Source of the DNA: an uncultured virus (IMG/VR IMGVR_UViG_3300028840_008159)
Lineage: Duplodnaviria > Heunggongvirae > Uroviricota > Caudoviricetes
IMG/VR virus record: IMGVR_UViG_3300028840_008159
Reading direction: 5' to 3' (one strand)
DNA: 64,000 bases
Part shown: positions 1 through 64,000 of the stretch, piece by piece
Layout of the letters: each line of letters starts with the position of its first letter
Position numbering within the stretch: position 1 is the first letter of the stretch
Translations under genes and position numbers: made by a program
Notes under the pieces: generated by a model
The model's database searches: none
What the model saw: the letters and a program-made list of their open reading frames with translations, nothing else
Told to the model about the DNA's origin: nothing

Positions 1-159
1 CGTCTTCGAGGGGATCACCTTCCTCCAGTTCCACGCGAAGAAGCCGAGGGGGACCGACCAGAAGGTCCTCAAGTCTTCCGTCGACTGCCTTGACTTCCGA
101 TCGCAGGCCCGGCGCGCCTGCGAGAAGCTCTATTCCAGGCTCTTGGGAGGGCGCCTCTG

Positions 160-915
160 ATGTCCGTCATGAAAATCGTCGTCACCCCGTCCGGTCCCCG
201 CTGGGCCAGGAAGAGCGGCCTCTTCGGCAACGACAAACACCTCTGCAAGCATCCCTGGCCCCCCGAATGCTTTTGCCAGTGCGGAGAGAACGGGCTCGTC
301 CTTGGAAATCGAGGCTCCTCGGCCGAGGAGGCGTTCGGTCACATGGTCACTGGAACGAGCCCCGCCGGGTACCGGACGGCCTTCTTCGAGGCCTTCCCGC
401 CCATCGGTCCGTTCCGCCACAAGGACCCCGAGTTCCAGACGGACGGGTTGTTCATCCGTGGCGAGGGCAAGACGCTGCTCGAGGCCGAGGACGATTGCTG
501 GCGCAAGTTCAGGCTCTACTACGACTGCCTCCACCACGAGATCGTCCGGCACCCCAAGCGAACGGACGGCTGGGCCCGTTGCAAGAAATGCGGGATGACG
601 GGGTCGCTGCTGCCCCCTTCCACGAGGTGTTGCAAGTGCGACGCGCCGACCTACCATTACCGCGACGACGACAAGGGCGAGTGGTATTGCGAGGACTGCA
701 TGGAACTCGCCGAGGGACAGCCCTGCCACATCTGCGGGAAGTCCAACCCGCCGACCACCCTCATGGAACCCGCCTGGTCCAAGAACCTCCCGAGGCCGTC
801 CGAAGAGAAGCGCCCATACAGGGAGTTCCTCCACCCGGAATGCGAGGCTTCCGACGAGGACGGAAGACTCAGGACGAGACGCGCCTTCGACGAGCTTTTT
901 AGCGGAAGGAAATGA
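160..915 (+). CDS. Cys/His-rich hypothetical phage protein (several CxxC zinc-ribbon motifs)
   Basis: 251 aa ORF with CKKC, CCKC, CEDC, CHIC; typical GC3 codon use; stop overlaps next ATG. Confidence 0.75.
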   Translation: MSVMKIVVTPSGPRWARKSGLFGNDKHLCKHPWPPECFCQCGENGLVLGNRGSSAEEAFGHMVTGTSPAGYRTAFFEAFPPIGPFRHKDPEFQTDGLFIRGEGKTLLEAEDDCWRKFRLYYDCLHHEIVRHPKRTDGWARCKKCGMTGSLLPPSTRCCKCDAPTYHYRDDDKGEWYCEDCMELAEGQPCHICGKSNPPTTLMEPAWSKNLPRPSEEKRPYREFLHPECEASDEDGRLRTRRAFDELFSGRK

Positions 916-1307
916 GCATGTGGAACCAGCGCAAACAGAACGCCCAGCGAGGGGCCAAGGATCTCCAGAAGAAGCTGGGAGGCCGCCCATGGAAGACCCG
1001 GGTTTGGTTTAACATGGGCTGGCATTACTGCTGCTACCTCGCCGACGGGGAGATATCCGTCTACCCCGACGGCGACGGCAAGTTCCATTGCATGATCAAC
1101 GTCGATAGGGGGTTCGCCGGCGACTACAGGTGGAGCAAGCCACGACATTCCTACAAGGATCCGCGACTGGCCGTACGACGCACCGTCGAGGCCGCCGAGG
1201 AAGTCCTTTGCTTCGAGCTCACGAAGTTCAAGACGCTGCTTCACGATAATCGCAGGGTCGTCGACCCCATCCTCCGTAACAAGAAGCTCGCCACGAAGAA
1301 TACTTGA
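912..1307 (+). CDS. hypothetical phage protein
   Basis: 131 aa ORF, ATGA overlap with upstream gene, GGAAGGA RBS. Confidence 0.75.
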   Translation: MSMWNQRKQNAQRGAKDLQKKLGGRPWKTRVWFNMGWHYCCYLADGEISVYPDGDGKFHCMINVDRGFAGDYRWSKPRHSYKDPRLAVRRTVEAAEEVLCFELTKFKTLLHDNRRVVDPILRNKKLATKNT

Positions 1308-3422
1308 CGCTGCCCCTTATTTCAGGGAAGATCGCCCTCGAAAAGGGGGTGTTTCGTCATGAGCGTGGACTCAAGGGATCGTCCTGGCATGCTGAGCCCT
1401 GGGCCGGAAGGGATCCTCGACCCGGCGTCCGTCTTTCTCGGGGTCGTCAGCCGACCCGAGCGCGTCGTCCGTAGGGGAATGGGATGGAAGCTCATGGACA
1501 TCGCCTTCGCCAGGTGGCGGGAGGTGACGCTGCCGCTCAACGGTATCTTCCAGTATTCGGTATGGGCCGACGCCCACCCACGCGATCATGAGCCCGTCGG
1601 ATGGATGTCGTCACGTTGGGGGGTCGACCCCGTCGGTCATCCCGCCTGGCGAGTGGCCGACGGGGTCGCAGACGAGATAGTCGATGTCGATGAATGAGGA
1701 CCGAGTTGCGCGCATCGTGCCCGTGTTGCGTGATCGCACCGGCAGCGGCGTTGGAGGCCCCGGGGCTCGCGTCGCCGTCATGGTCTTGTTCAGGATACAT
1801 GAGGCTTGGTTCCCGCGTCGTAGATCGGTCATCCGATTGAAGGAGCTTGCCACCATCCTGGTCGCGGAGAGACTTGGGAATCCGTCATGAAGAGAATACC
1901 AACCGGGCGGCTGGAGGTGATCGTATGGTGGAGGATCCAGGAGAAGTGGAACAACATCCTGCACAAAACCTACGGAGGACCAGAAGAAGAAGTCTCCTTT
2001 TTCCTCGAGAGATTCTGGACCGATCACAGGCAGCCCTGGCGACCCGAGACGTGGGACGAGGGGAACTGGGGGCAGGCGTCGGCCGCGTGGAGGGAGACGC
2101 GTGACCCGTACCTGTCTCGCGTGAGGGCGCTCTGGCGCAGGAGGCCGAGGAGATGAGGAAGGCCATAACCATCCACGGAGACATCAGCGCGGCGTATCGG
2201 TTTGGCTCCCAATTCGTAAGGCCAGTCAGCAGGGACGGGGATGGTTGGATTGCCACGGAGAACGCCGACGAGGTTTGCTACGAGGTGTCGATGGGCCTCA
2301 CGATGAGCGGGAAGGAGCCCCGCGCCGTCGTTCGCTTGGAGTGGTGCTTCCCGAGGGAGGGCCGTTCCTGGCGATGGCTCCCCATCGGGGATTACTGGAT
2401 GACCAGCGGGAGGGTCGGGACCATTCGACTGCTACGAGGTGGAGGCGGGCCCGTCAACTGGAACTGGAAGGCCATTGGCATCCAATGGATGCCCGAGGGA
2501 TTGGCCGAGATGTCGAGAGGGTCAAATGAAGCCCATCAACCAGAAAATATTTACGATGATGTCCAGTTGCGGGGGTAGCCTCTCGCGTTCGCCTGCCTGC
2601 AACAATGTAGTGGCGAACGCCTTCGGGGCTTATCGGCTCGGTTTGGAGGAGCTCCACGTCATCGTCGCCTCCGACGTCCCAGGCGACCCACGGGAGACGT
2701 GGTCCCCCCAGGATGTCGCCACGTATCGATGGAGGTGGAACCCGTCGATCATCGTCACCAACTGGCGATCTCCACGAGGGCGGCTCAATGAATAGATTGC
2801 CTTGGGATGAATGCCTGAGCCTTCGCGTCAAGAGGATGGCGTCGAACAACATTTCAGAACTCGACGACAAGAGCGTCGATGAGATAAACCGGGCGTGGCA
2901 CCTGGTCCGCTGGACGCTCCCCTGGGTATCGTTCGTCCAGTACGATTCGTGGGACGCCATTCGGCATTCGGAGAACGAACATGACCCCCGTCAGGCATGG
3001 AGTAGACTTCTTTGACCTCGAGCGAAGGGCATGGGGGAACGTCGGCGTCCTCCGGGTCGGCGACGCCGGCGGCGGAATACTCGTTAGTTTGCAGAGACGA
3101 CGGCTGGCCGATCCCGGGGGCGTTGGAGTCCTCGGCCTCGAACCACCATGGATGGAACCCCTCAAGGGTAGTTGGCGCCGGGGTTGGTGGCCCGGCGACA
3201 AGTTCTTGAGGTTCCCGGGCGGGGCGACGGTCAGGACGACCAACGACGCCGGCGCCACTGACTGGACCGAGGTCGCTCGTCTTCGAAGGCGATGGGGAGC
3301 CCCGGGCGTCGTGATCAGGCATCACGACTCGCATGGCCTCGTCTACGAGGTCAGGCACGAGGACGGGACCGTCGGATGCTACGAGCAGGAGGAGCTCGTG
3401 TTGAGATGAAAGGAGAAGCGAG

Positions 3423-3713
3423 ATGCCGAGCTTGAAGGAGGTTTTCGAGGCCCTGACGGAGGAGAACGAATACAGCTCCTACTGGGACAAGATGCGAGAG
3501 GCGAAGGGCGAGCCCGAGTCCAAGATGGACCGAAACAAGCCGGTCGAGGCTTGGATCCTGTGGGCCGAGGAGGAGCTCGACAAAGCCAGGGAGGAGGCCT
3601 ACAAGGACGTCGACAAGACCAAGGCGCTTCATCATTGCAGGAAGGCCGCCAACCTGATGGTCTGCGCCCTCATGCACGTGGGATGCCCGCGACGGGAGAA
3701 AAGGAAGTCGTGA
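3423..3713 (+). CDS. small helical protein, possibly MazG-like fold
   Basis: AGGAG RBS; EEELDKAREE...CRKAANLMVCAL helical pattern; fold is inference. Confidence 0.55.
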   Translation: MPSLKEVFEALTEENEYSSYWDKMREAKGEPESKMDRNKPVEAWILWAEEELDKAREEAYKDVDKTKALHHCRKAANLMVCALMHVGCPRREKRKS

Positions 3714-4279
3714 GCGCCATCGAGATTCATCGAGCGGCTGGGCTTACTCGATCCTGATGTGATCCTGGGAGTCCAAGTCCCGCTGGACGTTATCGATGAT
3801 GTCGTCCGGGGCCGGCCATAACCCCTCGGGGTTATGGTTGCGGCGCAGGAACGCGACGAGCAGGAAGTTGGCGACCTCCTCCCCGTATTTCTCCCGTACC
3901 GTGTGGTAGCCGTTGATGCCGTCCGTCTCGATGATCTTGGCGGCGTGGTGATAACGGTCCATGTTACTCCGGTAGATCATGGGATGCCTCCTTGGAGATG
4001 ACAAAGCGCTCGACGATCATGTTAACCAACCTCTCCACGTCCTCGTCCGTCGCCTCCATCGAGGCCAGGACGAATATGTCGCCTTCCCCCTCGAACATGT
4101 GCCGCAACGAAGACTCGGCGCAAACCCAGTGGAACGAGAGGTCTCTCCCCACGAGGTTAAACACCGCCTGGGCGCCTATGTCGGCAGTCACGAACGAGGA
4201 AGGCGCCGGGAGAATGAACAACACGGGGGATTTGCCATCCATGGAAGCCCTCTTGACGACGATGTCATCGAATCTCCTC

Positions 4280-4735
4280 CTATCGCTCCAGCTTGTGAAT
4301 CGTCTCGTCCAGCTCCGGGAAGTCGCTCGGGTCGAGGCTCCCGGCGATGATCAGCTCCTCCTCCGTCATGGAATATTTTTTCCCGGCCGAGACGCATTCG
4401 GAATGGAACGCCATCCTCCAGTCCAGGTACGACTTCAGGGCCTCCCTCGTCGCGTCGAGAGCGCCCTCGATCGTCTTGTCCTTGGCCGTCCGGCAGTGCT
4501 CCCTAATCATCTCGGTCCGGAGGCCATCGTAGGGGTCGGTGTCCATGCGAGACACGATGACGACAACTGGACGGTCGTCCTCGTCCTCGAAACCCGAGAC
4601 CATTATCTCCAGCTTGCTGGCCATCAGGCGAAGGTAGACGAAGGCGTAGCTTCCGTTTGAGAACCATTCCGGCTTCAACCCTCGCCTCTTCAGCTCGTAG
4701 AAGAAGGTAGTCGCCTTCGCGTCGCACGTGCTCAT
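4280..4735 (-). CDS. hypothetical phage protein
   Basis: start re-picked at MSTCDAK, ATGA overlap with 4732-5391. Confidence 0.65.
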   Translation of the reverse strand: MSTCDAKATTFFYELKRRGLKPEWFSNGSYAFVYLRLMASKLEIMVSGFEDEDDRPVVVIVSRMDTDPYDGLRTEMIREHCRTAKDKTIEGALDATREALKSYLDWRMAFHSECVSAGKKYSMTEEELIIAGSLDPSDFPELDETIHKLER

Positions 4736-5391
4736 TCCTGGTCCCCCGGTCCGGCCCAGTAATTGACGTAACGCTTCAGGTCGTCCGACGTCCTCGGCTG
4801 GAAGTACGGGTTCCAGGGGCGAAGGATCATCGCGTACTTCCATCCGGGACGGTTGTCCAGGAAGTTGTCGTACTCGAAAAGGTTCGGCGGGTGGGGCTTG
4901 TCCAGCATGTTGATCGACTCGTCGTAGGCGAAATGCCAGATGATCCTCGTGCTGCCGGGCCACTCGGGGTTCATCATCCAGTAATGCGCGCTCACGTCCT
5001 TCAGGGGCGCGTCAAGCCAGTCGATCCCCTCCTCCAGCGGCCTGGGCCAGTAGATCGGGGTCCATAATATCTTCCGAACGAACTGGCTGAACGTCGGGGG
5101 ATGGATGCGATGGAAGCCAGAGATTTCCTCCAGGTGGTCGTAGAACTCCGTCCCCCGGTACTCGGCGAACGGCGCCGTGGGGAACTGGCTGTGCCTGCCG
5201 ACGAGCTTGATGACGTGGTCGACGCCCTTCTCGGCGTGTACCGTCAGGATGGTCCCCCGGATCGACGGCGCGGCCAGCCAGAAGTAGGCCAGCCCGCGGT
5301 CATCGTAGAAGTTGTCCAGGAAGCGGGGGCTGTCAACCACGTTATGCCAATGCATCCGGTAGAGCGGCTCGTCGTGGGCGTCCTTGTTCAT
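4732..5391 (-). CDS. hypothetical aromatic-rich protein
   Basis: 219 aa ORF in - block, GAGG RBS. Confidence 0.7.
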   Translation of the reverse strand: MNKDAHDEPLYRMHWHNVVDSPRFLDNFYDDRGLAYFWLAAPSIRGTILTVHAEKGVDHVIKLVGRHSQFPTAPFAEYRGTEFYDHLEEISGFHRIHPPTFSQFVRKILWTPIYWPRPLEEGIDWLDAPLKDVSAHYWMMNPEWPGSTRIIWHFAYDESINMLDKPHPPNLFEYDNFLDNRPGWKYAMILRPWNPYFQPRTSDDLKRYVNYWAGPGDQE

Positions 5392-5394
5392 CGC

Positions 5395-5793
5395 TTACCT
5401 CGCCTCATATACGGCGTCCACGTACGTCGCCTCGAACATCCAGTCGGGTTTGGGTCGCTTGATTTGCTTGCCGTCATGAGTGGGCCCATAATGTCCGTCC
5501 TTCTCGACGATTACGGCTCCCAAGCCGCCGTCGAAATCCCACCCGCCGTCCTTCATGCGGCTGGCCACCATGACTTCCTTCTGGATTCGTCCATCCCGGT
5601 CATAGTACGCGACCCAAACCTTGTTCTTGGCCTTGGCGGCCTCGTTGACCTCCTTGAACGTGAGTCTCTTTCCCATGGCGAGCCTGCGCCGCCGCTTGGC
5701 CTTCTTCAGCTCCTTTTCGACGTCCGGCGCGGCGGGTCCGAGGACCTCGTTCATCAAGCCCTGTAGTTTCTTGGTCATCGATTTTTCGGCCAT
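5395..5793 (-). CDS. hypothetical phage protein
   Basis: 132 aa ORF preceded by RBS and a - copy of the repeated element (5825-5844). Confidence 0.75.
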   Translation of the reverse strand: MAEKSMTKKLQGLMNEVLGPAAPDVEKELKKAKRRRRLAMGKRLTFKEVNEAAKAKNKVWVAYYDRDGRIQKEVMVASRMKDGGWDFDGGLGAVIVEKDGHYGPTHDGKQIKRPKPDWMFEATYVDAVYEAR

Positions 5794-5824
5794 TTCTCCG
5801 ACCCTCCTTGTCTGTTGCCGTGGC

Positions 5825-5859
5825 CGGGCCTTTCTTCCACCGGGTGAAAAGAAGGCCCG
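5825..5859. promoter_or_regulatory. overlapping divergent pair of the repeated element
   Basis: - copy CCCGG-TGGAA-GAAAGGCCCG (5825-5844) and + copy CCGGG-TGAAA-AGAAGGCCCG (5840-5859) at the -/+ gene divergence point. Confidence 0.75.
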
Positions 5860-5916
5860 GCCTGAGGTCTCGAGGAGGCAAGGTCATGCAAGTACTGAAA
5901 TCGGGACTCAGGGAAA

Positions 5917-6129
5917 ATGACGATGAAGAAGCCCATGGACGACGACCCTGTCAAGCTGCTCAAGACGGCCATCGACAGGCAATTCGAGACCTTCTTCGGA
6001 GCCCAGGAGGAGCGGCTCTCCGAGATGACCCTCAAGGAGGCCGTCCAGACCGCCTACCTGATGGGCGTCGTGGTCGGCCTCAAGGACAGCATCAAGTCAA
6101 TCGGGCAAATCTTCGGCGAGAAAGGCTAG
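5917..6129 (+). CDS. hypothetical protein
   Basis: 70 aa ORF with good codon bias. Confidence 0.6.
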   Translation: MTMKKPMDDDPVKLLKTAIDRQFETFFGAQEERLSEMTLKEAVQTAYLMGVVVGLKDSIKSIGQIFGEKG

Positions 6130-6187
6130 TAAAACGAAGGCCCGACGAGCGATAATCAAGGAGAACGACGATTCAAGGAGAACGACG

Positions 6188-6580
6188 ATGGGAAACAGGG
6201 CGGTCATTTGCTTCGACGAGTACAAGCCGGACAACGTCGGGATCTACCTCCACTGGAACGGGGGACGGGACTCCGTCGAGGCGTTCCTGGAGGCGGCCAA
6301 GAGGCTGAAAGTCCCGCTCGGAGACCCGGCCTACGCGCTCGCCAGGCTCGTCCAGGTGATCGGGAACTTTTTCGGCGGTACGACGAGCGTCGGGGTCGAG
6401 ACCCTCGCCAACCTGGACTGCGAAAACGGGGACAACGGCGTGTACGTCGTTGACTCGTCCACGTTCGAGATCAAGGAACGCAAGTTCTTCGACGGCGACG
6501 AGCAGGAGGGCCACGACCTCGACGAGATGGTCGAGAAGGTCGTGGAGGACAACCCCCAGTTCACGAGGGACGAGACATGA
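6188..6580 (+). CDS. hypothetical phage protein (MGNRAVI...GIYLHWNGG type)
   Basis: AAGGAG RBS, repeated element upstream; motif pattern recalled from large-phage hypotheticals, not searched. Confidence 0.8.
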   Translation: MGNRAVICFDEYKPDNVGIYLHWNGGRDSVEAFLEAAKRLKVPLGDPAYALARLVQVIGNFFGGTTSVGVETLANLDCENGDNGVYVVDSSTFEIKERKFFDGDEQEGHDLDEMVEKVVEDNPQFTRDET

Positions 6581-6870
6581 GCAAGCCCAAATGCCCCCAG
6601 TTGATCGAGTGCGGGGACCACAAGATGTCCCCCTTCTGCATCATCTGCGTCCACCTCATCGAAGGTTCCCCCCGTAAGGCTTTCGCGCTGCCCGCCAGCG
6701 AGGCGTCGCCGGAGGTCGATCACGACTGGGTTTGCGAGAAATGCGTCGCTACCATGGGCAAGCGCGGCGCCAAGGCCGTCCTGGACGACCTGCGCCCGGT
6801 CTGCATCCATTGCGCCCGGAAGGTCATCGACAGGCACGAGAAGGACATGAGCGTCATGGAGGAGGACTGA
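6577..6870 (+). CDS. Cys-rich zinc-binding hypothetical protein
   Basis: CGDH, CVH, CEKC, CIHC; ATGA overlap. Confidence 0.7.
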   Translation: MSKPKCPQLIECGDHKMSPFCIICVHLIEGSPRKAFALPASEASPEVDHDWVCEKCVATMGKRGAKAVLDDLRPVCIHCARKVIDRHEKDMSVMEED

Positions 6871-6871
6871 C

Positions 6872-7126
6872 ATGAAGGTCATCGTCGATTACGGCCTGGG
6901 CCAGGAGTTCAAGTTCGACACGCGCCGTCAGGCCTCCGAGTTCCTATACGAGTTCATGGAGAAGAACGGGCTCCCTAAATACGTCTACGAGCGCCCCGAG
7001 GACGAGGAGAAGGAGGGCGCGTCCCTCCGCTACCTGCAACTCAAGGTGACGGTGGGGGAGGGGGGCAAGAGGGAAGTCCTCGTCAAGAAGCTGCGCAAAC
7101 AGAAGCAGAAAGGGCGCAAGAAATGA
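6872..7126 (+). CDS. hypothetical protein
   Basis: GGAGG RBS, 84 aa. Confidence 0.7.
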   Translation: MKVIVDYGLGQEFKFDTRRQASEFLYEFMEKNGLPKYVYERPEDEEKEGASLRYLQLKVTVGEGGKREVLVKKLRKQKQKGRKK

Positions 7127-7319
7127 TGGACAGAACCCAGGCCATGCGACGCGCCAGGTCGTACAGCAAGCGACACCGTTGCGAGGTGCGCGTCGAGCAC
7201 GTCGTCAAGGGACGCGCCAAGGGCTGCTACGAGACCGTGGAAGACCCATCGTGCCCCCTTACATGGTGGGCCGACAGCGTCGTCGAGGTCGTTGCGATCT
7301 ACCGGCATGGGAGGAAGAT

Positions 7320-7598
7320 ATGAGCCACGTGATCATGCGCCAAGCCCACAGGGAATGCCTCGACCTTCTCATGCGCAAGAAGGGAGTCATGAACGAGAAC
7401 GGTTGCAGCCTCGGGAAATACCTGGAAGCCTTCGGGGAGGACGGCCTGAAGCTCTACGCTGTCCACCTGGCCGACCTGGCGTTCGCCTTCGGGCGCGTTC
7501 GATACTGGGAAGGGGAGGGGCCACGGCATCACGACGCCCCGGCCACCCGAGAGGACATCCAAAAAGCCATCGCGTTCGCTGAAGGAGGCGAGAAATGA
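7320..7598 (+). CDS. hypothetical protein
   Basis: start re-picked at MSHVIM (GGAGG RBS, ATGA overlap). Confidence 0.65.
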   Translation: MSHVIMRQAHRECLDLLMRKKGVMNENGCSLGKYLEAFGEDGLKLYAVHLADLAFAFGRVRYWEGEGPRHHDAPATREDIQKAIAFAEGGEK

Positions 7599-7907
7599 AG
7601 AAGCTGCCACTGTCAAAGGTAAGGCTCAAGCGCATCGACCTGTCCAAGGCCAAGGAACACGACCATCCCGACACGGGACGCAGTACCTGGCGAGGGCCGG
7701 GGACGGTTCCCCCAGTTGATCGTCGGGGAATTCAGCCGACAATGGTACGGCCTGAACTTCGACTGGTACTGGAACGCCGCCGCAGGCCTCCAGTTCGACG
7801 CCCCCGGATTCAACCAGTCCGGCTGGCTGGAGCTTTGGGAGATCCTCAGCTCTCGCCGTAATAGGCGACGCGAGGTTCCGTGGTCTCGGAAGCGGAAAAG
7901 AAAATGA
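7595..7907 (+). pseudogene. probably frameshifted hypothetical gene
   Basis: protein-like N-terminus (MKKLPLSK...HDHPD) in one frame and protein-like C-terminus (VGEFSRQWYGLNF...WLELWEI) in another without its own RBS; the second frame ends in ATGA overlap with the next gene. Confidence 0.4.
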
Positions 7908-8137
7908 TCTATCACCTGAACCCCCAGCGAAAACCGCCGCCATACCCGACCAGGAAGGTCGTCAAGTGGGAGTGGGTCGACGGGTACGGGTGGTGGATGG
8001 AGCTGGAATGCGGTCATCGCGCCGGACGCGCCTGCAACATATTGGTCGCAGACAAAGTACGGCCGACACGTTACCCTTGTACGAGCTGCCCGCGCTCGGG
8101 TGAAACGAAGGGCCGCCCCGCGAGCCGTTGAGAGGAG

Positions 8138-8590
8138 ATGACCATGAGCCGGAAATGGGAAACGAAATGCCATTCGTGTGACAACATGGGGATCGCGGCC
8201 ATCCTGAACACGCCCGGCCCCGGCGGGACCGTCGTTCGCAAGCCCGTCTGCGCCAACTGCTTCGTCATGGCCTCCATCAGGGGGAAGCTCGGCAAGCTCG
8301 TGGCCTCCGAAGGGCCATGCGTCATTTGCAAGGCGTTGGGCGGAAGCATCCCGTCGTTGAAGCATGGGGGCGCCGGGAAGATCGTCGAATACAAGTTCGA
8401 CTTCGCCAGGACCGAGATCGAGTACTCCTGCTGCGTCGAGCACATGAAGGCCATCGCCGACCTGAACCTCAGGCCAAACGAGGTCAAGGCGTTGCAGGGC
8501 TTGTTCGGGGTGACGTTCAACACCCACGACGACTTCTACGACGAGGACGGGAACGCCGTCCAGCCGAGGTCCAAGCGAAAGGGATCGTGA
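8138..8590 (+). CDS. Cys-rich hypothetical protein
   Basis: GAGGAG RBS; CHSC, CANC, CVIC; element at 8096. Confidence 0.75.
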   Translation: MTMSRKWETKCHSCDNMGIAAILNTPGPGGTVVRKPVCANCFVMASIRGKLGKLVASEGPCVICKALGGSIPSLKHGGAGKIVEYKFDFARTEIEYSCCVEHMKAIADLNLRPNEVKALQGLFGVTFNTHDDFYDEDGNAVQPRSKRKGS

Positions 8591-8591
8591 C

Positions 8592-9206
8592 ATGAAGAGG
8601 ACATGCCCCCACTGCAAGCAGATCGTCGAGGTCAGGGATGGCCTCTTCAAGTACCATGACTGGCCCCCGAACTGTCGGTCTTGCTGCCCCATGTCGAAGA
8701 AGCCGCCCAAGGAGACCGAGAGAACCCTCTGGTGCCTGGTCCAGGAGGACCCGGACCCGGATGATCGTGCGGAAGGATCCCTGGTCTTCAGGAACGAGAG
8801 CGGCGCCCGTAACGCCGACGACGTCCCGTGGCAGGTCATCGAGCAGTCCAGGCGGATCGGCGAGCGCAACGGGCTGGAGGTCGTCGACTGGGAGGTTTAC
8901 CAGGACCAGGTCATCGTCTACATGGACGGGCCTTTCGGGGAAATCGACATGACCGAGATCGCCGAAGAAGGACAGGGCCAGCAAAAGGGGGGAAATTCGA
9001 TGCGGATCGAGAAGACCGACAAGCATAGCCGGGTCCTGCTGGTCAAGGACATCCCGACCAAGCATGGCGAGCCTGGCGAGCCGGTGGAACTGGAGATCGT
9101 CATCAACTATACCGAGGACGGGGAAGCCGGGCGCGTTAACAAGGCGGTTTGTCTTGACGGCGTCGTCATCCCGGCAATCATCGAGAGGTTCAACGCCGGG
9201 GAATGA
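8592..9206 (+). CDS. hypothetical protein, possibly two fused genes (second start near 9000)
   Basis: 204 aa ORF with CPHC; internal purine-rich stretch before MRIEK. Confidence 0.6.
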   Translation: MKRTCPHCKQIVEVRDGLFKYHDWPPNCRSCCPMSKKPPKETERTLWCLVQEDPDPDDRAEGSLVFRNESGARNADDVPWQVIEQSRRIGERNGLEVVDWEVYQDQVIVYMDGPFGEIDMTEIAEEGQGQQKGGNSMRIEKTDKHSRVLLVKDIPTKHGEPGEPVELEIVINYTEDGEAGRVNKAVCLDGVVIPAIIERFNAGE

Positions 9207-9229
9207 CCCGTTTTTAACAGGAGGAAGCC

Positions 9230-9466
9230 ATGACGACGCTAGACCGTGACGAGAAGGCCGCCGGGTTCGCCGGGTTCGTCGTCGGGTTGATCCTGGCGGT
9301 CCTCTTTACTTCCTGGTTCTGGTGGATTAGCAATGCCCTCCTAAGTCGAGAGATCAGGGACATGAAGGCCACCGCCGTCGAGTACGGGTACGCCCAATGG
9401 GTCACCGGGAAGTCCAAGGAGCCGGAGTTCAAGTGGGTCGTCCCCCCCGAGGCCCAGGCGGAATGA
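9230..9466 (+). CDS. small single-pass membrane protein
   Basis: AGGAGG RBS; hydrophobic segment GFAGFVVGLILAVLFTSWFWWI. Confidence 0.75.
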   Translation: MTTLDRDEKAAGFAGFVVGLILAVLFTSWFWWISNALLSREIRDMKATAVEYGYAQWVTGKSKEPEFKWVVPPEAQAE

Positions 9467-9561
9467 AAATCCCAGGATCACTCGGCGGCCTGGGGGATCG
9501 AGCGTGGCAGGCCATCGCGTGAAAAGAAGGCCCGCCGTGGGGTTCGTTCGAGAGGAGAAGA

Positions 9562-9786
9562 ATGATGGCCATCCTGAATACCCCCACCAAGAAGGCATTC
9601 CGACGCGCCTCCCCGCAAAAATGGCACCTTCCGGGGACGGAGGGGAACTACGACGGGCTCGTCATGACCGCCTGCGGATTGATCCTGTACGACGGGGAGC
9701 GCGAGGAGATCGAGGTCGAGGCCATCCCGGCTCGGAGCATTTGCCAGAAATGCCTCGGCCCCTTGATCGCCACGGACGAGGAGTGA
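9562..9786 (+). CDS. small Zn-finger-like protein
   Basis: WH...TACG...CQKC; element at 9515, GAGGAG RBS. Confidence 0.7.
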   Translation: MMAILNTPTKKAFRRASPQKWHLPGTEGNYDGLVMTACGLILYDGEREEIEVEAIPARSICQKCLGPLIATDEE

Positions 9787-9790
9787 AACG

Positions 9791-10219
9791 ATGCCAAGCC
9801 TAACGAAAAAGATCCGTAGTATGCTTGGTTTGAAAGGAGCAAGACACATGGATAACTTCGTCGAAGCCATCAATGGCAGTTGGACCACACTCCACCGTCT
9901 TATTGTGGATACTCAAACAACCCCCTGCGGACTTAAATGGCATAAGAAAGGGAACAAAAGAAAAAAGTCAGTCGCCAGAAACGAAGTCTGGATTCCAAAC
10001 GCAGTCTACTTCGATGCCCCTAAGAAATGCAAAATCTGCTTCAAGAAAAAGAAACGGAAAATCCAAAGAAAGATAAAGATCCTCGACTGGGAAACGGACC
10101 GGAAGGGATTGCTACGGGAAAAAGCCGAGATTCTCGAGCCGGAGGTGAACAATGACCGATTACAGCAAGATCGAGGAATACGCTCGTCACGGAGGAGCCT
10201 ACGACAGGGGCGCGGCTGA
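9791..10219 (+). CDS. Lys-rich hypothetical protein, low GC
   Basis: H...TPCG...CKIC, resembling the upstream gene; AT-rich codons. Confidence 0.55.
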   Translation: MPSLTKKIRSMLGLKGARHMDNFVEAINGSWTTLHRLIVDTQTTPCGLKWHKKGNKRKKSVARNEVWIPNAVYFDAPKKCKICFKKKKRKIQRKIKILDWETDRKGLLREKAEILEPEVNNDRLQQDRGIRSSRRSLRQGRG

Positions 10220-10373
10220 TAGCTGGTATCGCCGTCCTCGCCGTCCTCACTATTTCGTCGGTGGAAGCTATACCAGCGAGGAAGTGACGGATTTGACCCC
10301 CGACGAGGTAGCCGCTTACCATCAGGGGTTTGAGGACAATGAGGCCAGCGGCGGCCACAAGGAATGGGACTGA
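10152..10373 (+). CDS. small phage protein (HGGAYDRGAADSWY type)
   Basis: GGAGG RBS; motif recalled from phage hypotheticals. Confidence 0.75.
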   Translation: MTDYSKIEEYARHGGAYDRGAADSWYRRPRRPHYFVGGSYTSEEVTDLTPDEVAAYHQGFEDNEASGGHKEWD

Positions 10374-10495
10374 TTGGCGTAGGAGGGCAAAGGAACAATG
10401 CGTCGAGAAGAGATGACCCGGAAGAAGATGCCCAAACAGAGAAAGGGTGATTCCGTGGTCGAGGAATAAAACATAACCGAGATGAGGTAAACGAC

Positions 10496-10729
10496 ATGAC
10501 CGACTCCATCCACCTACAAGGCATCGGGCGAGTCCCCGCCATCCCCGCTCGCGACCTGCGCCCCGGCATGCTGCTCTCCTGGAATTACTCCTGGCGAGCC
10601 TACAAGGTCGAGTCCGTCAAGGACGCCTCCCCCATGTTCATGGAGGTCGTCGAGACGAACGTCCAGACCGGCCGCCAGTCCAAACGCAGGCTCAAGAAGA
10701 ACAGGCTCGTCGCGGCCCACCAAGCCTGA
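10496..10729 (+). CDS. small SH3-like hypothetical protein
   Basis: ARDLRPGM pattern, GAGG RBS. Confidence 0.7.
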   Translation: MTDSIHLQGIGRVPAIPARDLRPGMLLSWNYSWRAYKVESVKDASPMFMEVVETNVQTGRQSKRRLKKNRLVAAHQA

Positions 10730-10745
10730 TCCCCCACCCAAGCCG

Positions 10746-10773
10746 TTGACAATCCAGCGTCCCAGGGTATCCT
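10746..10773 (+). promoter_or_regulatory. sigma70-type promoter
   Basis: TTGACA-N16-TATCCT, intergenic, 27 nt before ATG 10801. Confidence 0.7.
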
Positions 10774-10800
10774 TCGCATGAGAAGGGACGGGACGCGACC

Positions 10801-11148
10801 ATGAACGACAAGCCCATGCAGCGTTTCTACTTCCGCCTGACCTGCGAAACCGAGTCGCCCTCCACGGTCGCCACGTCCGAGTTCGGAATCGAGATCGAAG
10901 TCTCGCCCGGCGGCCCACGTTCAAGGTCTCACGTCGCCACGTTCCTCTGGGACCTCGCGTTCACCCCGTGGGTGCCACCATGGAACTTCCGCTGGATCGA
11001 GACGATGAGAGGGGTCGAGAGGGAGGCCAGCCTCGAGGCCATCCGGACGTCCAGGAAGATGTCCCTCAGGCTCCTCCCGTGGAAGAAAAGGATTCGCTGG
11101 GCCACGACGAAACGCGAGGGGTGGGTCGAGGAGAGGCTGCTGCCATGA
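10801..11148 (+). CDS. Trp/Arg-rich hypothetical protein
   Basis: first ORF after the promoter; ATGA-coupled to 11145-11381. Confidence 0.55.
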   Translation: MNDKPMQRFYFRLTCETESPSTVATSEFGIEIEVSPGGPRSRSHVATFLWDLAFTPWVPPWNFRWIETMRGVEREASLEAIRTSRKMSLRLLPWKKRIRWATTKREGWVEERLLP

Positions 11149-12229
11149 GTCGCAGGCGCCCGGTCCGGTTCGAGCCCATCATCGGGTTCGGGGACCAGTC
11201 CATGTACTTCAGCATGAGGATATCCCCAAAGAAGCCGTCCCCGATGGACGACATGTTCGTCGCCGTCGCGATCTCCTCATACCGGGCGGCCGACGTCGTC
11301 GAGCGCGTCTTTGAGAGTCCGATGCCCCACCTCAAGATCATCATGTTCGAGTCCATCTCCGGAAGGGTCGCGTCCCGTTGAATCCAGGGAGTCATCCATG
11401 AGCTTTCCGATCCAGGTTTACTTCAGGATGGGCGGCCTATACCACGGGGAGGTCCGGATCGTCGTCGGCAAGCCGAACGGCTGCGTCCTCGACGTCCGGC
11501 GCCTGTTCCCCATCCCGCAAGCGGACGATCCATCCCCGTTATCGACCATCCTCGGACGGAACCCGTGGGGCGCGTGGATCAGGGAGCAATGGAGTCAGCA
11601 TCAGCAGGACGTGATGGGGGACGTGTTTGGGCCGAGCCTGCATCGCGTCAGGACCGTGCCACACGCGCGACTCCCCATGGCGCTGAGCCTTTTCCTCCTT
11701 GACCAAGCCCCCGATAGGGATTACGTTGGGGTTCATGAACATGAGGAAACATATCGGCTTCGCGAGCGCCTGGAGGATGGAGCGCGACGATCCGTTTCCC
11801 GTCTTTAACTTCTACTGCGTCAAGCAGCAGGGTCAGGGCCAAGGCGTCGTCAGCGACAAGGAATGGGACGTCATGGGGATGCTCCCGATACGCGTATCCC
11901 TCCCGTTCCCCCACGACGAGCCATGGTCCCGCGCCTGGATGAGATGCTTCGGGAACGGCATAAACATCGCCCACCCATGGTATCACGGACCGCAAATCGG
12001 AACCTCGTCCGATGAAGGGTGAAAAAACGCGAGCGCCCCTGACGGGAGCCATCGTCAAACAGGCCACGAAGAAGGCCAGGGATTCCATCCCGTCCGACTG
12101 GAAGAAACCCTACTGGCCCCCCGAATGGTCCTGGCCGTGGCTCGGGATAAGGCGCGAATCAGACAGGGAAAGCTGCCCGCGAGCAATAATAATAATAGGT
12201 GGGATGAGGCCGAGCGCTTTCGGACGGGG

Positions 12230-12258
12230 AGGCCCCTCCGGGGGGTGTTCGGCGGTAT
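12230..12258. repeat. 29-bp exact copy of 50520-50548
   Basis: AGGCCCCTCCGGGGGGTGTTCGGCGGTAT at both loci. Confidence 0.9.
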
Positions 12259-12306
12259 ATATTAGGGGCTTGCCCGAACTGACCTGCTGCGAGGGAGGAA
12301 TCGACG

Positions 12307-12579
12307 ATGGACAAGCGAGACCTGAGGGTCGGGGAGATCGTCCAGCTCAATCCCGAGACCACCAAGAACAAGGCCTTCGCCGGCTGCCTCATGGTCGTCA
12401 GCGAGCCCAAGTCCTTCGGCGCCCAGGGCTACGTCCAGGCGCTAGGGGAGTCCCGCGACGACATGGGCGGCCAGGCGTACTACAGGGCCTCCTGGGACGA
12501 GATGGAGGAGACCGGCGGCTCCGCCCCCTGGCTGATCGGGAGCGCCTCCGAGGAATGCATTTCACGGAGCGGAGATTAG
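12307..12579 (+). CDS. small phage protein
   Basis: GGAGG RBS; GEIVQLNPE...FAGCLMVVSEPKSFGAQGYV. Confidence 0.8.
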   Translation: MDKRDLRVGEIVQLNPETTKNKAFAGCLMVVSEPKSFGAQGYVQALGESRDDMGGQAYYRASWDEMEETGGSAPWLIGSASEECISRSGD

Positions 12580-12825
12580 CGGATGAGGTGCGTAAACTGC
12601 GAGGATGAGTTTAAGATCAAGGAGCCTGTCCTACCGGAGATATCGACGATGATTCGCCCGAACGATGTTCCGTTATGCGTGCGGTGCCTTTGCAGGCGGG
12701 AGATGCGGTGGCTGAAGTTCTGGCATTACGTGCAAGTAATCTGCTTCTGGCTTCTCATCGCCTTGTTCATCCTCGTGCCTATAATAGCGCGCATACGAGG
12801 ATGATCGGGAGCGCCTCCGAGGAAT
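12533..12825. repeat. 24-bp direct repeats flanking an inserted low-GC gene
   Basis: TGATCGGGAGCGCCTCCGAGGAAT at 12533-12556 and 12802-12825. Confidence 0.9.
12583..12804 (+). CDS. small CxxC plus C-terminal transmembrane protein
   Basis: CVNC...CVRC and hydrophobic tail; GGAG RBS; lies between the direct repeats. Confidence 0.65.
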   Translation: MRCVNCEDEFKIKEPVLPEISTMIRPNDVPLCVRCLCRREMRWLKFWHYVQVICFWLLIALFILVPIIARIRG

Positions 12826-13349
12826 ATGACCAATGCGCCGCTACGTCGAGATCCACCACGGGCACTACGAAGACGACGAATTCGACCCCTCGATCGGCCT
12901 GTACCACCGGAGGTCGGCCCTCGTCGTCGACGCCGTCTCCCACTTCCCGCCCGAATACTATGATCATCCCGACGGGACGAGGGGCCTTTGCGCGAGCCGC
13001 GTCCGCCTCGGCGACATCCGCTACCCCATTCGCGTGAGCCTGGAATGGCAACGCGTGATCCGGACGATGGACATGTCCCGGGGGTTCAACTCGTGGGACT
13101 TCCGGAGATGGGAAGCCCTCCGGCGAGGAGGAGAGACAAGGAGAGACATGTGATGCTTTTCAAACACTGGATGATCCTGTCCCTCGCCATCAGCCTTGTC
13201 CTATTAGGCTCTTCTTTCGTGGCCGTCGTCTGCTATTACAACATTCCCCTAAGCGTCTCATTGATTTTCACGGCCATCTTGGCCCATGAATTCTGCATTC
13301 ACAAGTCGAGGAAAGCTCCATTCTCCAAGAAGAAATGGGAGTCCAACCC

Positions 13350-13754
13350 ATGAGCAGGAAGCCGAGGCAAAGGACCGTCTACGGCGTCAAGGTCGAGGTC
13401 CCGAGGGCGGCCACCATGAGGCGCCGCCACGGCAAGTGGTGGGTCGACCCGTCGGGCGGATGGTTCTGGTCCCACGACTCGGACTTCCCCGTATGCCTCT
13501 GCACGAAGCCCAACTGGCTGGACCACGCCCACAACAAGGTGTTCGCCGCCATCGCCAGGGCCGAGCTGGAGCGCTCCGGGGTCCACGGCCGCCGGGCGCG
13601 GGCGTGGCAACGCGTCTACGAGAAGGCCTGCGCGGCGGAGGAGAGGCACCGGGCCGCGCTGGAGAGGCAGCGCGAGCGCCTCGAGGAGAGGAACGAGAAG
13701 ATGCCCACCTGCGGGCACAAGCAGCGCAGGAAGCTGAGGGAGGGACGCGAATGA
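13350..13754 (+). CDS. basic hypothetical protein
   Basis: ATGA overlaps at both ends. Confidence 0.65.
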   Translation: MSRKPRQRTVYGVKVEVPRAATMRRRHGKWWVDPSGGWFWSHDSDFPVCLCTKPNWLDHAHNKVFAAIARAELERSGVHGRRARAWQRVYEKACAAEERHRAALERQRERLEERNEKMPTCGHKQRRKLREGRE

Positions 13755-15379
13755 AACCGACGACAAGCGCCTGCATCCATTTGGGTCTGGACGCGGTCGC
13801 CTGGAGGCGCATCCGGCGTCATGTCGTCTCGGGGCCCCTCGTGATGCGCGACGGCATCGGGCCGTGGGCGGGCGGCCGAGATCACTACCTCGTAACCCTG
13901 AAGAACGAGTGGGGCGCCTTCGGACCCCTCCGAGGAGTAGGCGCGTCATCATTCTCAAATCCGAGCGTCATAAACCTTCTTGTCCCGTCCCGCGAATGAC
14001 GCTCGCCAGGACGGTCCGCCGGATGACTCCGAAAACAACGCCTTCCCGGGGCCACCCCCGCTCGACTCCCCGGAGGACGCCCCAATGCTCCAGCAATCCC
14101 ACGTTGGACCTCCGGAACGCCTCCTCGACGAAGAACGCGTCCTGCGAGCCCCGAACCTTGAACGCCTCCCACCGGCTCATCTCGCGATCCTCAGGGTGAA
14201 CATCTCGCTCCTCCATGGACTTCGGGGCCGGGCGTAGGGGGAAGGCAGCTCGGTCATCGAGACCACCCCCCGGAACGGCCACCCCATCCGGTCCCAAGCC
14301 GCTACTAGCTCTCGGCTCACGTTCTGGTCCAGCAGGACGGAAGACATCAGGGGCGGCAACAAGTACTCCCCCTCCTCCCGGGGGCTCGACGCCAGGGTGA
14401 CCGTCATCGAGACCATCCGCATCCTCGACGTGGGCATCCTGCTGGAATCGAACCACAAGGCCAGCCGCTCAGCCATGCCTGAACCTCATCTCCCACTGGG
14501 CCGCCCCCTCCGCGTGCCCGTGCATCAGCGCGATCCGCGTCGCCGGGACCGGCCCCACCAGCCTCAGGATCGACGCGTCCACGTTGCGGAGGGGAAGCCG
14601 GACGGTGCAGTCGATCCCCTCGACGGGATGGTTCCAGGGCGCCCTCGTCGCCCTGAGCCGGATGTGCAAGGCCCCCGCGCGACTGGGGACGTCCACGAGG
14701 TCCATCAGCAGACGGCTCGGGGAGCAATGCGTCGTCACCCAGACGAACTCGCGAGCCCCGAGGATCCTCAGCCACGCGAAATTGATCATCCGCCTGGGCC
14801 AAGAAGGGTCGACGGCCGCGTCGAGCGCCTCGGGCCCCGGCTCCTCGACGACGCGATCATCAAAGACGACGACAAGGTCATGCTCGAGGCTCATCGAACA
14901 ACAACTCCTCTAGTTCCGGCGGAAACGGGTCCCCCGGCACGAACCACGGCCCCTGGATGACACCCGACCACGAGATCGGGATGGTCAATCGCCGGGCCAG
15001 CGCGTTCTCGTACCGGAGGCTGGAGATCGCGTCCCGATGACCCGACCCGCCCCTCAGGAGACCGCAACGGGCGATCTGAATTCGTGATCCCTCGACGCCC
15101 AGGACCGACATGTACAGCTCGATGGCGCGCCTCAGCGGGGTCTCCTTTCTGGCGATGGCCTTGATCGATGGGCCGCCAACTCGCGCTCGCGCTCCGTCGT
15201 CCTCGCCAGCCGCCACAAGTCCTCGGGCTTCGACCCGTTCCAGGTTCGCCACGCCCCCCAGGCCACCTCGGAGCCCCCGATGCGGACCAGGCATCGGTCC
15301 TTCAGGTTGCGTCGCAGGTTCAACGGGAACCTCTCCATCCCATTCCCTCCGACGTCAAGCCTACCACGCCGGCACCCCG

Positions 15380-15407
15380 TTGACAACCCCCGGCCGCGTG
15401 GTATCCT
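15380..15407 (+). promoter_or_regulatory. sigma70-type promoter (extended -10)
   Basis: TTGACA-N16-TATCCT with TG upstream of -10; followed by AGGAGG and ATG 15429; same architecture as 10746. Confidence 0.7.
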
Positions 15408-15979
15408 GAACCCAGGAGGACCCAAGACATGCCGCGATGCCCGAACGAAGTCGGGGGGGCTGCGCTTCGCCGGGGAGCTGGGCTCGATCCACGCCGAGGG
15501 CCCGGATGGGGAGCGAAAGCCACTCGAGTCCAGGACGCGCTCGAACATCATGACCGACGGGCTGCTCCTCCTGCGCGGGGAGTCCCTCCCCCTCCTCGTC
15601 GACGCCATCCCCTCCCCGGGGAACCTCCATAGACACGTCGGGTTGTGGTGCGTCATCCCGTCCGCGAACGCGGGCCTCCGGATCACCCGCTTCGGCTCCG
15701 TCACGGCGAGATGGTCGTGGGTCGAGACGATCGAGGAGATCGAGGAGAGGAGGACTTCATGAGTTGGCCGTTTCCCCCTTCGTTCGGCGTCAAGGCAGGA
15801 CGTCCAACGGACCACGTCGTCATGGAGGGCGTCGGCCCGGGATCGCTGGTCCCTTTCTTCGACAACCTCGTCGGGGACGAGGCGTGGAACGCGGTCGCGG
15901 ACGCGTTCTCGATCTCCCCGTGGTGCGTGGAGATGAAGCGTCCCGGATACCTGGGCTCGGAAGCCGTGAGGGGGGTCCG

Positions 15980-16249
15980 ATGACCGACGCCCTCCCCGCG
16001 ATGCGCAAGCGCATGCTCTCCTCGTACCACCGGGTCTCGGTCAAGGCCGGCTTCGTCAGGAACGGGACCGTCCGCAGGATGGGCGCCTGGCAGGACGACT
16101 TCCTGTCCTACGTCCTGGACTACTACAGGCTCCCCTTCACCATCCCGAAGGGACGCGATCTCAAGGACTGGCAGGTCAACATGCTCGTCAGGAACCAGGT
16201 CGCCGCCCAGATGGTCGACGCCAGGGAACGCACGTGGGAGGACCGTTAA
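15980..16249 (+). CDS. hypothetical protein, paralog of 20651-20911
   Basis: shares DALP..R..MLSS...WQ..F...VLD...LP.T.P....L..WQ...QV.AQM with 20651-20911. Confidence 0.7.
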   Translation: MTDALPAMRKRMLSSYHRVSVKAGFVRNGTVRRMGAWQDDFLSYVLDYYRLPFTIPKGRDLKDWQVNMLVRNQVAAQMVDARERTWEDR

Positions 16250-16252
16250 GAC

Positions 16253-16486
16253 ATGAGGACGACGGGTAAAGAGAAAAAAGACCTGTACCTGCTGGTCGGG
16301 AACGGGACCTACCGGCAGGACTCCTGGCTCCTCAGGACGTCGAGGCGACCCTTGCTCCTCGGACAGGCGATCAAGGCCGTCGAGGACAAGGTCGGGCTGC
16401 GGGGAATGGATCGCTCCTCGGCCACCTTCGACCTGGTGGCGGTCCAGCCCGAGCTGGCCCTGGACATCGACGAGCCAAGCGAGTAG
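16253..16486 (+). CDS. hypothetical protein, paralog of 37814-38017
   Basis: C-terminus LVAVQPELALDID vs LVAVEPELALQID. Confidence 0.7.
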   Translation: MRTTGKEKKDLYLLVGNGTYRQDSWLLRTSRRPLLLGQAIKAVEDKVGLRGMDRSSATFDLVAVQPELALDIDEPSE

Positions 16487-16529
16487 CCCCAAGGCGATGT
16501 CAGGGCGATGTCAGGGAGGAGGAGGAGAC

Positions 16530-16856
16530 GTGGCAAAGCGAAAGCGAAAGAAGAATAAGGACAAGCCCCAGTTCCGGGCCAGGCTCTGCGACGCCGGGAC
16601 CGACTTCCAGTATTTCTCGATGAGGACGGCCAAGAAGGACAACGCCGTCGACCTCGGGGTCCTCACGATGGCCGAGCTGGCCGAGTGCCTGACCGGGGCC
16701 ATCGGCTGCCCCGGCCTCGTCCCCGTGTACCTCGGCGACCTAGCCATGGCCATCCTCGAGGACTTGAATTTCGAGGGCAAGGAGAAGCTTGGCCCGCTGC
16801 TCAAGGAGGCCAGGAAGCGCAGGGACAAGTGGACCCTGAGAAGACGCGTGACCTAA
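16530..16856 (+). CDS. hypothetical protein
   Basis: GTG start after GGAGGAGGAG. Confidence 0.7.
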   Translation: MAKRKRKKNKDKPQFRARLCDAGTDFQYFSMRTAKKDNAVDLGVLTMAELAECLTGAIGCPGLVPVYLGDLAMAILEDLNFEGKEKLGPLLKEARKRRDKWTLRRRVT

Positions 16857-16860
16857 GTCC

Positions 16861-17166
16861 TTACTGAATCTTGGCCCATTCGATGCCGCGTTCGCGGGCT
16901 TCCCTCGCCGTGATGTCTTCGTCTCCGGCCCCGAACGTCGTGGATGGCTTGATGGGAGCGCCCGGGAAAAACGTCCAGACGATCTCCTCCGTGCCAGTCA
17001 CGTTCCCCTCCTCGTCCTTGATCTCGTGTGGCCCAAGAAGCAAGACCGTATAGCCCACGTTCGGCAAGCCGCCCGGGACGTCATCCTTGGAAACGATGGC
17101 TGACTGCCCAGATCCCGACTTGACCGTGCGCAATTGGACGGGCGTATTCGGCGGTAACTGGGCCAC
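16861..17166 (-). CDS. hypothetical phage protein
   Basis: 101 aa; TVLLLGPHE...VWTFFPG; GGAGG RBS supplied by the 48-bp copy. Confidence 0.7.
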   Translation of the reverse strand: MAQLPPNTPVQLRTVKSGSGQSAIVSKDDVPGGLPNVGYTVLLLGPHEIKDEEGNVTGTEEIVWTFFPGAPIKPSTTFGAGDEDITAREARERGIEWAKIQ

Positions 17167-17173
17167 CTCGATC

Positions 17174-17221
17174 CCTCCCTCGCCAACGATACCGCCGCGT
17201 TCGAGCCCGTTTCCGGCGTGG
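17174..17221. repeat. 48-bp exact reverse-complement copy of 57145-57192
   Basis: CCTCCCTCGCCAACGATACCGCCGCGTTCGAGCCCGTTTCCGGCGTGG. Confidence 0.92.
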
Positions 17222-18624
17222 GGTGGCGGGGTCCCTCGGGGAGAGGGCGCCGTGAGGCGTCCGGTCCAGGAGGTTCCGACCCGACTTATGACGAACTAAA
17301 TCCCAGGCGCAGGAAGCCGCGCCCAGGAGAAAGCCATGAAGATCACGAAGTCGGAATCCTCCCTTCAAAAGACGCTCTCCACGCGTCAGCCAGGAACCAA
17401 CATAGGGAGCGCGTTTGACCGTCCCGTGACGATCGAGGAGCTCAAATCGTTCGACTGGGAACCATACTCGCATCCAGACGTCGCCCCCCCCGCGGTCTCT
17501 TTCAAGACGGAAGACGTTGGCGGGACCTTCGGGATTCATGAACGGGATGATGGTAAAGATGGCCAATGACCGCATCTCGCGGGCATTCGACGCCACGATG
17601 AGGATCGCCCCGGACTACCTGTGCTCCCCGCCGCGTCAAGGGATGGCCTCCATGATGTCCCTCCTCGCCGCCTCGGCCCTGATCGACCTCTCCGTCCGCT
17701 CGTCCATGGGGAAGACGATGACGACCCGATGGGCGATCCTATCGAGGTACCCGGACGGCCCCGAGCGCGGGTAGGACACGTCCAGCCCGTAACAGGGCCC
17801 CGCGACAGGGTGGGTGCCAATTCTGATGTCGTTGAACTCGTCCAAGCCCATCATCTCCACCCGGATGAACCGCCGCCTCCTCAACAGGGAGTCCAAGCGC
17901 CTCCTCCATGGGCTTCCTGGCTCGGAGGAGCTCCGGTACGCGTCCCACATGGCTCATCCCCCAACCTTGAAGACGTGTCCCCCGTCCCGCAACACTGGAG
18001 TCGGCGATCCCGGGAGCCTGAACGGGAAAATCGGCCTGAATCCCAGCGCCTTCTCCATGACGATCAGGTACATCTCCATCCATGGCGCGTCCGCCCCCCA
18101 ATCCCGGCCCCTCTTCCACAGGTACGGTCCGATACCCGGAATCAATGGCTCGACGAGCCAGCGACCCTCCAACGTGCTCTCCCCCCCGCGAGACTCGACC
18201 CACATCATGGCGGCTCGCCCGTCCTCATACGGGGTGATTATCGGCCGCAACAACTTGCGCCCCCGGCCATCGCGCCTGCCCATTTCACCGAAACCTCCGC
18301 TGATGGAACCCCCGCCACGTGAAGGGCTCCCGCATCGCCTCCTGCGTCGGATCACGCGGTAGCCCGGACGACAACCTGCCCAACAGGGAGTGCGCGCAAC
18401 GAACCTCCGCGACGGCGCTCACGACGCGCGGGTCCCGGCTGACGCTGACGACCCAATGGTCATGCCCGGAGCCATCCTGCCCGACCAGGAACATGACGTA
18501 TACGCTGTGTCGGACGCTGCTTCGGACAAGGCCCCGACGCGGTACGGCCGGCGCCGGCCCGACGACGTCCCACTCCTTCGGCTCGTCATCGTCGAAACCC
18601 ATGGGTCCCTTTCGCTTGCCCATC

Positions 18625-18706
18625 AAGGCGTCCTCGCCGCGTCGGCCACGGCCACCCAATGGCGTAAGGCGTCCTCGCCGCGTCGGCCACGGCCACCCAA
18701 TGGCGT
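18625..18706. repeat. perfect 41-bp tandem duplication
   Basis: AAGGCGTCCTCGCCGCGTCGGCCACGGCCACCCAATGGCGT x2. Confidence 0.92.
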
Positions 18707-20163
18707 ATCGCGGCCCGGTACATCGGGTGGCCCCGCATCATGATGACCCCCTCCACTTGATCGAGAACGACCCCGCTAACCCCCGACAAGTCCGGCAGCG
18801 CCCTCGGAACATCCGCTGGCCCCGGCTTCGGGCCGTCAAAAACCACCTGAAGGGCGAATGATAGCCTCACGAGCCCTCCCCCGGCGGCGCGATCCACAGG
18901 CACGCCAGGCAGAAGACCGAGCAAGCCCCCAGCAGGTAGCTGACGTAATTGAACCCGCCCGCCCCCCGGGCGGCCGGCAACACCCCGATGACGAGGACGA
19001 CCAGCAACGCGCCCAGCATCTTCATCCTGAACCTCATGTCCCACCTCCTGAACCTCATGTCCTGCCGCCCTTCGCGTGCTTAATCCCCATGCGTCAATCC
19101 CCATGCATCAGGATGTATTCTTCCTTGTGGGAGCGCCAGTCCTCGGGTGGTCCCAGGAGCACCACCATCCTCCCTCGGTCTACCCTCTTGATGACGGCCC
19201 AGGGCGTCCCGTAACGATGCGACGTGGCCTTGACGATCATCCCGACGAAGGGAAAGACCGGCAACGGATCGGGCCAATCGACCTCCCAGCGCCTCATGTA
19301 GGACGAAAGGCATGGATCATGATCGTAGCTCACGGCGAACATCCGCGTCTGCCTCCTCGAACGATACCCTACCACGCGACGCGCCCAAAGCAAGCCTTGA
19401 CTCGGGCCCCGGAAGGGTTTATCGTCCGTCCATGAAGAAGAAGATACACATGATCGTGGAGGGACGCGCCTGGCGCGCCCTCCACGAGCCCGCGAGGGCA
19501 TCCATCGCGAGACGGTGGCGCACGGCGTCGTTCCCCCTCGACGTCCTCGCGGGCAGCATGCTGGATTTCGTCCGCGATCAGGGGGGGAAATGGCGAGCGT
19601 CATGAACATGCCGATGCGGATGCCGATGCGGATAAGGTGGTTCCTGGACGTGGCTTACTTCGGACCCGCCAGGCCGGCCGGCCCGTATCCGGCCAAGGCC
19701 ACCCTGCCCGTCAAGACGTTCGTGGCGTATCACGTCCTGATCCGCATGGGCTTGTCCCCGACGTGGGTCCTCAGGGCCGGCCCTGGTCGTCCATTCCCCG
19801 GGATTCAACGGAAACCATGAACTTCAAGGTCGATGGCCACATCCACGTGGGGCTCGACGCCGTCCCCGACCGCGATACCATCGTCTGGCGCATGCACGTC
19901 TTCGCCAGGGACCACTCGTCCAGCGTCGACCTGTCCCTCGGACTCCTCCGCTGCTCGGCCAGCGCGTATTCCCAGCTCATTAGAGGGTGGGGCTCCCACG
20001 GGCGGCGGCGGCGATGGAACGTGGCGGGCTCGCAGTTCATGTCGGCCTGGGCGGGATACATGATGATCGAGTGGTCGCAGCCTCGGCAGGGCGCCCCCAA
20101 GGGCTTCAAGGAACCATGGAAACCGGGCCTCCTCCCGGCCGCCATGGACCGGAGGGTCAGGAA

Positions 20164-20451
20164 ATGAAAGACGCCTCAGCAATCCCATCAGGCCCCTATT
20201 GCCACGGCAAAAGCCTCGGTGACGTCTGCCCGTACTGGAAACTCCTGCCAGATAGACCCGAACAATACAACGGGTGGTGCGATTTTTTGGGGAAAGGCGA
20301 TATCGAATTGGGTGGCGAAAAGGAATTAGAGAACGTGGATACGGGGGAGAAGGCGAAGGGATCCGAATTCGGTTTTCCCGTCAGTCTTCTGTGGGACCAA
20401 TGTAAAGAATGCGGAATCAACGAGGACGAGGACGAGGGAGCCCAGGAATGA
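20164..20451 (+). CDS. Cys-rich phage protein, low GC
   Basis: IPSGPYC...CPYW...GWCDFL...LLWDQCKECGIN. Confidence 0.75.
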   Translation: MKDASAIPSGPYCHGKSLGDVCPYWKLLPDRPEQYNGWCDFLGKGDIELGGEKELENVDTGEKAKGSEFGFPVSLLWDQCKECGINEDEDEGAQE

Positions 20452-20650
20452 CCGACCAAGACGACGCCTTGTCCTTCGGCATCCCCTTCTTCCTGAGGCA
20501 GCGCGTCAGGAACCACTGCCGGGAGGACGTTAGATTCTTCCGACGCGCCTGGATCGCCTGGGCCACGAGGACCGGATCACAGTCCTTGAGCCACCGCCCC
20601 CTGATACCGGTCCTCTGGCCAGCCGGCGAGACGCGGCCCCCGCGACCCCG

Positions 20651-20911
20651 ATGAACCCCCCGATCGACGCCCTCCCCCGCATCCGCAGGGGCATGCTGTC
20701 GTCCTTCCGGGCGATCCTCCTGAAGTTCGACCCCACCCTCCGGACCGCCTTGCGCTCCTGGCAGAACAGGTTCGTCATCCACGTCCTGGACCAACACGAG
20801 CTCCCCTACACCTTCCCGACCGACCCCGAGCTGGAGAGCTGGCAGGCCAGGGCCATCGTCGGGGAGCAGGTCGTCGCCCAGATGATCGAGTCCAAGGGGA
20901 CCAAGGGATGA
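20651..20911 (+). CDS. hypothetical protein, paralog of 15980-16249
   Basis: visible end-to-end similarity; ATGA overlaps. Confidence 0.7.
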   Translation: MNPPIDALPRIRRGMLSSFRAILLKFDPTLRTALRSWQNRFVIHVLDQHELPYTFPTDPELESWQARAIVGEQVVAQMIESKGTKG

Positions 20912-21858
20912 ATCGACCGATGGAGCTAAGGTGTCGCCTGGGATACGCTTACTTCGGCCCCGTCATCGACGAACCGCGCCCGTCAACCCTCAGGCTCCGG
21001 CCCGTCAAGGCGTTCGTGGCGGTCGCGATCCTGACCCGCATGGGGGGTATCGTCCCCGGTCCCCGACGTGGATCATCCGGGGTGTTGGCTGGGTCGACGG
21101 TCCCCTTTACATGTCCGCCCTTCACATTTCGGGCGCTGTAACGCGAGGTGGAACCGCATGAAGTGCGGGAAGGCGTCCCAGAAACGACGGTGGTCGATAT
21201 TCCATCTCCAGCGAACGCACATTACGAACGGCATGGCGGCTTTCCGCTCGAGCGGCAGCCTGTGGTAATTAACGACTATCTGGTGCCTGGCGATGGTTCC
21301 CGCCATCCGGAGCTTCTCCAACACGCCAGTTGACGTCATGAGTCCCTCCCCATGGACGCCTTGACCGAGCTATCCATGGCCTCGAGGTCGATGTCGATGA
21401 TCCTCCTCGACAGGCGCATGAGGGAGCGCCTCTCCAGCAGCCGGGGGAGGCTGTCCCGGAACCACGGATCGCCGATCAGCTTGGCGTAAGCCCGGTGACG
21501 CTGGGCGTGATGGAGGTTCAGCGTGTCCAAACCTAGCCCCTCGAGGCAGACATGATTCCGTCTTCCGTCCTGAGGATCCCGAAAGACGGGTTCTGGAAGC
21601 TGTTCCAGGCGCCGTCGACCTGCCTCCATTCGACGGACTGGATTCCCGACCACAAACGGGGGGCGTAGCCGATCTCGCTGGTATAGTCCTCGTTGGATGC
21701 TCCTCCGTGGGAAATGACGAACTTGGCGTACCCGGCCCTGATCGGACGCCTAACGACACGCTTCCTCGCCATCGGTTCCTCCTATTCGCCGCAAAACCTA
21801 CCCTCTGGAGAACACGATTTCCAGCCCAAAACCCGAACACGACACGTATGATGCACTC

Positions 21859-23139
21859 ATGGAACTGGTCTTCTGGCAACGCGATGACGTGATCAGGATC
21901 GACTCCGAGGACGCCGAACGGCTCGGCCTCGACCTGGCAGATGGTGACGAGGCCTTGTGGAAGGCCGGATGGAGGGTCGCAAACTCTTCCAGCGGACTTG
22001 CTTACCTGAAGCGATCACGCGGCAGAAGGAGCGTCCCCGCGCACAGGGTAATCGTCGGCTTCTGCGACAAGGACGGCAATCGACTCGAGGGATGCGAGAA
22101 TTACGTCGTCGATCACGTCGACGGGGATGGTCTCAACAATACCCGGTCTAACCTCAGGATCGCCAACGCGCGGATGAATAGCATCAATAAAATCGCGTAC
22201 CGACTACGGATGGGCGACGGATCCGTCGAGGGCTACGCCAAGAGGCTCCACGCGGCGAGGGTCGACGAGGGCAAGGCGGAGCGGGCGCTTCGCCTCGCGA
22301 GGGAGCAGACGTTCGCTTGCGAGGCCGAACTGGACATGGCCGCCTCGAAGAAATGCGGATTGGACGTTGATGACATCAAGGCCCTGAAGAGCTCCCTCCT
22401 TCCCGAACCGTCCAAGAAAGTGGCGGGGACGGGGGATTACGAGCCAAGGAAGGACGACCCCCGTCCCGTGCCCAAGGTTCCCAAGCCGGATTTGGCCCAG
22501 CAAGAACTCAGGAACGTCTACCGCGAGAAAAGGGAGCTGGAAGCCATCCTGTGCGTCCTCGCGCCCGTCCAGATGCACGAACAGAGGATACGGGAGTCCA
22601 ACCGCAGGAAGGACGCCGATCCTGCGGGGATGAGGCTCGCGGAGAAGATAAAGGCCATTCGAACGGGCAACCTGCCGTCGTTACCCCTACCCCAAAAACC
22701 AAAGCCGCGTCGCTATTCTAGGCCCAAATACGAGAGCATCAGGAAGCTCCTTCGCGAATCGCCCGAATTATCTAACCAGGAGATCGCCCGTCGGGTTCCC
22801 GCGACCCCTTCTTACGTGTCACAGGTTGCGGCGCAGCTCAGGAAAAAGACGGCCTCCAAACCCAAACCCGTTACCGAACTCAAACCCGTTACCGAAGCCC
22901 ATGTCCTGGAGCGAGTGCGCAAGCTGCGTCAGCTCATAGACCGTGACCGTTCGAAAAGACGGCGAACGACCTTTTTCTGGGACTCGTACCGGGAAAAGAA
23001 GTTGCGCCGGTTGCTCGATGGCGGCCAGTTCGCGGAGGCGAACGAGTTGTTGGATACAGCGGCGGGAGACTACCGGCGCGGGCCGAAGTACGTCCAGAGA
23101 GCCCGTGAAGTACTAAAAAACAAGGGAAAACCCGTGTAG
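21859..23139 (+). CDS. HNH-endonuclease-domain protein with C-terminal HTH-like region
   Basis: AHRVIV...VVDHVDGDGLNNTRSNLR (phage HNH signature); LSNQEIARRVPATPSYVSQV (HTH-like). Confidence 0.75.
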   Translation: MELVFWQRDDVIRIDSEDAERLGLDLADGDEALWKAGWRVANSSSGLAYLKRSRGRRSVPAHRVIVGFCDKDGNRLEGCENYVVDHVDGDGLNNTRSNLRIANARMNSINKIAYRLRMGDGSVEGYAKRLHAARVDEGKAERALRLAREQTFACEAELDMAASKKCGLDVDDIKALKSSLLPEPSKKVAGTGDYEPRKDDPRPVPKVPKPDLAQQELRNVYREKRELEAILCVLAPVQMHEQRIRESNRRKDADPAGMRLAEKIKAIRTGNLPSLPLPQKPKPRRYSRPKYESIRKLLRESPELSNQEIARRVPATPSYVSQVAAQLRKKTASKPKPVTELKPVTEAHVLERVRKLRQLIDRDRSKRRRTTFFWDSYREKKLRRLLDGGQFAEANELLDTAAGDYRRGPKYVQRAREVLKNKGKPV

Positions 23140-23385
23140 GGTACCCTCTCGGCCCCCAAAATTTAACGATTTACAGAAACTACTTTTCCCTAATTCTTTC
23201 AAACTGGCTCTACACAATCGTGTTCAGCTCGCTGGACATCAGTAAATCTCTAATGGCCCGGGGCTTCCAAGACCGTACACGCGTTACGTTCTCGTGGTAG
23301 CGTTCGAGCTACAACCCAGGTTGAAGACCCCTCATGGCCCTACGATGTAGAACTTCTTGGGGTCATCCGCAGGTAGAACCTGGGC

Positions 23386-23510
23386 ATCGGCGACGGATCG
23401 GCGACGGATCGGCGATCGCCGGCATCGGCGTTCGGCGTTTATCCCCGATCGGCGTTCGGCGTTACCGGCGTGTCGGCGTCCGGCGTATCGGCGTTCGGCG
23501 TGTCCGGCGT
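23386..23510. repeat. low-complexity CGGCG(T/A) repeat tract
   Basis: about 15 CGGCG cores as ATCGGCGACGG, TCGGCGTT and CCGGCGT units. Confidence 0.85.
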
Positions 23511-23654
23511 TTACGGAATTCCTGATGGGTTTACGGAAATCCTAATGCATTAGGGTTTTCTTAATGACGTCAATCGCCAATCCGCCAGATCGTCATTGAT
23601 CCATGAAGGAAAACGACTACGCGGTCGCGAATCTGGCCGTTGGAGGGCCGAACC

Positions 23655-24239
23655 ATGGAAGAAGACACGAGGCAGGCTTGGCGTCGACTCGTCGGCCGAT
23701 GTACTCGGCCTGGGTATGACGGTTATCATGGTGCCCCGATCTGCGGACGATGGCTGAGCTACGACGCGTTCCTGGAGGACATGGGCCGGCGACCCAGCAA
23801 GTGGCATCGCCTCGGCCGGGTGGACAAGGCGCGCGCGTTCGAGCCGGGCAACGTTGGCTGGGTGGAGGATGGCATCCCGTTCGAGGGGACCCGGCTGACC
23901 GTGGCCGAATGGGCCAGCCGGTTAGGCCTCGAGAAGAACACCCTCTGGATGAGGCTCAAGAAACGATGGCCCGTGGAAAGGGCTTTCTCCAAGCCCGTTC
24001 GGGGTTCCCGACGGGGAATCCATGCCCGGAGCATGTGGGCCCTCCGAGTGGACGGGGAGGCGGACGGGGTGACCTTCGAGAAACAGCTATCGAATCCCTA
24101 CGGCAACATGATGGAAGCGGTAATGGCCTGGCGCGCTCTGGTAAGTCGTTGCCTGGAGAAGGGTTATAAATGCAAGTTGGAGTTGATGAGGAGATCCCCG
24201 GAGGAGGATGACTGGGTTCGGGTCATTTCCTACCCCTGA
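23655..24239 (+). CDS. degenerate HNH-like plus HTH phage protein
   Basis: ICGRWLSYDAFLEDMGRRP...LGRVD...FEPGNVGW, with the usual DRIDN/NCRW residues altered; TVAEWASRLGL..NTLWMRL; GGAGG RBS before 23655. Confidence 0.7.
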   Translation: MEEDTRQAWRRLVGRCTRPGYDGYHGAPICGRWLSYDAFLEDMGRRPSKWHRLGRVDKARAFEPGNVGWVEDGIPFEGTRLTVAEWASRLGLEKNTLWMRLKKRWPVERAFSKPVRGSRRGIHARSMWALRVDGEADGVTFEKQLSNPYGNMMEAVMAWRALVSRCLEKGYKCKLELMRRSPEEDDWVRVISYP

Positions 24240-24340
24240 ACGGTCGATTTGCGAGAACGTTAGTTCAGGAGCTTGATTTCATAAATCCTGAAATGTCAAC
24301 GTGTAGGGAGATCGCCAACTAACGATTCCCCGCGAGAACG

Positions 24341-24440
24341 TAAGTTCAGGCACGGTCGAGGAGATCCTGACACGCCCACGAAGAAAGAGACACGGCCAGT
24401 CGAGATCAGGCACGGCGACCGAAAATCAGGCACGTCGGAC
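24341..24440. repeat. five GRCACG boxes at an exact 20-bp period (iteron-like)
   Basis: CACG at 24351, 24371, 24391, 24411, 24431; three units read TCAGGCACG. Confidence 0.85.
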
Positions 24441-24583
24441 AGGCTGATTTCCTGGCCGGGTCGGGGACAAGAAATCTTATGTCCTGCCTGATGGGCGAAG
24501 GGGATTTTCTCGAGGGAGCTTGTCAGGAAAGGACGTTTCGGGCGTATATATAGGTTTGCCCTCGAAAACGCGGCGTCGCGGGG

Positions 24584-24602
24584 ATGTCAACCGGGTTGAC
24601 AT
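24584..24602. promoter_or_regulatory. palindromic operator-like site
   Basis: ATGTCAACC-G-GGTTGACAT perfect inverted repeat. Confidence 0.55.
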
Positions 24603-24942
24603 GGTCCGGGTCCTGGGATTGTCAAAATAACCCCTTTGGCCAATTGGATTTACGCGAAGTGAGCGGCTCACTGTGCTAGCCGGCGCGGTTCTGGATCGCT
24701 TCCTTCGCCTTGATCTGGGCTCTCGGATCGAAAAAACCTTTCCTGGAATTTGTCAGATAAAGCCCCTGGGCGCGTACGTACTATGGGGGTCTGTCCCAAA
24801 ATACGCCCATAAACCGCATGTGTCTCCGAAAGGCGACATGATCGTCTCCCGAACGATCGAAAATCCCTTCCTCTTTATTGTCCCGCGAGATTCCGGCCAG
24901 GTGGATCGAAGGCCCGACTAGGGTCGCGCAAGGAGAAAAACG

Positions 24943-25188
24943 ATGGCAACAGACCCGTTAGCTTCGCGTGCGCAGCCCAAGGCCGGGACGAAGGCTACCA
25001 TCAAAGCCATCGGGGATTTATCGCCGCGTCTTCGCGGGATTCTGGCGGCCTTTCCCGAGGAGTACAAGTTTGGAAAGCTAGGTTCTGCATGGTATTTATT
25101 CGCGGGGTGCAACCCCAATGACCCGAGGGAGGGTTCTTCCGAGGGGGGGTTGGGACTCCCTGGCGGAGGCGATCGAGTGCGTCCATGA
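24943..25188 (+). CDS. hypothetical protein
   Basis: AAGGAG RBS 26 nt downstream of element 24897. Confidence 0.5.
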   Translation: MATDPLASRAQPKAGTKATIKAIGDLSPRLRGILAAFPEEYKFGKLGSAWYLFAGCNPNDPREGSSEGGLGLPGGGDRVRP

Positions 25189-25213
25189 GGACATGTAAAA
25201 AAGGAGAGAAACG

Positions 25214-25531
25214 ATGAAGGCCACGGTGGTATACCCGCCATTCGATAAGGGCGATCACGAGAAGTTCATGAAGGTCGAGGTCGAGTCGGACGACCACGAG
25301 GCGGCCTGCGACGAGCTGTTCGCCCGGTTCAACCACGCCCATCCGGGCGTGACGGGCCAGGACGCGGAGGCGTTCAAGTGCCGGTCGATGTCGGTGGGCG
25401 ACATGGTGTGGTTCGCCGACAGGCGATTCGTGTGTTGCGGGGTCGGGTGGCGCGAGATCGACGAGAAGGAGTCGGACCGGATCCTGCGCATGGACTTCAA
25501 GGAGCGGAGCCTGGAGTTCTCGTTCGGGTAG
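25214..25531 (+). CDS. YodL-like domain protein
   Basis: LFARFN...RSMSVGDMV motif; AAGGAG RBS. Confidence 0.6.
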   Translation: MKATVVYPPFDKGDHEKFMKVEVESDDHEAACDELFARFNHAHPGVTGQDAEAFKCRSMSVGDMVWFADRRFVCCGVGWREIDEKESDRILRMDFKERSLEFSFG

Positions 25532-25608
25532 GGCGAAAGGTGAAACGAAGGCCCGACCCAGGGGCCGTTGAAGGACAGGTTTGAATCGGAGACGGAAACA
25601 AGGAGGAA

Positions 25609-26430
25609 GTGAAGATGGCTGCAAAAGTTGACCCGGCGGTTCTGAAGGCGGCCCTGGAAATGAAGGCCAAGGGCTTGCTGTCGGACGAGCAGTTCGCGGA
25701 GATGACGGGCCAGGAGGCCCCGAAGGCCGAGGCTGCTCCCAAGGAGGAGAAGGCGGTCGTGAGCGGGAAGGGCAACCCCGGCGCGATGCCAGCCGTCGAG
25801 AAGAAGGGCGCGAAGGCCAAGGCGTCCGCTCCGAGCGGCAAGGACAAGCTGAAGGGCTTGGGCAAGAAGACGGCTTCGACGGCCAAGAAGTCGAAGACGC
25901 CGGAGGTGATGATCCCGGAAGCCCAGGACATGATCGAGGAGTACGTCGAGAACCTGGGCAAGATGAAGGCGGCGAAGGCCCGCGTGGACGAGTTGGGCGA
26001 GGACATCGCCCGGTTGTCGGAGCCGCATCGGGTCGAGTTGTCCCGCAAGATGGGCGCGTTGCAGGCGTCCCTCTACGTCAACAAGCGCGTGACCTTCGTC
26101 CAGCCGCATGGCTACAAGATGGTCGGCGAGGACAAGGAGGAGGCGTTGCGCGAGGTGTTCGGCGACGAGTACGACGGCTTCATCCTGCCGAAGATGGAGG
26201 TCAAGGTGGCCGACGCGGACGCGCTGGCCGAGGTTTACGACCAGCTTGAGGCGATCTGCAAGGAGACGGGCATCGACATCGAGAAGCTCTTCAGCGTCAA
26301 GAACACCCTGGCCCCGACCGAGGCGTTGACGGCGGCTCGCGTGATGCGGCCCGACATCGAGGCCTTGTTCGCCAAGGCCGTCGAGCTTGGGCTGCTGGAA
26401 CCCAAGAAGGCGACCATCAAGGAGAAGTGA
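25609..26430 (+). CDS. Lys/Ala-rich N-terminus hypothetical protein, likely abundant
   Basis: 273 aa, strong codon bias, AGGAGG RBS, element at 25536. Confidence 0.8.
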   Translation: MKMAAKVDPAVLKAALEMKAKGLLSDEQFAEMTGQEAPKAEAAPKEEKAVVSGKGNPGAMPAVEKKGAKAKASAPSGKDKLKGLGKKTASTAKKSKTPEVMIPEAQDMIEEYVENLGKMKAAKARVDELGEDIARLSEPHRVELSRKMGALQASLYVNKRVTFVQPHGYKMVGEDKEEALREVFGDEYDGFILPKMEVKVADADALAEVYDQLEAICKETGIDIEKLFSVKNTLAPTEALTAARVMRPDIEALFAKAVELGLLEPKKATIKEK

Positions 26431-26434
26431 GTTC

Positions 26435-26568
26435 CCAAGGGCGCGGGGACAGACGCGCCCGAACGGGCCAGGGGCGGCGGGATCGTCCGCCCCTGGTCCT
26501 TGGCATCAAGCGGCGCCCGTGTGGGCGTCCCGCCGGGGCCGGCCCCAGTACCCCAAGCGGCCCCGGCG
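26435..26568 (+). ncRNA. putative structured intergenic RNA (four stems)
   Basis: stems 26439-45/26454-60, 26465-77/26487-99, 26512-18/26523-29, 26531-41/26558-68; closing CCAA/TTGG; no U-tract. Confidence 0.4.
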
Positions 26569-26796
26569 TCAAGGATTCCCGATGGCCGACCACTACTCCA
26601 TCAACATCAAGCCCCCGTTGACCCGTCCGGGGGGCGAGTCCGACTGGGAGTTCGGCGAGGTCAGGGCGTCCACGGACGAGGAGGCGATCAAGGTCGTCGA
26701 GGAGAACGAGGTCGTCTGGGCCAGGAAGAAGGGGCGTCCAACCGAGATATGGCTTTTCGGCGGGGAGAGGCTCGTCAAGAAATGGAGCGTGCGGCC

Positions 26797-27033
26797 ATGA
26801 GGTGGTGGCTCTGGGTCGTCTGGCCCTTGGCCCTCGTGGCCCTCGTGGTATTATGGATCGGTTCGTGGATGGAGGCCTTGGCGGGGTTCTTGTTCGAGCC
26901 GGGGAACAGGGTCGCGACCTTGATCGTGTTGTGCTGGGCCGGGATGCTGGTCGCCCCGGTGTTCGGGTTTCATTTCGTCGCCGGGATCGTGACGATCCTG
27001 GGGTTATGGATGGCGGGGTTGACTCATGGCTAA
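26797..27033 (+). CDS. small multi-pass membrane protein
   Basis: almost wholly hydrophobic 78 aa; ATGA overlap. Confidence 0.65.
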   Translation: MRWWLWVVWPLALVALVVLWIGSWMEALAGFLFEPGNRVATLIVLCWAGMLVAPVFGFHFVAGIVTILGLWMAGLTHG

Positions 27034-27266
27034 GTTGCACAAGATCACCGTCGAGGTGACGATCCTGACGAGACAGGAGCCTGACGACGCCGGGTTCGAC
27101 ATGTTCCATTCCGGGGACGGGGAGGTCGCCAGGATGCGGACCAAGCGGGAGGAGCTGTCGGAGGAGGAGGGGATTCGTCAGGCGATCTCGATGGGGATGG
27201 ACCACAAGAAGCTCCTGCCCAGGTGAACCGAAGGCCCGGCCAAGGGGTCATGAAAGGGGTTTCCAG

Positions 27267-27632
27267 ATGAGCGCGACGGCCGATTTCCTGATGGAGCTTG
27301 AGGAGGCCACTGATTACCTCCGGGCGCGTCTTGGTTCCCTGGAGGTCAAGCGGTTCGACGAGCGCATCATCGTGACGAACGACCGGAACAAGTACGAGGT
27401 AAAACCGGTCCCTCGCGAGGATTACAAGACCAGCCGCAGGATGAAGGGCTGGATGGTCACGGGTGTCGAGCCAGGTTGGGGGCAACTCGCCATGGTTCGG
27501 AGCTACGAGGACGCGGCCATCTTCATCGAGAAGGACATGGGCATTTACAAGGGCGGCGAGGACGACGGGCTGCCCAGGGCCGAGGACGACGAATGCCCCT
27601 ACTGCGGGGCCGACATGGGAGAGGATCGATGA
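27267..27632 (+). CDS. hypothetical protein with C-terminal CPYCG
   Basis: element at 27219; 121 aa. Confidence 0.75.
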   Translation: MSATADFLMELEEATDYLRARLGSLEVKRFDERIIVTNDRNKYEVKPVPREDYKTSRRMKGWMVTGVEPGWGQLAMVRSYEDAAIFIEKDMGIYKGGEDDGLPRAEDDECPYCGADMGEDR

Positions 27633-27906
27633 ACGACATCCAGGAACTGGCCCAACAGGCGTTCGAGGTCGCAAAACGATCAGTCCGCTTGCTCAAGGAT
27701 GATGTCGATCGGTTCCTCTCGAAACAAATTCCCAAAGGGCCGTACGACAAGGACAACGAGGCGTGGATGGGTTTCCCGTGGTCCTCCGAGGATGGATGGA
27801 ACGTGTTCCGTAGATCCAAACTGACGAGGCTTTTCGGCTGACCAGGTGAGGCGAAGGCCCGGCCTAGGTGTCGGGAGCGAGATGAAGAAGAAGGAGGACT
27901 GAAAAC

Positions 27907-28110
27907 GTGGCCAAGAGACAAAAGAACCCTACGGACTCGATGGCCGACGCTGCCGACAAGCAGGGTTGGGACCAGGACTCGCAGCTCACGCTCGCCCTCC
28001 GTTTCATAGAGGAGAAGAAGATGGGCAACGACTTCCACGAGTTCCTCCTGGACCAGATCGGTACGGAGGAGAACTCACGGGTAGAGCGCGGCTACGGTTA
28101 CGGAGGCTAG
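27907..28110 (+). CDS. small hypothetical protein
   Basis: GGAGG RBS, GTG start, element at 27842. Confidence 0.7.
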   Translation: MAKRQKNPTDSMADAADKQGWDQDSQLTLALRFIEEKKMGNDFHEFLLDQIGTEENSRVERGYGYGG

Positions 28111-28223
28111 GAGCGACGCCATGACGCCTCAAGAAATCTTGCAGGGAGCCTGCGACAAGTCCGGGGGCTAATAGGCCAGGTGAACCGAAGGCCCGACCAA
28201 GGGGGCATGAAAGGGGCGAAGGC

Positions 28224-28547
28224 ATGAACTGGGAATACCTGGACTTCAAGGGCGAGGAGCTGCCCGAGTACGCCGAGAACATCCCGGAGGTGACGCTGGA
28301 GTCGCTGGATCAATGGGTCATGCGGGGTCGCCCGACGGGGGACTTCCTGGCCGCCGTCCTGCGCCACGACCTGTTCGACGCCATGTTCCGGGCCGACGAG
28401 GAGCACCGCCGCGAGCTGCATAACCTGGTCATGTTCATCCACAACCGCCTTCCCGGCAACTGTCATGGGGACGCGAAGACCATGCTGGATTGGCATGAGC
28501 TGGGCGGGATCGAGGGTCAGGAGGCCGCGAAGGCATTGGAGGGCTAG
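28224..28547 (+). CDS. phage protein (GDFLAAVLRHDL...RAD type)
   Basis: element at 28176; motif recalled from phage hypotheticals. Confidence 0.8.
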   Translation: MNWEYLDFKGEELPEYAENIPEVTLESLDQWVMRGRPTGDFLAAVLRHDLFDAMFRADEEHRRELHNLVMFIHNRLPGNCHGDAKTMLDWHELGGIEGQEAAKALEG

Positions 28548-28837
28548 TGATGTCGATGAGATACAGGCAGGTGATCGAGGTCAGCGCGGACCCGTACGGG
28601 ACTTTCCCGATGGACATGCTCCGGTACGACGGCTGCTACCCGGAGGGGAGCGAGGACGCCTCGAAGATCGGGGAGAACCTCCAGCTCCTGGACACAGCCA
28701 GGGGGCCGGAGGATTATCCCGAGAAGTGGGTGATCCGGCTGGTCCGGTTCGTCGAGACCAAGAAATGCGAGCCCACGGTGGGCCGGTGGCGGTCCTTCGG
28801 CTGGGATTGCGAGGTCGTCAAGACGGAGAAATGGTAA
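28547..28837 (+). CDS. phage protein (FPMDMLRYD type)
   Basis: FPMDMLRYDGCYP...PTVGRWRSFGW. Confidence 0.8.
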   Translation: MMSMRYRQVIEVSADPYGTFPMDMLRYDGCYPEGSEDASKIGENLQLLDTARGPEDYPEKWVIRLVRFVETKKCEPTVGRWRSFGWDCEVVKTEKW

Positions 28838-29108
28838 TGGGAGCTTTGAAGAACTACGCGGGCGAGGTGAGCGTGGCCCTGGGCTTCAAGGGCGAGCTGA
28901 ACGAGCGGGTCATCGACGTGGCCTCTCGGGCGATGGGGCCGGTCGGCAAGCTGCCCAGCGAGAAGCGGAATTCGGACGACCCGGAGTTCATCGACCTGGT
29001 GAACCGGATCGACCACGAGATGATGGACGGGGATGACGACTAATGAACCTCCAGGCCGCGCTGGACGAGATCGCCATGTACGTGGACGCGCATCGGTAGG
29101 AGCAGAAC

Positions 29109-29819
29109 ATGCGTTTGATGATCCCCAACAACCCGGTTCGCGTGTCCGTGGACCTCCTCAAGGAGCTGGCCGAGGAGGACCGCGCCAGGTTCGCCAAGAA
29201 TCCTTCGGCCAAGCCGTCGAGGATCGCGGAGGACAAGTGGGACGGCTGGCGCCGGATCGCGTACAAGTTCCTTAACGAGGAAGAGGCGGAGAAAGCCCTG
29301 CATGAGTCGCTGGGCTGCTCCTCTGGCCGGTACGTGTTCCAGTCCAAGCACGGCGACGAGGCCAAGATCGCCATGCCGGACGACCTGCTCGACGAGTTCA
29401 AGGAGCTGTTCCAGGACTTCGACACGTTCGCGGTTGACATGGAATGGGTGGGTCCCCGGAACAAGGACGCGCTCGCGGAGACGTACGGGGAGAAGGACTA
29501 CCACGGATTGCGGTTGTTCAACCTGACCTGGCTCAACGGGCAGTACCTTGGGGCCAGGAGCAACGAGTACGAGAGATACCAGTCGCTCAAGACGATCTAC
29601 GAGCTATGCCGGGCCAAGCGGCCTCACGCGGCTCGCCGGATCGAGGTCGTTCGCTGCTGGGAGCATGATTGGGACGAGATGTTCGAGGAGAACAAGTCCA
29701 ACCCGTGTCTGGAGGGGATCGTGTTGAAACGGGCGGACTCGTTCCTGGTCAACAAGGACAAGAACCCCAAGTGGTTCAAGGTCAAGTACCGGGACATCAA
29801 GGAACCCTGCAAGTTCTGA
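29109..29819 (+). CDS. ATP-dependent ligase-family adenylation domain without OB-fold
   Basis: motif I EDKWDGWR, III DMEW, IIIa LFNL, IV EGIVLKR, V WFKVK; ends about 10 aa after motif V. Confidence 0.75.
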   Translation: MRLMIPNNPVRVSVDLLKELAEEDRARFAKNPSAKPSRIAEDKWDGWRRIAYKFLNEEEAEKALHESLGCSSGRYVFQSKHGDEAKIAMPDDLLDEFKELFQDFDTFAVDMEWVGPRNKDALAETYGEKDYHGLRLFNLTWLNGQYLGARSNEYERYQSLKTIYELCRAKRPHAARRIEVVRCWEHDWDEMFEENKSNPCLEGIVLKRADSFLVNKDKNPKWFKVKYRDIKEPCKF

Positions 29820-29857
29820 GGCCCGGCGTGAGCCGTAAACACATCCCCCAAAACGGG

Positions 29858-29886
29858 TTGACATCCATCCTACCGCCCTGTAGACT
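29858..29886 (+). promoter_or_regulatory. sigma70-type promoter
   Basis: TTGACA-N17-TAGACT, intergenic. Confidence 0.7.
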
Positions 29887-30010
29887 TCAAGAGTGGGCCA
29901 CGCGACGGTCCCTCCCGCCCGGTGACGCCTGAGGCCTCCGGTCCGGGGCGACCTTGCAGGGCGATGAATCGCGTGGCGTGTGGGGTGTCAGAAAGGAAGG
30001 GAGGACGTCG

Positions 30011-30277
30011 ATGAGGCAATCCGTCAGTCGCCCGGCGGGGGCCAAGAAGAAGAAGGCGCGGGGCAAGCTGGCCACCCAGCTAACGATGAGGGAGATGAGG
30101 AGCATCTTCCTCGCCCGCAAGAACGGCATGACGTTCGATGCCATCGAGCGCGATCCACGGTACGGGTTGCGCCAGGTCAACGGAATGACGGCGTGGAGGG
30201 TTCTCCAGAAGTACATGAGGGCCACCGGCCGTCGGTCATGCGCGGGTACGACGTTGCGACCCGCACGCGCCGTGTAG
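30011..30277 (+). CDS. small basic HTH-like protein, similar to the C-terminus of AAA 48265-49662
   Basis: GGAGG RBS; MTFDAIERDPRYGLRQVNGMTAWRVLQKY. Confidence 0.7.
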   Translation: MRQSVSRPAGAKKKKARGKLATQLTMREMRSIFLARKNGMTFDAIERDPRYGLRQVNGMTAWRVLQKYMRATGRRSCAGTTLRPARAV

Positions 30278-30306
30278 TAGCTTCGTACGGCACCACTGGA
30301 CGTGTC

Positions 30307-30336
30307 TCGGGGGCCATTCCTGGCCCCCGATTTTTT
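30307..30336 (+). terminator. intrinsic terminator
   Basis: TCGGGGGCCA-TTCC-TGGCCCCCGA followed by TTTTTT. Confidence 0.85.
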
Positions 30337-30545
30337 ATGAAAAAGGATTGCGCCCGCACGGAAATAAACTATAAACCAGCGAGAGCACGCCGCCCGGAGC
30401 GAACTCGGCCCGCCCCGCCGCGCTTCACGGTGATCTTGGACGGATCGGCCCCGGACGTTTCCCCGTTTTCCTCCTTTCCCCACGCGGCCCCTTTACGGGG
30501 CCGCTCCTCCCATATCCGACCGACGATCGGCCGGGCCGTTCTTGT

Positions 30546-30983
30546 ATGATGAGCCAGAAGGAGGACTCACCAATGCTGGTACAGATCAAGCGATGGCGCG
30601 TCACCAAGGTCGGGATGGGCTTCCTGCGGGCCGCCGCGGGCGTGGACGACCTGGCGGAGGGGCCGGCGATCCTGGCCGGGCTGCGAAAGACGTTCGGCCC
30701 CCTGGGCCCGCGGATTCGCATCTTCTTCCCGGAGAGGGGTGCCGACCGGGGGCCTGGCGACGCCACCCCATCTACGGCGACGGTCGTCGTGGGGATCGAG
30801 GTGGAGAGCTTCGATGTCCGGGCGCCGGGCTTGCCGTTCGCCGGCATGTGTCACGCCGATCCCCTGGACGAGGTTGACCTGGCCCGTGAGGAGGGAGCGT
30901 TGCGGGCGGAGATGGAGCGTCTTGGCATCCGGGTCGAGGTGGAGCACATGGAATGGCGGTTCGGCTACGACCTGAGGGATTGA
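30546..30983 (+). CDS. hypothetical protein
   Basis: ORF; start may be 30573 after GGAGG. Confidence 0.55.
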   Translation: MMSQKEDSPMLVQIKRWRVTKVGMGFLRAAAGVDDLAEGPAILAGLRKTFGPLGPRIRIFFPERGADRGPGDATPSTATVVVGIEVESFDVRAPGLPFAGMCHADPLDEVDLAREEGALRAEMERLGIRVEVEHMEWRFGYDLRD

Positions 30984-31008
30984 AACTGAGGGATTGAGGA
31001 GGACACGC

Positions 31009-31446
31009 ATGAAGTTCCGCTACGAGGCGCATGACAGGCTATCGAATCCCAAGAAGGGCGAGATCGAGGCCAAGGACAAGGAGGAGGCCGCGAGCCTCCT
31101 CAGGGGGAAGGACTTGTTCGTGCTACACCTGGAGGAGGTCGGGCCGGAGCCGCAGAAGACCGTCCTGGACCATGACAAGCTGATGAACCCGCAGGCGGAC
31201 TTGCCCCCGGACATCGATGACATCGAGGGCGATATCGAGGCGATGAGGGAGGAGGCCAGGGTGGCCGAGGAGGAGGAGTTCAAGTCGGACGTGGCGAGGG
31301 CGTGGGAAACGTGCAAGCTCGTCCAGTCCCACCTGGTCGAGGCGGGGTGCCCCCCGGCCCAGGCCGAGGACGTGGGATCGTCGGTGTTGAAGGAGCTGGT
31401 CGCGGAGATGGCGATCAGGAAGCTACACAAGGAGATCGAGTCCTAG
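31009..31446 (+). CDS. protein whose N-terminus resembles the PilC/GspF N-terminal segment
   Basis: MKFRYEAHD...KKGEIEAKDKEEAASLLRGKDLFVLHLEE; GAGGAGG RBS; no TM helices. Confidence 0.6.
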   Translation: MKFRYEAHDRLSNPKKGEIEAKDKEEAASLLRGKDLFVLHLEEVGPEPQKTVLDHDKLMNPQADLPPDIDDIEGDIEAMREEARVAEEEEFKSDVARAWETCKLVQSHLVEAGCPPAQAEDVGSSVLKELVAEMAIRKLHKEIES

Positions 31447-31870
31447 CCCTCCCGCTCCTGGTCCCTGAGGTTCTCCGCCTGGTCGATCATGCCTTCCAGC
31501 ATTAGCTGCTCGGCCTCCTCGAAGAGGCGGCATTCGTCCTCCTGCGAGATGTTCTCGACTTCCTCGTCGGTCTCGGCGTCGAAGATCGCGGCGACGTAGA
31601 CGTCGCCGACGTCCCCCTCCGAGATGACGTTGACCTCGCGGCCATCTTCGAGGCTTGATCGGAACTCCATGTCTCATTCCTCCATGTCGGCCCCGCAATG
31701 GGGGCAGTCGTCGTCCTCGACGAACGTGGGTCGTTTGCAGCAGGGGCATTCCCTGGCGAGGGCCATTCCCTTGTAGTCCTGGCAGGACACGCAGACGCGC
31801 TCGTCCAGTTGATGCGGCCTGTCGCAGAACACGCAGAGCCTCATGGTGGCTCGTTCCTCTTGCGCCCTGG

Positions 31871-32191
31871 TCATTTCTCTTCCTCCTCTAGCTTCTCGAT
31901 GGTGTCCCAAATGACGCCGTTTCCGATGTCCCCGGTGACGTACTTGCCGAAGATGTCGATGGCCTCCGCGCCGGAGAGGTTCTCGTAGGTCCGGTGGCAT
32001 AGGCTTCCGTCAGGTCCGCCGTCCTCGTGCCAGACCTTGATGGTGAACCGGGTATGGCCCTTCTCGTCCCGGCCCAGGTACTCCACGCTCTCGACGTGGT
32101 TGCCGCCCGACTGGCAGTAGCCATGCTCCTCCCACATGTCCAGGGTGTGCCTGAATGCGTCGAGAAAGGCTTTTTTCACGTCGGCGTTCAT
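31871..32191 (-). CDS. hypothetical protein
   Basis: start re-picked at MNADVKK (GAGGAGG RBS, TGATG overlap). Confidence 0.7.
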   Translation of the reverse strand: MNADVKKAFLDAFRHTLDMWEEHGYCQSGGNHVESVEYLGRDEKGHTRFTIKVWHEDGGPDGSLCHRTYENLSGAEAIDIFGKYVTGDIGNGVIWDTIEKLEEEEK

Positions 32192-33237
32192 CAGTCCTCC
32201 TCGGCCTTGTACTTGAGTTGTTTCAGGGAGCAGTCCTCGATGTCGATGTCGTCCCGGACGCCAAGCAGGGTCGGCTGGTACAGGGAGCCGTTCTTGTAGG
32301 CGTACAGGTAGCGGACCTCGATGATCTCGTCCTCCTTGGGGATGGACTGGTTCGCGGGAACGGTCACGTTCCCGACGTTCACCATGTCTCCGTCCTCGTT
32401 CATCAGGAGCATCCCGACCGAACGCTTGCCCTTGCGCCCCTTGGTGACGATGCAGGAGCAGGTCGCGTAGAACTTGCATTTCAGCATGTCCCCGCCGGAG
32501 GCGGGGCGACCGGGCACGTACATGGAGTCGAGCTTCTTGAAGACGATGCCTTCCTTGTTCTCCTTCTTGAGCCGCTCGAACAACTCGCGCTTGTCCTTCT
32601 CCGTGACGGCCAGCGGGACGACCTTGACGCAGTGACCGAACTCGATCTTGGAGAGGTCAGCGTGTCGCTGCTTGCAGGTCTTCTCCTCCACGAGGTCGAA
32701 GGCGTGGAACACGTCGCCGATCATCTCGCCGTCGTAGTCGCCGTCCCACTCCAGGGACTCGACGACCGTCTCAGGGATGGCGACCTCTAGGCCCTTGCGG
32801 TTGGAGGCCGTGATGTCCGATCCCTTCCTGGAGATCATTATGTGTTTGCCGTCCTTCTTCTCCTGCGCCCCCCAGGAGGGGTCCTTGAGGTACTTGACGA
32901 CCTCGTCCTCGTCGATGGGGTTGAGGAGTTGCGGGACCATGCCCGTGACCTTCTTCTCCTTGGGGGTCCCGGTGTAGGGGGTCCCGGATTCGCCCTCGGT
33001 GTACCCCTTCGCCATCTTGGAGGAAACGAGCTTGTCGAAGATGTTTTCCGCGTCCTCAAGGGGCACGGGCGACTTGGTCTTGGTCCCGGTCTGGAGGGTG
33101 GAGCCGCGCCGACCGTACTGGAAGTTGACCACGTAGCCGGAGCCGTTCTTTTCCAGTTGGGCGTGGTACTCCTTGTCGGAGGTTCCGGCGCAGAAGTACA
33201 GGCTGACCGCTTTGATGACTTGGTTTGGCATCGTCAT
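32191..33237 (-). CDS. lig: ATP-dependent DNA ligase with N-terminal WGR domain
   Basis: WGR: SDKEY...QYGRRGS; motifs EKKDG, DGEMI, AFDL, EGIVFK, KCK; OB-fold EVRYLYAY...LYQP...RDD; start re-picked at MTMPNQ. Confidence 0.9.
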   Translation of the reverse strand: MTMPNQVIKAVSLYFCAGTSDKEYHAQLEKNGSGYVVNFQYGRRGSTLQTGTKTKSPVPLEDAENIFDKLVSSKMAKGYTEGESGTPYTGTPKEKKVTGMVPQLLNPIDEDEVVKYLKDPSWGAQEKKDGKHIMISRKGSDITASNRKGLEVAIPETVVESLEWDGDYDGEMIGDVFHAFDLVEEKTCKQRHADLSKIEFGHCVKVVPLAVTEKDKRELFERLKKENKEGIVFKKLDSMYVPGRPASGGDMLKCKFYATCSCIVTKGRKGKRSVGMLLMNEDGDMVNVGNVTVPANQSIPKEDEIIEVRYLYAYKNGSLYQPTLLGVRDDIDIEDCSLKQLKYKAEED

Positions 33238-33474
33238 TTCCTCTTGCTTTCCGGGAGCATCGACGCGAAGAGGAGCAACACCTGTTGCTCGTCCGCGATG
33301 ACCTCCTCGTCTTCCCCGTTGGGGCTTTCCTTGATCTTGTCCTCGATGAACTGGACGGCCTTCGGGCCGAATACCTGCGCGATCTTGAGGTACGTCTTCA
33401 GGGTGGAAGGCTCGCCGGTGCTGATCGTTCGCATCCTCGTTCTCCTCGCGTCGTCGGGCGGGCCTTCGGTTCAC

Positions 33475-34257
33475 TCAGATGTGACAATCCACGGCGACGA
33501 CCAGGTCGTCGTCGTCGAAGGACTCGATGATGGCCTTGGCCTGGTCGCCCCAGTCCTCCTTCTCGTCGGCGACCATCGCCCACCAGCCCATCCGGCCCTT
33601 CTCGTTCCACTTCCCGTCCTTGGTCAGGATGGCGAACGGGACCAGGTCGTCCTCGTCCTTCTTGAGCAGTTCCTTGACCTGCTTGCCGCTGGCCCAGTCC
33701 ACGCCGTCGCCGAAGTAGTTGGACCACCTGCCGCCGACCTGCCACCAGTCCCACTTGGAGTCGGGGTTGTAGGTGGTCTTGGCTATGCCCGTCCCCTTGC
33801 ATTCGTCGCAGTCGGCGTCGGGCTTCAGCTTCTTCTCAAGCTGCGGGCGCCGTTTCTTCTCCAGGGCGTCCCGCTCGTCGGCCTTGATGAACTTTTTCCA
33901 GGCGGCGTCCTGCTCCTTCTCAAGGCTCGCGATGTCGTCGCGGAGCCTCTTCCGCGTCTCCTTGTCGTTCGTGGTCTCCATCGCGTTCCAGAGCGCGTTC
34001 TGCTTGTCTTGCAGGTCGCGGGACGCCGGGAGGTCGCGGAACTCGTTGCGCAGGTCGTCGATCTTGCCGAACTTCTTGGCCTGTTCCTCCATGATGGCCA
34101 CGTTGACCTTGTGCCTCTTGCAGTAGCATTCCTTCTCGTACTCAGGGACATCCGTGTTCTCGTCGAACGGCGCGAGCGCGGATTGGAGCCGCTCGTCGTT
34201 CTCGCCCTCGAAATCCTTGAGCTTGCCCAACTGGACCATAACCGAGAAATGCGACAT
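33475..34257 (-). CDS. phage protein (MSHF.V.V...KWDWWQVGGRW...VDCHI type)
   Basis: 260 aa with CDECKGTG; AGGAG RBS. Confidence 0.8.
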   Translation of the reverse strand: MSHFSVMVQLGKLKDFEGENDERLQSALAPFDENTDVPEYEKECYCKRHKVNVAIMEEQAKKFGKIDDLRNEFRDLPASRDLQDKQNALWNAMETTNDKETRKRLRDDIASLEKEQDAAWKKFIKADERDALEKKRRPQLEKKLKPDADCDECKGTGIAKTTYNPDSKWDWWQVGGRWSNYFGDGVDWASGKQVKELLKKDEDDLVPFAILTKDGKWNEKGRMGWWAMVADEKEDWGDQAKAIIESFDDDDLVVAVDCHI

Positions 34258-34276
34258 CGTTCATCTCCTTCCAGGG

Positions 34277-35029
34277 TCAGGACTTGGAGCCGCCGAACCC
34301 CAAGCCGGAAGCGACGAGCTTGAGGGCGAACCAAGCCACCAGGATCAACACGACGTAGATGCTGACGAAGCAGTAGAAGACCTGCCAGGGGTCGGTCACG
34401 TACCCGTACAGGACGACGATCCCCGCGAACGCGAACGCGCCCCCGCAGTCGGCCTTGCATTGTATCCAAGCCCCGACGATGGTGGCGAGGATCACGGGAA
34501 TCCAGAAGTACCTGAACCAGTCGGGGGAGCCAGTGGTAAGCTCGCCCGACGAGTCCACGGCGCGACCCTGCGAGTCGGTCCCCGCGGAGGTCCAACCGAC
34601 TGGCGGGGGGCCATCGGTGATGCGCGTCCAATTCCCCTTCCAGGTGACGATGCCGACGCCGATGTCCTTGTAGAAGCCGTCCGCCCATGCCTCGGCCTCG
34701 GAGTACGGTCTGTAGCCGATCCTCTTCCAGACTTCCGGGTACTTGTCCTTCAACTCGCGCAGGTCGCCCCTGAACTCCCTGGAGAGGACGAACTCGCTCA
34801 TGTACTTCTTCCAGGACAGGTAGGGCGCGTCGGTCCTCTCAGGGTTGCCGTATACGCCCCCCTCGCGGCATTCGGCACCGTCGAACGCGACTTCCATCAC
34901 CCTCGCGATGCGCTGCTCGTTGTCGGCCTTCCAAAGCTCGAATAGCTCGCGGCAGGCCTTGTGGGAAGACAACTCGGCCAGCGCGGGGGACGACAGGGCC
35001 AGGACCAACGTGATTACGAGTAGTCGCAT
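34277..35029 (-). CDS. exported or membrane protein
   Basis: signal peptide MRLLVITLVLALSSPALA; C-terminal hydrophobic helices; element at 35057. Confidence 0.8.
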   Translation of the reverse strand: MRLLVITLVLALSSPALAELSSHKACRELFELWKADNEQRIARVMEVAFDGAECREGGVYGNPERTDAPYLSWKKYMSEFVLSREFRGDLRELKDKYPEVWKRIGYRPYSEAEAWADGFYKDIGVGIVTWKGNWTRITDGPPPVGWTSAGTDSQGRAVDSSGELTTGSPDWFRYFWIPVILATIVGAWIQCKADCGGAFAFAGIVVLYGYVTDPWQVFYCFVSIYVVLILVAWFALKLVASGLGFGGSKS

Positions 35030-35068
35030 CTCCTCTCCTCCCTTCGAGATACTGGGCGGGCCTTCGAC

Positions 35069-35422
35069 TCACCTGGTCGGGAGCAGTACCTCGTAGGGGG
35101 AACGAGACACGTCCACGCTCCCGTTCATCTCAAGTCCTTCCAGGGATTCGAGTTGGAAGAACGCGACGGTGGGATAACGCTTGACGGCTCGTCCTGCCGC
35201 CAACACGGCGTATTCCTCTTGCTGCTCCCGCGTCGGCGTTATGGAGGGATGTCGGCTGTAAATTCCTCCCTCGTAGTAGACACGATACCCATCGGCGGTT
35301 TTGATGGCGACGGCGATCGAGCCAGCGGCGATCTTCCCGAACAACCCCTTGACGTGTTCGGGGGCGTCGGGCTTGAGCCTCACGATGGGGAGGCGCGTCT
35401 CCAGCAGGGCCGGGAAGTTCAT
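35069..35422 (-). CDS. hypothetical protein
   Basis: ATGA overlaps; the element overlaps its stop codon. Confidence 0.65.
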   Translation of the reverse strand: MNFPALLETRLPIVRLKPDAPEHVKGLFGKIAAGSIAVAIKTADGYRVYYEGGIYSRHPSITPTREQQEEYAVLAAGRAVKRYPTVAFFQLESLEGLEMNGSVDVSRSPYEVLLPTR

Positions 35423-35666
35423 TTCTTCTTCAGTTCCTTCCTTAGTTTCTCCACGTAAGCCCAGTAGGTCACGACGGGGTTGACATGCAGGACGATCTGC
35501 CCCGACTCCCAGTCGAATCCCACGCCGACGTTTTCCACTGCGGCGTTTTGGCCGGACAAGCCGCCCATGCAGTGGACGATGACGGCGTCATGGCCATGTC
35601 CGGCCTTCTCCATCTCCTCCATCTTTTCTCGTAAATCCTTGACCGTCAAGGCTTTTCGGGTATCGG

Positions 35667-36092
35667 TCATTTCTTCCTCTTTTCGGGCGGCTCATGAAGG
35701 ACCGTGGTTCGCTCTTCCTTTTTTAGCGTCCGATGGATCAGCTTGACGGCGTCCATGTCGCTGTCCATGGCCGCCTCGGCGAACCGGACGTTGACGATCT
35801 GGCAGCTCAGCTCGGACCATGAGTTGGCGATGATCTCGAACTTGTTGCCGACGGGGTCGGTGAACGACCCGCGCCACGTCTGGATCGGACCGGAGTCGCA
35901 CAGCAGCTCGAATTCGCCCTTGATCTTGCATTCTTCGAGGGCGCGCTTGAGCTGGTCGACGTCGATGTAAGTCGTCCCGACGAGACCCAGCAGGGAACCC
36001 TCTGCCAGGTTGGATACCCTGGCGACGGCCTCGTCGAAGGTATCCGGCGGGGCCAGTACGGCTCGAACGGGCATCAGGTCGTCGCGGATCAT
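35667..36092 (-). CDS. hypothetical protein
   Basis: 141 aa; element at 36130. Confidence 0.65.
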   Translation of the reverse strand: MIRDDLMPVRAVLAPPDTFDEAVARVSNLAEGSLLGLVGTTYIDVDQLKRALEECKIKGEFELLCDSGPIQTWRGSFTDPVGNKFEIIANSWSELSCQIVNVRFAEAAMDSDMDAVKLIHRTLKKEERTTVLHEPPEKRKK

Positions 36093-36178
36093 CCTACACC
36101 ATCCTTTCTATCCTCCTCGCCTTCTTGGGCGGGCCTTCGCGTCACCTGGTCATGAGACACGCCTGAGGACGCGCTGGC

Positions 36179-36724
36179 TCAGAACTTCCCGCTATCGACG
36201 GCCTTGTCGAGGCGTTCGCGCTGCTCGCCTTGATCCCTGTCCCAGGCGGCGTCCTGAACGTCCCCCATGCTCACGTCGAAGGGGGCGCCTTCGCCGAGGG
36301 CGACCTTGGTGGCCGCGGCGCGGGCTATCTTGGACAGCCGTTCGGGGGCCGCTTTCTTGCCTACCTTGTAGGGGTTGCCGGAAGGCGGCGCCTTGGGCTG
36401 ATCCATGCAACACGTCTGCAACTCGGACTCGACCTCCCCGCCGGGGGGGACCATGACGCAATGGCCCGTGTTCATGGTGGGCAGGAAGACGTGATCGACC
36501 TTGTGGGTCGTCCCGACGACGAGCAACCGCTGATACTTGGAGTCATCCGGCTGGAGGACCCCGCCCGTCACGGCGACCCGGTAGGGCTGGTCGGTCTTGT
36601 TCTTGATCTTCAGCTTGATCCCGAATCCTGGGGCATCGACCTCGGCTTCCAGGCCGGGGACCTTGTGTATGTCGCTCAGGTGGACGCGCTTGGCGGGTTT
36701 GACCGCGGGTAGCTTCAATGCCAT
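36179..36724 (-). CDS. hypothetical protein
   Basis: 181 aa, GGAGG RBS, degenerate element at 36750. Confidence 0.75.
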   Translation of the reverse strand: MALKLPAVKPAKRVHLSDIHKVPGLEAEVDAPGFGIKLKIKNKTDQPYRVAVTGGVLQPDDSKYQRLLVVGTTHKVDHVFLPTMNTGHCVMVPPGGEVESELQTCCMDQPKAPPSGNPYKVGKKAAPERLSKIARAAATKVALGEGAPFDVSMGDVQDAAWDRDQGEQRERLDKAVDSGKF

Positions 36725-36761
36725 CGGTTCTTCCTCCTGCCCGTGATGACGGGCCTATGAT

Positions 36762-37184
36762 TCACGATTCTTCCTTCATGGAACTGAGCTTCGGTATCGA
36801 GCCGCCCTTCCTCTTCTTGACCGCTATCTCGGCCCTCTTGCGGATCTTGAAGTACTCAATCGCCTGCTTGAGTTCGTCCTCGTCGATGCCGTCCTCGCGC
36901 ACCCTGATGCAGGGATCACCGCTCGTCGTCTCGATGCTCGCGACCTGCTCACCGTCGCACGCGAACTCCTCGCCGGGGTATTCCCCGCCCTCGCCGTGGA
37001 ATCCCCAGTAGGGGACGTCCTCCGGGAACCCGTCGGGGAATCCGAAGGCGTAGTTGGCCTCGTCTTCCTCGAAGAACCACATCTCGGTCCCGGCGATCTT
37101 GGCCCCGTCGTAATGGAAGATCGACTCGAACCTCTCCTTGTGTTCCTCGCGGCAGGTCAGCTCGAAGTAGCAGCGATCACCCAT
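36762..37184 (-). CDS. hypothetical phage protein (MGDRC...EEDEANY)
   Basis: start re-picked; overlaps upstream gene. Confidence 0.7.
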   Translation of the reverse strand: MGDRCYFELTCREEHKERFESIFHYDGAKIAGTEMWFFEEDEANYAFGFPDGFPEDVPYWGFHGEGGEYPGEEFACDGEQVASIETTSGDPCIRVREDGIDEDELKQAIEYFKIRKRAEIAVKKRKGGSIPKLSSMKEES

Positions 37185-37803
37185 GTGGCACCTTCCAGTC
37201 CTCGACGGGCGGCTGCTCGTCCTCCACCGGGTACTCCTTGCCGTCGAACCCGAGGATCGTGTCCGGCTTGTGGCCGCCGTCCGGCTCGCGCTCGACGATC
37301 CAACCGCCCCTGGCTTGCAGCTCGGCGACCAGGTCATCGTCGGACACGCGGGACAGGTCGGGGGCGACGGCCATCGCTTTGCCGTCGTCGGCGTCGGCCT
37401 TTTGCTCCATCCAGACGGAGAACAGGCCGAAGGCGTAAAGGACGTTGTTCTTGGACTTGGCCACGACGTCCTCGGCGAACACGTTCTCGCGATCGCCGGT
37501 GAACTCCTTCCAGAGGTCGTGCTCGACCGCCTTGGTCGAGTTAAGCCGACGGATGATGACTGGCTTGTCTCCGCCCATGACCAGGCAGTAGGCGTAGGTT
37601 TGTTTGCGGCGCGAGCCGAACTGGCAAGCGACGACCATGAACTGCCCGTGTCCAAGGGACACGGACTCGTTCCACTTGACGAAGGTCCCCTTGAGGGAGT
37701 AGCCTCCCTTCTCTCCTGGATCGAACTGGGAGACGTTGAAGAGCTTGCCCCACCGCTTGAAGCGGGTGTCGGCGTCCATGAACTCGCTCGGTTTGACGAT
37801 CAT
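37177..37803 (-). CDS. hypothetical protein
   Basis: 208 aa, GAGGAGG RBS. Confidence 0.75.
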   Translation of the reverse strand: MIVKPSEFMDADTRFKRWGKLFNVSQFDPGEKGGYSLKGTFVKWNESVSLGHGQFMVVACQFGSRRKQTYAYCLVMGGDKPVIIRRLNSTKAVEHDLWKEFTGDRENVFAEDVVAKSKNNVLYAFGLFSVWMEQKADADDGKAMAVAPDLSRVSDDDLVAELQARGGWIVEREPDGGHKPDTILGFDGKEYPVEDEQPPVEDWKVPHG

Positions 37804-38018
37804 CTCGGCCTCCTCAGTCGATCTGCAATGCCAGCTCCGGCTCGACGGCGACCAGCTCCCACGTGAGGGACTCCTCGACCGTCCAGCAATGCAGGTCGGG
37901 GTCCGCTACCCGGAGCAGCTCCACGGCCCGGTCGAGCGTCAGGTTCTCGCACTTGGTCTTGACGAGGAAGACGTCCTGGACCCCGCAGTTGGTGGCGATC
38001 AGCACCCAAAAGTTCATC

Positions 38019-38573
38019 TCAGCCTCCCCTGTGTCCGCGATAGCCGTCGCTGTACTCGTCCTTCAGGACGTCCTCGCCCTTGACCTGGAGGCAGCCCTTG
38101 AAGCCCATGCCGCATTCGTAGTAGCGCAGCGTGAACTTCAGCTTGGGGAACCTCTTAGCCATCGCGTGGATGACGGGGATCGGCGGTGACCACGCGGAGT
38201 CGAAGCGGATCATCGCGGAACGCTTGTAGAGCTTCCAGTCTGAAGCGTCGTAGCAGCCCCACTTGGTCCCCCAGTTGGCCAGGCACCACTCGTATCCGCC
38301 GGAGTTGAACCCGTCCTTGGGGAGCTTGCTCCAGTCCCTCTTCTTCTTGGGGAGCTTCCGCATCTCGCGGGTCGCCTCGCAAGCCTTCTCGTCCTGGTCC
38401 TTGAACGCCTGGGGGTACGGGACGAAATTGTCGCAGGAGAGGGCTTCCTCGAACTCCTCCTCCTTCCCCTCGATGTCGTGGGTCTTGCGCTTGGCCTTGG
38501 CGAACTCGATGAACTCCTGGATCAGCACGGGGTTGCCGTGGATGCGCAGGTCGTTCGAGCAGTGATTCGGCAT
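38019..38573 (-). CDS. DUF1281/YubB-like ferredoxin-fold protein
   Basis: MPNHCSN...WCLANWGTKWG...FDSAWSPP...LRYYECG; start re-picked after AAGGAG. Confidence 0.8.
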   Translation of the reverse strand: MPNHCSNDLRIHGNPVLIQEFIEFAKAKRKTHDIEGKEEEFEEALSCDNFVPYPQAFKDQDEKACEATREMRKLPKKKRDWSKLPKDGFNSGGYEWCLANWGTKWGCYDASDWKLYKRSAMIRFDSAWSPPIPVIHAMAKRFPKLKFTLRYYECGMGFKGCLQVKGEDVLKDEYSDGYRGHRGG

Positions 38574-38659
38574 CGGTTTCTCCTTTACGGGGCGGGGGCT
38601 TTCCGGGCCAATGCGGGCTACTCGTTCACCCGCCAAGTTGGACCGCCCCGCCCCTTATC

Positions 38660-39142
38660 TCAGCAAATCTCGAAGCCGCCGCAGTTCTCAAGGAACTCGG
38701 CGAACTCGGCCACGTTGTCCACGTCGAACGGGTAATGCGTGTCGAATGGGCGTACCTTGCCCGTCCCGCTACAGCCGTTGCAACCCCCCGGCTCGCATAC
38801 ATGAGGGACGTTGGCCTTCGCGTACTCGTCGGTCCGCGTCCCGGTCCCTTGGCAGAGGTCGCATTTCTGGTCCGGCATGTTCTCCAGCCGTTCCTCGTAC
38901 TCCTTCTGGTACTTGGCGCAGCGGCCCGACGCGATCTCCTCGCGCAGGATAGACGCCAGGAACACGCTGTCGTCGGCCTCCAGGCCGTCGCCGTCGTTGC
39001 TGTGTCCGTACTCGACCTGCTCGGTCACGCTCGGGGCCACCTCGCAGCAGTAGTTCCAGAGGGGGCGCCAGCCCCATACGCTGTTGCGGAAGTACTCGCC
39101 GCGCTTGTTCTTGGGGTTCTTGCCGTAAACGTCCATGCCCAT
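38660..39142 (-). CDS. phage protein with DnaJ-type CxxCxGxG motifs
   Basis: MGMDVYG...CDLCQGTG...CNGCSGTG; element at 39170. Confidence 0.8.
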   Translation of the reverse strand: MGMDVYGKNPKNKRGEYFRNSVWGWRPLWNYCCEVAPSVTEQVEYGHSNDGDGLEADDSVFLASILREEIASGRCAKYQKEYEERLENMPDQKCDLCQGTGTRTDEYAKANVPHVCEPGGCNGCSGTGKVRPFDTHYPFDVDNVAEFAEFLENCGGFEIC

Positions 39143-39189
39143 GGTTTCTTCCTCCTTCGGCGTTTGGGACGGGCCTTCGCGTCACCTGG

Positions 39190-39615
39190 TCATGCCGTGT
39201 AGACGAGCTTCGGATCGGACAGGGTTATCTTGACGAGTTGCACGAGCTGCGTTTTCCTTGGCCTCGGCCTCGGCTGCCCGGACAAGGAGAACGTCCCGCC
39301 AATGGACATGGCCACGATGTCGTCTCCCAGGGCGAATAGCTGACCATACGCTGTTAGTCGCACGGTGACGATATCTTCGAGCATGGAGAGATGGACCGAC
39401 TGGAAGACGTATATGTTGTTTTGGTGGGATATGGTAACGCAATCCCCCAGGAAGGAGTTCATCCCGATGGCGAGCGCGGAGAACGGGGATTCCGGGGTTT
39501 CCGCGTCAACGACGAGCCAGGTGGCCTTCGACGTTTTCGAATGGACGAAGATGTCCCCCGGACGGACGCCATGCCATTTGGACGCCCGTTCGCTGTTCTT
39601 CTTGCGCCTCGCCAT
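39190..39615 (-). CDS. hypothetical protein
   Basis: TGATG overlap with the VWA gene. Confidence 0.6.
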   Translation of the reverse strand: MARRKKNSERASKWHGVRPGDIFVHSKTSKATWLVVDAETPESPFSALAIGMNSFLGDCVTISHQNNIYVFQSVHLSMLEDIVTVRLTAYGQLFALGDDIVAMSIGGTFSLSGQPRPRPRKTQLVQLVKITLSDPKLVYTA

Positions 39616-42600
39616 CAGAGGCTCCCGACCATCTTGCTCAGGATATGCTCGACGATTTCCAGGGTGACGACGGGCAGTTCATCGACCTCGTTCAGGACGG
39701 AGGCGTGTTTGTAGAACTCGCGCACCCGTTCCTCGCCGATGCCCAACCCGTACAGGTACATGCCGTCCTTCTCCAGAGCCTCGGCCTTCTTGCAGACCGT
39801 GAACAGGTGTCGTTCCAGTTCCTCGATCTGGCTCAGGGGCGCGTTCGGCATCCCGTCGTTGAGGACGATCTGTATCTTCGTCTTCTCCTTGCGGCGTTCC
39901 AGCCGTTTCAAGCCCCACATGACCGCCTCTCCGTCGAGGTTGCAGGCCATGGAGAAGTCGCTGAAGATGTTGGACGGGGCGACGTTCTCGTTGAACTCCT
40001 TGAAGACGTAGCCTTGGTACGGGCAGAAGCGGCTGAACCTGTCAGGATCAACCCCGTCCATGTCCAGCTTCTTCGCGTCCTTCTCGTTCGTCGTGTGACC
40101 GATGATTTCATGCGGGATGCGCAACGCTCGCATGACCTCGCTCAGGCAGCAAGCGGCCTTCATCGCCAACTCGATCTTGCGTCCACACATGGAACCGGAG
40201 CAGTCCACTAGCAACTGGACGGCGACTCGCGGGTCTTTCTTGACCGTTATGGTTCGCCAGACGCGACGGACATCGACGTTCGCGCCCCGGAGGGCCAACC
40301 CCAACTTGTAGGCGTTGCGCGGGTCGAGACGACCTTCCTCGGCGTTTACCTTGATCCGGTTCTTCTCAGGAGACCAGAGCTTGCGGAGCCGTTCCGTCGT
40401 CTGAGCGATGACCTCGGCGTACTCGCGTCGGCATTTCTCGTACTTCTCCATCGCCCTCGGCGAGTCCTTGACCCGATCAACCTTGTCGTAGGCGCGGTCG
40501 TACGGGACGTACTTGCGAGCGGAGAGCGCGGTGATCGGGGCGGTGTCGACCTGACCCCCCTGCTCCCCTGAGTCCCGATGGACGCCCTCGCCAAGGACCT
40601 CAACGTCCAAGTCCTCCGCGACGGAGCGGTTGCGAACCTTCTCGATGGTCTCGTCAACGACTTGCTGCGTCACGTCCTTGCCGATGTTCTCGTCGTTCTC
40701 GCGGTCCATGTCGTGAATGACCTGCAAGATGTTGTCCCGACGCGACTCGGCGGTTTTGGCCTCCGCTTCCTTGGCCTCCGCTTCCTTGGCGAGCGGGTCG
40801 ATCAAGGGCTGGTAGTCTTCCATGATCCGTTGCTTGATCTGGCGTTTGCCTTCCTCGGACTTGGCCTTCGCCGCCGCTTCCTCCCGTTGCGCCTCGTCCA
40901 GCTTGACCTTGCGCTCGGCCAGTTCGCCCTCGGATCGCTTGAGGTCGTCTTCGGCCATGCCCATCTCGTCCTCTCGTCGTCCCAAGAGGCGTTCGTCGTT
41001 GTCGATGCGGTCCCGTAGGCGTTTGGCCCTCGCCGCAAGCTCGTTGGCTCGTTGACGGGCTGGATTGAGGGGTTCGCCCTCGCCCTCGACGACCTGACCG
41101 CCATCGCCTTCGACGGTCCCATCGCCTTGGCCCATGCCCTCGCCATGACCGTAACCCTGGCCATCGCCTTCGCCTTCACCCTGACCGGGTTGGCCCTGTC
41201 CAACGGCGTTTTGACCTTCGCCTTGGCCCTCGCCCTGACCGTCGCTAGGTTGACCTTGGCCCATGCCAGCTTGCTGGCCTTCGCCCTGACCGGGTTGGCC
41301 TTCGGCGTTTGGCTGTCCCTGACCCTCTTGGCCTTGGCCCTGGCCTTCGCCTTGTCCCTGACCGCCTTCGCCCTGTTGCTGGCCTTCCTGACCTTGGCCC
41401 TCGCCTTGGCCCTGACCCTGCTGCTGGCCCTGCTGCTGGCCCTGCTGCTGTTCAGGTCGAGCGGGGTTGATCCTTGCGCCTTCGGGCGGCTTGGGCTGCT
41501 GTTGGCGTTCCTTGGACTTCTGTTCGGCGTCTCGCGCTTCCGCTTCCCGCGCCTCGTCTTCGGCGTCTGCGACCTCGCGATCCAACTCACGAGCGCGTCG
41601 GCGTTCCTTGGCGAGTCGATCCCTGACTCGGCGAAGGTTCTGTTCTGATTGCTTCTCCTTCTCCTTCGCCTTCTCGACGGCCTTGCGGGACTCCCGCGCT
41701 TCTTCTTCCTTCTCGGCGCGTTCAGATGCCGCGTCCTGTCGCATCCTCTCTTCCAGCGAGTTGTCGTGTTCTTCCTTGGCCTTGCGCTCGGCCTCGTTCT
41801 TCATCCGGGCGTGGGCTGAGTGGGCGTTGTTGGCCTCCGTCCGGGCGTTCTTCGCTTCCTCGATCTTCTCCTTGGCTTCCTCGCCTGGGCGGTAGTCGCA
41901 AGGCAGGATCGGCAGGACGTTCAGGCGTTTGAGGTATTCCTTCGCCCGTTCGAGGGAGTTGGAAGTGGACTGCCCTGGAATGTCCTGCATGATCTGGTCA
42001 TGGATTGGCTTGTAGGGGTGATCCTTGTACTGCTTGTGAATGTCCTTGTCCTCGCCCTCTCGCCAGACGTAGAGCCAGAGGTGAAGGAAGCGCATGGCTT
42101 CTAGGCGCGTCCCTAGAGCCTTCAGGATGGTTTCCTCGTCCTTGTCGATGCCCAACCGCTCGGCCATGCCCTGCAAGAGGATGATGCCCATGCGGTAGAG
42201 TTGGTCGTCATCCAACCCTTCCTTCGCCATGAGGTCGCTGATTTCGGGTTCCTCGTATACCCAAGCCTTGTACTCCTTCTCCGTGAGTTGCAACTGGTTC
42301 GCGGCCATGCTCTTGCCGATTTCGATGACCTGCTTGCGCAGCCGCCCCTGGCTCAGGTACGATGCCTTCTCCAACGCCCCGAACAGGGTTTGGGTGTTGT
42401 CGGCCTTGAGATGGATCTTGTAACCCTCGTTCTGCGACTGGGTTAGCATCTCCTTGCCGCCTGGGAAGTCCCGACGCAGTTTCAACTCGATGCGTTGGTC
42501 CTCGAATGCGTTGCAGGCATGGAACACCATGTAGTCCTTGATGTCGATGAGCGCGTCCGGGTCGGTATACTTGACGTGACCCGCCTCATGGAGGGCGAAC

Positions 42601-42788
42601 CCCCGCAATACGTCAACGTCCTCTGCCTCCGCGTACTCCAGGTTGGGGAGGTAGATGATGGGGGGTTTGGTGTTCAGGACGGCGCAAATCTTGTCGCCGC
42701 GCATCCTGACCTCTACGCCCAACTGGTCATGGATCAAGTCGGCGAAGACCTGCATCCTGCATAGTCCGAAAATGTCGATCTGAGCCAT
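39615..42788 (-). CDS. CobT-like VWA protein (HExxH N-domain, coiled coil, Q/G/E linker)
   Basis: LHEAGHVKY...NAFEDQRIE; MIDAS DCSGS; LNDGMP; GIGE; GQGEGQ repeats at about 41090-41450. Confidence 0.85.
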   Translation of the reverse strand: MAQIDIFGLCRMQVFADLIHDQLGVEVRMRGDKICAVLNTKPPIIYLPNLEYAEAEDVDVLRGFALHEAGHVKYTDPDALIDIKDYMVFHACNAFEDQRIELKLRRDFPGGKEMLTQSQNEGYKIHLKADNTQTLFGALEKASYLSQGRLRKQVIEIGKSMAANQLQLTEKEYKAWVYEEPEISDLMAKEGLDDDQLYRMGIILLQGMAERLGIDKDEETILKALGTRLEAMRFLHLWLYVWREGEDKDIHKQYKDHPYKPIHDQIMQDIPGQSTSNSLERAKEYLKRLNVLPILPCDYRPGEEAKEKIEEAKNARTEANNAHSAHARMKNEAERKAKEEHDNSLEERMRQDAASERAEKEEEARESRKAVEKAKEKEKQSEQNLRRVRDRLAKERRRARELDREVADAEDEAREAEARDAEQKSKERQQQPKPPEGARINPARPEQQQGQQQGQQQGQGQGEGQGQEGQQQGEGGQGQGEGQGQGQEGQGQPNAEGQPGQGEGQQAGMGQGQPSDGQGEGQGEGQNAVGQGQPGQGEGEGDGQGYGHGEGMGQGDGTVEGDGGQVVEGEGEPLNPARQRANELAARAKRLRDRIDNDERLLGRREDEMGMAEDDLKRSEGELAERKVKLDEAQREEAAAKAKSEEGKRQIKQRIMEDYQPLIDPLAKEAEAKEAEAKTAESRRDNILQVIHDMDRENDENIGKDVTQQVVDETIEKVRNRSVAEDLDVEVLGEGVHRDSGEQGGQVDTAPITALSARKYVPYDRAYDKVDRVKDSPRAMEKYEKCRREYAEVIAQTTERLRKLWSPEKNRIKVNAEEGRLDPRNAYKLGLALRGANVDVRRVWRTITVKKDPRVAVQLLVDCSGSMCGRKIELAMKAACCLSEVMRALRIPHEIIGHTTNEKDAKKLDMDGVDPDRFSRFCPYQGYVFKEFNENVAPSNIFSDFSMACNLDGEAVMWGLKRLERRKEKTKIQIVLNDGMPNAPLSQIEELERHLFTVCKKAEALEKDGMYLYGLGIGEERVREFYKHASVLNEVDELPVVTLEIVEHILSKMVGSL

Positions 42789-42910
42789 TCGTTCCTTGCC
42801 CCTTTCGCCCCCAATGGGCGGGCCTTCGCGTTGCCTGGTCCATGAGGCACGCCGATCTCAAGGCGTCCTAGCGGGCCTTTGTTTCACCTGGAGCGACGAG
42901 GCACGCCCGT

Positions 42911-43219
42911 TCAGTTATGCCGGGATGATAGGAACTGGTGGAACCTCTCGACGACCTGGTCGATCTCCTCGTCTGACACGTCGCGGCCAAGCTGGCGCCG
43001 GATCTCGTCCCGCTGCGCATCCGTGGGCTTGAGCAGGCTTTTCTTGTCGATCGGGGGGATGCAGTGGATGCACACGATATCGTGCTCGCCGACCTCCTGG
43101 ATCTTCTCGAACGTGGCGGGGCTGGCCCAGACCTTGGCGTTGCATTTCGAGCATTCCAGGGGGACGGAACCCGGCGTGAGGGGTTCCAGGCCGCAGGCTA
43201 TGACGAGCTTGTCGCTCAC
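42911..43219 (-). CDS. small zinc-binding protein
   Basis: CSKC...CIHC; GGAGG RBS. Confidence 0.7.
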   Translation of the reverse strand: MSDKLVIACGLEPLTPGSVPLECSKCNAKVWASPATFEKIQEVGEHDIVCIHCIPPIDKKSLLKPTDAQRDEIRRQLGRDVSDEEIDQVVERFHQFLSSRHN

Positions 43220-43228
43220 GGGACCTCC

Positions 43229-45406
43229 TTACTGGACGTCCAGGACGCAGGTCCGCCTCACCGCGTTGACCACGAAGTTGCAGAGGAGGCTCATGGACTC
43301 GGAGGCGTCCTTCAGGACGACGAAGTTGTCCTTGCCGTACATCTCCTCGCCATGATCGTCGCTGTAGGCTTCGTCGATCCCGATGCCGAATAGCTCGACT
43401 CCCGCCCTGCGGGACGCGGAGCAGACGCGCTTCATGTGTTGCCTCGCGGACCTGTCGCCGTAGCGGTGGCCGTTCGGGAGGCCGTCGCTCACGACGAAGA
43501 TCGTCTTGATCGGGATGTTGGGGTACCACTTCAGCATCCTGCGGGTCGTCTCCAGCATCGCGTACCCGTCGAGGTTCTGGCAGAAGTAGGTCGATTCCGC
43601 GAGCGCGACCAGGTTGCGGTTCTCCGGGGTGTAGTAGTGATGAACGCAACACCCGTCGCTCCGGCCATGATGCCGTTCGCCCTGGGCCGTGTGTCCAAGG
43701 ACGGACAACTCGATCCCTTCCATGTCCTTCAGGGACTCGGCGAGGACGATGGCGACGTCACGCGCTATGTGGACGCGGGCCTTGCCGCTACGGTCGTCTC
43801 CCATCGAGCCGCTCTCGTCGATCAGGACGGCGAAGGCCATGTCGATCCGGTTGATGATCTCAGGCTGCTCGAAGATCAAGGGCTGATCCTCGCCGAAGGC
43901 GAGCTTGTAGAGCGATCCCTCGTCCACCATGCCGCGACGGAGGCCGTGAAGCATGAGGTTGGGCTTCTCGTTCCTGAGCTTCAGTCGGTTGCGCACGCCG
44001 TTGATGGTTGACTTCAGTTCCTCCACGAGCCGCTTGTAGTGAGCCTCGGACGACTTGTTGGGCTTGACCATGACGTGATCGGTTCCGCCGCGCCATTCGT
44101 CCTCGTCGAGGATCTGGCGTTCGATGGTCTCGCCAAGGGGGACGCCCTCGCGATCCGACTTGGAAACCATCTTGCCGTCGTCGTCCCGTTCGGGCTTCAG
44201 GTTGGTGTTTTTCTCCTGCTCGTCCATCTTGTCGCGCCCGAAGCCGAACTTGGGCGGCGCGTTCTCGTCGTCCTTGCCGTTGCCCTTGCCGTCGCCCTCG
44301 CCGTCTCCGTCACCCTCTCCTGGCTGGTTCTCCTGCTTCTCGCCATCCGGGCCGGATTCGGCGTCGGGCTTCTTCTTCTCCTCGTTCTGCGGGAGTATCT
44401 TGAGTATCTGCTTGGCCGCGTCGAGGGCGTTCTTCCCGCGATACTGGGCGTCCGCGTCCATCGGCATGGTCTTCTTGGCCGCTTCTACCGCCTCGCGGTA
44501 CGCCTTCGGCAGGTCGAGCTTCTGGTCGGGGTAGAGCATCTCGTAGCGAGCCGCCGCCACCGCGCCGTCGATCCAGTTCACGCCAGCCTTGTTGGCCTCC
44601 TGGATCATCATCTCCAGTTGCTCGCGAGCGTTGGGGTCGGACCAGTAATCGCGGTAGGCCGCGTAGTAGCTCTTGAATCCGGGGTACTTTTCGAGGACCG
44701 CCTTCTCGGCGATCAGCGTCTCCTGGGACGTCCAGAGCGGGTCGGCGATCATCTTGACGTGTTGGTCCGTCTCGCCGAACACGTCTTTCTCCGACTGCTG
44801 GTGGGCCGTGGCCTTCATCGCGGCCAGGGTCAGGGAGTCGGCGATCAGGACGTCCTGCTTCTCCTCGTCGGTCCATTCGGACTTGCGACTCGTCCGGTTG
44901 TCGATGACGTCGGGCGACAGGATGATGGTGTCCTTGGACAGCTTGTTGGAGTTGTCCTTGTCATGCTCGCGGCCGGGACCACCTTCGACGCGACCGTCGC
45001 GCCTGTCGCGCCTGTCGTCGTCCTCGTGGTTCTCGTCGTCCGTGGGGTTGGTGGCCCACTTGACGCGGAGGTTGCGCTCGCCCGAACCGATGGAGTTGGC
45101 CGGGACGTTGGCGGCGTTGGCGATGTTGTAGAGGATTTCCTTGTACTTCCACTCCTCGTCCATCGAACCCCAAGAGGAGGTCGTCCAGAAGGAGGACGCG
45201 GACTGTCCCGGCGTTCGCCAGTCCTTCCAGTCGCCGCCGTCGTACCAGTCGTCCCAACCGTCGTAGCCACCGTAGCCGCCGTAGTAGCCGCCGTAGCCGT
45301 AGGTCCCGTCCTTCTTCTTGGAGAACTCGGACTTGGACGAGCCGAAGCCTCCCAGGGCGCCGTCGAAGAAGCCCTTCTTCTTCTTTTTCTTCTTCTTCCT
45401 GCCCAT
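43229..45406 (-). CDS. second VWA-domain protein (MoxR partner)
   Basis: MIDAS DESGS; VSDGLP; FGIGI; TAATG overlap with AAA gene; poly-Lys and G/Y-rich N-terminus. Confidence 0.85.
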   Translation of the reverse strand: MGRKKKKKKKKGFFDGALGGFGSSKSEFSKKKDGTYGYGGYYGGYGGYDGWDDWYDGGDWKDWRTPGQSASSFWTTSSWGSMDEEWKYKEILYNIANAANVPANSIGSGERNLRVKWATNPTDDENHEDDDRRDRRDGRVEGGPGREHDKDNSNKLSKDTIILSPDVIDNRTSRKSEWTDEEKQDVLIADSLTLAAMKATAHQQSEKDVFGETDQHVKMIADPLWTSQETLIAEKAVLEKYPGFKSYYAAYRDYWSDPNAREQLEMMIQEANKAGVNWIDGAVAAARYEMLYPDQKLDLPKAYREAVEAAKKTMPMDADAQYRGKNALDAAKQILKILPQNEEKKKPDAESGPDGEKQENQPGEGDGDGEGDGKGNGKDDENAPPKFGFGRDKMDEQEKNTNLKPERDDDGKMVSKSDREGVPLGETIERQILDEDEWRGGTDHVMVKPNKSSEAHYKRLVEELKSTINGVRNRLKLRNEKPNLMLHGLRRGMVDEGSLYKLAFGEDQPLIFEQPEIINRIDMAFAVLIDESGSMGDDRSGKARVHIARDVAIVLAESLKDMEGIELSVLGHTAQGERHHGRSDGCCVHHYYTPENRNLVALAESTYFCQNLDGYAMLETTRRMLKWYPNIPIKTIFVVSDGLPNGHRYGDRSARQHMKRVCSASRRAGVELFGIGIDEAYSDDHGEEMYGKDNFVVLKDASESMSLLCNFVVNAVRRTCVLDVQ

Positions 45407-46638
45407 TAGGTCAGCTCCTTGAGGTCGAACTTGCCCTGCATCAGCATCTTGACCTGGGGCCGCTCGTCCTCGGGGTAGTACGGGATGACCGTATACCAGA
45501 GAGCCTCGTGATAAGCCTGTCCAGCCGCCCTGAAGCGGCGTCCAAGGACCGACGTTTGGAGCAACTGGCGCGTCGACACGGCTCGCGTCAGGCTGCTGCC
45601 TCCTTTGGCGTCACCCTTGGCCTTGGCCCGGATGTCGTTCGCGAACTCGACCAGCTTCTTGGCCTCCTTTTCGGGGATTCCGGTCTTGTCCATGAGGACC
45701 TTGACCTCCTCCTTGTGAGGCAGGAAGCCGCACTCGACGCGCTGTCCGAACCTGTCCTCCAGGGCCGCGTCCAGGGTGAACGTCCCCGTGTGGGCGTGGC
45801 CGATGTTGCAGGTGGCGAAGAAGGTCACGCCCTCGGCGACCTCGACCATCTCGCCGACCTCCTCGACCCAGGTGGAGCGTCGGGCGTCCAGCAACGGGTA
45901 CAGCGTGTTGTGGAGCGAGGAGTGGAGGCGGTTGAACTCGTCGAGGACGATGACGCAGTTCTTGGTCCGAATGGCCTTGACGAAATCGGCCAGGTGCCAC
46001 ATCACGTCGCCGCCCTTGGCCTCCTTGTAGCCGAACCAGTCGCGAGCCTCGCGGATCGTCGCGCAGTTCATCACGACCATCGGGCGGTCATGCTTGGCCG
46101 CGTACCAGACGGCGAGTTCCGTCTTGCCGCAACCCTGCGGCCCGGTCAGCAGGACGTTCTGCGGGGTATCCTGCGACATGTCATGCACGATGTCGAGGAA
46201 CGACTTGTCCCGCTTATCGACGAAGAACGCCTCGTCAACGTCCGGCCAGACGATGGATCGGTCTGCCTTCTTGATCTTGTAGGACAGCTTCGGGATGAAC
46301 TTCGCCGCCGCCGCCTTGCGGTCGGCCTCCAGCTTCTTCTTCTTCTCCTCCTCGGCCTTGCGGCGAGCCTCGGCCTCGGCCTTCTTGCGGTCGGCCTCCT
46401 TCATCTTGCGGAGCCGCTTTTGCTCTTCCTGCTTCTGCCTAAGCTCCTTCAGCTCCTCCGGGGGCATCTTGGCCTCCGGGCTGGCGATGTAATCGCGGAC
46501 GTGGGAGCAGGACTTCGCGCCCTTGGAGAACTTCCAGGAGGGGCAGGTGCAGTAGACGTTGCCGTCGTCGCCGCGTCGAACCTCGTAGCTGATGGTGGGG
46601 CTGCTCTTGGACGGAATCTTCTTCAGGACGGTCGCCAT
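45406..46638 (-). CDS. MoxR/CbbQ/NorQ/CobS-family AAA+ ATPase with N-terminal SWIM-like zinc finger
   Basis: CTCPSW...CSH; Walker A GPQGCGKT; Walker B IVLDEFN; ATCN; LDAALEDRF; STRQLL. Confidence 0.9.
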   Translation of the reverse strand: MATVLKKIPSKSSPTISYEVRRGDDGNVYCTCPSWKFSKGAKSCSHVRDYIASPEAKMPPEELKELRQKQEEQKRLRKMKEADRKKAEAEARRKAEEEKKKKLEADRKAAAAKFIPKLSYKIKKADRSIVWPDVDEAFFVDKRDKSFLDIVHDMSQDTPQNVLLTGPQGCGKTELAVWYAAKHDRPMVVMNCATIREARDWFGYKEAKGGDVMWHLADFVKAIRTKNCVIVLDEFNRLHSSLHNTLYPLLDARRSTWVEEVGEMVEVAEGVTFFATCNIGHAHTGTFTLDAALEDRFGQRVECGFLPHKEEVKVLMDKTGIPEKEAKKLVEFANDIRAKAKGDAKGGSSLTRAVSTRQLLQTSVLGRRFRAAGQAYHEALWYTVIPYYPEDERPQVKMLMQGKFDLKELT

Positions 46639-46689
46639 TACGTTCTCCTCGGTCCAGTTGGCGGGCCTTCGTCTCGCCTGGTCATGTTA

Positions 46690-46717
46690 AGCATACGCCC
46701 TTACACGGCATTGTCAA
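46690..46717 (-). promoter_or_regulatory. sigma70-type promoter directly upstream of an element copy
   Basis: TTGACA-N16-TATGCT on - strand; CCAGG of element begins 8 nt after the -10. Confidence 0.7.
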
Positions 46718-47502
46718 CGCTTAAAGCGTCTCAGGAAATCATCGTCCAGCTTGCTGTCACGCTCCTTCGCTCCCTCTTCGAGTTCCTTGGCCATCTCCTC
46801 GGCGGACTTGAACTTGATCGGGCAGCTATCCAGAAGCTCAAGCATGAGCTTCACTTCGGGCGATAGCTCCTCGTCCTTCTCCTCTGCCCGTTTCGCCGCC
46901 CACTTCGTGAGGGTGGCCGTCATGAACGACATGAAGAAGGCAGAAAGGAGCGAGTCCTGGACTTGCTTTTTGTCGTCCTCGTCGAACCCCTGGACGTCGG
47001 GTTCCCCAAGGATCAACGTCCCGTCTTCCTTGCGCCCCGTGATCGGGATGGTCGCCAACGCCTCGCGGTCGTCGATGCTACGGGCGACGTTGACGATGAC
47101 CTCGACCCGCTCTGGATGCTCGGAGGGGGTGGGCAGGTTTTTCACGTCCTTCACCTCGTCCTTGTCGAGTTTCAGCGTCCAAGCCTCGCTCTGGAAGATC
47201 GCCATGAGGACCTTGAGGTCGTTGGCGGCTGCGGCGAGGCCCAGCTTGGCGAAGACGGCTTGCTTCTCGGCGTTCGTCCTCGGCATCCCGTCGCCCAGTA
47301 CGACGAGGACGACCTTGCGCTCTTGCGGACCCTCGTCCCCGCCGCAGACCAGGATCACGCGGGGGGCGTATTCCTTGATGTCGCCTTCCTCGACGGACTT
47401 GGTGACGAGGCCGACGTGGGTCTCGAACTCCTTGTTGAACTCCTCGGTCGGGAGCATCCACTCGGCGAGCTTGTTCTTCATCTCGTTCAACGGGTCGTTC
47501 AT
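46714..47502 (-). CDS. hypothetical protein
   Basis: 262 aa; SEAW...PSEHPERVEV; element at 47529. Confidence 0.8.
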   Translation of the reverse strand: MNDPLNEMKNKLAEWMLPTEEFNKEFETHVGLVTKSVEEGDIKEYAPRVILVCGGDEGPQERKVVLVVLGDGMPRTNAEKQAVFAKLGLAAAANDLKVLMAIFQSEAWTLKLDKDEVKDVKNLPTPSEHPERVEVIVNVARSIDDREALATIPITGRKEDGTLILGEPDVQGFDEDDKKQVQDSLLSAFFMSFMTATLTKWAAKRAEEKDEELSPEVKLMLELLDSCPIKFKSAEEMAKELEEGAKERDSKLDDDFLRRFKR

Positions 47503-47535
47503 CGGCGTTTTCCTTTCGAGTTCCTTGTCGGGCCT

Positions 47536-48018
47536 TCACGCGGCCTGGTCGGTGGCTATGTCGTACACCTCGTACTCGTCCCAACTTACGAACCCTTCCT
47601 CCATCATGCCCTCGCAGACGAGGTGGTTGCCGGACATGTCGAACAGCCCGACGTCCACCGTGTCAGAGTCGTATTCCCTCATCAGGTCTTCCTCGCCCGT
47701 TATGTCGAGCGGCGCGGCGCAGATGACCATCTCCTGCTTGCCGTCCAGGCAGACGACGAACGGCCGGCCCCTGGGCCATTGCTTCGTGACGTCCTCGTAC
47801 TCCACCGGGGTGAACTGGACGTCGGCGGCGACGGCCATCACGTCTTGCTGGTCGAACCGGAACATGGTCCCTCGCTTGAACGTGTAGACCGGGGGGTCGG
47901 AGACGAGCATCGCCATAAGCTCGCCCTTCTTCAAGCCCTTGAGGAGTGATGGCTCGACGACGAGGTACAGGTTGTGCCCGTACTTGGACGTGAATATGTC
48001 GCCAGGCTTGACTTTCAT
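47536..48018 (-). CDS. hypothetical protein
   Basis: 160 aa; N-terminus V.PGDIF resembles 39190-39615. Confidence 0.7.
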   Translation of the reverse strand: MKVKPGDIFTSKYGHNLYLVVEPSLLKGLKKGELMAMLVSDPPVYTFKRGTMFRFDQQDVMAVAADVQFTPVEYEDVTKQWPRGRPFVVCLDGKQEMVICAAPLDITGEEDLMREYDSDTVDVGLFDMSGNHLVCEGMMEEGFVSWDEYEVYDIATDQAA

Positions 48019-48264
48019 CTGTCGGCCTTTCTTACATCATGGTGAGCTTGTTTTCACGGATCGCGTATACGGCGATCAGGTTGTCCGGTCTATCGGCGTC
48101 CCAGATGAGAACCTGAGTGGCCAGGGCCAGGGCGTTCCCGATTCCCCCGACCTGCTCGCACCTGAGCCTAGCGGCTCGGATCAGGGTATCGTCGTCGAGG
48201 TCTTCTACCTGGACGTCATCCGTTGATCCCGTGGAGCGTCCGATCTGTACGGTTAGCTGATGCA

Positions 48265-49662
48265 TCAGTCCTCCTTCTTCTTCTGGCTGTACGGGCTTTC
48301 GGGGTTCGCCTTGCGCCATTTGTTGATGACGCGGTAGGCGTTCATCCCGTTGGAGGGCTTGAGCTTGAACTGCTTCTCGATGGCCTCGTAGGACTTGCGT
48401 TCCTCATGGTACGCCTTGACCATCGCCAGTTGCTCGTCGGCGTCCGTTACCTGACTGCTTGACCGCAGACCGCCAACGGGGGCGGCGGCAGCAGCCGCGC
48501 CAGACGCGGGGCGCGGGACCGGATTCGGGTTGTAACGCCCGATGATGATGCGCTGGCCGAACATGGCTCGGATCGTATCCCCGATGCCCTTGCGAACGGC
48601 CTCGTTCTGGATGATCGGCATGAAGGTCAGGTCGGCGGCTTTGACCGCAGACTTGTAGAGCAACATCTTGGTACACCAGTTGATGACCTCTCGCGTCGAG
48701 AACGACTTGAGATGCTCTGAGCGTACCTTGGCCGCGAACGCCGTCGCCTTCCGCGCCAGACGCTTCGGCAGGTCGGGCATGACGTAATCGAGAATCTTGC
48801 GTTCCTGCTTCATGGTCATGGGCTTGACCTCGATGACGCGCCCATGCCCCGCGAAGCGGTCCAGCAGGGCCGCGTTCATGGGCTGAGTACCCGCGTACTC
48901 GCCGTCCTTGTCGCCGCCGATGCTGTTGCCCGTCGCGAAGACGCGGAATCCCGGTACGGCCTCGACTATCTCGCCGTTGTTCTCCTTCAGGCAGTAGGAG
49001 GGTTTCTTCTCCAAGATCGGATGGAACGCGGAGAGTACGGACGGGTCGCCGAAGTCGAACTCGTCGAGGATCAACCAGTACCCGTTGCGCATGGCGGTAA
49101 TGACCGGACCATCATGCCATTCCGTACCAGCAGGGCCGAACCCCAACGAGCCTACGAGGTCGGAGATGCTGATCTGTCCGGTGAAGTTCAACCGGATGCA
49201 GGGCTGGCCGATTCGGGCCGCGACCTGCAAGACAACCGATGTCTTGCCAACGCCCTTGTGACCGATCAGGAAGCAGTGATCCCCCTGCGTGGCCGCGTCT
49301 ATGACCTCTGCGGTATGGGGCAGGAAGAAGTACGGGAGGGGCTTGCCATCGGAGTCCATCTCCGCGTTCGCCCGATGCAACGCCTCGGCCTGTTCGGGGT
49401 TGTCGAACTTGGTCCGGTCAACCTTGGGGATGCTGCGCCCCTTGAACCGCCATACGTCCGGTTCCGCGTCCTGTACGATCAGCGCGGGGTAGAACCCTTG
49501 GTAGGGCGTCTTCTCGGACGGGAGTATGACTTCCGTACCCTTGTCGGGACCGTCTTCGAGCCGAATCTTGCGATAGCCCTTCCCCGTCTCAAGCAACTCG
49601 GCCTTGAGGAACAGCTTGCCTGAGTTCTTGTTCTCGTCTACCGCCAGCCAAGCGATGCTCAT
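48265..49662 (-). CDS. CobS/MoxR-family AAA+ ATPase with C-terminal HTH-like domain
   Basis: Walker A GHKGVGKT; Walker B LILDEFD; ATGNS; MNAALLDRF; STREV; Ala-rich linker then helical domain. Confidence 0.9.
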   Translation of the reverse strand: MSIAWLAVDENKNSGKLFLKAELLETGKGYRKIRLEDGPDKGTEVILPSEKTPYQGFYPALIVQDAEPDVWRFKGRSIPKVDRTKFDNPEQAEALHRANAEMDSDGKPLPYFFLPHTAEVIDAATQGDHCFLIGHKGVGKTSVVLQVAARIGQPCIRLNFTGQISISDLVGSLGFGPAGTEWHDGPVITAMRNGYWLILDEFDFGDPSVLSAFHPILEKKPSYCLKENNGEIVEAVPGFRVFATGNSIGGDKDGEYAGTQPMNAALLDRFAGHGRVIEVKPMTMKQERKILDYVMPDLPKRLARKATAFAAKVRSEHLKSFSTREVINWCTKMLLYKSAVKAADLTFMPIIQNEAVRKGIGDTIRAMFGQRIIIGRYNPNPVPRPASGAAAAAAPVGGLRSSSQVTDADEQLAMVKAYHEERKSYEAIEKQFKLKPSNGMNAYRVINKWRKANPESPYSQKKKED

Positions 49663-49727
49663 TATCTCTCCCTCTCTTTCCGTCCCTTGGGACGGGCCTT
49701 CGCGTTTCCTGGTTTGGTTCTACACGC

Positions 49728-50189
49728 TCAAGGCGCGGGAACGGTCGCGCTGGAGACCAGCGCGGGACCGAGGTTGACGATCAGATCGACCTCTACGTCC
49801 TTGGGTACGATCTTACCCGCATGGCGTCGTGGAGGCAACGCCTTCATGCCCTGCCGGAAGCGTTCGACGGTCGCGGCATGTTTCTTGTTCCAGGCCGCGA
49901 TGTACTCCTTGGCCTCCTCGTCCATCGACAAGGCCATCGTCAACGCGACCTCCAGCTTCTCCATGAACGGCTCCATCTGGATGCCCATGAGTTGCAGGGC
50001 CAGCGGCAACGCCTCGGTCAGGGGCACGGAGGTCGTGGGCGTATGCCATTCGTCCTCCTGCTTGACCAATACGCCCTTCAGGTCGATGACCAGCCGGGTA
50101 CCGTCCAGACGGTACGATCCGGGGTCGATCTTGCCAGTGTCGACCTTGAGCTTCCGTAGCGCGGCCTTGACTACTTCTTCAATGTCCAT
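49728..50189 (-). CDS. hypothetical protein
   Basis: start re-picked at MDIEE (AAGGAG); preceded by three element copies. Confidence 0.7.
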   Translation of the reverse strand: MDIEEVVKAALRKLKVDTGKIDPGSYRLDGTRLVIDLKGVLVKQEDEWHTPTTSVPLTEALPLALQLMGIQMEPFMEKLEVALTMALSMDEEAKEYIAAWNKKHAATVERFRQGMKALPPRRHAGKIVPKDVEVDLIVNLGPALVSSATVPAP

Positions 50190-50447
50190 GATTCGCTCCT
50201 TGCCCCCTTTTGTCAATCTCAACGTCATCAGAGACGGGCCTTCGTTGCACCTGGTCCTCCTGACACGGCGAACTCCTGGTGGCCAGGCACGGCCGGCCTC
50301 CGGGCCTTCGCGTTGCCTGGCCGAAAACCTCCGGGCCTTCGGACGCCCTGGCCGGGGATTTCCTGACACGGTCATATGAAGGATAGCCTGGGAGGGTGGA
50401 CATCAGATGTCCTTGGTTCCCGAAAATTCTTGGATGGTGGACGATGA

Positions 50448-50681
50448 TCAGGACAGCTTCAAGCGTTGCTTCTTGAGGGAGGCGAGGAGCTTCCACGCCT
50501 TGCCGCACTTACGGCAACAAGGCCCCTCCGGGGGGTGTTCGGCGGTATGGGTGGTGAGGGCGAACTCCGTGATTACCATTCCCTTGCGCGGGTTCATCCT
50601 GGCGCAAGGCAGCCCGTATGACGCGATGTCGTCACACGGGCAATCCTGCTCCCAGTATCGGACCAGGCAGTCTTCCTTCAT
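50448..50681 (-). CDS. small Cys-rich protein (source of the 29-bp copy)
   Basis: 77 aa; ATGA-type overlap with upstream ORF. Confidence 0.55.
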   Translation of the reverse strand: MKEDCLVRYWEQDCPCDDIASYGLPCARMNPRKGMVITEFALTTHTAEHPPEGPCCRKCGKAWKLLASLKKQRLKLS

Positions 50682-51430
50682 CCGGCGTTCACGGCCTCGT
50701 CGGCGACCTTGCGCCGCTTGTAATCGGAGAACTTCTCGGAGTCGGCGCGATTTTTACGGCTCGGATATCCCTTCCAGGGCTTGCACATGTGACACCCGGC
50801 CCTGGCGTTGCGTGGTCGTCTTCGCTTGTGATGCATCGCTACTCCTTCTTCTCGAAGTCGATGAACAGCTTGTCGGCTGGCATCTCCTTGAGGCATTCGA
50901 TCTGGGCGTCGGAGATCGCCTTGTTGAACTCCTCGAAGGTTATGCTGAACATCCCCGATGCCTCGTTCCCATGCCGCTTCCTTATGATGGCGGCGATCTT
51001 CTTGGAGACGCCCTCCACGCCGAAGACGCGGACGCATTCGCGCATGAAGGGAGGACATTTATCGAGCGTCTTCTTGAAGCCTTCGAGGACGCAATTATCC
51101 AGCCGGTAAAGATCGCCTTCCAGGGGTTGCATTCTTATCCTTTCTCGGTCGTGAACCAGAAGCCAGGACACTGGGGGCATCCGGCCTCGACGTCGCCTTC
51201 TTCCTTGCAGTTGGGGCATTTGCCCTTGACCTTGACGTCCACGTCGATGGTCTCGACCAGCTCCCAGCCGCTTTCCGGTTCGCCGATGATCTTGTCGTAC
51301 GCCTTCTTGCGGATCGCGTCGGAGGCTTGATCGTCCGTGAACTCGGCGGGAACCTCGGCCTCTACCAGCTTCTCCACGATGATCGTCTCGACGACCTTGC
51401 CCGTGACGGTCTTGGTCTTCAGCGAGCGGA

Positions 51431-51814
51431 TCACGCCTTCCCTTCCTCTCTTAGATTCTTCAGGCATCGGGGGCAGAGCCAGCCCTCGCCATGCTTCGTC
51501 GCCTCGCTCTGGAACTCGTCGCGGCGGCATTGGGTACAGCGAACAACCTGACCCGCCTTGGCGTAGTCCAGAAGGACGTTGCGGATTTCTTCAGCCGCCT
51601 TCTCGATCCCTTCGGGCGACGACCCGAACGTCTCGAAGACGTACTCCATCTGCGCTCGCAAACCCCGCTGGTTTATGAGCTTGGCCTCGTTCATCTTGAA
51701 CTCGTTGACCTTCTCCTCAAGCTCGTAACCCTTCAGCCCCAATGACTTTGCGATGGACTGGAGCTTGTCCAAGGTCTCCTTGATGGCTACCTTGTGCGAT
51801 GGCATCATGCTCAT
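51431..51814 (-). CDS. hypothetical protein with C-terminal zinc finger
   Basis: CTQC...CPRC; element at 51839. Confidence 0.75.
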   Translation of the reverse strand: MSMMPSHKVAIKETLDKLQSIAKSLGLKGYELEEKVNEFKMNEAKLINQRGLRAQMEYVFETFGSSPEGIEKAAEEIRNVLLDYAKAGQVVRCTQCRRDEFQSEATKHGEGWLCPRCLKNLREEGKA

Positions 51815-52073
51815 GGCCTTCCTCCTTGCCCTCTTGGTCGGGCCTTCGGATTACCTGGTCGGGTTGATGGTACGCTACCAGCGTTTTAGTTCGTCCCGAA
51901 GGTCTTTCAAGACGTTAATGACACCTTCGTTGTAGCAGGACTGTTCCAGAGCGTCGATGTCGGTCCAGGAGGACTTCTCGCGGTCTTCCTCGGCCTCGTC
52001 CTGGGCTTTCCTGGCCTCCCTGATCTGCTTGGAAATCCACTTTCGGAGCTTGTCCTTGTCTGCTTTGGTCATG

Positions 52074-52472
52074 TCAATGTCCTCTCGCTTCTTCCTCGCT
52101 AACTACCTTCTTGAGTTTCGCGAGGGCCTTGGCGTGTTTTTTCCACCAGATAATGGCGTGTTCCAGCCCCATTCCTATCTTCATCCCCTTATCCTTGGAT
52201 GAACACGTGAGGCGCGGTTCGAGCCACTCCAAGCCTTCCTCGCTGAACAGGTAACAGAATGGCCTGCTTCCCATGGCAGGGGAGTCGTTCTTATTGCACG
52301 GTAAGAGGAGATGGTCGGGGATTTCGACGAATTCGTCGTCATGTTTCAGTTTTCCGTTCTTGAGGCCGTCGCTGACATCCAAGTAGGCGCCTTCCGAGTC
52401 GATCCACATTTGATAGATGCGAATGTTAGTGTCGTTCAGGAAGAAATCCCAGATTCGCTTGGGCAGTCTCAT
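52074..52472 (-). CDS. hypothetical protein, low GC
   Basis: start MRLPKR after GGAGGAGG. Confidence 0.65.
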   Translation of the reverse strand: MRLPKRIWDFFLNDTNIRIYQMWIDSEGAYLDVSDGLKNGKLKHDDEFVEIPDHLLLPCNKNDSPAMGSRPFCYLFSEEGLEWLEPRLTCSSKDKGMKIGMGLEHAIIWWKKHAKALAKLKKVVSEEEARGH

Positions 52473-52473
52473 G

Positions 52474-52989
52474 TCAGTCCTCCTCCGGGATCGCCGGAGA
52501 GAACCGGCTACGGGGGAGCATGTGCCAGCGACCACCGTTGTAATCCGTTACGTGATATCCCCAACGATCCTTTCCCCGTACCACTCCGTAGACCAACTCG
52601 TCGCCCTTGACGTTCACCCGGACATGCTCTCCGATGGACGGCTCATGGCCGATTCGACGCTTCTTCTCGAATACCCAGTTGGGTCCGTCCTTGCGCCAGC
52701 ATCGCCATACCTCGAAGCGGTACTTGTCACCAGGCATGATGATGGCCCCTTCCTCGGCCTTCATCCGCTTCCGCGCCGTCCGGGTCCCCTTGCGGATCAC
52801 GCGCCCGTCTCCCTCGACGACCTCGGCCTCGCAGCACGGGCTGACCGTCGCGTACTCGTGATGGACGCCCCTGGAACCCCAGAACTCGTAGGGACCAATG
52901 CCATTGTCAACGACGGTGGCCGTGCAAGGCTCACCGCAGGAGTCGCAAATGCCGCTCGGCATGTCGTCTGGATCGAAATGTCTGCCCAT
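52474..52989 (-). CDS. phage protein (DNGIGPYEFWG...SPCC)
   Basis: start re-picked at MGRHF; element at 53016. Confidence 0.75.
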   Translation of the reverse strand: MGRHFDPDDMPSGICDSCGEPCTATVVDNGIGPYEFWGSRGVHHEYATVSPCCEAEVVEGDGRVIRKGTRTARKRMKAEEGAIIMPGDKYRFEVWRCWRKDGPNWVFEKKRRIGHEPSIGEHVRVNVKGDELVYGVVRGKDRWGYHVTDYNGGRWHMLPRSRFSPAIPEED

Positions 52990-53939
52990 TCTCAATCCCC
53001 TTTCGGACCAAGGGGCGGGCCTTCGTTCGCCCTGGCCGTCAGGCACGTCGGCGTTCGGCGTTTGTCGGCGTTTAGTCGCGCTTGATCATCGTCCAGCCTG
53101 ATCGTGGCGGGGGTATCCCGGTAAGCAGCTTGGCCCGGCTCAGGCCGGGGGTCGTCCAGCTATCTTCCCGGCTCATGAACAAGGACACGTTCGTCGGCAT
53201 CTGTTCGTCCACCACGTCCGCCAGGCAAACCCCGTAACTGGGCTTGATGACGTCCAACGCCAGGTCGAGGAAGCCTTCCCTCCAGGCCGCGCAGCGTTCC
53301 GTCCATGCCCTCCACGCGACTTCCTCGGGGATCATGTTGCCTGGCGTCAGGCCGTCCTGGAGGAAGGTCCATTCGTCCAGGCTCTCGAGGTTCCAGGAGA
53401 TATCATCCCAGTCGGGTTTCACGAGTCGTATCGTGGACGGGATCACGCCGAGGCCGTCATGTCTTAGCGGGTCGTTCGCCATCCTGGACAGGAAGTCATG
53501 AGCGTCGAAGCGATGCGACACGGCGCGGAGTTCCAGGAACGGGTCATACGACAGGACGTCCCGCTCCACCTTTGGCGGCAGGCCCCACGTCTCGCCGACG
53601 AAGAGTATCTCGTGCCTCATGCCGCGAACATCTCCGCGAGGCGGTCGACGACCGCCTCCATCTCGTCCCGCTTCACCTTGCGATGCAGCCACAGGACGAT
53701 GGGAATCCCGTGGCCCGTGTCCTTGATCTTGATGGCCCTCGCCGACACCCCGACGACGGGCGGCAGGCGCGTCCCTTCCTGTCCCAAAATCCATGCCGGG
53801 AGGCACTTCTTGGCCTCGCTCATCACGCGGCGATACCGCGCCTTCGAGTCCTCGCCTGGCACGCGGGCGTTCTTGATGTGATAGAAGTCGGACCTCTTCC
53901 CGTACTTCCTCACGATGATGTCCTGGCGAACGCCCTGGC

Positions 53940-54545
53940 TCATTCGATCTTGACCCCCTCCTCTGACACGTCGAGCCAGCACCCCTTCGGGCCGGGGAAC
54001 ACGATGGGAACGTCATCCTGGTAGAGCGTCCGGCCCGCCATGCCATGGCGATGGCCCGCGACGACGGCCTGGGGGCGAAGGGCGTGGATGAGGGAGGTGA
54101 TGCATTTGAACTCCCAGCCCTCCCAGTTCTTGAGCATCTTGTGTTGCGGGGGGTAATGCGTCACCAGCACGGTACGATCGCCATCCTGGAGGACCTTCGT
54201 GCAAGCGTCGAGCAGGCACAGGACGTGCTTGGTCATCAGGGCTTCCGGGGCGAGGTTGTGGTACTCGTGACCGCACCAGCCCAGGCCGACGACCCAGACG
54301 TCACCGGCCCGGCAAAGGCCCATCGAGAGGTCGTGGTTATCGAGGAGGTCGGTCTTCACGCAATCGTGGTTGCCGCGAACGACGAGGATGTCGTTGCGGG
54401 AGATGATGTCATCCCAGTCGGGATGCGCCTGGGCGATGCCCTCGTTGTAGAAGTCCCCGGCGTGGAGGATGACCTGGCCGTCGAGGCGTCGGACGACGCC
54501 CTCCGGGTATTGACCATGCGTGTCGCTCAGGCAGAAGAATCTCAT
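53940..54545 (-). CDS. calcineurin-like metallophosphoesterase
   Basis: SDTHG, HAGDF, RGNHD, THYPP, AGHRH motifs. Confidence 0.9.
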   Translation of the reverse strand: MRFFCLSDTHGQYPEGVVRRLDGQVILHAGDFYNEGIAQAHPDWDDIISRNDILVVRGNHDCVKTDLLDNHDLSMGLCRAGDVWVVGLGWCGHEYHNLAPEALMTKHVLCLLDACTKVLQDGDRTVLVTHYPPQHKMLKNWEGWEFKCITSLIHALRPQAVVAGHRHGMAGRTLYQDDVPIVFPGPKGCWLDVSEEGVKIE

Positions 54546-55014
54546 TCGCCTTTCCCTTTCAGGCGGGACTTGACTCGCTTGTTGAAGGACTTGAGTTGCT
54601 TGCTGAACTTGGCGAACAACTGCATCTTGCAGTTAGGGCATTCGTACAAGTCCACCGGACCCTCGAAATACTCCTCGCCTGTACTATAACACGAGAAAAC
54701 GTCCATCGTCGAGCCGGGATTGGGATTCGGCTTGCGCGTCATCTCCTCTCCGCAGATGGGGCATTTCAGGTTCATCCTGGAAGCCTCCTTTAACATGCCG
54801 GACGGGCCTTCGCGCCGCCTGGGGCTAGTTCTTCTTCTCGGCCAACCAGCCCCAGAACAGCCTAGCCGCGACCAGCATGACGGCCGGGACGGAATACCAG
54901 TACCACGCGGCCTTCAACACCACGAGGGCCACGATGACCAGCAGGGCCAGCAACGGCAGCATCTCCATCAGGAACACGAACGTCATCAAGCCGATCATCC
55001 TTCCTCTCCTTGGA

Positions 55015-55494
55015 TCACGCCGCCGTGAACTTCAAGTCCACCCCGAAATCGGTCGCCTTGCCCGTCAGCAGCGGGAAGCCTTCCTCCATGTTGTCCAGAA
55101 CCCCGTAATAGCCCCGCGAACGGAGGGTTCTCATCACGAATTGCTTGTTGAACGGGACGCCGAAATACTCGGTCCCGGCCTTCCTCCATGTCGGGTCAAC
55201 GACGATCCCTCTCGGGGTCACTAGCCAGGCATGAAGGACGGGGATGATGCCCAGGGCGTACCCCTCGCAGTAGGTCAGCTTGGGGAAGCGCAGCATGGCA
55301 TGAGTCGCGTTCGCGAAGCACTGCTTCTCCTCGCCCCATTCCATGCCCTTCCAAAGCCTTCGACCGGGCTTGAACGCCCTGCCGTTGCGCAGGACGAAGT
55401 CGTCGATATTCACGTAGGGCCACTGGCCGCTCCGATGCGGCCTCATCATCTCGACGATCGAGGAAAGGTAGCGTCGGACGTTATCGCAACCCAC
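55015..55494 (-). CDS. transglutaminase/papain-like Cys-His-Asp protein
   Basis: QCFANA...YCEGYA...HAW...VDPTW; fold is inference. Confidence 0.6.
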   Translation of the reverse strand: MGCDNVRRYLSSIVEMMRPHRSGQWPYVNIDDFVLRNGRAFKPGRRLWKGMEWGEEKQCFANATHAMLRFPKLTYCEGYALGIIPVLHAWLVTPRGIVVDPTWRKAGTEYFGVPFNKQFVMRTLRSRGYYGVLDNMEEGFPLLTGKATDFGVDLKFTAA

Positions 55495-55946
55495 GGTTGC
55501 TCCTTTCCGCGTCCAGGGCGGTGATCGCCTCGTCGCGTAGTTCGCTGGCTTCCTGGGCGAGTCCGCAAGCCTTCTGGGCGAGTTCTTGCGACGTCTCCGC
55601 CGCTCGCATGGTCTTGGCGAGCAAGACCCTCATCTTGTTCATCCGTCGTTCCTGGGCCGCGATCACGCCGAGGGCGGCGCCCAACAAGACCAGCAAACCA
55701 ATGTTCATCGTCATCTCCTCGTCCGTCTTCCTGGACGGGCCTTCGCCATCCCCCTGGTCGCTTTGCGTTTCTGGTTGACAAGCCTGGTAAGCGTCTCGTT
55801 GATGTTCCCAGCTAACGCCTTGGCGTGGGACTCGCAACGGCATTTGACCATGGGGTCCGCGCCTTGCTGGTCACCGATCCTGACGTACCAGGAATCGACT
55901 CCAGGGCAATAGATGGCCTTGGCCCAGCGAACCCTTCTCGCTGGAA

Positions 55947-56387
55947 TCATGACGCCCTCTTGGTCGTCTTGCAGCGCGGGAAGCGGCTGCAACCCAGGAA
56001 CTTGCCGAACTTGCCCTTCCGCTCGATCATGAACGCCCCGCAGTCGGGGCACTTGACCAGCTTCAGGCTCGTCCCCACGGAGCGGACCTTGGCCTTCAGG
56101 CGGTCACGCCATCCCGGAACCCGGTTGGTCCGGTTCGCGCCCGTGATGGGCTTTCCGACCTGCTTGTCCCAGACCACGACTCGGATGGCGTCCTGGCCGC
56201 AACCCCGGCTCGTGCCGGACGCGGGCGAGATCGAGGAGAAGATCCTCCAGGACAGCCGGGGCATGTCCTTGAAGGGCAGCTCCCAGACCAGCTCGTGGCA
56301 CTTGGGGACCTCGATGACCCGAAACCCCTTGGGTTCGAGCAGCGAGGCCATCTCGCCACGGGTTATGTCGCAATAATTAGCGGCCAC
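55947..56387 (-). CDS. protein with C-terminal topoisomerase-type C4 zinc ribbon
   Basis: CPDCGAFMIERKGKFGKFLGCSRFPRC. Confidence 0.8.
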   Translation of the reverse strand: MAANYCDITRGEMASLLEPKGFRVIEVPKCHELVWELPFKDMPRLSWRIFSSISPASGTSRGCGQDAIRVVVWDKQVGKPITGANRTNRVPGWRDRLKAKVRSVGTSLKLVKCPDCGAFMIERKGKFGKFLGCSRFPRCKTTKRAS

Positions 56388-56896
56388 TCTCGTCCTCCTC
56401 GTCGGCGACCTCTAGGGCGGCAGCGAGACGCTCGTCGAAGTCGAGACCCTTCTCGTCGGCCAGGTGTTTCAGGTCCGTCAGGGCGTCCCTGAAGGCACCC
56501 TCGAAGGTGGTCCCGGCATTCTGCGCGTACTCCTCGACGGCGGCTTCAAGGACCAGCCGCAGCTTGGCGTCGGGGTCCATTCTCTTGCCCATGTCTCTCT
56601 CCTTTCGACCCCAAGGCCGGGCCTTCGGCGACCCTGGTCAGGAGGCACGCTCATGGCGTGAAGTCCTCCAGGTCATCATCCTTCGATGGGTCGTTGTGCG
56701 CGGACATCTTCGCGTGCTGCTCGTCGGAGCACGTTTCCATGACGCCCCCGGTCTTGTGGTCGTAGACCATGTAACCCTTCGGCCTGGGCTTCTGGGGCGT
56801 GCAATCGACGCATGTTTCCACGCCAAGCAGGTCACGCCGCTCGTCGGGCACGTCCTTGCCGCAGCCGGGGCATGGATGGGTCATTTTCTGCCTATC

Positions 56897-57298
56897 CTAG
56901 TAGCGATTGTACTCGGCGAACTCGGCAGCATACGTCAACGTCTCGGCGACCTCTCGGAGGTATGCCTTCTCGGAGCCGCATTCGGCCAGCGAGCGAACAC
57001 CCCATGAGTTATGATTGAGGACTTCCTCGCCCATGCGAGCGGCACGCTCGCTCCAATCCTGAATCTCGCAGTTCAGCTCGCCCCCCTCCTCGTCCTCATC
57101 AAGCCATACGACGGCATGGACGTTCCCTCGGTTGAGCTCTATGGCCACGCCGGAAACGGGCTCGAACGCGGCGGTATCGTTGGCGAGGGAGGACACGTCC
57201 TCGACGTACTGGGAAGGCGCGTTCTTGACCCGGATGGAGTCAATGGGGTTGCTCGGGTCAGCCTTTTTCGCGAGTTCGATCTTGATCATCTTGGGCAT
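56897..57298 (-). CDS. hypothetical protein (source of the 48-bp copy)
   Basis: GAGGAG RBS; element at 57323. Confidence 0.75.
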   Translation of the reverse strand: MPKMIKIELAKKADPSNPIDSIRVKNAPSQYVEDVSSLANDTAAFEPVSGVAIELNRGNVHAVVWLDEDEEGGELNCEIQDWSERAARMGEEVLNHNSWGVRSLAECGSEKAYLREVAETLTYAAEFAEYNRY

Positions 57299-57355
57299 GT
57301 CAATCTCCTCTGCGCTTGAGGGCGGGCCTTCGGGGTTCCTGGCCTTCAGGCACGG

Positions 57356-57847
57356 TCACCAAGAGCTGTTGACCACGGTGTCCGTCTCGATCCGTCCACC
57401 GAAGGCCCGCTTGATGGCCTCGATCGAGGCCTTGGAGAAGGCCACGAAGGCCGGGGTCACGTAGCCGACGTTGCTGGCGTGGCTCTCGTTGACGTACCAC
57501 GCGACGTGGTCGCCCTTGACGATCTTGTGGCCGATGATCCCGTCGTACTTCTTGCCATGCTCCTTATCGATGTAACCCTTGACGGCCTTCCATCCCTTGA
57601 CGGGGTCTGCGTCTACCTGGTAGCAGTCGAACAGGACGGTGGCCTGGACGATCCTGCGAAGCGCCTCGGGGATCTTCTTCCCGATGGCGTGCTCGGCGGG
57701 GAGCACCTCCAAGTCCTCCTTGACCTGCTCGAAGAGTTCCTGGTTCCTCTCCCAGAACTCGTCGTCCTCGTACTCGACCTCCACATCGTACAGGTGAGGG
57801 AAGTTGACCTTGAACGGGACGGGCGCGGCGTGGTGGTTATGGCTCAT
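57356..57847 (-). CDS. hypothetical protein
   Basis: 163 aa, AAGGAG RBS. Confidence 0.75.
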   Translation of the reverse strand: MSHNHHAAPVPFKVNFPHLYDVEVEYEDDEFWERNQELFEQVKEDLEVLPAEHAIGKKIPEALRRIVQATVLFDCYQVDADPVKGWKAVKGYIDKEHGKKYDGIIGHKIVKGDHVAWYVNESHASNVGYVTPAFVAFSKASIEAIKRAFGGRIETDTVVNSSW

Positions 57848-58193
57848 GGACTTGCTCCTTTTCCTCTTCCTCCAGTACCTTCATGGCCCGGATGGGGTCG
57901 TACTCGCCGTCCTCGTCGTAGACGGCCGGGTTGGCGAAAGGATGCCTGAACCCGTGGAGGACCCCGGAGAACATGGCGTGGGCCATCGCTGGCGTGACGC
58001 CGATCTCCTCGTTGAGTTCCATCGCCTTCTTCCTGCCTCCCCAATGCTCGGTCGGGAACCATCGCTCGACCCCGCGCTTGTGCATGCACACGTCGCCGTA
58101 CTTGTGGCGATCCTTCGCGGGGATATGGCCCCGTTGTCGCTCGTTGATGAACCAGTAGGACTTTTCGGGTAGTCCCTTCAGGTCGATGATCAT
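57837..58193 (-). CDS. phage protein (GVTPAMAHAM...ANP)
   Basis: GGAGG RBS. Confidence 0.75.
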   Translation of the reverse strand: MIIDLKGLPEKSYWFINERQRGHIPAKDRHKYGDVCMHKRGVERWFPTEHWGGRKKAMELNEEIGVTPAMAHAMFSGVLHGFRHPFANPAVYDEDGEYDPIRAMKVLEEEEKEQVHEP

Positions 58194-58503
58194 GGCTATC
58201 CTCCGCCCAAAAGGTCGGGTCTAATGGCCGTCAGGGACATCCGCATTCGAGGTCCTCGTCGTTGTTGTAGGGCTGATTGCATTTCGGGCACTTCACCTTG
58301 GCCTTGAACTTGATGACGTCATCGGCCAGCTCGGCGAGGAGCGCGGGCGCGTCGAGCTGGGGCGCGTCGCATTGACACACGGACTCTCCGCTGAAGGACT
58401 CGTGCTCCACGAAGAACGCGATGACCTTGTCGAAGACGGCCTTGCGCACGTCCGGTCCGTCATCGTACTCGACCACGTAGCTCTCGGTTTCCTTCTTCAT
58501 GGC

Positions 58504-58974
58504 TTACTCCTTGACGGGCCAGACGTAGGGGAGGGTCGGCGGTTCCGACCACCCGAACCTCCCGTACCAGGCCGGGTCCTTGCGCAGCAGGTTGCTCCGG
58601 TGGCTCGCGTGGAAGTCGGCGTTTCCGAGCCACGGCGGCGGTTCCAGGCCGAGGATCGTGATCCGCGCCCATGACGGCGAGAAGACGCTAGGCGCCAGGA
58701 TGACGTGAGCCAGCTCCCCTTCGATGAACACGCGCTGCTTCTCGTTCTTGTAGCCCCTGCCGACCCACTCGTCGATCATGGCCTTCATGTACACGGCCAG
58801 GGCGCCCTCGTGCCCGCGCCACATCCGGGCCGCCGGGTGGTTCGCCCAGCCCTTCCTGATCCCCTTGAGGGCCTCGATGAGCTGCCGCGCCTCGACGCGC
58901 TGCTTGCCCAGACGAAGACGGTCCAGGGCGCGGGCCGACGCGGCGAAGTCAGGGTATGGAAGGAACGTTTGCAA
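58504..58974 (-). CDS. pyrimidine-dimer DNA glycosylase / endonuclease V-like (MSMEG_6728 type)
   Basis: QTFLPYPDF..SA..LD..RLGKQRVEA...HPAARMWRG...HASHRSNLLRKD; TTG start after GGAGG. Confidence 0.85.
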   Translation of the reverse strand: MQTFLPYPDFAASARALDRLRLGKQRVEARQLIEALKGIRKGWANHPAARMWRGHEGALAVYMKAMIDEWVGRGYKNEKQRVFIEGELAHVILAPSVFSPSWARITILGLEPPPWLGNADFHASHRSNLLRKDPAWYGRFGWSEPPTLPYVWPVKE

Positions 58975-59033
58975 TGTCAGCCTCCACGTAAATGTTACCA
59001 CGTGTCTCGTGCCTGTCCAGCCGGGCCTTCGGG

Positions 59034-59741
59034 CTACCTGGCCGTGGCCGGGACCATCTGGTCCAGGCGGACGAAGTCGAAGTCCACGTCCTCGCCATCC
59101 AGGTCGAATTTTTTCATCCAGATGTCGATCATCTTCTCGGTCATCTCAAGCTCGCGGTGGTCGTGACAGCCATCGCACGCGAAAAGGGCGTAATCGTGGG
59201 GCGGACGCGGCGCGTACGGGTTCCCGACCGGGTGATCCTCCGTCCCCAAGAGCAGCGCGTCCATGACGAACCTGTTGTGGTTCGTCTCCTTTGGTTGGGG
59301 CACGCCGCAGACGTCGCATTTCCAGCGGGGGCCGAAGGCGTACTCGTACGTCCTGACGCGGACGACCAACGTCTGGCGTTCCACCGGGACGTAGCCCCGG
59401 AAGAGCCGCACGGCCTCGTCGAAGATGATGTCCGGGGAGTTGAACGTGACCGGGCCGAGCGGCCCTCGGACGAAGCCGCCCGGCCGCGACGACATCTTGT
59501 TGACGTCCTCGTGGATCTCGTAGGTCAGGGAGAACAGGCACGGCTGGATCGGCGACTCCAAGGTCCCGACGGTCATGATCTTGCCCGGACCCAACTTGCG
59601 CAAGCCGCGCATCTCTTCCCTGTGGGACGAGACGTAGCGAGCCGCCACCCCACGCTCCAGTAGTTGCTTGAGCATGTAGCGGAGGTAGTCCTCGGACTCG
59701 TTCGCGAGCTTTCCGATGATGTATGACTTGGATTCGCTCAT
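59034..59741 (-). CDS. hypothetical protein with CxxC pairs
   Basis: start MSESK by TGATG overlap. Confidence 0.65.
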   Translation of the reverse strand: MSESKSYIIGKLANESEDYLRYMLKQLLERGVAARYVSSHREEMRGLRKLGPGKIMTVGTLESPIQPCLFSLTYEIHEDVNKMSSRPGGFVRGPLGPVTFNSPDIIFDEAVRLFRGYVPVERQTLVVRVRTYEYAFGPRWKCDVCGVPQPKETNHNRFVMDALLLGTEDHPVGNPYAPRPPHDYALFACDGCHDHRELEMTEKMIDIWMKKFDLDGEDVDFDFVRLDQMVPATAR

Positions 59742-60112
59742 CAATGCCACCATAGGATGATCGGGGTGTCGGCGGGCAACGCCTTGACGAAGGCCATCGC
59801 GGCCTCGTTCCAAGGACTTCCCTTCCAATGCCCCGCCGCCTTCGCGAGGTCGCCAGCCTTGACGTAGAAGAGGGGGTCGCCGTAGGAGTCGGTCGTCGTC
59901 CGCTCGATCCCCTCGTCGCCGTACCAGTCGAAATGAACCTTCCGGGGGAGTCGCTTCGGTTTCAGCGGCGCGGCGAGCTTCTGGCCGTCCTCGTTGCGGT
60001 TCAAGATCATGTGCCCAAGACCATCGCGGTCCAGGCCGAGGCGTTCATGTCCTAGCCACCAATCCATGCCCTCGTGATGCCTGATCGGTACTAAGGTAAG
60101 GTCCAATCCCAT
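59741..60112 (-). CDS. phage protein (MGLDL...LWWH)
   Basis: element at 60138; GGAG RBS. Confidence 0.75.
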   Translation of the reverse strand: MGLDLTLVPIRHHEGMDWWLGHERLGLDRDGLGHMILNRNEDGQKLAAPLKPKRLPRKVHFDWYGDEGIERTTTDSYGDPLFYVKAGDLAKAAGHWKGSPWNEAAMAFVKALPADTPIILWWH

Positions 60113-60939
60113 GTCATGCTCCCTTCGGCGTTTCTGGCGGGCCTTCGGATCGCCTGGTGAATATGACGCAGACTCGCCTACTCTGGGTTTTCCTAGGACC
60201 CCGGTTTCGGCTGGGCTGGACCTCTCGGTCGGCCCTTCTCACCGCCCCGCCTGCTAGAAGGCAGATTGATGGTCAGCTCGCCTCGTCGATCTGCCTTTGC
60301 AGGTCAAGCGCGAACCGCTTGATGACCTCGGCCTTGGAATCGACGCCCCTGCCCGGGGGCCGCAGCATCTCGACGCAGGTCCCCTTTCCCTTGGCGGTCA
60401 GGACGACGAACGTCTCGCCCTCGAACTCCCGAACCCAGCAGTGGAAGTAGAACTCGCCCTTGAAGCTGAAGTCCATCTTGCCCCACAGCTTCTTGAACGA
60501 CTCGCGGTTGTCTCCCAGAATGCCGGGATCGCGCCAGCCCAAGTTCGTGGTCGAGAACCACCGGAAGAACTCCTGGCAGTTCAAGACGGGCACCGTGTTA
60601 AGCTCGCCCTTCCTGTACTTGACGCCCAATGGATGACTCATCAGTTGCTCCACAATCCGGGCTTGCGGACGGGCTGCTCTCGCTCGATGGCCGCGCCGTC
60701 CTTGACCTCGACGAAGTGACTCTTGACGTACTTCTCCTCGTCCTCGTCGTAGAAGTTCACGCGGAAGAACTGGCTCTTGCCGTTCTTGAACAGGTGGGCG
60801 ATGCTCCGGTCCATCCCGCGCCCTCGCGGGAACGCCTTGGCGACGACCTGACGCGCCTCCTCGACGCCCAAGTCCTTCACCTCGTCGGGCTTGACCTCGA
60901 CGCAATCGCATTCGGGTTTCGGGCAATCAACGCAGTTGC

Positions 60940-61326
60940 TCATCTCGCGCTCTCCTTGTTTGACAGTCCCTCGGCCTTGCCGAAAGCCCAGATCATCTGT
61001 TCCAGCACGGAAAACACCACTTGCGGCGGCATCCGGTTGTCCTTGGCCGCCACGAGGAAGGCGAGGACGATGGAGGCGATGCAGTCGCCCCCGAAGCTGA
61101 TGCCAGCTTGTCCGGGGACCAACGGCTGAAGCCCCGCGAAGCCGCAAGGACGCTTCGCTCCGGTCTCGAAGACGATCCACTCGTTCTCCCGACGCAGGAC
61201 CGTGAGCCCCTCCAACCGCTCCTCGTTGCATACCGAGTCGATGATCCCGCTGATGAACGTCTTCACGTCCTTCGACGAGAACGACTGCTTCATCAAGTCA
61301 TTCGTCTTTTCGAGTACGGAGTTCAT
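60940..61326 (-). CDS. hypothetical protein
   Basis: start MNSVLE 24 nt after element 61351. Confidence 0.7.
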   Translation of the reverse strand: MNSVLEKTNDLMKQSFSSKDVKTFISGIIDSVCNEERLEGLTVLRRENEWIVFETGAKRPCGFAGLQPLVPGQAGISFGGDCIASIVLAFLVAAKDNRMPPQVVFSVLEQMIWAFGKAEGLSNKESAR

Positions 61327-62099
61327 GCCTTCCCCTTTCGATCCAAGGGACGGGCCTTCGCCTCCCCTGGCCGATGGATCATCACGGAAGCCGCGATGCC
61401 TACAAGTATCCAGGTAGCGAATCCGGTGCAAGCCAGAAACTCGACGATGATGTGCCAGATCGTTTCCATGACCGATGGGACGGGCCTACGACGCGCCTGG
61501 CGCGCCAGGCACGCTCATTCGACCTCGATCAGCCAGAAGACGCCGGGGCGAAGAGGGTGTTGCTTGAACCAGAGGTTCTCCGCGGCCTCGTTCCCGTTGA
61601 TCACGTCCTTGGTGAGTTCATGGGCGGAAATGGGCTTGACGCGAAGGATCTTGCGCTTCTCGACGACGTGATCCTCGTCGGACTCCAGGTCGTGACGCTC
61701 GGCCATCTCGCCGATCTTGGCGACCTCGGCCTTCGCGTCCTCCGGCAGGTCGAGCCCCTCGTAGTCGTCGAAGCTCTTCATCCCAACAGCCTCCTTAACC
61801 AACCCCTAATCCTGAGCGTCAGGGGCGCGTGCTTCCGATGCTGCTCCTCGATCCAAAGCTCCTCCTCCTCCCGCTCCTTCGGCGTCGGTTCGGGCGGTTG
61901 GGGGCGCGTCCTCTTGTATGGGGCGTCTCGTCTGATCAGGCTCAAAACAGGAACCTCCGGCAAGCCCTCGCCACCCTCATGGTCGTTGACCAGACGAGCC
62001 ACGCGGCTCTGCCAACCCATACGGATAGAGCGAGATAGAGCAACAGAGTCAACAACATCGGATTGTCCCTCCAGACGCGAGCCTGGACGGGCCTTACGT

Positions 62100-62495
62100 T
62101 CACCTGGCCTCGCATATCTTGACGACCTCGATCCATTCGTCGTCGCTGACGATGACGCGTCTGGAACCGCTGCACATCTCCAATATGCCAGCGGCGTTAC
62201 GATGCTCACGATGACAAACCAGAACGGCGTCTTCCAGCCCCCGCCACGCCCCGTCAGGGGACTTGGCGACGTCGCCCTTGGCGAGGGCGTCACGCGCCTC
62301 CTGCATGGTAGGTCGGCGTATCGTAAGGAACGGGAAGGACTTGGACACCTCGACCCGCATGTGGAACAGGCTGTCGGCGTATGACCTGGCGAGCCGCTCC
62401 TTCCAGTCCTCGCGCCTTTTCTCGATGACGGCCAAGGCGGTCTGGCACGTCTCGCGCGCCCTGGCCACGGGTATGCAGGCGTATGAGGGCATCAT
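62100..62495 (-). CDS. hypothetical protein
   Basis: GGAGG RBS, ATGA overlap. Confidence 0.7.
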   Translation of the reverse strand: MMPSYACIPVARARETCQTALAVIEKRREDWKERLARSYADSLFHMRVEVSKSFPFLTIRRPTMQEARDALAKGDVAKSPDGAWRGLEDAVLVCHREHRNAAGILEMCSGSRRVIVSDDEWIEVVKICEAR

Positions 62496-62742
62496 TCCTC
62501 CTTTTTAGGAAGGCAGGCCATCCCGATGGCCCATGTCAGAAGTCCCAAGGAGACGATGATCATCGCTATCCCGTCGCAGATGGCCTCCTCCGCGCAGGAG
62601 GGGAGCCAGCCTTCGCCGCCGAAGAACTTGGTCTGTACGCCCGCGTAGGCGAAGCCGATGACGAGGATCAAGATCCCGTACCGTACCAAGTAACCTGGCC
62701 GTTGCATGTGTCCCTCCTCGCCCTCCTCGTCGGGCCTTGCGA

Positions 62743-63672
62743 TTACCTGGTCTTCTTGAGCTTCTGGACGAGCTTGCCGAGGTCCTTCAGCTTCTCGTCC
62801 TTGTCCTTCAGGAGGGACTCGTGGGGTAGTTTTTTCAGCGCGACGATGATCGTCTTCACGTCGCATCCAAGCACCTTGGCGAGCTTCATCCCAGTCACGA
62901 TGAACTCCGCGTACTCGCTCTTCTTGGGGCGCCTCCAGTAATGTTCGCAACTCTTGTCGGCGACGAGTCCTTTCCCGAAGAAGTTGATGAACTTGCCGAT
63001 GTCGCCGAACGCCTTCCTCAGTTCCACGGCCAGCTTCTCCGCCACGACCGTCACCTCGTTCAGCTTGACGGGCTTCTTGTACTTCTTGTTCGTCTTGTAG
63101 ACGGGCGTTGCGAAATGCCAGTAGAACTCCCCGACGCGGACGCCCTCCACGTCCTTGAACGACCTCGCCAGCGAGCGGTTGATCAGGAGCCGCTTGTGCC
63201 GCTTGACCTCCTCCATGACACGCCGCTTGCGCGACGCGGTGAGCCTGGCGTCCTCCTTGTCCTCGCCGAGGAGCAGGAACGGGGAGTTCAGCACGTAGGC
63301 CGACCCGTTGTAAAAGACGTGATGATAGAGGTCCGGCGCGGGTTGCGCCTTCGGGAACTTGCCCGCGATGTATTCGAGAACCTCGTCCAGGCTGTCCCCG
63401 GTGAACTCGACGTTCTTGGCCAGCGGCTCGTCGATGGGTCGCAGGTACACGTTGAAACGGGCCTTGATGATCGCGTTGCCGCTTCTGCGCTCGTCCTCGG
63501 AGTACGCCACCCACCGGGCGGGCTTCATGATGTCCAACCCGCACCTGCTCTCGTGCGGCTTCCCGACGACGTGCCATCCTGGGGCGGTGGCCTTGTCGCC
63601 AAGCTCCCTGTCCACGTCGGCGGCGTCGATCCCGATCCTTGCGCAGAAGTCCGCGATGCTCGTTCTTTCCAT
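62743..63672 (-). CDS. hypothetical protein
   Basis: 309 aa, GGAGG RBS, element at 63697. Confidence 0.8.
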   Translation of the reverse strand: MERTSIADFCARIGIDAADVDRELGDKATAPGWHVVGKPHESRCGLDIMKPARWVAYSEDERRSGNAIIKARFNVYLRPIDEPLAKNVEFTGDSLDEVLEYIAGKFPKAQPAPDLYHHVFYNGSAYVLNSPFLLLGEDKEDARLTASRKRRVMEEVKRHKRLLINRSLARSFKDVEGVRVGEFYWHFATPVYKTNKKYKKPVKLNEVTVVAEKLAVELRKAFGDIGKFINFFGKGLVADKSCEHYWRRPKKSEYAEFIVTGMKLAKVLGCDVKTIIVALKKLPHESLLKDKDEKLKDLGKLVQKLKKTR

Positions 63673-63717
63673 GTCAAGGTCCTCCCACCCATGGGGCGGG
63701 CCTCCGGTCTACCTGGC

Positions 63718-63761
63718 AAAAACCGGCGGGGGGCGGCCCTCGCCGCCCTCGAACCCGCCGG
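63718..63761 (-). terminator. intrinsic terminator immediately upstream of an element copy
   Basis: on - strand: CCGGCGGG..GGGCGG..CCGCCC-CCCGCCGG then TTTTT. Confidence 0.7.
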
Positions 63762-63775
63762 CACGAGCGATCTCC

Positions 63776-64000
63776 TTACTTGTAGGGCAACGCCTTGCTG
63801 CCGGGCAGCGTGACGCCGCGCATGAGCTTCATCAGCTCGTCGTCGCCGAGGTCCTTCAGCTTCTCCTTGGCGATGGCGGCTCGGACGGCCCGTTCCAGCG
63901 CGGGGATCTTGTTCTTCTCGGAGCGGTTGACGGCCATGTTGTCATGGACCTCCGTCGTCCTCGTCGCGTTACGCTCCAGAGCCTTGAGGGTATCGACGAC
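63776..64000 (-). CDS. partial hypothetical protein (3' end)
   Basis: open frame from the window edge to TAA at 63776-63778. Confidence 0.6.
   Translation of the reverse strand, partial: VVDTLKALERNATRTTEVHDNMAVNRSEKNKIPALERAVRAAIAKEKLKDLGDDELMKLMRGVTLPGSKALPYK

Follow-up and report, generated by a model that had tools for sequence, protein, structure and literature searches.

T4-type phages carry promoter-early stem-loop (PeSL) cassettes, described as a strong sigma-70-like -35/-10 promoter that is AT-rich in its upstream part, together with a proven terminator stem-loop (PMC2839356, PMC4122927). Stoperators, known from temperate phages, are described as sites of 13 to 14 bp that serve the immunity repressor and keep no fixed distance from a start codon (PMC3203893, PMC9283540, PMC6550527). 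The intergenic repeats of halovirus HF2 were, according to the account cited, tested as promoters via reporter fusion (PMC8707807).

The stretch of DNA analyzed here (the window, 64 kb) is from an uncultured huge phage, and an AAA+ protein of the window is found on a contig of up to 546,851 bp. It carries many copies of a box that we read, with a probability of about 0.5, as a phage-specific promoter-plus-leader cassette, functionally like the T4 PeSLs and outside that family.

Copies of the box in the window

The box is a 20-base oriented element with two half-sites, which in the window are CCAGGTGA and GAAGGCCCG. With up to two mismatches allowed, CCAGGNNNNNCGAAGGCCCG (CCAGG-N5-CGAAGGCCCG) has 29 matches in the 64-kb window versus 0.62 expected (mean of 100 dinucleotide-preserving shuffles; maximum, 3), which confirms the recurrent, oriented, start-associated element of the original prediction. 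There are 30 exact matches to the 3' half, GAAGGCCCG (10 on +, 20 on -); 28 of these occurrences are motif copies, intergenic and on the coding strand, and the other two are lone intragenic half-sites at 25974 (sense) and 57401 (antisense). Gene calls are our own crude calls plus two genes added by hand.

The curated set holds 35 copies, 9 on + and 26 on -, and all 35 lie on the coding strand of the downstream gene, as had been claimed. The earlier count of about 36 (9 on +, 27 on -) thus stands for the plus strand and is reduced by one on the minus strand. Antisense or mid-gene copies had been named as the counterevidence to look for; the window contains no full copy antisense to a called gene, and the two lone half-sites are the only intragenic occurrences of the exact 3' half. 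A site at 15671 (-), probably the 27th minus-strand copy of that count, was left out; it has three mismatches and lies in poorly coding DNA with no nearby start. The curated copies are as follows.

Plus strand
5840..5859, +: motif copy CCGGGTGAAAAGAAGGCCCG, right half of divergent pair; 5-nt overlap with minus copy
6125..6144, +: variant copy GCTAGTAAAACGAAGGCCCG; start 43 nt away, 17-bp tandem duplication
8096..8115, +: variant copy TCGGGTGAAACGAAGGGCCG; start at 8144, 28 nt
9515..9534, +: variant copy TCGCGTGAAAAGAAGGCCCG; start at 9562, 27 nt
24897..24916, +: motif copy; ATG at 24943, 26 nt
25536..25555, +: motif copy, 2 mismatches; start at 25615, 59 nt
27219..27238, +: motif copy; in-box TGA is the stop of the upstream gene; 41-nt cassette shared with 28176
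27842..27861, +: motif copy; stop of upstream gene immediately 5' of box
28176..28195, +: motif copy; start at 28224, 28 nt

Minus strand
5825..5844, -: motif copy CCCGGTGGAAGAAAGGCCCG, left half of back-to-back divergent pair; start at 5793, 31 nt
33459..33478, -: variant copy CTGAGTGAACCGAAGGCCCG; start 24 nt away
35057..35076, -: motif copy; start 27 nt away; in-box TGA used by upstream gene
36130..36149, -: motif copy; CGTGTC box upstream (36156-36161); start 37 nt away
39170..39189, -: motif copy; start 27 nt away
42819..42838, -: motif copy; CGTGCCT box 42845-42851; 1057-aa CobT/VWA-like gene 30 nt on
42872..42891, -: tandem upstream copy; CGTGCCT box 42899-42905; start 83 nt away
46662..46681, -: motif copy; 410-aa AAA+ gene 23 nt on
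47529..47548, -: motif copy with CGA changed to TGA, the stop codon of the upstream gene
49693..49712, -: motif copy; 465-aa AAA+ gene 30 nt on; orthologous copies in relatives L051, L053, L054, and L056
50235..50254, -: motif copy, third of tandem triple; CGTGTC box 50262-50267; start 45 nt away
50301..50320, -: motif copy, second of tandem triple; without own gene
50332..50351, -: motif copy, first of tandem triple; edge of 4-ORFan block missing from L051
51839..51858, -: motif copy; start 24 nt away
53016..53035, -: motif copy; CGTGCCT box 53041-53047; start 26 nt away
54803..54822, -: motif copy; start 27 nt away
55736..55757, -: long-spacer copy (6-7 nt); start 27 nt away
56618..56637, -: motif copy; CGTGCCT box 56643-56649; start 25 nt away
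57323..57342, -: motif copy; CGTGCCT box 57348-57354; start 24 nt away
59022..59041, -: motif copy; TTG start of pyrimidine-dimer glycosylase gene 47 nt on, sigma-70-like site between
60138..60157, -: motif copy; start 25 nt away
61351..61370, -: motif copy; start 24 nt away
61481..61500, -: copy CGTAGGCCCG; CGTGCCT box 61507-61513; no called gene immediately downstream
62088..62107, -: copy, 2 mismatches; small hydrophobic ORF (hand-added) 29 nt on
62731..62750, -: copy, 2 mismatches; start 23 nt away; in-box TAA used by upstream gene
63697..63716, -: copy CGGAGGCCCG; 309-aa gene 24 nt on

Anatomy of the box and its leader

The half-sites are conserved, as predicted, but the 5-nt spacer does not vary freely, since its first three positions are mostly T, G, and A (21, 21, and 22 of 35 copies, respectively). 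The copy at 55736, described earlier as having a 6-nt spacer, does have a longer one, of 6 or 7 nt depending on the register. Conserved positions continue 3' of the box (C at +2 in 32/35 copies, C at +11 in 27/35) and are followed by a purine-rich ribosome-binding site (block at +14 to +19). In 24 of the 35 copies, 23 to 31 nt separate the last G from the start codon, in agreement with the 21 to 31 nt reported for the final GGCCCG in most copies; the remaining 11, mostly upstream members of tandem sets, lie 37 to 154 nt away. The 43 nt at 6125 are due to the 17-bp duplication, which is present in the sequence and without which the distance would be 26 nt, just as had been proposed. Overlap with the upstream stop codon is indeed frequent: 12 of the 35 copies contain or adjoin it. 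Leaders also form sub-families beyond column conservation: in 23 pairs, at least 14 of 22 positions agree, versus a mean of 5.4 in column shuffles, and one 41-nt cassette (the 27219 and 28176 copies) is 95% identical before two unrelated genes.

The coupling to the ribosome-binding site and the overlap with upstream stops fit an RNA-level intercistronic signal equally well. Such a signal in the 5' untranslated region or intercistronic RNA, which we regard as a possible but rather doubtful alternative, would be read by a phage-encoded or phage-modified factor (candidates are an RNA-binding protein, a nuclease, or the ribosome) and would act on translation of the following gene, by boosting, repressing, or coupling it, or would flag a site of processing; T4 RegA and RegB work in this way on numerous early mRNAs. 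Consistent with a role of this kind are the fixed distance to the start and the ribosome-binding site, seen also in the metagenomic relative L065 (16/16 copies at 20 to 29 nt), and the AGG in both half-sites, a purine-rich word resembling the ribosome-binding sites before starts. At the 46662 copy, a sigma-70-like site is positioned so that the transcript would start at the box, and the orthologous leaders that precede the 465-aa AAA+ gene retain, as judged by eye, a stem through differing sequences. Hairpins using the box CCCG are in weak excess when the fold is constrained (-5.23 versus -4.49 ± 0.36; 7/300 shuffles as low). However, the signal is weak in the unconstrained fold (-7.68 versus -7.02 ± 0.44) and does not replicate in the relatives (z of +0.4 in L065 and +1.4 in L067), and there is no matching Rfam family. 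Moreover, the tandem copies without a gene behind them (50301, 50332, and 42872) have no translational role.

An RNA-level reading also has difficulty with a CGTGYC box found about 6 to 8 nt upstream of the core with 9 of the 35 copies, which, with its variable spacing and a free cluster, looks like a DNA site. It lies 12 to 14 nt before CCAGG in 8/35 copies and 19 nt before it in the ninth (0.55 expected), and it recurs in L051, L053, L054, L056, and L067, although the L067 core differs. A separable box of this kind is what one typically sees where a protein binds DNA. The free cluster lies (at 24.35 to 24.44 kb) within a noncoding region of roughly 650 nt.

24340..24440, -: CGTG(C/T)C(T) cluster without core motif; CGTGCCT at 24434, 24414, and 24354

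A CGTGTCT is visible right after the 24414 CGTGCCT copy.

Placement among genes and in metagenomic relatives

Among same-strand junctions of the minus arm, the box is carried by 18 of the 21 that measure at least 40 nt, by 3 of the 5 that measure 20 to 39 nt, and by none of the 33 shorter than 20 nt. Two boxless gaps of at least 40 nt hold degenerate forms. Short and degenerate forms are as follows.

36750..36756, -: short form, AGGCCCG alone; ATG at 36724, 25 nt
38614..38633, -: degenerate 20-mer GCGGGTGAACGAGTAGCCCG, in 86-nt gap before gene 38019-38573
58216..58222, -: degenerate short form AGACCCG; ATG at 58193, 22 nt

With 26 copies per about 60 called genes in this arm and 33 tight junctions without any, the box heads blocks of genes, contrary to the gene-by-gene control that had been envisaged. 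The only divergent junction in the window has two back-to-back copies overlapping by 5 nt inside a 92-nt interval. As RNA elements, these would require overlapping antisense transcripts, with each promoter inside the leader of the other gene. Between transcription and translation, the DNA-level reading is favored.

The analysis supports the earlier view that the box is no sigma-70 -35/-10 pair. Canonical promoter and terminator signals show no enrichment in the motif-rich arm (4 sigma-70-like sites versus 3.2 ± 2.3 expected; 16 terminator-like sites versus 17.0 expected). Good TTGACA-type sites are present where the motif is missing (10746, 15380, and 29858), which suggests two promoter classes.

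The metagenomic relatives carry different versions of the box at the same place: CCAGGTGA-N5-AGGCCCG in relatives with 76 to 78% amino acid identity, TTAGGTGCAAGTTAGGTCAG in one with 58% identity, and AGGCCCCCGC, which is the L065 version, in one with 52% identity; the L067 half-sites are TTAGGTG and TTAGGTC. All 20 copies in L051 to L056 are on the gene strand, with the start 21 to 44 nt away, and 10 of the 11 copies in L067 lie 22 to 28 nt from the start. In L065, 11 of the 16 copies open with a stop codon, and the copy at position 3476 directly follows a hairpin plus T-run, an arrangement into which no other promoter would fit. In L068, two copies stand back to back, 38 nt apart. Different versions at one position are what one would expect if a phage-encoded or phage-redirected factor binds there. 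The original prediction of a site for a phage-encoded factor is thus borne out as to lineage specificity but not as to the factor itself, as the 117 called window proteins (Pfam; PHROGs on 79) yielded neither a sigma factor nor an RNA polymerase or obvious activator.

Variation of the consensus between related lineages is also a property of stoperators, as are dozens of asymmetric sites in one orientation relative to transcription, here in short intergenic intervals of both arms and with half-sites one helical turn apart. It is nevertheless unlikely that the box is such an operator, bound by a phage regulator that, like the repressor of cluster A mycobacteriophages, would gate or block transcription at many intergenic points, without the box being a promoter. 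The tight start-codon distance is not a stoperator property; unlike in stoperator phages, there is no repressor, integrase, or other sign of lysogeny among the called window proteins; and an operator-only box would leave roughly 26 minus-arm gene blocks without a recognizable promoter.

Within a 9-kb syntenic block, every difference in gene content between relatives adjoins copies of the box, and tandem and partial copies mark the edge of an indel at 50235-50351. Together with the leader sub-families, this fits the suggestion that the element provides homology for cassette shuffling. The same observations and the 95% identical cassette before unrelated genes would be compatible with a recombination hotspot or small mobile, selfish repeat of little regulatory role, which we consider very improbable. 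Gene orientation is strict and the start distance is fixed in every lineage, and position is kept while sequence changes, which argues for selection on function and not on homology alone. Indels beside the box are in any case expected because nearly all intergenic gaps carry it.

A putative cassette and its relation to known systems

As a promoter-plus-leader cassette, the element would head each small transcription unit in the accessory, ORFan-rich arms of this huge phage. Its reader would be a DNA-binding factor other than the unaided host sigma-70 holoenzyme; candidates are a phage sigma factor, an activator, and a phage RNA polymerase. Promoter activity, the position of the transcript start, and what the factor is are all inferred. 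The factor would recognize the two AGG-containing half-sites, 11 nt or one helical turn apart, and the transcript would start within about 10 nt 3' of GGCCCG, with a short leader of about 15 to 25 nt bearing the ribosome-binding site. The optional CGTGYC box 6 to 8 nt upstream may be the site of a separate regulator. Because the whole unit of about 45 nt is repeated, it could also serve as homology where ORFan genes are gained, lost, or swapped. The region to be melted (GAAGGCCCGnCC; AGGCCCCCGC in L065) has a very high GC content and lacks any AT-rich stretch resembling a -10 element, which is unfavorable for sigma-70-family and T7-like polymerases.

Sigma-54 (-24/-12) promoters have GG and GC elements spaced 10 nt apart, and the window lineage has the same spacing, exactly 10 nt, between the GG of CCAGG and the GC of AGGCCCG. 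However, the flanking consensus appears unmatched; L067 lacks GC at the second site and L065 lacks the first site; and the window's AAA+ proteins are of the MoxR/CobS-like kind and not enhancer-binding proteins. Like SAS, the box is an asymmetric, one-orientation repeat of non-structural arms only, tied to start codons, with the upstream stop sometimes inside the repeat and a consensus that differs between sub-lineages. SAS, however, is a 13-bp word containing the Shine-Dalgarno core 3 to 7 bp from the start, whereas the box lies 23 to 31 nt upstream and apart from the ribosome-binding site. In ESAS, two paired 17-bp repeats are inverted, whereas the half-sites of the box are direct.

The box shares with cluster A mycobacteriophage stoperators, as these are described, a number of roughly 30 asymmetric sites per genome (PMC3203893, PMC9283540, PMC6550527) and a transcription-oriented placement in short intergenic intervals, and in both the sites differ between related phages (PMC3203893). 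The repeats of HF2 are reported as conserved intergenic classes that, like the box, were first noticed in sequence, but they are 29 and 58 bp long with AT-rich motifs and belong to a halovirus (PMC8707807). Unlike the PeSL, the box is GC-rich, with no -35/-10 match and no reproducible stem-loop or T-run. Both are, from the published descriptions of PeSLs, concentrated in ORFan-rich variable regions, and both mark places where close relatives differ by indels and replacements (PMC2839356, PMC4122927), so that the cassette supplies expression signals to whichever gene comes next.

A start-associated box and its place among gene junctions

The box, an oriented 20-nt element of the form CCAGG-N5-CGAAGGCCCG that precedes gene starts, is a real, well-delimited cis-signal. 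It has 29 matches in the window at no more than two mismatches, compared with 0.62 expected, and among the 30 exact GAAGGCCCG words, 28 belong to motif copies and 2 are lone half-sites within genes. Curation yielded 35 copies (9 on the plus strand and 26 on the minus strand), besides which there are three further forms that are short or degenerate. The original observation that copies follow the direction of the downstream gene holds for 35/35 curated copies. The 17-bp duplication noted at the copy at 6125 and the longer spacer at 55736 are both present, as are the overlaps with upstream stop codons. On our own rough gene calls, to which two were added by hand, the box ends 23 to 31 nt before the start codon in 24/35 copies; most of those outside this range stand upstream of another copy in a tandem set (50332/50301/50235 and 42872/42819).

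In the information profile of the 35 copies, the G at position 5 and the AAGG and CCCG words are invariant, and the “spacer” is itself partly conserved (T, G, A). Beyond the box there is a C at +2 in 32/35 copies and at +11 in 27/35, followed by a purine-rich ribosome-binding block at +14 to +19. Because conservation runs past the box to this block, the unit is about 45 nt long, not 20 nt; the stretch from box to start codon is referred to here as the leader, and box plus leader as the cassette. The two half-sites are direct repeats with an 11-nt period, and the box contains no -35/-10 match.

The same gene calls give the minus arm 59 pairs of neighboring genes. The box occurs in 0/33 of their junctions shorter than 20 nt, in 3/5 of those of 20 to 39 nt, and in 18/21 of those of at least 40 nt, two of the remaining long gaps holding degenerate versions. 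This distribution indicates that the box heads gene blocks and not each gene. The predicted gene-by-gene control is thus not borne out: not every gene has a box, and a block headed by it holds a single gene or several that are tightly coupled. The sole divergent junction (5825 to 5859) carries two copies back to back with a 5-nt overlap. At 31443 to 31446, where the plus and minus arms converge, the last two genes overlap by 4 nt, leaving no space for a terminator between them.

A separate word, CGTG(C/T)C, lies 12 to 14 nt before CCAGG in 8/35 window copies, with a ninth having it at 19 nt (0.55 expected), and it also precedes copies in five related metagenome loci (L051, L053, L054, L056, and L067). 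No -35-like element or any conserved column was found upstream of it in 17 aligned cases. The word also forms a free cluster at 24.35 to 24.44 kb, and it behaves like what we predict to be an independent protein-binding site on DNA. This cluster falls inside some 650 nt of non-coding DNA (24240 to 24900) with a lower GC content, just before the first plus-arm copy. Repeats of TCAGGCACG (the CGTGCCTGA box) occur there together with a TATATATA stretch and several TTGACA/TGTCAA words, and the region is a possible origin or control region.

The source phage and lineage-specific versions of the box

The window has a GC content of about 0.62, contains no tRNA genes, and is tightly packed with small genes. 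A minority of the called proteins match Pfam or PHROG families, and most are without a match. The recognizable genes are phage-like and include HNH endonucleases and a metallophosphoesterase, along with the three genes listed here.

Recognizable phage-like genes of the window
32191–33231, minus strand: WGR-domain ATP-dependent ligase
56651–56884, minus strand: DksA/TraR-type small zinc-finger protein (weak Pfam match, under the curated cut-off)
58504–58974, minus strand: pyrimidine-dimer DNA glycosylase, TTG start

We take the DksA/TraR family, which the zinc finger matches weakly, to act on RNA polymerase. A cluster on the minus strand (39615 to 49662) encodes two MoxR/CobS-like AAA+ ATPases, of 410 and 465 aa, together with two CobT/VWA-like proteins, of 725 and 1057 aa. 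The 1057-aa protein has a long low-complexity G/Q/E-rich repeat near 41.27 to 41.5 kb that produces false half-site matches. Elsewhere, the 14- to 22-kb region is higher in GC (up to 0.675), with a weak coding signal in our gene calls. There is a 41-nt perfect tandem duplication at 18625 to 18706, and two pairs of segments are paralogous at 71 to 77% nucleotide identity (15980 to 16249 with 20651 to 20911, and 19623 to 19671 with 20917 to 20965).

Because the 465-aa AAA+ protein is recorded on contigs of up to 546,851 bp, the source is taken to be an uncultured huge phage (up to ~547 kb). Megablast of 20 kb of the window against 50,697 phage records gave no match, tblastn with the 410-aa AAA+ protein matched 13 phage records, every one at <60% identity, and a protein search of IMG/VR found no relative. 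The pattern CCAGGN5CGAAGGCCCG occurs at 49 IMG/VR loci with one match per contig, and CCAGGTGAN5AGGCCCG occurs at 63, as single matches except for one contig with two in a duplicated coding stretch; the box word of the related locus L067 has 0 matches. Since these matches are isolated singles and the L067 word is not found, we conclude that the phage and its signal are missing from IMG/VR.

A profile search with the AAA+ protein recovered 80 metagenome loci, of which L050 is the same phage as the window and others carry versions of the box that include CCAGGTGA-N5-AGGCCCG, TTAGGTGCAAGTTAGGTCAG, and AGGCCCCCGC. Six loci (L051 to L056) at 76 to 78% amino acid identity share CCAGGTGA-N5-AGGCCCG, with CCA, GGA, CTA, TGA, or ACA where the window has CGA; four of them (L051, L053, L054, and L056) together contain 20 copies, all on the gene strand and 21 to 44 nt from starts. 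In L067, at 58% identity, the version is TTAGGTGCAAGTTAGGTCAG, in which TTAGGT is clearly repeated in direct orientation every 11 nt; of its 11 copies, 10 lie 22 to 28 nt before a start. The 31.6-kb L067 contig also carries a CRISPR-like array of 22 repeats (GTCTCCTCCCGTACGCGGGAGGAGTGGATTGAAAC) with ~68-nt spacing (8440 to 9920), directly upstream of the AAA+ gene. L065 (52%) has AGGCCCCCG(C) only, in 16 copies within 10.9 kb on a single strand; all 16 lie 20 to 29 nt before a start, an upstream stop codon opens 11 of them, and one directly follows a hairpin and T-run. L062 and L068 (43 to 45%) have GGCCCCCGC and AGGCCCCGG, respectively, and two divergent L068 copies stand back to back, 38 nt apart. 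L069 (4600 to 12300) and L070, which are distant and AT rich (GC 0.435), have the palindromic word TGTGGTACA(W)T (TGTGGTACAWT) 15 to 30 nt before starts; it resembles an extended -10 promoter carrying a dyad like that of an operator, and a promoter scan paired it with a -35-like hexamer in two cases. Across the group, then, position and orientation are conserved, and it is the sequence that is lineage specific.

Reading of the cassette and possible exchange of genes

We put at about one in two the probability that the cassette is a phage-specific promoter plus leader. Several observations favor a signal acting at the level of DNA: the divergent overlapping copy pairs, the separable upstream CGTGYC box, tandem copies that no gene follows, some 26 gene blocks without other promoters, the lineage-specific versions, and the hairpin and T-run that run straight into one L065 copy. 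However, a promoter here would require a GC-rich region to melt, the box is closely tied to the ribosome-binding site and to upstream stop codons, and no reading factor was found among the called window proteins.

That same tie to the ribosome-binding site would fit a signal for translation or processing acting in RNA, a reading that the DNA-level observations make rather unlikely. By eye, many leaders form a small hairpin to which the box contributes its CCCG. Unconstrained folding of the window leaders gave -7.68 versus -7.02 ± 0.44 kcal/mol (z, -1.5), constrained folding gave a z of -2.07 (7/300 shuffles were equally low), and a fixed-register test of the +1/+10 pair found 14/35 standard pairs by our count from the pair table. 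The relatives had no hairpin excess (z, +0.4 in L065 and +1.4 in L067), and Rfam gave 0 matches in the window at gathering thresholds. A conserved RNA hairpin was rejected as a general or defining feature of the box, being weak in the window and absent in L065 and L067.

Between 44 and 64 kb, sigma-70-like sites (4 versus 3.2 ± 2.3 expected) and terminator-like sites (16 versus 17.0 expected) are at chance level. The stretch from 1 to 20 kb has few boxes and a modest excess of sigma-70-like sites (6 versus 2.5 ± 1.5), five of the six being on the plus strand.

Canonical transcription signals in the window
10746–10773: sigma-70-like site, TTGACA-16-TATCCT, in a box-free part
15380–15407: sigma-70-like site, TTGACA-16-TATCCT, in a box-free part
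29858–29886: sigma-70-like site, TTGACA-17-TAGACT, in a box-free part
30307–30330: strong intrinsic terminator

That good sigma-70-like sites fall where the box is absent or rare suggests two putative promoter classes, few of host type and many of private type.

Gene content was compared over a 9-kb block common to the window, L051, L053, L054, and L056, in which backbone genes are kept and ORFans are gained or lost directly upstream of copies. ORFan blocks differ at three junctions, every one of which adjoins a copy: four window-only genes (50448 to 51434) end at the tandem triple, two more (47536 to 48265) end at the copy at 47529, and L051, L054, and L056 have different ORFans at those same junctions. 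Between the 410-aa and 725-aa genes, the relatives have a copy where the window has an ATGA overlap instead. Two unrelated genes are preceded by 41-nt cassettes that are 95% identical, and leaders form subfamilies: 23 pairs share at least 14/22 positions, whereas 500 column shuffles gave a mean of 5.4 such pairs and at most 16. These patterns fit exchange of genes at the level of cassettes, although colocation of indels and boxes is by itself no proof, because the box occupies nearly every gap. That the box is mainly a recombinational repeat is very improbable.

More speculatively, and we hold this to be rather unlikely, this clade of uncultured huge phages may have a private, fast-evolving “start code” whose version is lineage specific and whose position is fixed. 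Such a code would combine a standard leader with a pair of half-sites, each containing AGG and set one helical turn from the other, and in some cases a regulator box. In its boldest form, the code would be read in mRNA by phage-modified ribosomes or a phage initiation factor, so that phage messages would be preferentially translated, and the cassette, through the stop codons built into it, would insulate each gene and allow ORFans to be exchanged.

A limited literature search found no description of how the hundreds of unidentified genes of huge phages are timed or driven. As a clear cis-signal that can be counted, the box marks where transcription units begin; it also offers boundaries where accessory genes are exchanged, and its sister versions in related phages amount to a natural covariation experiment that could make the reading factor findable. 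If it is a promoter, early, middle, and late classes could be annotated in metagenomic huge-phage genomes, and the group would be a source of orthogonal promoter/factor pairs; a box acting in RNA would be a new kind of phage translation control.

Comparison with known systems

In the window lineage only, the CCAGG-N5-CGAAGGC consensus has the GG-N10-GC spacing of a sigma-54 promoter. However, the -24/-12 words do not hold across the family, since the second site of L067 is AGGTC without GC and L065 has no first site. An oriented, conserved word that runs unbroken for about 20 nt just upstream of genes is also reminiscent of promoters for T7-like single-subunit RNA polymerases. Those promoters have an AT-rich melting segment before the start site and go with a cognate polymerase gene, whereas the 3′ half of the box and the bases following it are GC rich, and no RNA polymerase family was found by Pfam among the called window proteins. 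Integron attC-like sites were rejected, as the box is only 20 nt long and lacks the inverted repeats of attC. A full-text search with the 3′ word and “phage” returned unrelated primer matches only, and a general literature search on conserved motifs upstream of huge-phage genes found nothing on this clade.

The stoperators of Cluster A mycobacteriophages, which are bound by the immunity repressor of a temperate phage, resemble the box in copy number and in being asymmetric intergenic sites oriented with transcription. A stoperator-like operator is nonetheless improbable, as the box does not have their free spacing and Pfam and PHROGs identified no repressor or integrase families among the called window proteins.

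Like the SAS/ESAS of Cluster K mycobacteriophages (PMC3203893), the box is single-oriented, restricted to nonstructural arms, and start associated. The SAS is a 13-bp word with a Shine-Dalgarno (SD) core 3 to 7 bp from the start, and the ESAS consists of paired 17-bp inverted repeats upstream. The box, in contrast, lies apart from the SD and ends 23 to 31 nt ahead of the start, its half-sites are direct repeats with an 11-nt period, and nothing is conserved upstream of the CGTGYC box.

The functionally nearest system is the PeSL of T4-type phages (PMC2839356 and PMC4122927), whose cassettes also form mini-circles by recombining with one another. Membership was rejected, because the box cassette lacks the strong, defining sigma-70-like -35/-10 promoter and seems to have no reproducible stem-loop, which in the PeSL is stable and acts as a terminator or attenuator. 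Nevertheless, as with the PeSL, the cassette is intergenic, reaching from the upstream stop to the downstream SD and ATG in plastic, ORFan-rich regions, and indels and replacements between close relatives fall at its copies.

What the first reader, a model, noticed from the sequence alone, without database searches (positions are those of the whole stretch)
12230..12306. Leader carrying an exact 29-nt antisense copy of a gene 38 kb away
Seen: 12230-12258 is identical to 50520-50548. There it lies inside the - strand gene 50448-50681; here it lies on + just upstream of gene 12307, so a + transcript would be perfectly complementary to that mRNA. The flanks are AT-rich (AATAATAATAAT, ATATATTA), and GTTCGG/CCGAAC can form a hairpin. 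A chance 29-mer match in 64 kb is very unlikely. Inference: a captured guide or antisense segment.
Basis: partly seen in the sequence, partly recalled or inferred. Interest (0 to 1): 0.72.

Follow-up and report, generated by a model that had tools for sequence, protein, structure and literature searches.

The report
Gene snippets pasted into phage leaders
A giant uncultured phage carries exact 24-48-base copies of the middle of its own genes in distant DNA; these are most likely scars of rare short-patch recombination, although two of them lie just in front of genes in the orientation that could make an antisense RNA.

Summary
The 29-nt identity (12230-12258 = 50520-50548) is real, beyond chance (longest match in 120 simulated windows: 21 nt) and bridged by a uniform-depth contig. 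The window is an early-gene region of a ~547-kb phage. It holds two more exact copies: 48 nt (17174-17221, antisense, leader of gene 17166) and 24 nt (11823-11846, sense, in frame). Both leader copies form one arm of an imperfect hairpin, share CGGCGGTAT, and the two leaders look related. Best reading (0.55): short-patch illegitimate recombination (SPDIR-like) overwrote hairpin arms of an ancestral leader with ectopic pieces that resembled it. For: the sense copy, a further sense fragment in the same leader, a second assembly whose only difference in 20 kb lies inside the 48-mer, mid-gene ORFan targets, no repeat or effector. Against: 0 such copies in 700 kb of six control phages, both intergenic copies antisense, and the arm fits better as RNA than as DNA. 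No RNA data or close relative exists, so antisense function (0.22) is untested. This scan noted similar scars in other genomes (unchecked).

The parts
12230..12258 (+). Copy A: exact 29-nt copy of 50520-50548; antisense to gene 50448-50681 if transcribed on +; 3' arm of a hairpin
12208..12229 (+). 5' arm that pairs with copy A; all five substitutions against the donor's sense strand give G-U pairs in a + strand RNA
   Evidence: RNA duplex -33.3 kcal/mol, matched by 5 of 12,730 sampled 29-mers; DNA -15.9, matched by 189 of 12,730
12256..12263 (+). TATATATT at the right junction: possible -10-like element or U-rich tail; with its flanks it resembles 24530-24566
   Evidence: function inferred only
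12268..12295 (+). 24 of 28 match to the sense strand of gene 55015-55494 (55289-55262), same reading (PxLTxCEG): possible older captured fragment
   Evidence: 0 of 500 shuffles of 12259-12306 reach the score; region chosen after the fact
12289..12309 (+). Ribosome-binding end of leader A; best match elsewhere in the window (15 of 16) is the end of leader B
12307..12579 (+). Gene behind leader A, 90 aa, PHROG 19062 (unknown function), widespread in unrelated viral contigs
12012..12608 (+). Open frame running through arm and copy A; coding-like only in its first ~40 codons
50520..50548 (-). Donor A: codons 45-54 of the 77-aa Cys-rich ORFan gene 50448-50681
17174..17221 (-). Copy B: exact 48-nt copy, antisense to gene 56897-57298, in the leader of gene 17166-16861; supplies a TATCGT -10-like hexamer and the Shine-Dalgarno GAGGGAGG; A>G at 17189 in assembly L019
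57145..57192 (-). Donor B: codons 36-52 of the 133-aa ORFan gene 56897-57298; shares 18 of 21 nt with donor A
17137..17157 (-). First codons of gene 17166-16861; imperfectly complementary to copy B and to copy A (15 of 17 nt, the only such match in the window besides the two copies)
16861..17166 (-). Gene behind leader B, 101 aa, no relatives found
11823..11846 (+). Copy C: exact 24-nt copy of 41425-41402 (Gln/Gly-rich part of gene 39615-42788), sense and in frame inside a weak ORF; lacks the shared core
41402..41425 (-). Donor C, in the low-complexity linker of the CobT/VWA-type gene
24530..24566 (+). Element upstream of the first + strand early gene that resembles 12241-12278

Best explanation
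Copy A is the scar of a short-patch illegitimate recombination (SPDIR-like, or a templated insertion during repair). Shown: it is an exact ectopic copy, it forms one arm of an imperfect inverted repeat, and it belongs to a web of microhomologies that links leader A, leader B, the start of gene 17166 and both donors. Inferred: leaders A and B descend from one hairpin-forming leader; single-stranded pieces of early genes that happened to resemble it annealed at an exposed strand and were built in, replacing 29 and 48 nt. The products were tolerated because they kept the hairpin (through G-U pairs), a -10-like hexamer and the ribosome-binding site. On this reading the antisense orientation follows from which donor strand resembled the leader, and any pairing with the early mRNA is a by-product.
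For: Three exact copies of 24-48 nt in one 6-kb accessory region, one of them sense and in frame; a further sense fragment inside leader A; local duplications of 24, 42 and 17 nt nearby. The best window-wide matches of copy A's 3' 17-mer, of donor A's 21-mer and of leader A's end all fall in the B locus or donor B, as expected if donors were picked by likeness to one ancestral leader. The only difference in 20,019 bases of a second assembly lies inside copy B and breaks both the shared 9-mer and perfect complementarity; donor B's protein has one member sequence. Targets are mid-gene in ORFans, not ribosome-binding sites. A 93%-identical relative of gene 12307 in run X3 aligns only from 12304, and none of 16 viral loci with a relative of that gene shares the leader. 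Size and mismatch pattern fit SPDIR as described (3 to about 100 bp, extended microhomologies with mismatches and gaps, hotspots at the most stable pairings: bioRxiv 10.1101/2023.11.22.568220, abstract, introduction and first results read; 10.1101/2024.07.02.601687, four passages). The window encodes a WGR-domain ATP-dependent ligase, so end-joining is available (inference).
Against: No isolated intergenic-to-mid-gene exact copy of 22 nt or more in 650 kb of five huge phages or 50 kb of a 59%-GC jumbo phage, against two in 64 kb here, so the process is not commonplace. Both intergenic copies are antisense and directly upstream of a start codon (2 of 2). The arm of A fits the copy better as RNA (top 0.04%) than as DNA (top 1.5%), which points to a hairpin that matters at RNA level. 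The ancestral acceptor sequence is inferred from the present flanks, which is partly circular. The 17189 change may be an assembly error at a repeat. SPDIR is very rare in wild-type bacteria and the search for SPDIR with phage listed only one review. Copy C lies in low-complexity sequence and could have another origin.
Confidence: 0.55

Rival explanations
1. Functional trans-antisense leader. The + transcript from the promoter at 10746 carries a hairpin whose 3' arm is the exact complement of an early mRNA; a 5-nt free tail starts pairing, the mRNA displaces the weaker G-U arm, and the 29-bp duplex is cut by RNase III or changes expression of gene 12307. Copy A could also pair with the first codons of gene 17166, and leader B would be shut by the mRNA of gene 56897-57298.
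For: Perfect duplex -69.5 kcal/mol against opening costs of 26.4 and 11.2; the last 5 nt are free (0.3). Arm-copy pairing is in the top 0.04% as RNA. Two mutually exclusive folds exist. Copy A pairs with the start of gene 17166 at -32.8. Two of two intergenic copies are antisense. Rare in control phages.
Against: No conservation or co-variation could be shown, as no close relative was found; the leader is not shared by relatives of gene 12307. Change inside copy B in L019. Targets are mid-gene. If TATATATT or TATCGT are the promoters, most of each copy lies upstream of the start of transcription (inference). In B the Shine-Dalgarno is paired with or without the target, so no simple switch follows. 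Sense copy C needs another explanation.
Confidence: 0.22
2. Promoter and ribosome-site capture. The copies matter as DNA signals: GGCGGTAT supplies the G-TANNNT -10 element used by this phage's host-type promoters, and in B also the Shine-Dalgarno. Selection kept those captures that switched on an orphan gene; the copied part upstream is untranscribed filler.
For: Local promoters read TTGACA-16-(G)TATCCT or (G)TATGCT at 10746, 15380 and 46700; the leader of gene 19342 has GGGTATCGT 24 nt before its start, B has GGTATCGT 25 nt before its start. The 17189 change hits a tolerant position of TANNNT (recalled consensus). It explains the shared 9-mer (chance about 0.012) and the fixed orientation.
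Against: No -35 hexamer at 16-18 nt for either copy. It does not explain the 5' arm of A. It needs the same capture step as the best explanation, so it adds to it more than it replaces it.
Confidence: 0.13
3. A dedicated, sequence-specific capture system (recombinase, reverse transcriptase or Cas1-like integrase encoded elsewhere in the 547-kb genome or by the host) writes target copies with a CGGCGGTAT core into a leader scaffold: a retargetable guide.
For: CGGCGGTAT occurs 4 times in the window, all within copies A, B and their donors; donors share 18 of 21 nt; lengths are spacer-like; the 48-mer contig has about three times the depth of its flanks, a weak hint of a third copy; the only variant base is an A>G in a copy.
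Against: No flanking repeats or target-site duplication. In B the 'scaffold' motifs lie inside the copied part. The core sits at different places in the two copies. No Cas, TnpB, IS110 or reverse-transcriptase family among 138 predicted proteins of the window. The scaffold pattern has 0 matches in the viral contigs.
Confidence: 0.08
4. Assembly artefact or chance.
For: All records may go back to few samples.
Against: Null maximum 21 nt; a contig of even depth crosses both junctions without differences; same sequence in L019.
Confidence: 0.02

Closest known systems
[quoted passage not shown]
   Same: Ectopic intragenomic pieces of tens of bases, exact copies of the donor, placed where acceptor and donor share gapped microhomology.
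   Different: Described in a bacterial chromosome with a selective reporter; here a phage genome, no ancestral allele in hand, several events clustered at related leaders.
Homeologous and very-short-homology recombination by phage annealing proteins (lambda Red, RecET; PMC2327257, eight passages read)
   Same: Explains patchwork phage genomes and exchange over 5-13 bp.
   Different: Usually swaps gene-sized modules between phages; no such annealing protein was identified in this window.
Trans-acting antisense RNAs of phages such as P1/P7 c4 (recalled; also named in earlier scan notes)
   Same: A phage RNA complementary to a distant phage mRNA.
   Different: c4 pairs through short loops with leader regions and is a conserved, processed RNA; here one long perfect match to the middle of a gene, buried in a stem, with no conservation or transcript shown.
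CRISPR spacer, or guide of a domesticated TnpB (TldR; PMC10705468, search listing only)
   Same: Spacer-sized exact copy of a target.
   Different: No repeats, no RNA scaffold and no effector gene in the window.
Diversity-generating retroelement template/variable repeat pair (recalled)
   Same: Two near-identical copies, one in a gene; the one variant seen is A>G.
   Different: Far shorter, no adenine-specific differences in the window, target not at the 3' end of the gene, no reverse transcriptase in the window.

Membership tests
SPDIR / templated insertion | Inserted patch of about 3-100 bp identical to an ectopic donor | tested here: met
   29, 48 and 24 nt exact; size range
SPDIR / templated insertion | Extended microhomology between donor and the original acceptor | tested here: inconclusive
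   Likeness to the adjacent arms and between leaders A and B fits, but the original allele is not in hand
SPDIR / templated insertion | Single-strand annealing at the replication fork, independent of RecA | not testable with these tools
   Needs experiments
Trans-acting antisense RNA | Complementary to a distant mRNA, with favourable pairing after unfolding | tested here: met
   29 of 29; net about -32 kcal/mol
Trans-acting antisense RNA | The antisense strand is transcribed | not testable with these tools
   No RNA holder listed; no sigma-70-type promoter at the site, the nearest + strand one is at 10746
Trans-acting antisense RNA | Pairing conserved or co-varying in relatives | tested here: inconclusive
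   No close relative with both sites; leader not shared by relatives of gene 12307; one change in copy B
CRISPR array or mini-array | Direct repeats flanking the spacer | tested here: not met
CRISPR array or mini-array | cas genes nearby | tested here: not met
   0 of 138 predicted proteins in Pfam scan; the other ~480 kb of the genome could not be seen
TnpB/IscB/IS110-type guide RNA | Effector gene next to a structured RNA scaffold | tested here: not met
   window only
Diversity-generating retroelement | Template and variable repeat differing at adenines, with a reverse transcriptase | tested here: not met
   Copies are identical to donors in the window; one A>G in another assembly; no RT

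The most novel reading that the evidence does not exclude
The phage keeps a family of hairpin leaders whose antisense arm is rewritten with exact copies of its own early genes, so that each leader senses or silences one early mRNA by strand displacement, like a natural toehold switch retargeted by short-patch recombination or by an enzyme encoded elsewhere in the genome.
Probability: 0.1. Interest if true: 0.8.

Novelty: new member of a known kind. Interest (0 to 1): 0.3.

Why it matters
As scars, the copies are a clean natural trace of short-patch illegitimate recombination in a jumbo phage and show how new leaders, promoters and potential antisense RNAs can arise in one step from a phage's own genes; that is of modest interest. 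If the copies act as RNA, they would be protein-free, retargetable antisense switches that time phage gene expression, with no described counterpart in the searches run.

Tried and rejected
No whole genome is held, so only 64 of about 547 kb were examined. No RNA holder listed: no evidence either way. Viral contigs: 0 matches for copy A (17), part of copy B (32), the early-leader motif and the A/B scaffold pattern; no relatives of donor A (21), the AAA protein (35) or gene 17166. Species genomes: 0 matches for copy B (58) or copy A (74), so no host spacer or host origin was found. Metagenomes: 8 loci for a 19-nt pattern; 1 (L019) is this phage, 7 are an unrelated coding context. Annotated phages: no DNA match, none for gene 17166, only distant protein relatives. 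Protein searches returned only the phage's own donor A, donor B and gene 17166; the second hit is a tandem-repeat protein and spurious; Atlas gave no usable family. So the direction of copying could not be tested on homologs. Rfam and tRNA scans were empty. Leader B folds no better than shuffles (z +0.5 to +1.5) and its upstream arm is unremarkable (307 of 3,177 as good), so I do not count it as a designed structure. Antitermination by the target mRNA was rejected by reasoning: the copy is the 3' arm and emerges last. Inversion or excision between the copies was considered: the swapped forms give no sensible genes. Window 18700-25500 was not covered by listed X1/X2 contigs, which proves nothing. 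In the control count, LR756501 was left out as a duplicate of LR756503 (same length and output), and one AT-rich 24-nt gene-edge match in LR756504 was not counted as intergenic-to-mid-gene; five of the six control phages have 24-40% GC and none is a relative. One search sampled every 10th (29-mers) or 40th (48-mers) position, and arm limits were chosen by eye, so its ranks are optimistic. Supplements of the two SPDIR preprints (lists of events and energies) could not be seen.

Full report
Setting. The window (62% GC) is densely packed with small unknown genes, most preceded by one conserved leader motif, and holds CobT/VWA- and AAA-type genes, two ligase-like genes and an HNH gene. Its proteins lie on contigs of up to 546,851 nt. 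I read it as the early and accessory region of a jumbo phage (inference). No whole genome is held.

Observation. 12230-12258 is identical to 50520-50548 over 29 nt, with unrelated flanks. The second copy is codons 45-54 of the - strand gene 50448-50681. In 120 simulated windows the longest distant exact match was 21 nt. A 45,496-nt contig crosses the site without differences and at even depth (X1 and X2 count once and may be the source), and assembly L019 agrees.

It is not alone. The window has three isolated two-copy exact matches of 22 nt or more. Copy B (17174-17221, 48 nt) is the reverse complement of 57145-57192; on the - strand it lies directly before gene 17166-16861, is antisense to gene 56897-57298 and supplies that leader's Shine-Dalgarno. 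Copy C (11823-11846, 24 nt) repeats a Gln/Gly stretch of gene 39615-42788 in sense and in frame. Leader A also holds 12268-12295, 24 of 28 like the sense strand of gene 55015-55494; 0 of 500 shuffles reached that score. In A and B the donor genes are intact and coding-like, and the swapped arrangements give no sensible genes, so copying most likely ran from gene to leader. No homologs were found to test this.

A and B are linked three ways. Copy A's 3' 17-mer has one other match of 14 or more in the window, 15 of 17 at 17140, the complement of the first codons of gene 17166. Donor A's 21-mer matches donor B at 18 of 21. The end of leader A matches the end of leader B at 15 of 16, including bases outside the copied part. 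CGGCGGTAT occurs four times in the window, only in the copies and donors; two random pieces of these lengths share a 9-mer in 1.2% of trials. The simplest history (inferred) is one ancestral leader, complementary to its own gene's start, that was duplicated and then overwritten at each place by the ectopic piece most like it.

Mechanism. That history matches SPDIR: ectopic single strands anneal at gapped microhomologies, are built in during replication and leave patches of 3 to about 100 bp (bioRxiv 10.1101/2023.11.22.568220, first third read), with hotspots at the most stable pairings (10.1101/2024.07.02.601687, passages). Phage annealing proteins recombine over very short or diverged matches too (PMC2327257, passages). 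In support, orientation is mixed once C and the 12268 fragment are counted; the region has several local duplications; the single difference between L019 and the window in 20,019 nt is at 17189, inside copy B, while donor B's protein has one member sequence; and gene 12307 has relatives in 16 viral loci and in a 93%-identical X3 contig, none sharing the leader.

Against an ordinary scar. In 650 kb of five huge phages and 50 kb of a 59%-GC jumbo phage I found no intergenic copy of a mid-gene stretch; the controls are unrelated and mostly AT-rich. Both intergenic copies are antisense and just upstream of a start codon. The arm of A pairs with the copy at -33.3 kcal/mol as RNA, equalled by 5 of 12,730 sampled 29-mers, but by 189 of 12,730 as DNA; all five substitutions give G-U pairs. 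Either an existing RNA hairpin tolerated only such a replacement, or the arm is there to shield an antisense sequence. Pairing with the target is feasible: -69.5 for the duplex against 26.4 and 11.2 to open the partners, with a free 5-nt tail. Nothing shows that the strand is transcribed. The sigma-70 scan finds no promoter at either leader, though both copies end in or contain a G-TAT motif like the -10 elements of nearby promoters, and B has the same spacing to its start as the leader of gene 19342; if these are the promoters, most of each copy is not transcribed from them.

Known guide systems. No flanking repeats or target-site duplications, no Rfam match, no Cas, TnpB, IS110 or reverse-transcriptase family among 138 predicted proteins, no match of either copy in species genomes and none of the scaffold in viral contigs. 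These tests cover the window only, 12% of the genome. The contig for the 48-mer has depth 77.8 against 24.6 and 20.8 on its flanks and 49.8 for a two-copy repeat, a weak hint of a third copy that I could not place.

Earlier notes. Two unchecked reports on other genomes (e1-215285, e1-939468) reached a scar reading for similar single copies; I held that reading before seeing them, and they are not support.

Verdict. Real and non-random. Most likely recombination scars at a pair of related hairpin leaders (0.55), perhaps kept because they supply promoter or ribosome signals (0.13); a working antisense leader (0.22) or a dedicated retargeting system (0.08) is not excluded and can be tested with the full genome, raw reads and a reporter. 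Literature searches (listings only, apart from the three papers named) showed no description of antisense copies of this kind in phage leaders. Interest 0.3.

Noticed in passing
window 5832-62738, about 30 sites: Conserved leader motif CCAGG-N6-CGAAGGCCCG some 20-40 nt before the start of most early genes on both strands; three tandem copies at 50242-50339. No match to one exact form in viral contigs. It is absent before genes 12307 and 17166.
   Followed up: partly
window 23380-23520 and 53037-53074: Runs of short TCGGCG/CGGCGT units in the long non-coding stretch 23140-25213, with a short related copy at 53037; the stretch also has two copies of GCGAGAACGTWAGTTCAGG (24251, 24332) and lies where gene direction and GC skew change: possible origin or packaging region.
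   Followed up: no
window 24520-24560 and 24715-24750: Two promoter-like elements with TTGTCA, a 19-nt spacer and TAYRTA upstream of the + strand early operon.
   Followed up: no
window 12533-12556 and 12802-12825: 24-nt direct repeat that brackets gene 12583-12804; the X3 relative of gene 12307 stops aligning at 12555, suggesting that the gene between is an inserted module.
   Followed up: partly
window 18625-18707: Perfect 42-nt tandem duplication; its contig has twice the flanking depth.
   Followed up: no
window 29109-29819 and 32191-33231: Two ATP-dependent ligase-like genes 3 kb apart, one with an N-terminal WGR domain; nearest annotated relative in Tunturiibacter phage Tunturi_5 at 33% identity.
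   Followed up: partly
window 39615-49662: Two CobT/VWA-type genes and two CobS/MoxR-type AAA genes in one cluster; the larger VWA protein has a long Gln/Gly linker.
   Followed up: no
window 15980-16249 / 20651-20911, 19590-19820 / 20908-21141, 16253-16486 / 37814-38017: Pairs of diverged paralogous small genes in the accessory region.
   Followed up: no
window 17174-17221: Depth of the 48-nt contig is about three times that of its flanks in X1 and X2, hinting at a third copy outside the window.
   Followed up: partly

Follow-up and report, generated by a model that had tools for sequence, protein, structure and literature searches.

The DNA analysed here, a 64-kb window of the uncultured virus IMGVR_UViG_3300028840_008159 (IMG/VR), a ~547-kb phage, carries two small genes, gene A and gene B, whose 5' leaders each contain an exact copy of a stretch of coding sequence from a distant gene in the right arm, T_A in the case of leader A and T_B in the case of leader B. 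Counted from the first letter of the window, the features are:

11823-11846, plus strand: 24-nt exact copy of 41402-41425, inverted at the DNA level; the source is the Q/G-rich repeat of a 1057-aa CobT-like gene
12209-12253, plus strand: leader A RNA hairpin, ~21 bp, 5 of them G-U, with a core of G and C tracts
12230-12258, plus strand: leader A patch, 29 nt, identical to 50520-50548 and antisense to the T_A mRNA
12289-12304, plus strand: shared translation-initiation 16-mer of gene A, GCGAGGGAGGAATCGA, consisting of the Shine-Dalgarno (SD) sequence and spacer
12307-12579, plus strand: gene A, 90 aa, a small viral protein (phrog_19062, function unknown)
12533-12556 and 12802-12825 (span 12533-12825), plus strand: 24-nt exact direct repeats flanking a 245-nt segment that holds a 73-aa ORF
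16861-17166, minus strand: gene B, a 101-aa orphan with a GTG start
17168-17183, minus strand: shared 16-mer of gene B, GCGAGGGAGGGATCGA, of which GATCGA alone lies outside the target match
17174-17221, minus strand: leader B patch, 48 nt, exact reverse complement of 57145-57192 and antisense to the T_B mRNA
18625-18707, no strand given: two perfect tandem copies of a 41-nt unit, located at the 5' end of an ORF on the minus strand
50448-50681, minus strand: T_A, a 77-aa Cys-rich orphan gene whose codons 44-53 hold the 29-nt sequence (50520-50548)
56897-57298, minus strand: T_B, a 133-aa orphan gene whose codons 36-52 hold the 48-nt sequence (57145-57192)

The coordinates and strings that an initial annotation of this DNA gave for both leaders and both targets check out in every case. 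Leader A consists of 20 nt (12230-12249), the 9-mer CGGCGGTAT (12250-12258), 30 nt, GCGAGGGAGG (12289-12298), AATCGA, CG and the ATG at 12307; CGGCGGTAT forms the final 9 nt of the 29-nt patch, which makes an exact, long-range direct repeat with its T_A copy. Leader B, on the minus strand, consists of 24 nt (17221-17198), CGGCGGTAT (17197-17189), CGTTG, GCGAGGGAGG (17183-17174), GATCGA, G and the GTG at 17166. Its match to T_B spans the 9-mer, the CGTTG spacer and GCGAGGGAGG, the SD sequence of gene B itself; the patch is therefore one contiguous copy, and the RATCGA tail alone is leader-specific. The annotation had tentatively read the two leaders as a retargetable guide system, that is, a constant RNA module whose 5' spacers are swapped at CGGCGGTAT and aimed at genes or at related phages, and it rightly placed the 9-mer within both target ORFs, the RATCGA tail outside both target matches and unrelated proteins downstream. 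In both leaders the 9-mer does precede the 16-mer, and the pair leads up to the start codon. However, the supposed scaffold of leader B belongs to the target match and is not separable from it, unlike in guide-RNA systems, where a constant scaffold is distinct from the target-matching part, and the distance from 9-mer to SD is 5 nt in leader B as compared to 30 nt in leader A.

The 9-mer CGGCGGTAT is found at all four loci, both leaders and both target ORFs, which gives 4 copies in the window against 0.30 expected, a number reached in 0 of 100 shuffles; random right-arm 29-mers and 48-mers have a 9-mer in common in 1.2% of 400,000 trials. Among leader matches to coding sequences (CDS) in antisense, those of 29 and 48 nt are the sole outliers, the runner-up being 14 nt, and sense-orientation matches reach up to 16-19 nt. 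With the 48-mer as query, a Smith-Waterman search of the window returned extra partial matches at 53.8 kb and 23.45 kb, both at background level (shuffled maximum 26.4 +/- 2.7). Exact repeats of 29 and 48 nt are impossible by chance in 64 kb. An assembly artefact is unlikely since the repeats are present in Logan contigs of two DNA runs, with the leader A patch and both its flanks on a single contig, and in an independent metagenome contig (L010) that is 100% identical over 21,341 nt, spans both targets and is colinear with the window.

As to the 16-mer, GCGAGGGAGGRATCGA occurs with 0 mismatches at the two leaders only in the window (the next best of 9 matches has 3 mismatches), and leaders A and B are second of 4851 pairs in similarity just before the start codon, which supports the annotation's view that they are related, and does so beyond ribosome-binding-site (RBS) bias. 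Its own caveat that RBS bias contributes may hold for part of the 16-mer, which is partly Shine-Dalgarno: other leader pairs have 13-18 nt in common, one unrelated pair has an exact 18-mer in common at RBS and start, meaning that RBS context alone can yield matches of this size, and GCGAGGGAGG with at most one mismatch is not enriched (17 found, 14.5 expected). For the 29- and 48-nt repeats we rule out chance, RBS bias and artefact, and as an account of the whole locus they are scarcely credible.

Searches for further instances of the scaffold, which the annotation had called for, returned no third instance in the 64-kb window and, for the pattern CGGCGGTAT-N(0-30)-GCGAGGGAGG in IMG/VR, 8 loci, none of them related to the window (blastn, tblastx) and none with the RATCGA tail before a start codon. 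Guide-RNA systems have several instances with different spacers, a conserved fold and a neighbouring effector. Here there are 2 instances in the window; the leaders have no common fold (z-scores -0.5, +1.8, -0.6 and +0.8); Rfam gives no match in the window when the gathering threshold is applied, nor in 11500-18000 with the cut-off relaxed to E<=1; and PHROGs and Pfam place no nuclease or RNA-binding protein beside either leader. The leaders had also been assigned to a sigma70-class region, yet a sigma-70-like consensus scan of 11000-22000 found 2 sites (15380 and 19397), neither at a leader. The presence of the 9-mer in both targets and the exact end of the A patch at the 9-mer speak for guides, as does the k-mer depth of the 48-mer, which in both runs is about threefold that of the flanking sequence and hints at a third copy outside the window. 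Nevertheless, with perfect targets that are the phage's own genes, the guide reading is very improbable.

Of the six exact repeats in the window that reach 24 nt or more, five have a copy between 11.8 and 18.7 kb (11% of the window), a stretch that looks like a recombination-prone block of orphan genes. The 245-nt segment between the 24-nt direct repeats has a G+C content of 0.53, as compared to 0.67 and 0.64 alongside, and is an insertion that duplicated the junction of the gene A end and the next gene's RBS. The two CobT-like 24-nt copies are both sense and in the same frame (QQGQGQG; frame derived by hand from the coordinates), and the one at 11823-11846 is a third short right-arm patch in the 5-kb region of the leaders. 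Two HNH endonuclease genes are located nearby (21859-24239).

Gene A, gene B, T_A and T_B are all orphans or nearly so, which suits a hyperplastic region. Gene A has a single match in the phage collection, in Pseudomonas phage PAE2 (57% identity), and the leader of that homologue has only GCGAGG in common with leader A. The protein atlas gives no function for gene A or T_B, and a search of a large protein database with T_B or gene B returned the query alone. In protein scans of IMG/VR, neither gene B nor T_B nor the CobS-like protein gave a match; gene B likewise gave none in a JGI metagenome scan, though a cluster look-up places gene B in JGI/IMG and the metagenome contig L010 is identical to the window. 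Neither 10-20 kb nor 48-60 kb drew a megablast match among phage records, and at loci with a CobS-like gene of 76% or 58% identity T_A and T_B are absent in the DNA examined. A 24-mer search of GTDB genomes gave 1 match, in an Oscillospiraceae MAG (VGGIVGEGG in a repeat protein), which we judged to be a coincidence.

T_A and T_B are small genes within a right arm rich in the promoter-like motif CCAGG-N5-CGAAGGCCCG, and the leaders are, as annotated, perfect antisense to genes of this element-rich arm. T_B has its own motif (57323-57342) and its own RBS; the motif is absent from 5860-24897, and neither leader is near one. In the 48-nt copy within T_B, 14 of the 16 third codon positions are G or C (binomial estimate, P about 0.045), a coding periodicity. 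At the start of gene B, codons 2-10 (~17138-17163) bear a weak likeness to the sense strand of this T_B segment, with 41 of 2000 shuffles scoring equally high. While the proteins of T_A and T_B are mutually unrelated, the 9-mer lies in identical codon phase in both genes, with 12 of the 17 following nucleotides alike (P=0.0012), forming a 26-nt block with 21/26 matching; this resemblance fits short-homology recombination, which may choose such partners.

The copies are exact, beyond chance, situated in leaders, with partners inside intact ORFs, and they fall in a block rich in long exact repeats. We favour, with moderate confidence, an origin by ectopic copying, in which each of two right-arm genes supplied a short patch of its coding DNA to one of the leaders, which lie in an accessory block prone to recombination; most likely, the leader segments are scars of short-homology DNA recombination and not programmable guide-RNA parts. 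The patches would have been pasted into intergenic DNA before two orphan genes by short-homology or illegitimate recombination. Copying probably ran from coding sequence to leader, a direction for which the statistics are weak, and the junctions would lie at short matches found at the 3' ends of the patches, the SD-like GAGGGAGG in patch B and the CGGCGGTAT core in patch A. T_A may have been recruited because the leader sequence derived from T_B was already similar to it (21/26 nt). The shared 'scaffold' would then be partly target-derived and partly related ribosome-binding context, with no dedicated RNA module. Recombination at CGGCGGTAT, as the annotation proposed, is plausible in that the A patch ends exactly there and T_A and T_B are homeologous around it; a swap of guide spacers at this point is very improbable.

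Several observations sit less well with recombination patches. Both patches are antisense to the local gene, both are in 5' leaders and both have the common core, although antisense orientation of both has a 1 in 4 probability by chance, and with the third patch (11823) being sense the antisense sample is just 2/3. The 16-mer likeness of leaders A and B is left unexplained by a single patch event, and no microhomology is visible at the 5' junctions. The perfect 48-nt identity could equally reflect selection or repeated conversion. Furthermore, 48-bp inverted and 29-bp direct repeats ~40 kb apart should be costly rearrangement substrates, and their persistence therefore needs a recent origin or a benefit.

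The repeats might instead be DNA-level sites, bound or cut by, for example, an HNH endonuclease, or used for crossover, giving a 40-kb inversion between the 48-bp inverted repeats or a deletion between the 29-bp direct repeats; the patches would then have arisen through local repair there. This would suit the presence of the core 9-mer at four loci, a one-mismatch inverted copy of it in the first codons of gene B (17149-17157) and the two nearby HNH genes, and 48 bp of perfect homology is long enough for phage recombination systems. However, no isomers were seen (L010 is colinear across T_A and T_B, and the Logan contigs agree with the window), an inversion would cut T_B short and protein-binding sites are typically shorter than these repeats, all of which makes DNA-level sites unlikely.

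At the RNA level, the leader A hairpin folds at -31.8 kcal/mol (z=-3.12; an equal fold in 2 of 200 shuffles), as compared to z=-1.58 only for the minus-strand RNA of the region, and all 5 non-Watson-Crick positions of its long stem are G-U. The patch forms its 3' arm and GGTATATATT comes next. The location of the patch in a strand-specific, unusually stable hairpin suggests an RNA-level function, and the hairpin may be a terminator, attenuator or processing hairpin. The TATATT 3' of it has no -35 partner (checked by eye), and the hairpin arms are not significant as diverged inverted DNA copies of the patches (868 and 1828 of 2000 shuffles score as high). Leader B has no significant structure (z=-0.28); a separate 12-bp terminator-like hairpin lies upstream of it (17328-17301).

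Ectopic coding patches bring with them perfect mRNA-mRNA complementarity, a by-product that is possibly exploited. Messenger RNA crossing the leaders could form perfect duplexes of 29 bp with T_A mRNA and 48 bp with T_B mRNA (predicted energies -69.5 and -112.7 kcal/mol), the latter covering the SD of gene B, and these may affect expression. As a tentative alternative to recombination scars, we consider selected antisense control, in which gene A and gene B leaders, from the motif-free block, pair with the motif-driven T_A and T_B mRNAs; the duplexes would be substrates for a double-strand RNase (RNase III, for example), or the SD would be masked or unmasked, leaving each gene pair expressed mutually exclusively or timed. 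The perfect complementarity, the antisense orientation of both copies in leaders, the inclusion of B's SD, the strand-specific hairpin and the different promoter content of the two blocks are consistent with such control. Arguing against it, there are two cases only, the target complementarity is mid-CDS, the leader A antisense segment is mostly buried in the stem, no promoter could be located upstream of the two leaders and no relatives carrying these genes were found; in addition, the same region has a sense patch and duplications with no antisense logic. Highly doubtful is the bolder version, in which the phage wires its own gene pairs by installing perfect antisense CDS copies in 5' leaders through recombination at the core CGGCGGTAT, a re-addressable mRNA-mRNA switch in which the leader A hairpin would sequester the antisense arm and give it up on displacement by the partner mRNA.

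Trans-acting antisense RNAs are known in phages, among them the CI RNA of satellite phage P4. This RNA and the c4 antisense RNA of phages P1 and P7 (Citron and Schuster 1990, as cited in PMC8198154) resemble our case in that a phage leader is complementary to another phage mRNA region, and their specificity can be altered through the matching segments. However, they are small, processed RNAs of temperate immunity systems that act through short boxes close to the RBS of a gene further down the same operon, whereas here the matches are perfect over 29-48 nt, mid-CDS (T_A codons 44-53, T_B codons 36-52) and in genes ~40 kb away, the target RBS is not covered, only leader B's own SD is in a duplex and there is no Rfam match.

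A structural parallel may also be drawn with the promoter-early stem-loop (PeSL) cassettes of T4-type phages, as portrayed in Arbiol et al. 2010 (PMC2839356) and Comeau et al. 2014 (PMC4122927): short repeated regulatory sequences directly before orphan genes in a hyperplastic region, ending with SD and start codon, a stable G-tract/C-tract stem-loop with G-T pairs that serves as terminator or attenuator (with a possible counterpart here in leader A, z=-3.12, but no significant fold in leader B, z=-0.28), and small genes reshuffled by recombination at short repeats. Unlike the PeSLs of those accounts, the leaders have no sigma-70 consensus, the 16-mer is present in 2 copies per 64 kb rather than many per genome, and the partner copies are inside the CDS of distant genes, in antisense. 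Martinsohn et al. 2008 (PMC2327257) describe phage mosaicism that arises by homeologous or short-homology recombination, where imperfectly matched short sequences give novel joints; this fits the 9-mer junction in the 21/26 homeologous block, although the exchange reported there is between diverged genes of different phages and not of 29-48-nt intragenomic leader patches.

If the leader copies are recombination scars, the locus clearly captures the way in which huge phages rebuild their orphan-gene regions: patches of 24-48 nt are joined where short sequences match, ribosome-binding sequences among them. Under either reading, scars or selected pairing, it cautions against inferring scaffold-plus-spacer logic from two examples. 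Patch events of this kind by themselves make pairs of mRNAs perfectly complementary over long stretches, a starting material for antisense regulation. Were the pairing selected, it would represent a new viral way to couple the expression of distant genes, and one that is easy to reprogram.

The untranslated leaders directly upstream of gene A (12307-12579, plus strand, 90 aa) and gene B (16861-17166, minus strand, 101 aa) each carry a copy of a segment of right-arm coding sequence. In leader A, 12230-12258 (patch A) is identical to 50520-50548 (29 nt, direct); in leader B, 17174-17221 (patch B) is exactly the reverse complement of 57145-57192 (48 nt). The strings and coordinates reported for these leaders by the initial annotation were all confirmed as written. 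In the reading direction of genes A and B, each copy is antisense to a small ORF on the minus strand; we call these ORFs T_A and T_B:

50448-50681, minus strand: T_A, ORF of 77 aa
56897-57298, minus strand: T_B, ORF of 133 aa

When the 90-nt leaders of 99 predicted genes were compared with all coding sequences, patches A and B were the only antisense matches longer than 14 nt. The tail GCGAGGGAGGRATCGA was found at leaders A and B only, and the A-B pair ranks second among 4851 leader pairs, the top pair having a promoter-like leader in common. The repeats are real and above chance. Elsewhere in the window, two unrelated genes on opposite strands have exactly the same 18 nt, GGAGGAGGACTGACATGA, around RBS, stop and start (6858-6875 and 52469-52486), which shows that a leader context can turn up more than once in this genome.

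An assembly artefact is unlikely: in each of two runs a single Logan contig spans leader A and both its flanks, and window 38310-59650 is matched at 100% identity by the metagenome contig L010. L010 is 107,126 nt long and by offset is expected to cover the whole window; a scan of its collection with the gene B peptide gave no match, though the protein cluster table lists gene B from JGI/IMG. The 48-mer forms a separate k-mer contig in the Logan assemblies, with a depth of 77.8 in the first run, where its flanking contigs have 24.6 and 20.8, and of 75 in the second, where they have 22.9 and 19.9. For comparison, the 41-nt tandem repeat, known to have two copies, shows a k-mer depth of 49.8. As two copies of the 48-mer would predict a depth of about 45, three is the best fit to the 75-77.8 observed. 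The window holds no third copy, and depth therefore points to a possible one outside it, which may lie elsewhere in the genome or in a co-occurring relative, or may come from a duplicated T_B region.

It had been proposed that both leaders combine a constant scaffold, marked by the 9-mer CGGCGGTAT, with a swappable antisense spacer. The scaffold proved not to be separable: the identity between leader B and T_B runs unbroken through CGGCGGTAT, CGTTG and GCGAGGGAGG, so the supposed constant module is itself target copy, and GATCGA is the sole leader-specific part of leader B. The 9-mer is 30 nt from the Shine-Dalgarno (SD) sequence in leader A but 5 nt from it in leader B. A common fold is lacking (z-scores -0.5, +1.8, -0.6 and +0.8), neither leader matches a known RNA family, and the neighbouring proteins have no recognisable nuclease or RNA-binding domain. 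Further instances of the scaffold did not emerge from an IMG/VR pattern search, all eight retrieved loci being unrelated to the window. The searches made found no relatives with these genes, and where CobS-like genes of 76% and 58% identity occur, T_A and T_B are absent from the DNA examined. The evidence does not support a guide scaffold.

The T_A and T_B proteins are unrelated. The 9-mer nevertheless lies in the same codon phase in both genes, and the next 17 nt are identical at 12 positions, making the two source sites locally alike (21/26 nt). Only 0.12% of in-phase coding pairs are as alike as these sites, and a random 29-mer and 48-mer from the right arm have a common 9-mer in 1.2% of trials. 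Genome-wide, the T_A-T_B similarity does not exceed the best background matches, and its weight comes from T_A having been defined beforehand as a partner. Patch A ends exactly where the perfect 9-nt block ends. The pattern fits what would be expected had a leader derived from T_B recombined with T_A by a short-homology (homeologous) route. Patch B has its 3' end at the SD-like GAGGGAGG, which is the commonest kind of short match between leaders and the antisense of Ser/Leu/Pro codons. As to the direction of copying, third codon positions in the T_B copy are G or C in 14 of 16 cases (binomial estimate, P ~0.045), and T_A and T_B are intact ORFs; this coding periodicity and the intact targets make coding sequence the likelier source and the leader the likelier recipient, with copying the other way less likely.

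Of the window's six exact repeats of at least 24 nt, five touch 11.8-18.7 kb: patches A and B, a 24-nt CobT-derived copy, a pair of 24-nt direct repeats and a 41-nt tandem duplication. The last three are as follows:

11823-11846 and 41402-41425: 24-nt exact copy, in-frame and sense, encoding QQGQGQG, in a 107-aa ORF and in the Q/G-rich repeat of a 1057-aa CobT-like protein
12557-12801: 245-nt segment (G+C 0.53) with a small ORF (73 aa, CxxC...CxxC, membrane-like) and exact 24-nt direct repeats on either side
18625-18707: perfect tandem duplication with a 41-nt period, at the 5' end of an ORF on the minus strand and with about double k-mer depth in both runs

The 24-nt direct repeats duplicate the junction between the end of gene A and the RBS of the next gene, and the 245-nt segment between these genes looks like a recent gene insertion. 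The genes of the block are orphans. Such clustered repeats among orphan genes are the signature of a hyperplastic region, rebuilt through short duplications, and the block is comparable to regions of T4-type phages that are rich in PeSL (PMC2839356). At 13900-21800, G+C is raised (0.65-0.68), ORFs overlap on both strands and the coding signal is ambiguous, leaving gene calls uncertain. The comparison with the Logan assemblies placed no contigs at 18822-22000, perhaps owing to filtering. The 24-mer CGGCGGTATCGTTGGCGAGGGAGG has one GTDB match (L018, an Oscillospiraceae MAG locus, 3001-3024), encoding VGGIVGEGG in a Gly-rich repeat protein; the match was judged a coincidence.

The window (G+C ~0.62) encodes mostly orphan proteins, along with CobS- and CobT-like ATPases, ligase-like proteins and two HNH endonucleases; the genes of the latter lie at 21859-24239, with non-coding short tandem repeats between them (TCGGCGT units, 23386-23547). 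No tRNA genes or Rfam families were found in it. Two DNA runs contain it, one labelled as a sediment and the other as a seawater metagenome. It belongs to a huge uncultured phage, as its proteins are carried by contigs that reach 546,851 nt. A 20-nt motif, CCAGG-N5-CGAAGGCCCG, occurs 29 times between 5840 and 63716 vs 0.6 expected, always on the same strand as the adjoining genes and about 25 nt ahead of the RBS and start codon, with three tandem copies at 50235-50351; a polymerase or sigma factor specific to the phage probably uses it as its promoter. T_A and T_B both lie in the motif-rich minus-strand arm, T_B having its own copy 25 nt ahead of the start codon. Both leaders lie within 5860-24897, where the motif scan found no copy, and no sigma-70-like promoter was found at either of them.

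The main rival explanation, that the patches were selected for antisense control, we consider unlikely, though several RNA-level features speak for it. A hairpin at 12209-12253 has patch A as its 3' arm (-31.8 kcal/mol, z=-3.12; opposite strand z=-1.58); as all five non-Watson-Crick positions of its long stem are G-U, the structure would form only in plus-strand RNA. GGTATATATT comes after this hairpin, whose role may thus be in termination, attenuation or processing. Each patch also has, shortly downstream, a weak echo of its target segment in sense orientation (111 and 41 of 2000 shuffles). Any duplexes between the RNAs are computed to be very stable (-69.5 and -112.7 kcal/mol), and the SD of gene B falls inside the leader B duplex. 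Apart from these features, the strongest terminator-like site within 11-22 kb is a G+C-rich hairpin of 12 bp with TTTAGTT after it (17301-17328, minus strand), about 80 nt upstream of patch B.

Most likely, the patches are short ectopic recombination scars in a plastic block of orphan genes, and such ectopic patching would incidentally yield perfect mRNA-mRNA complementarity.
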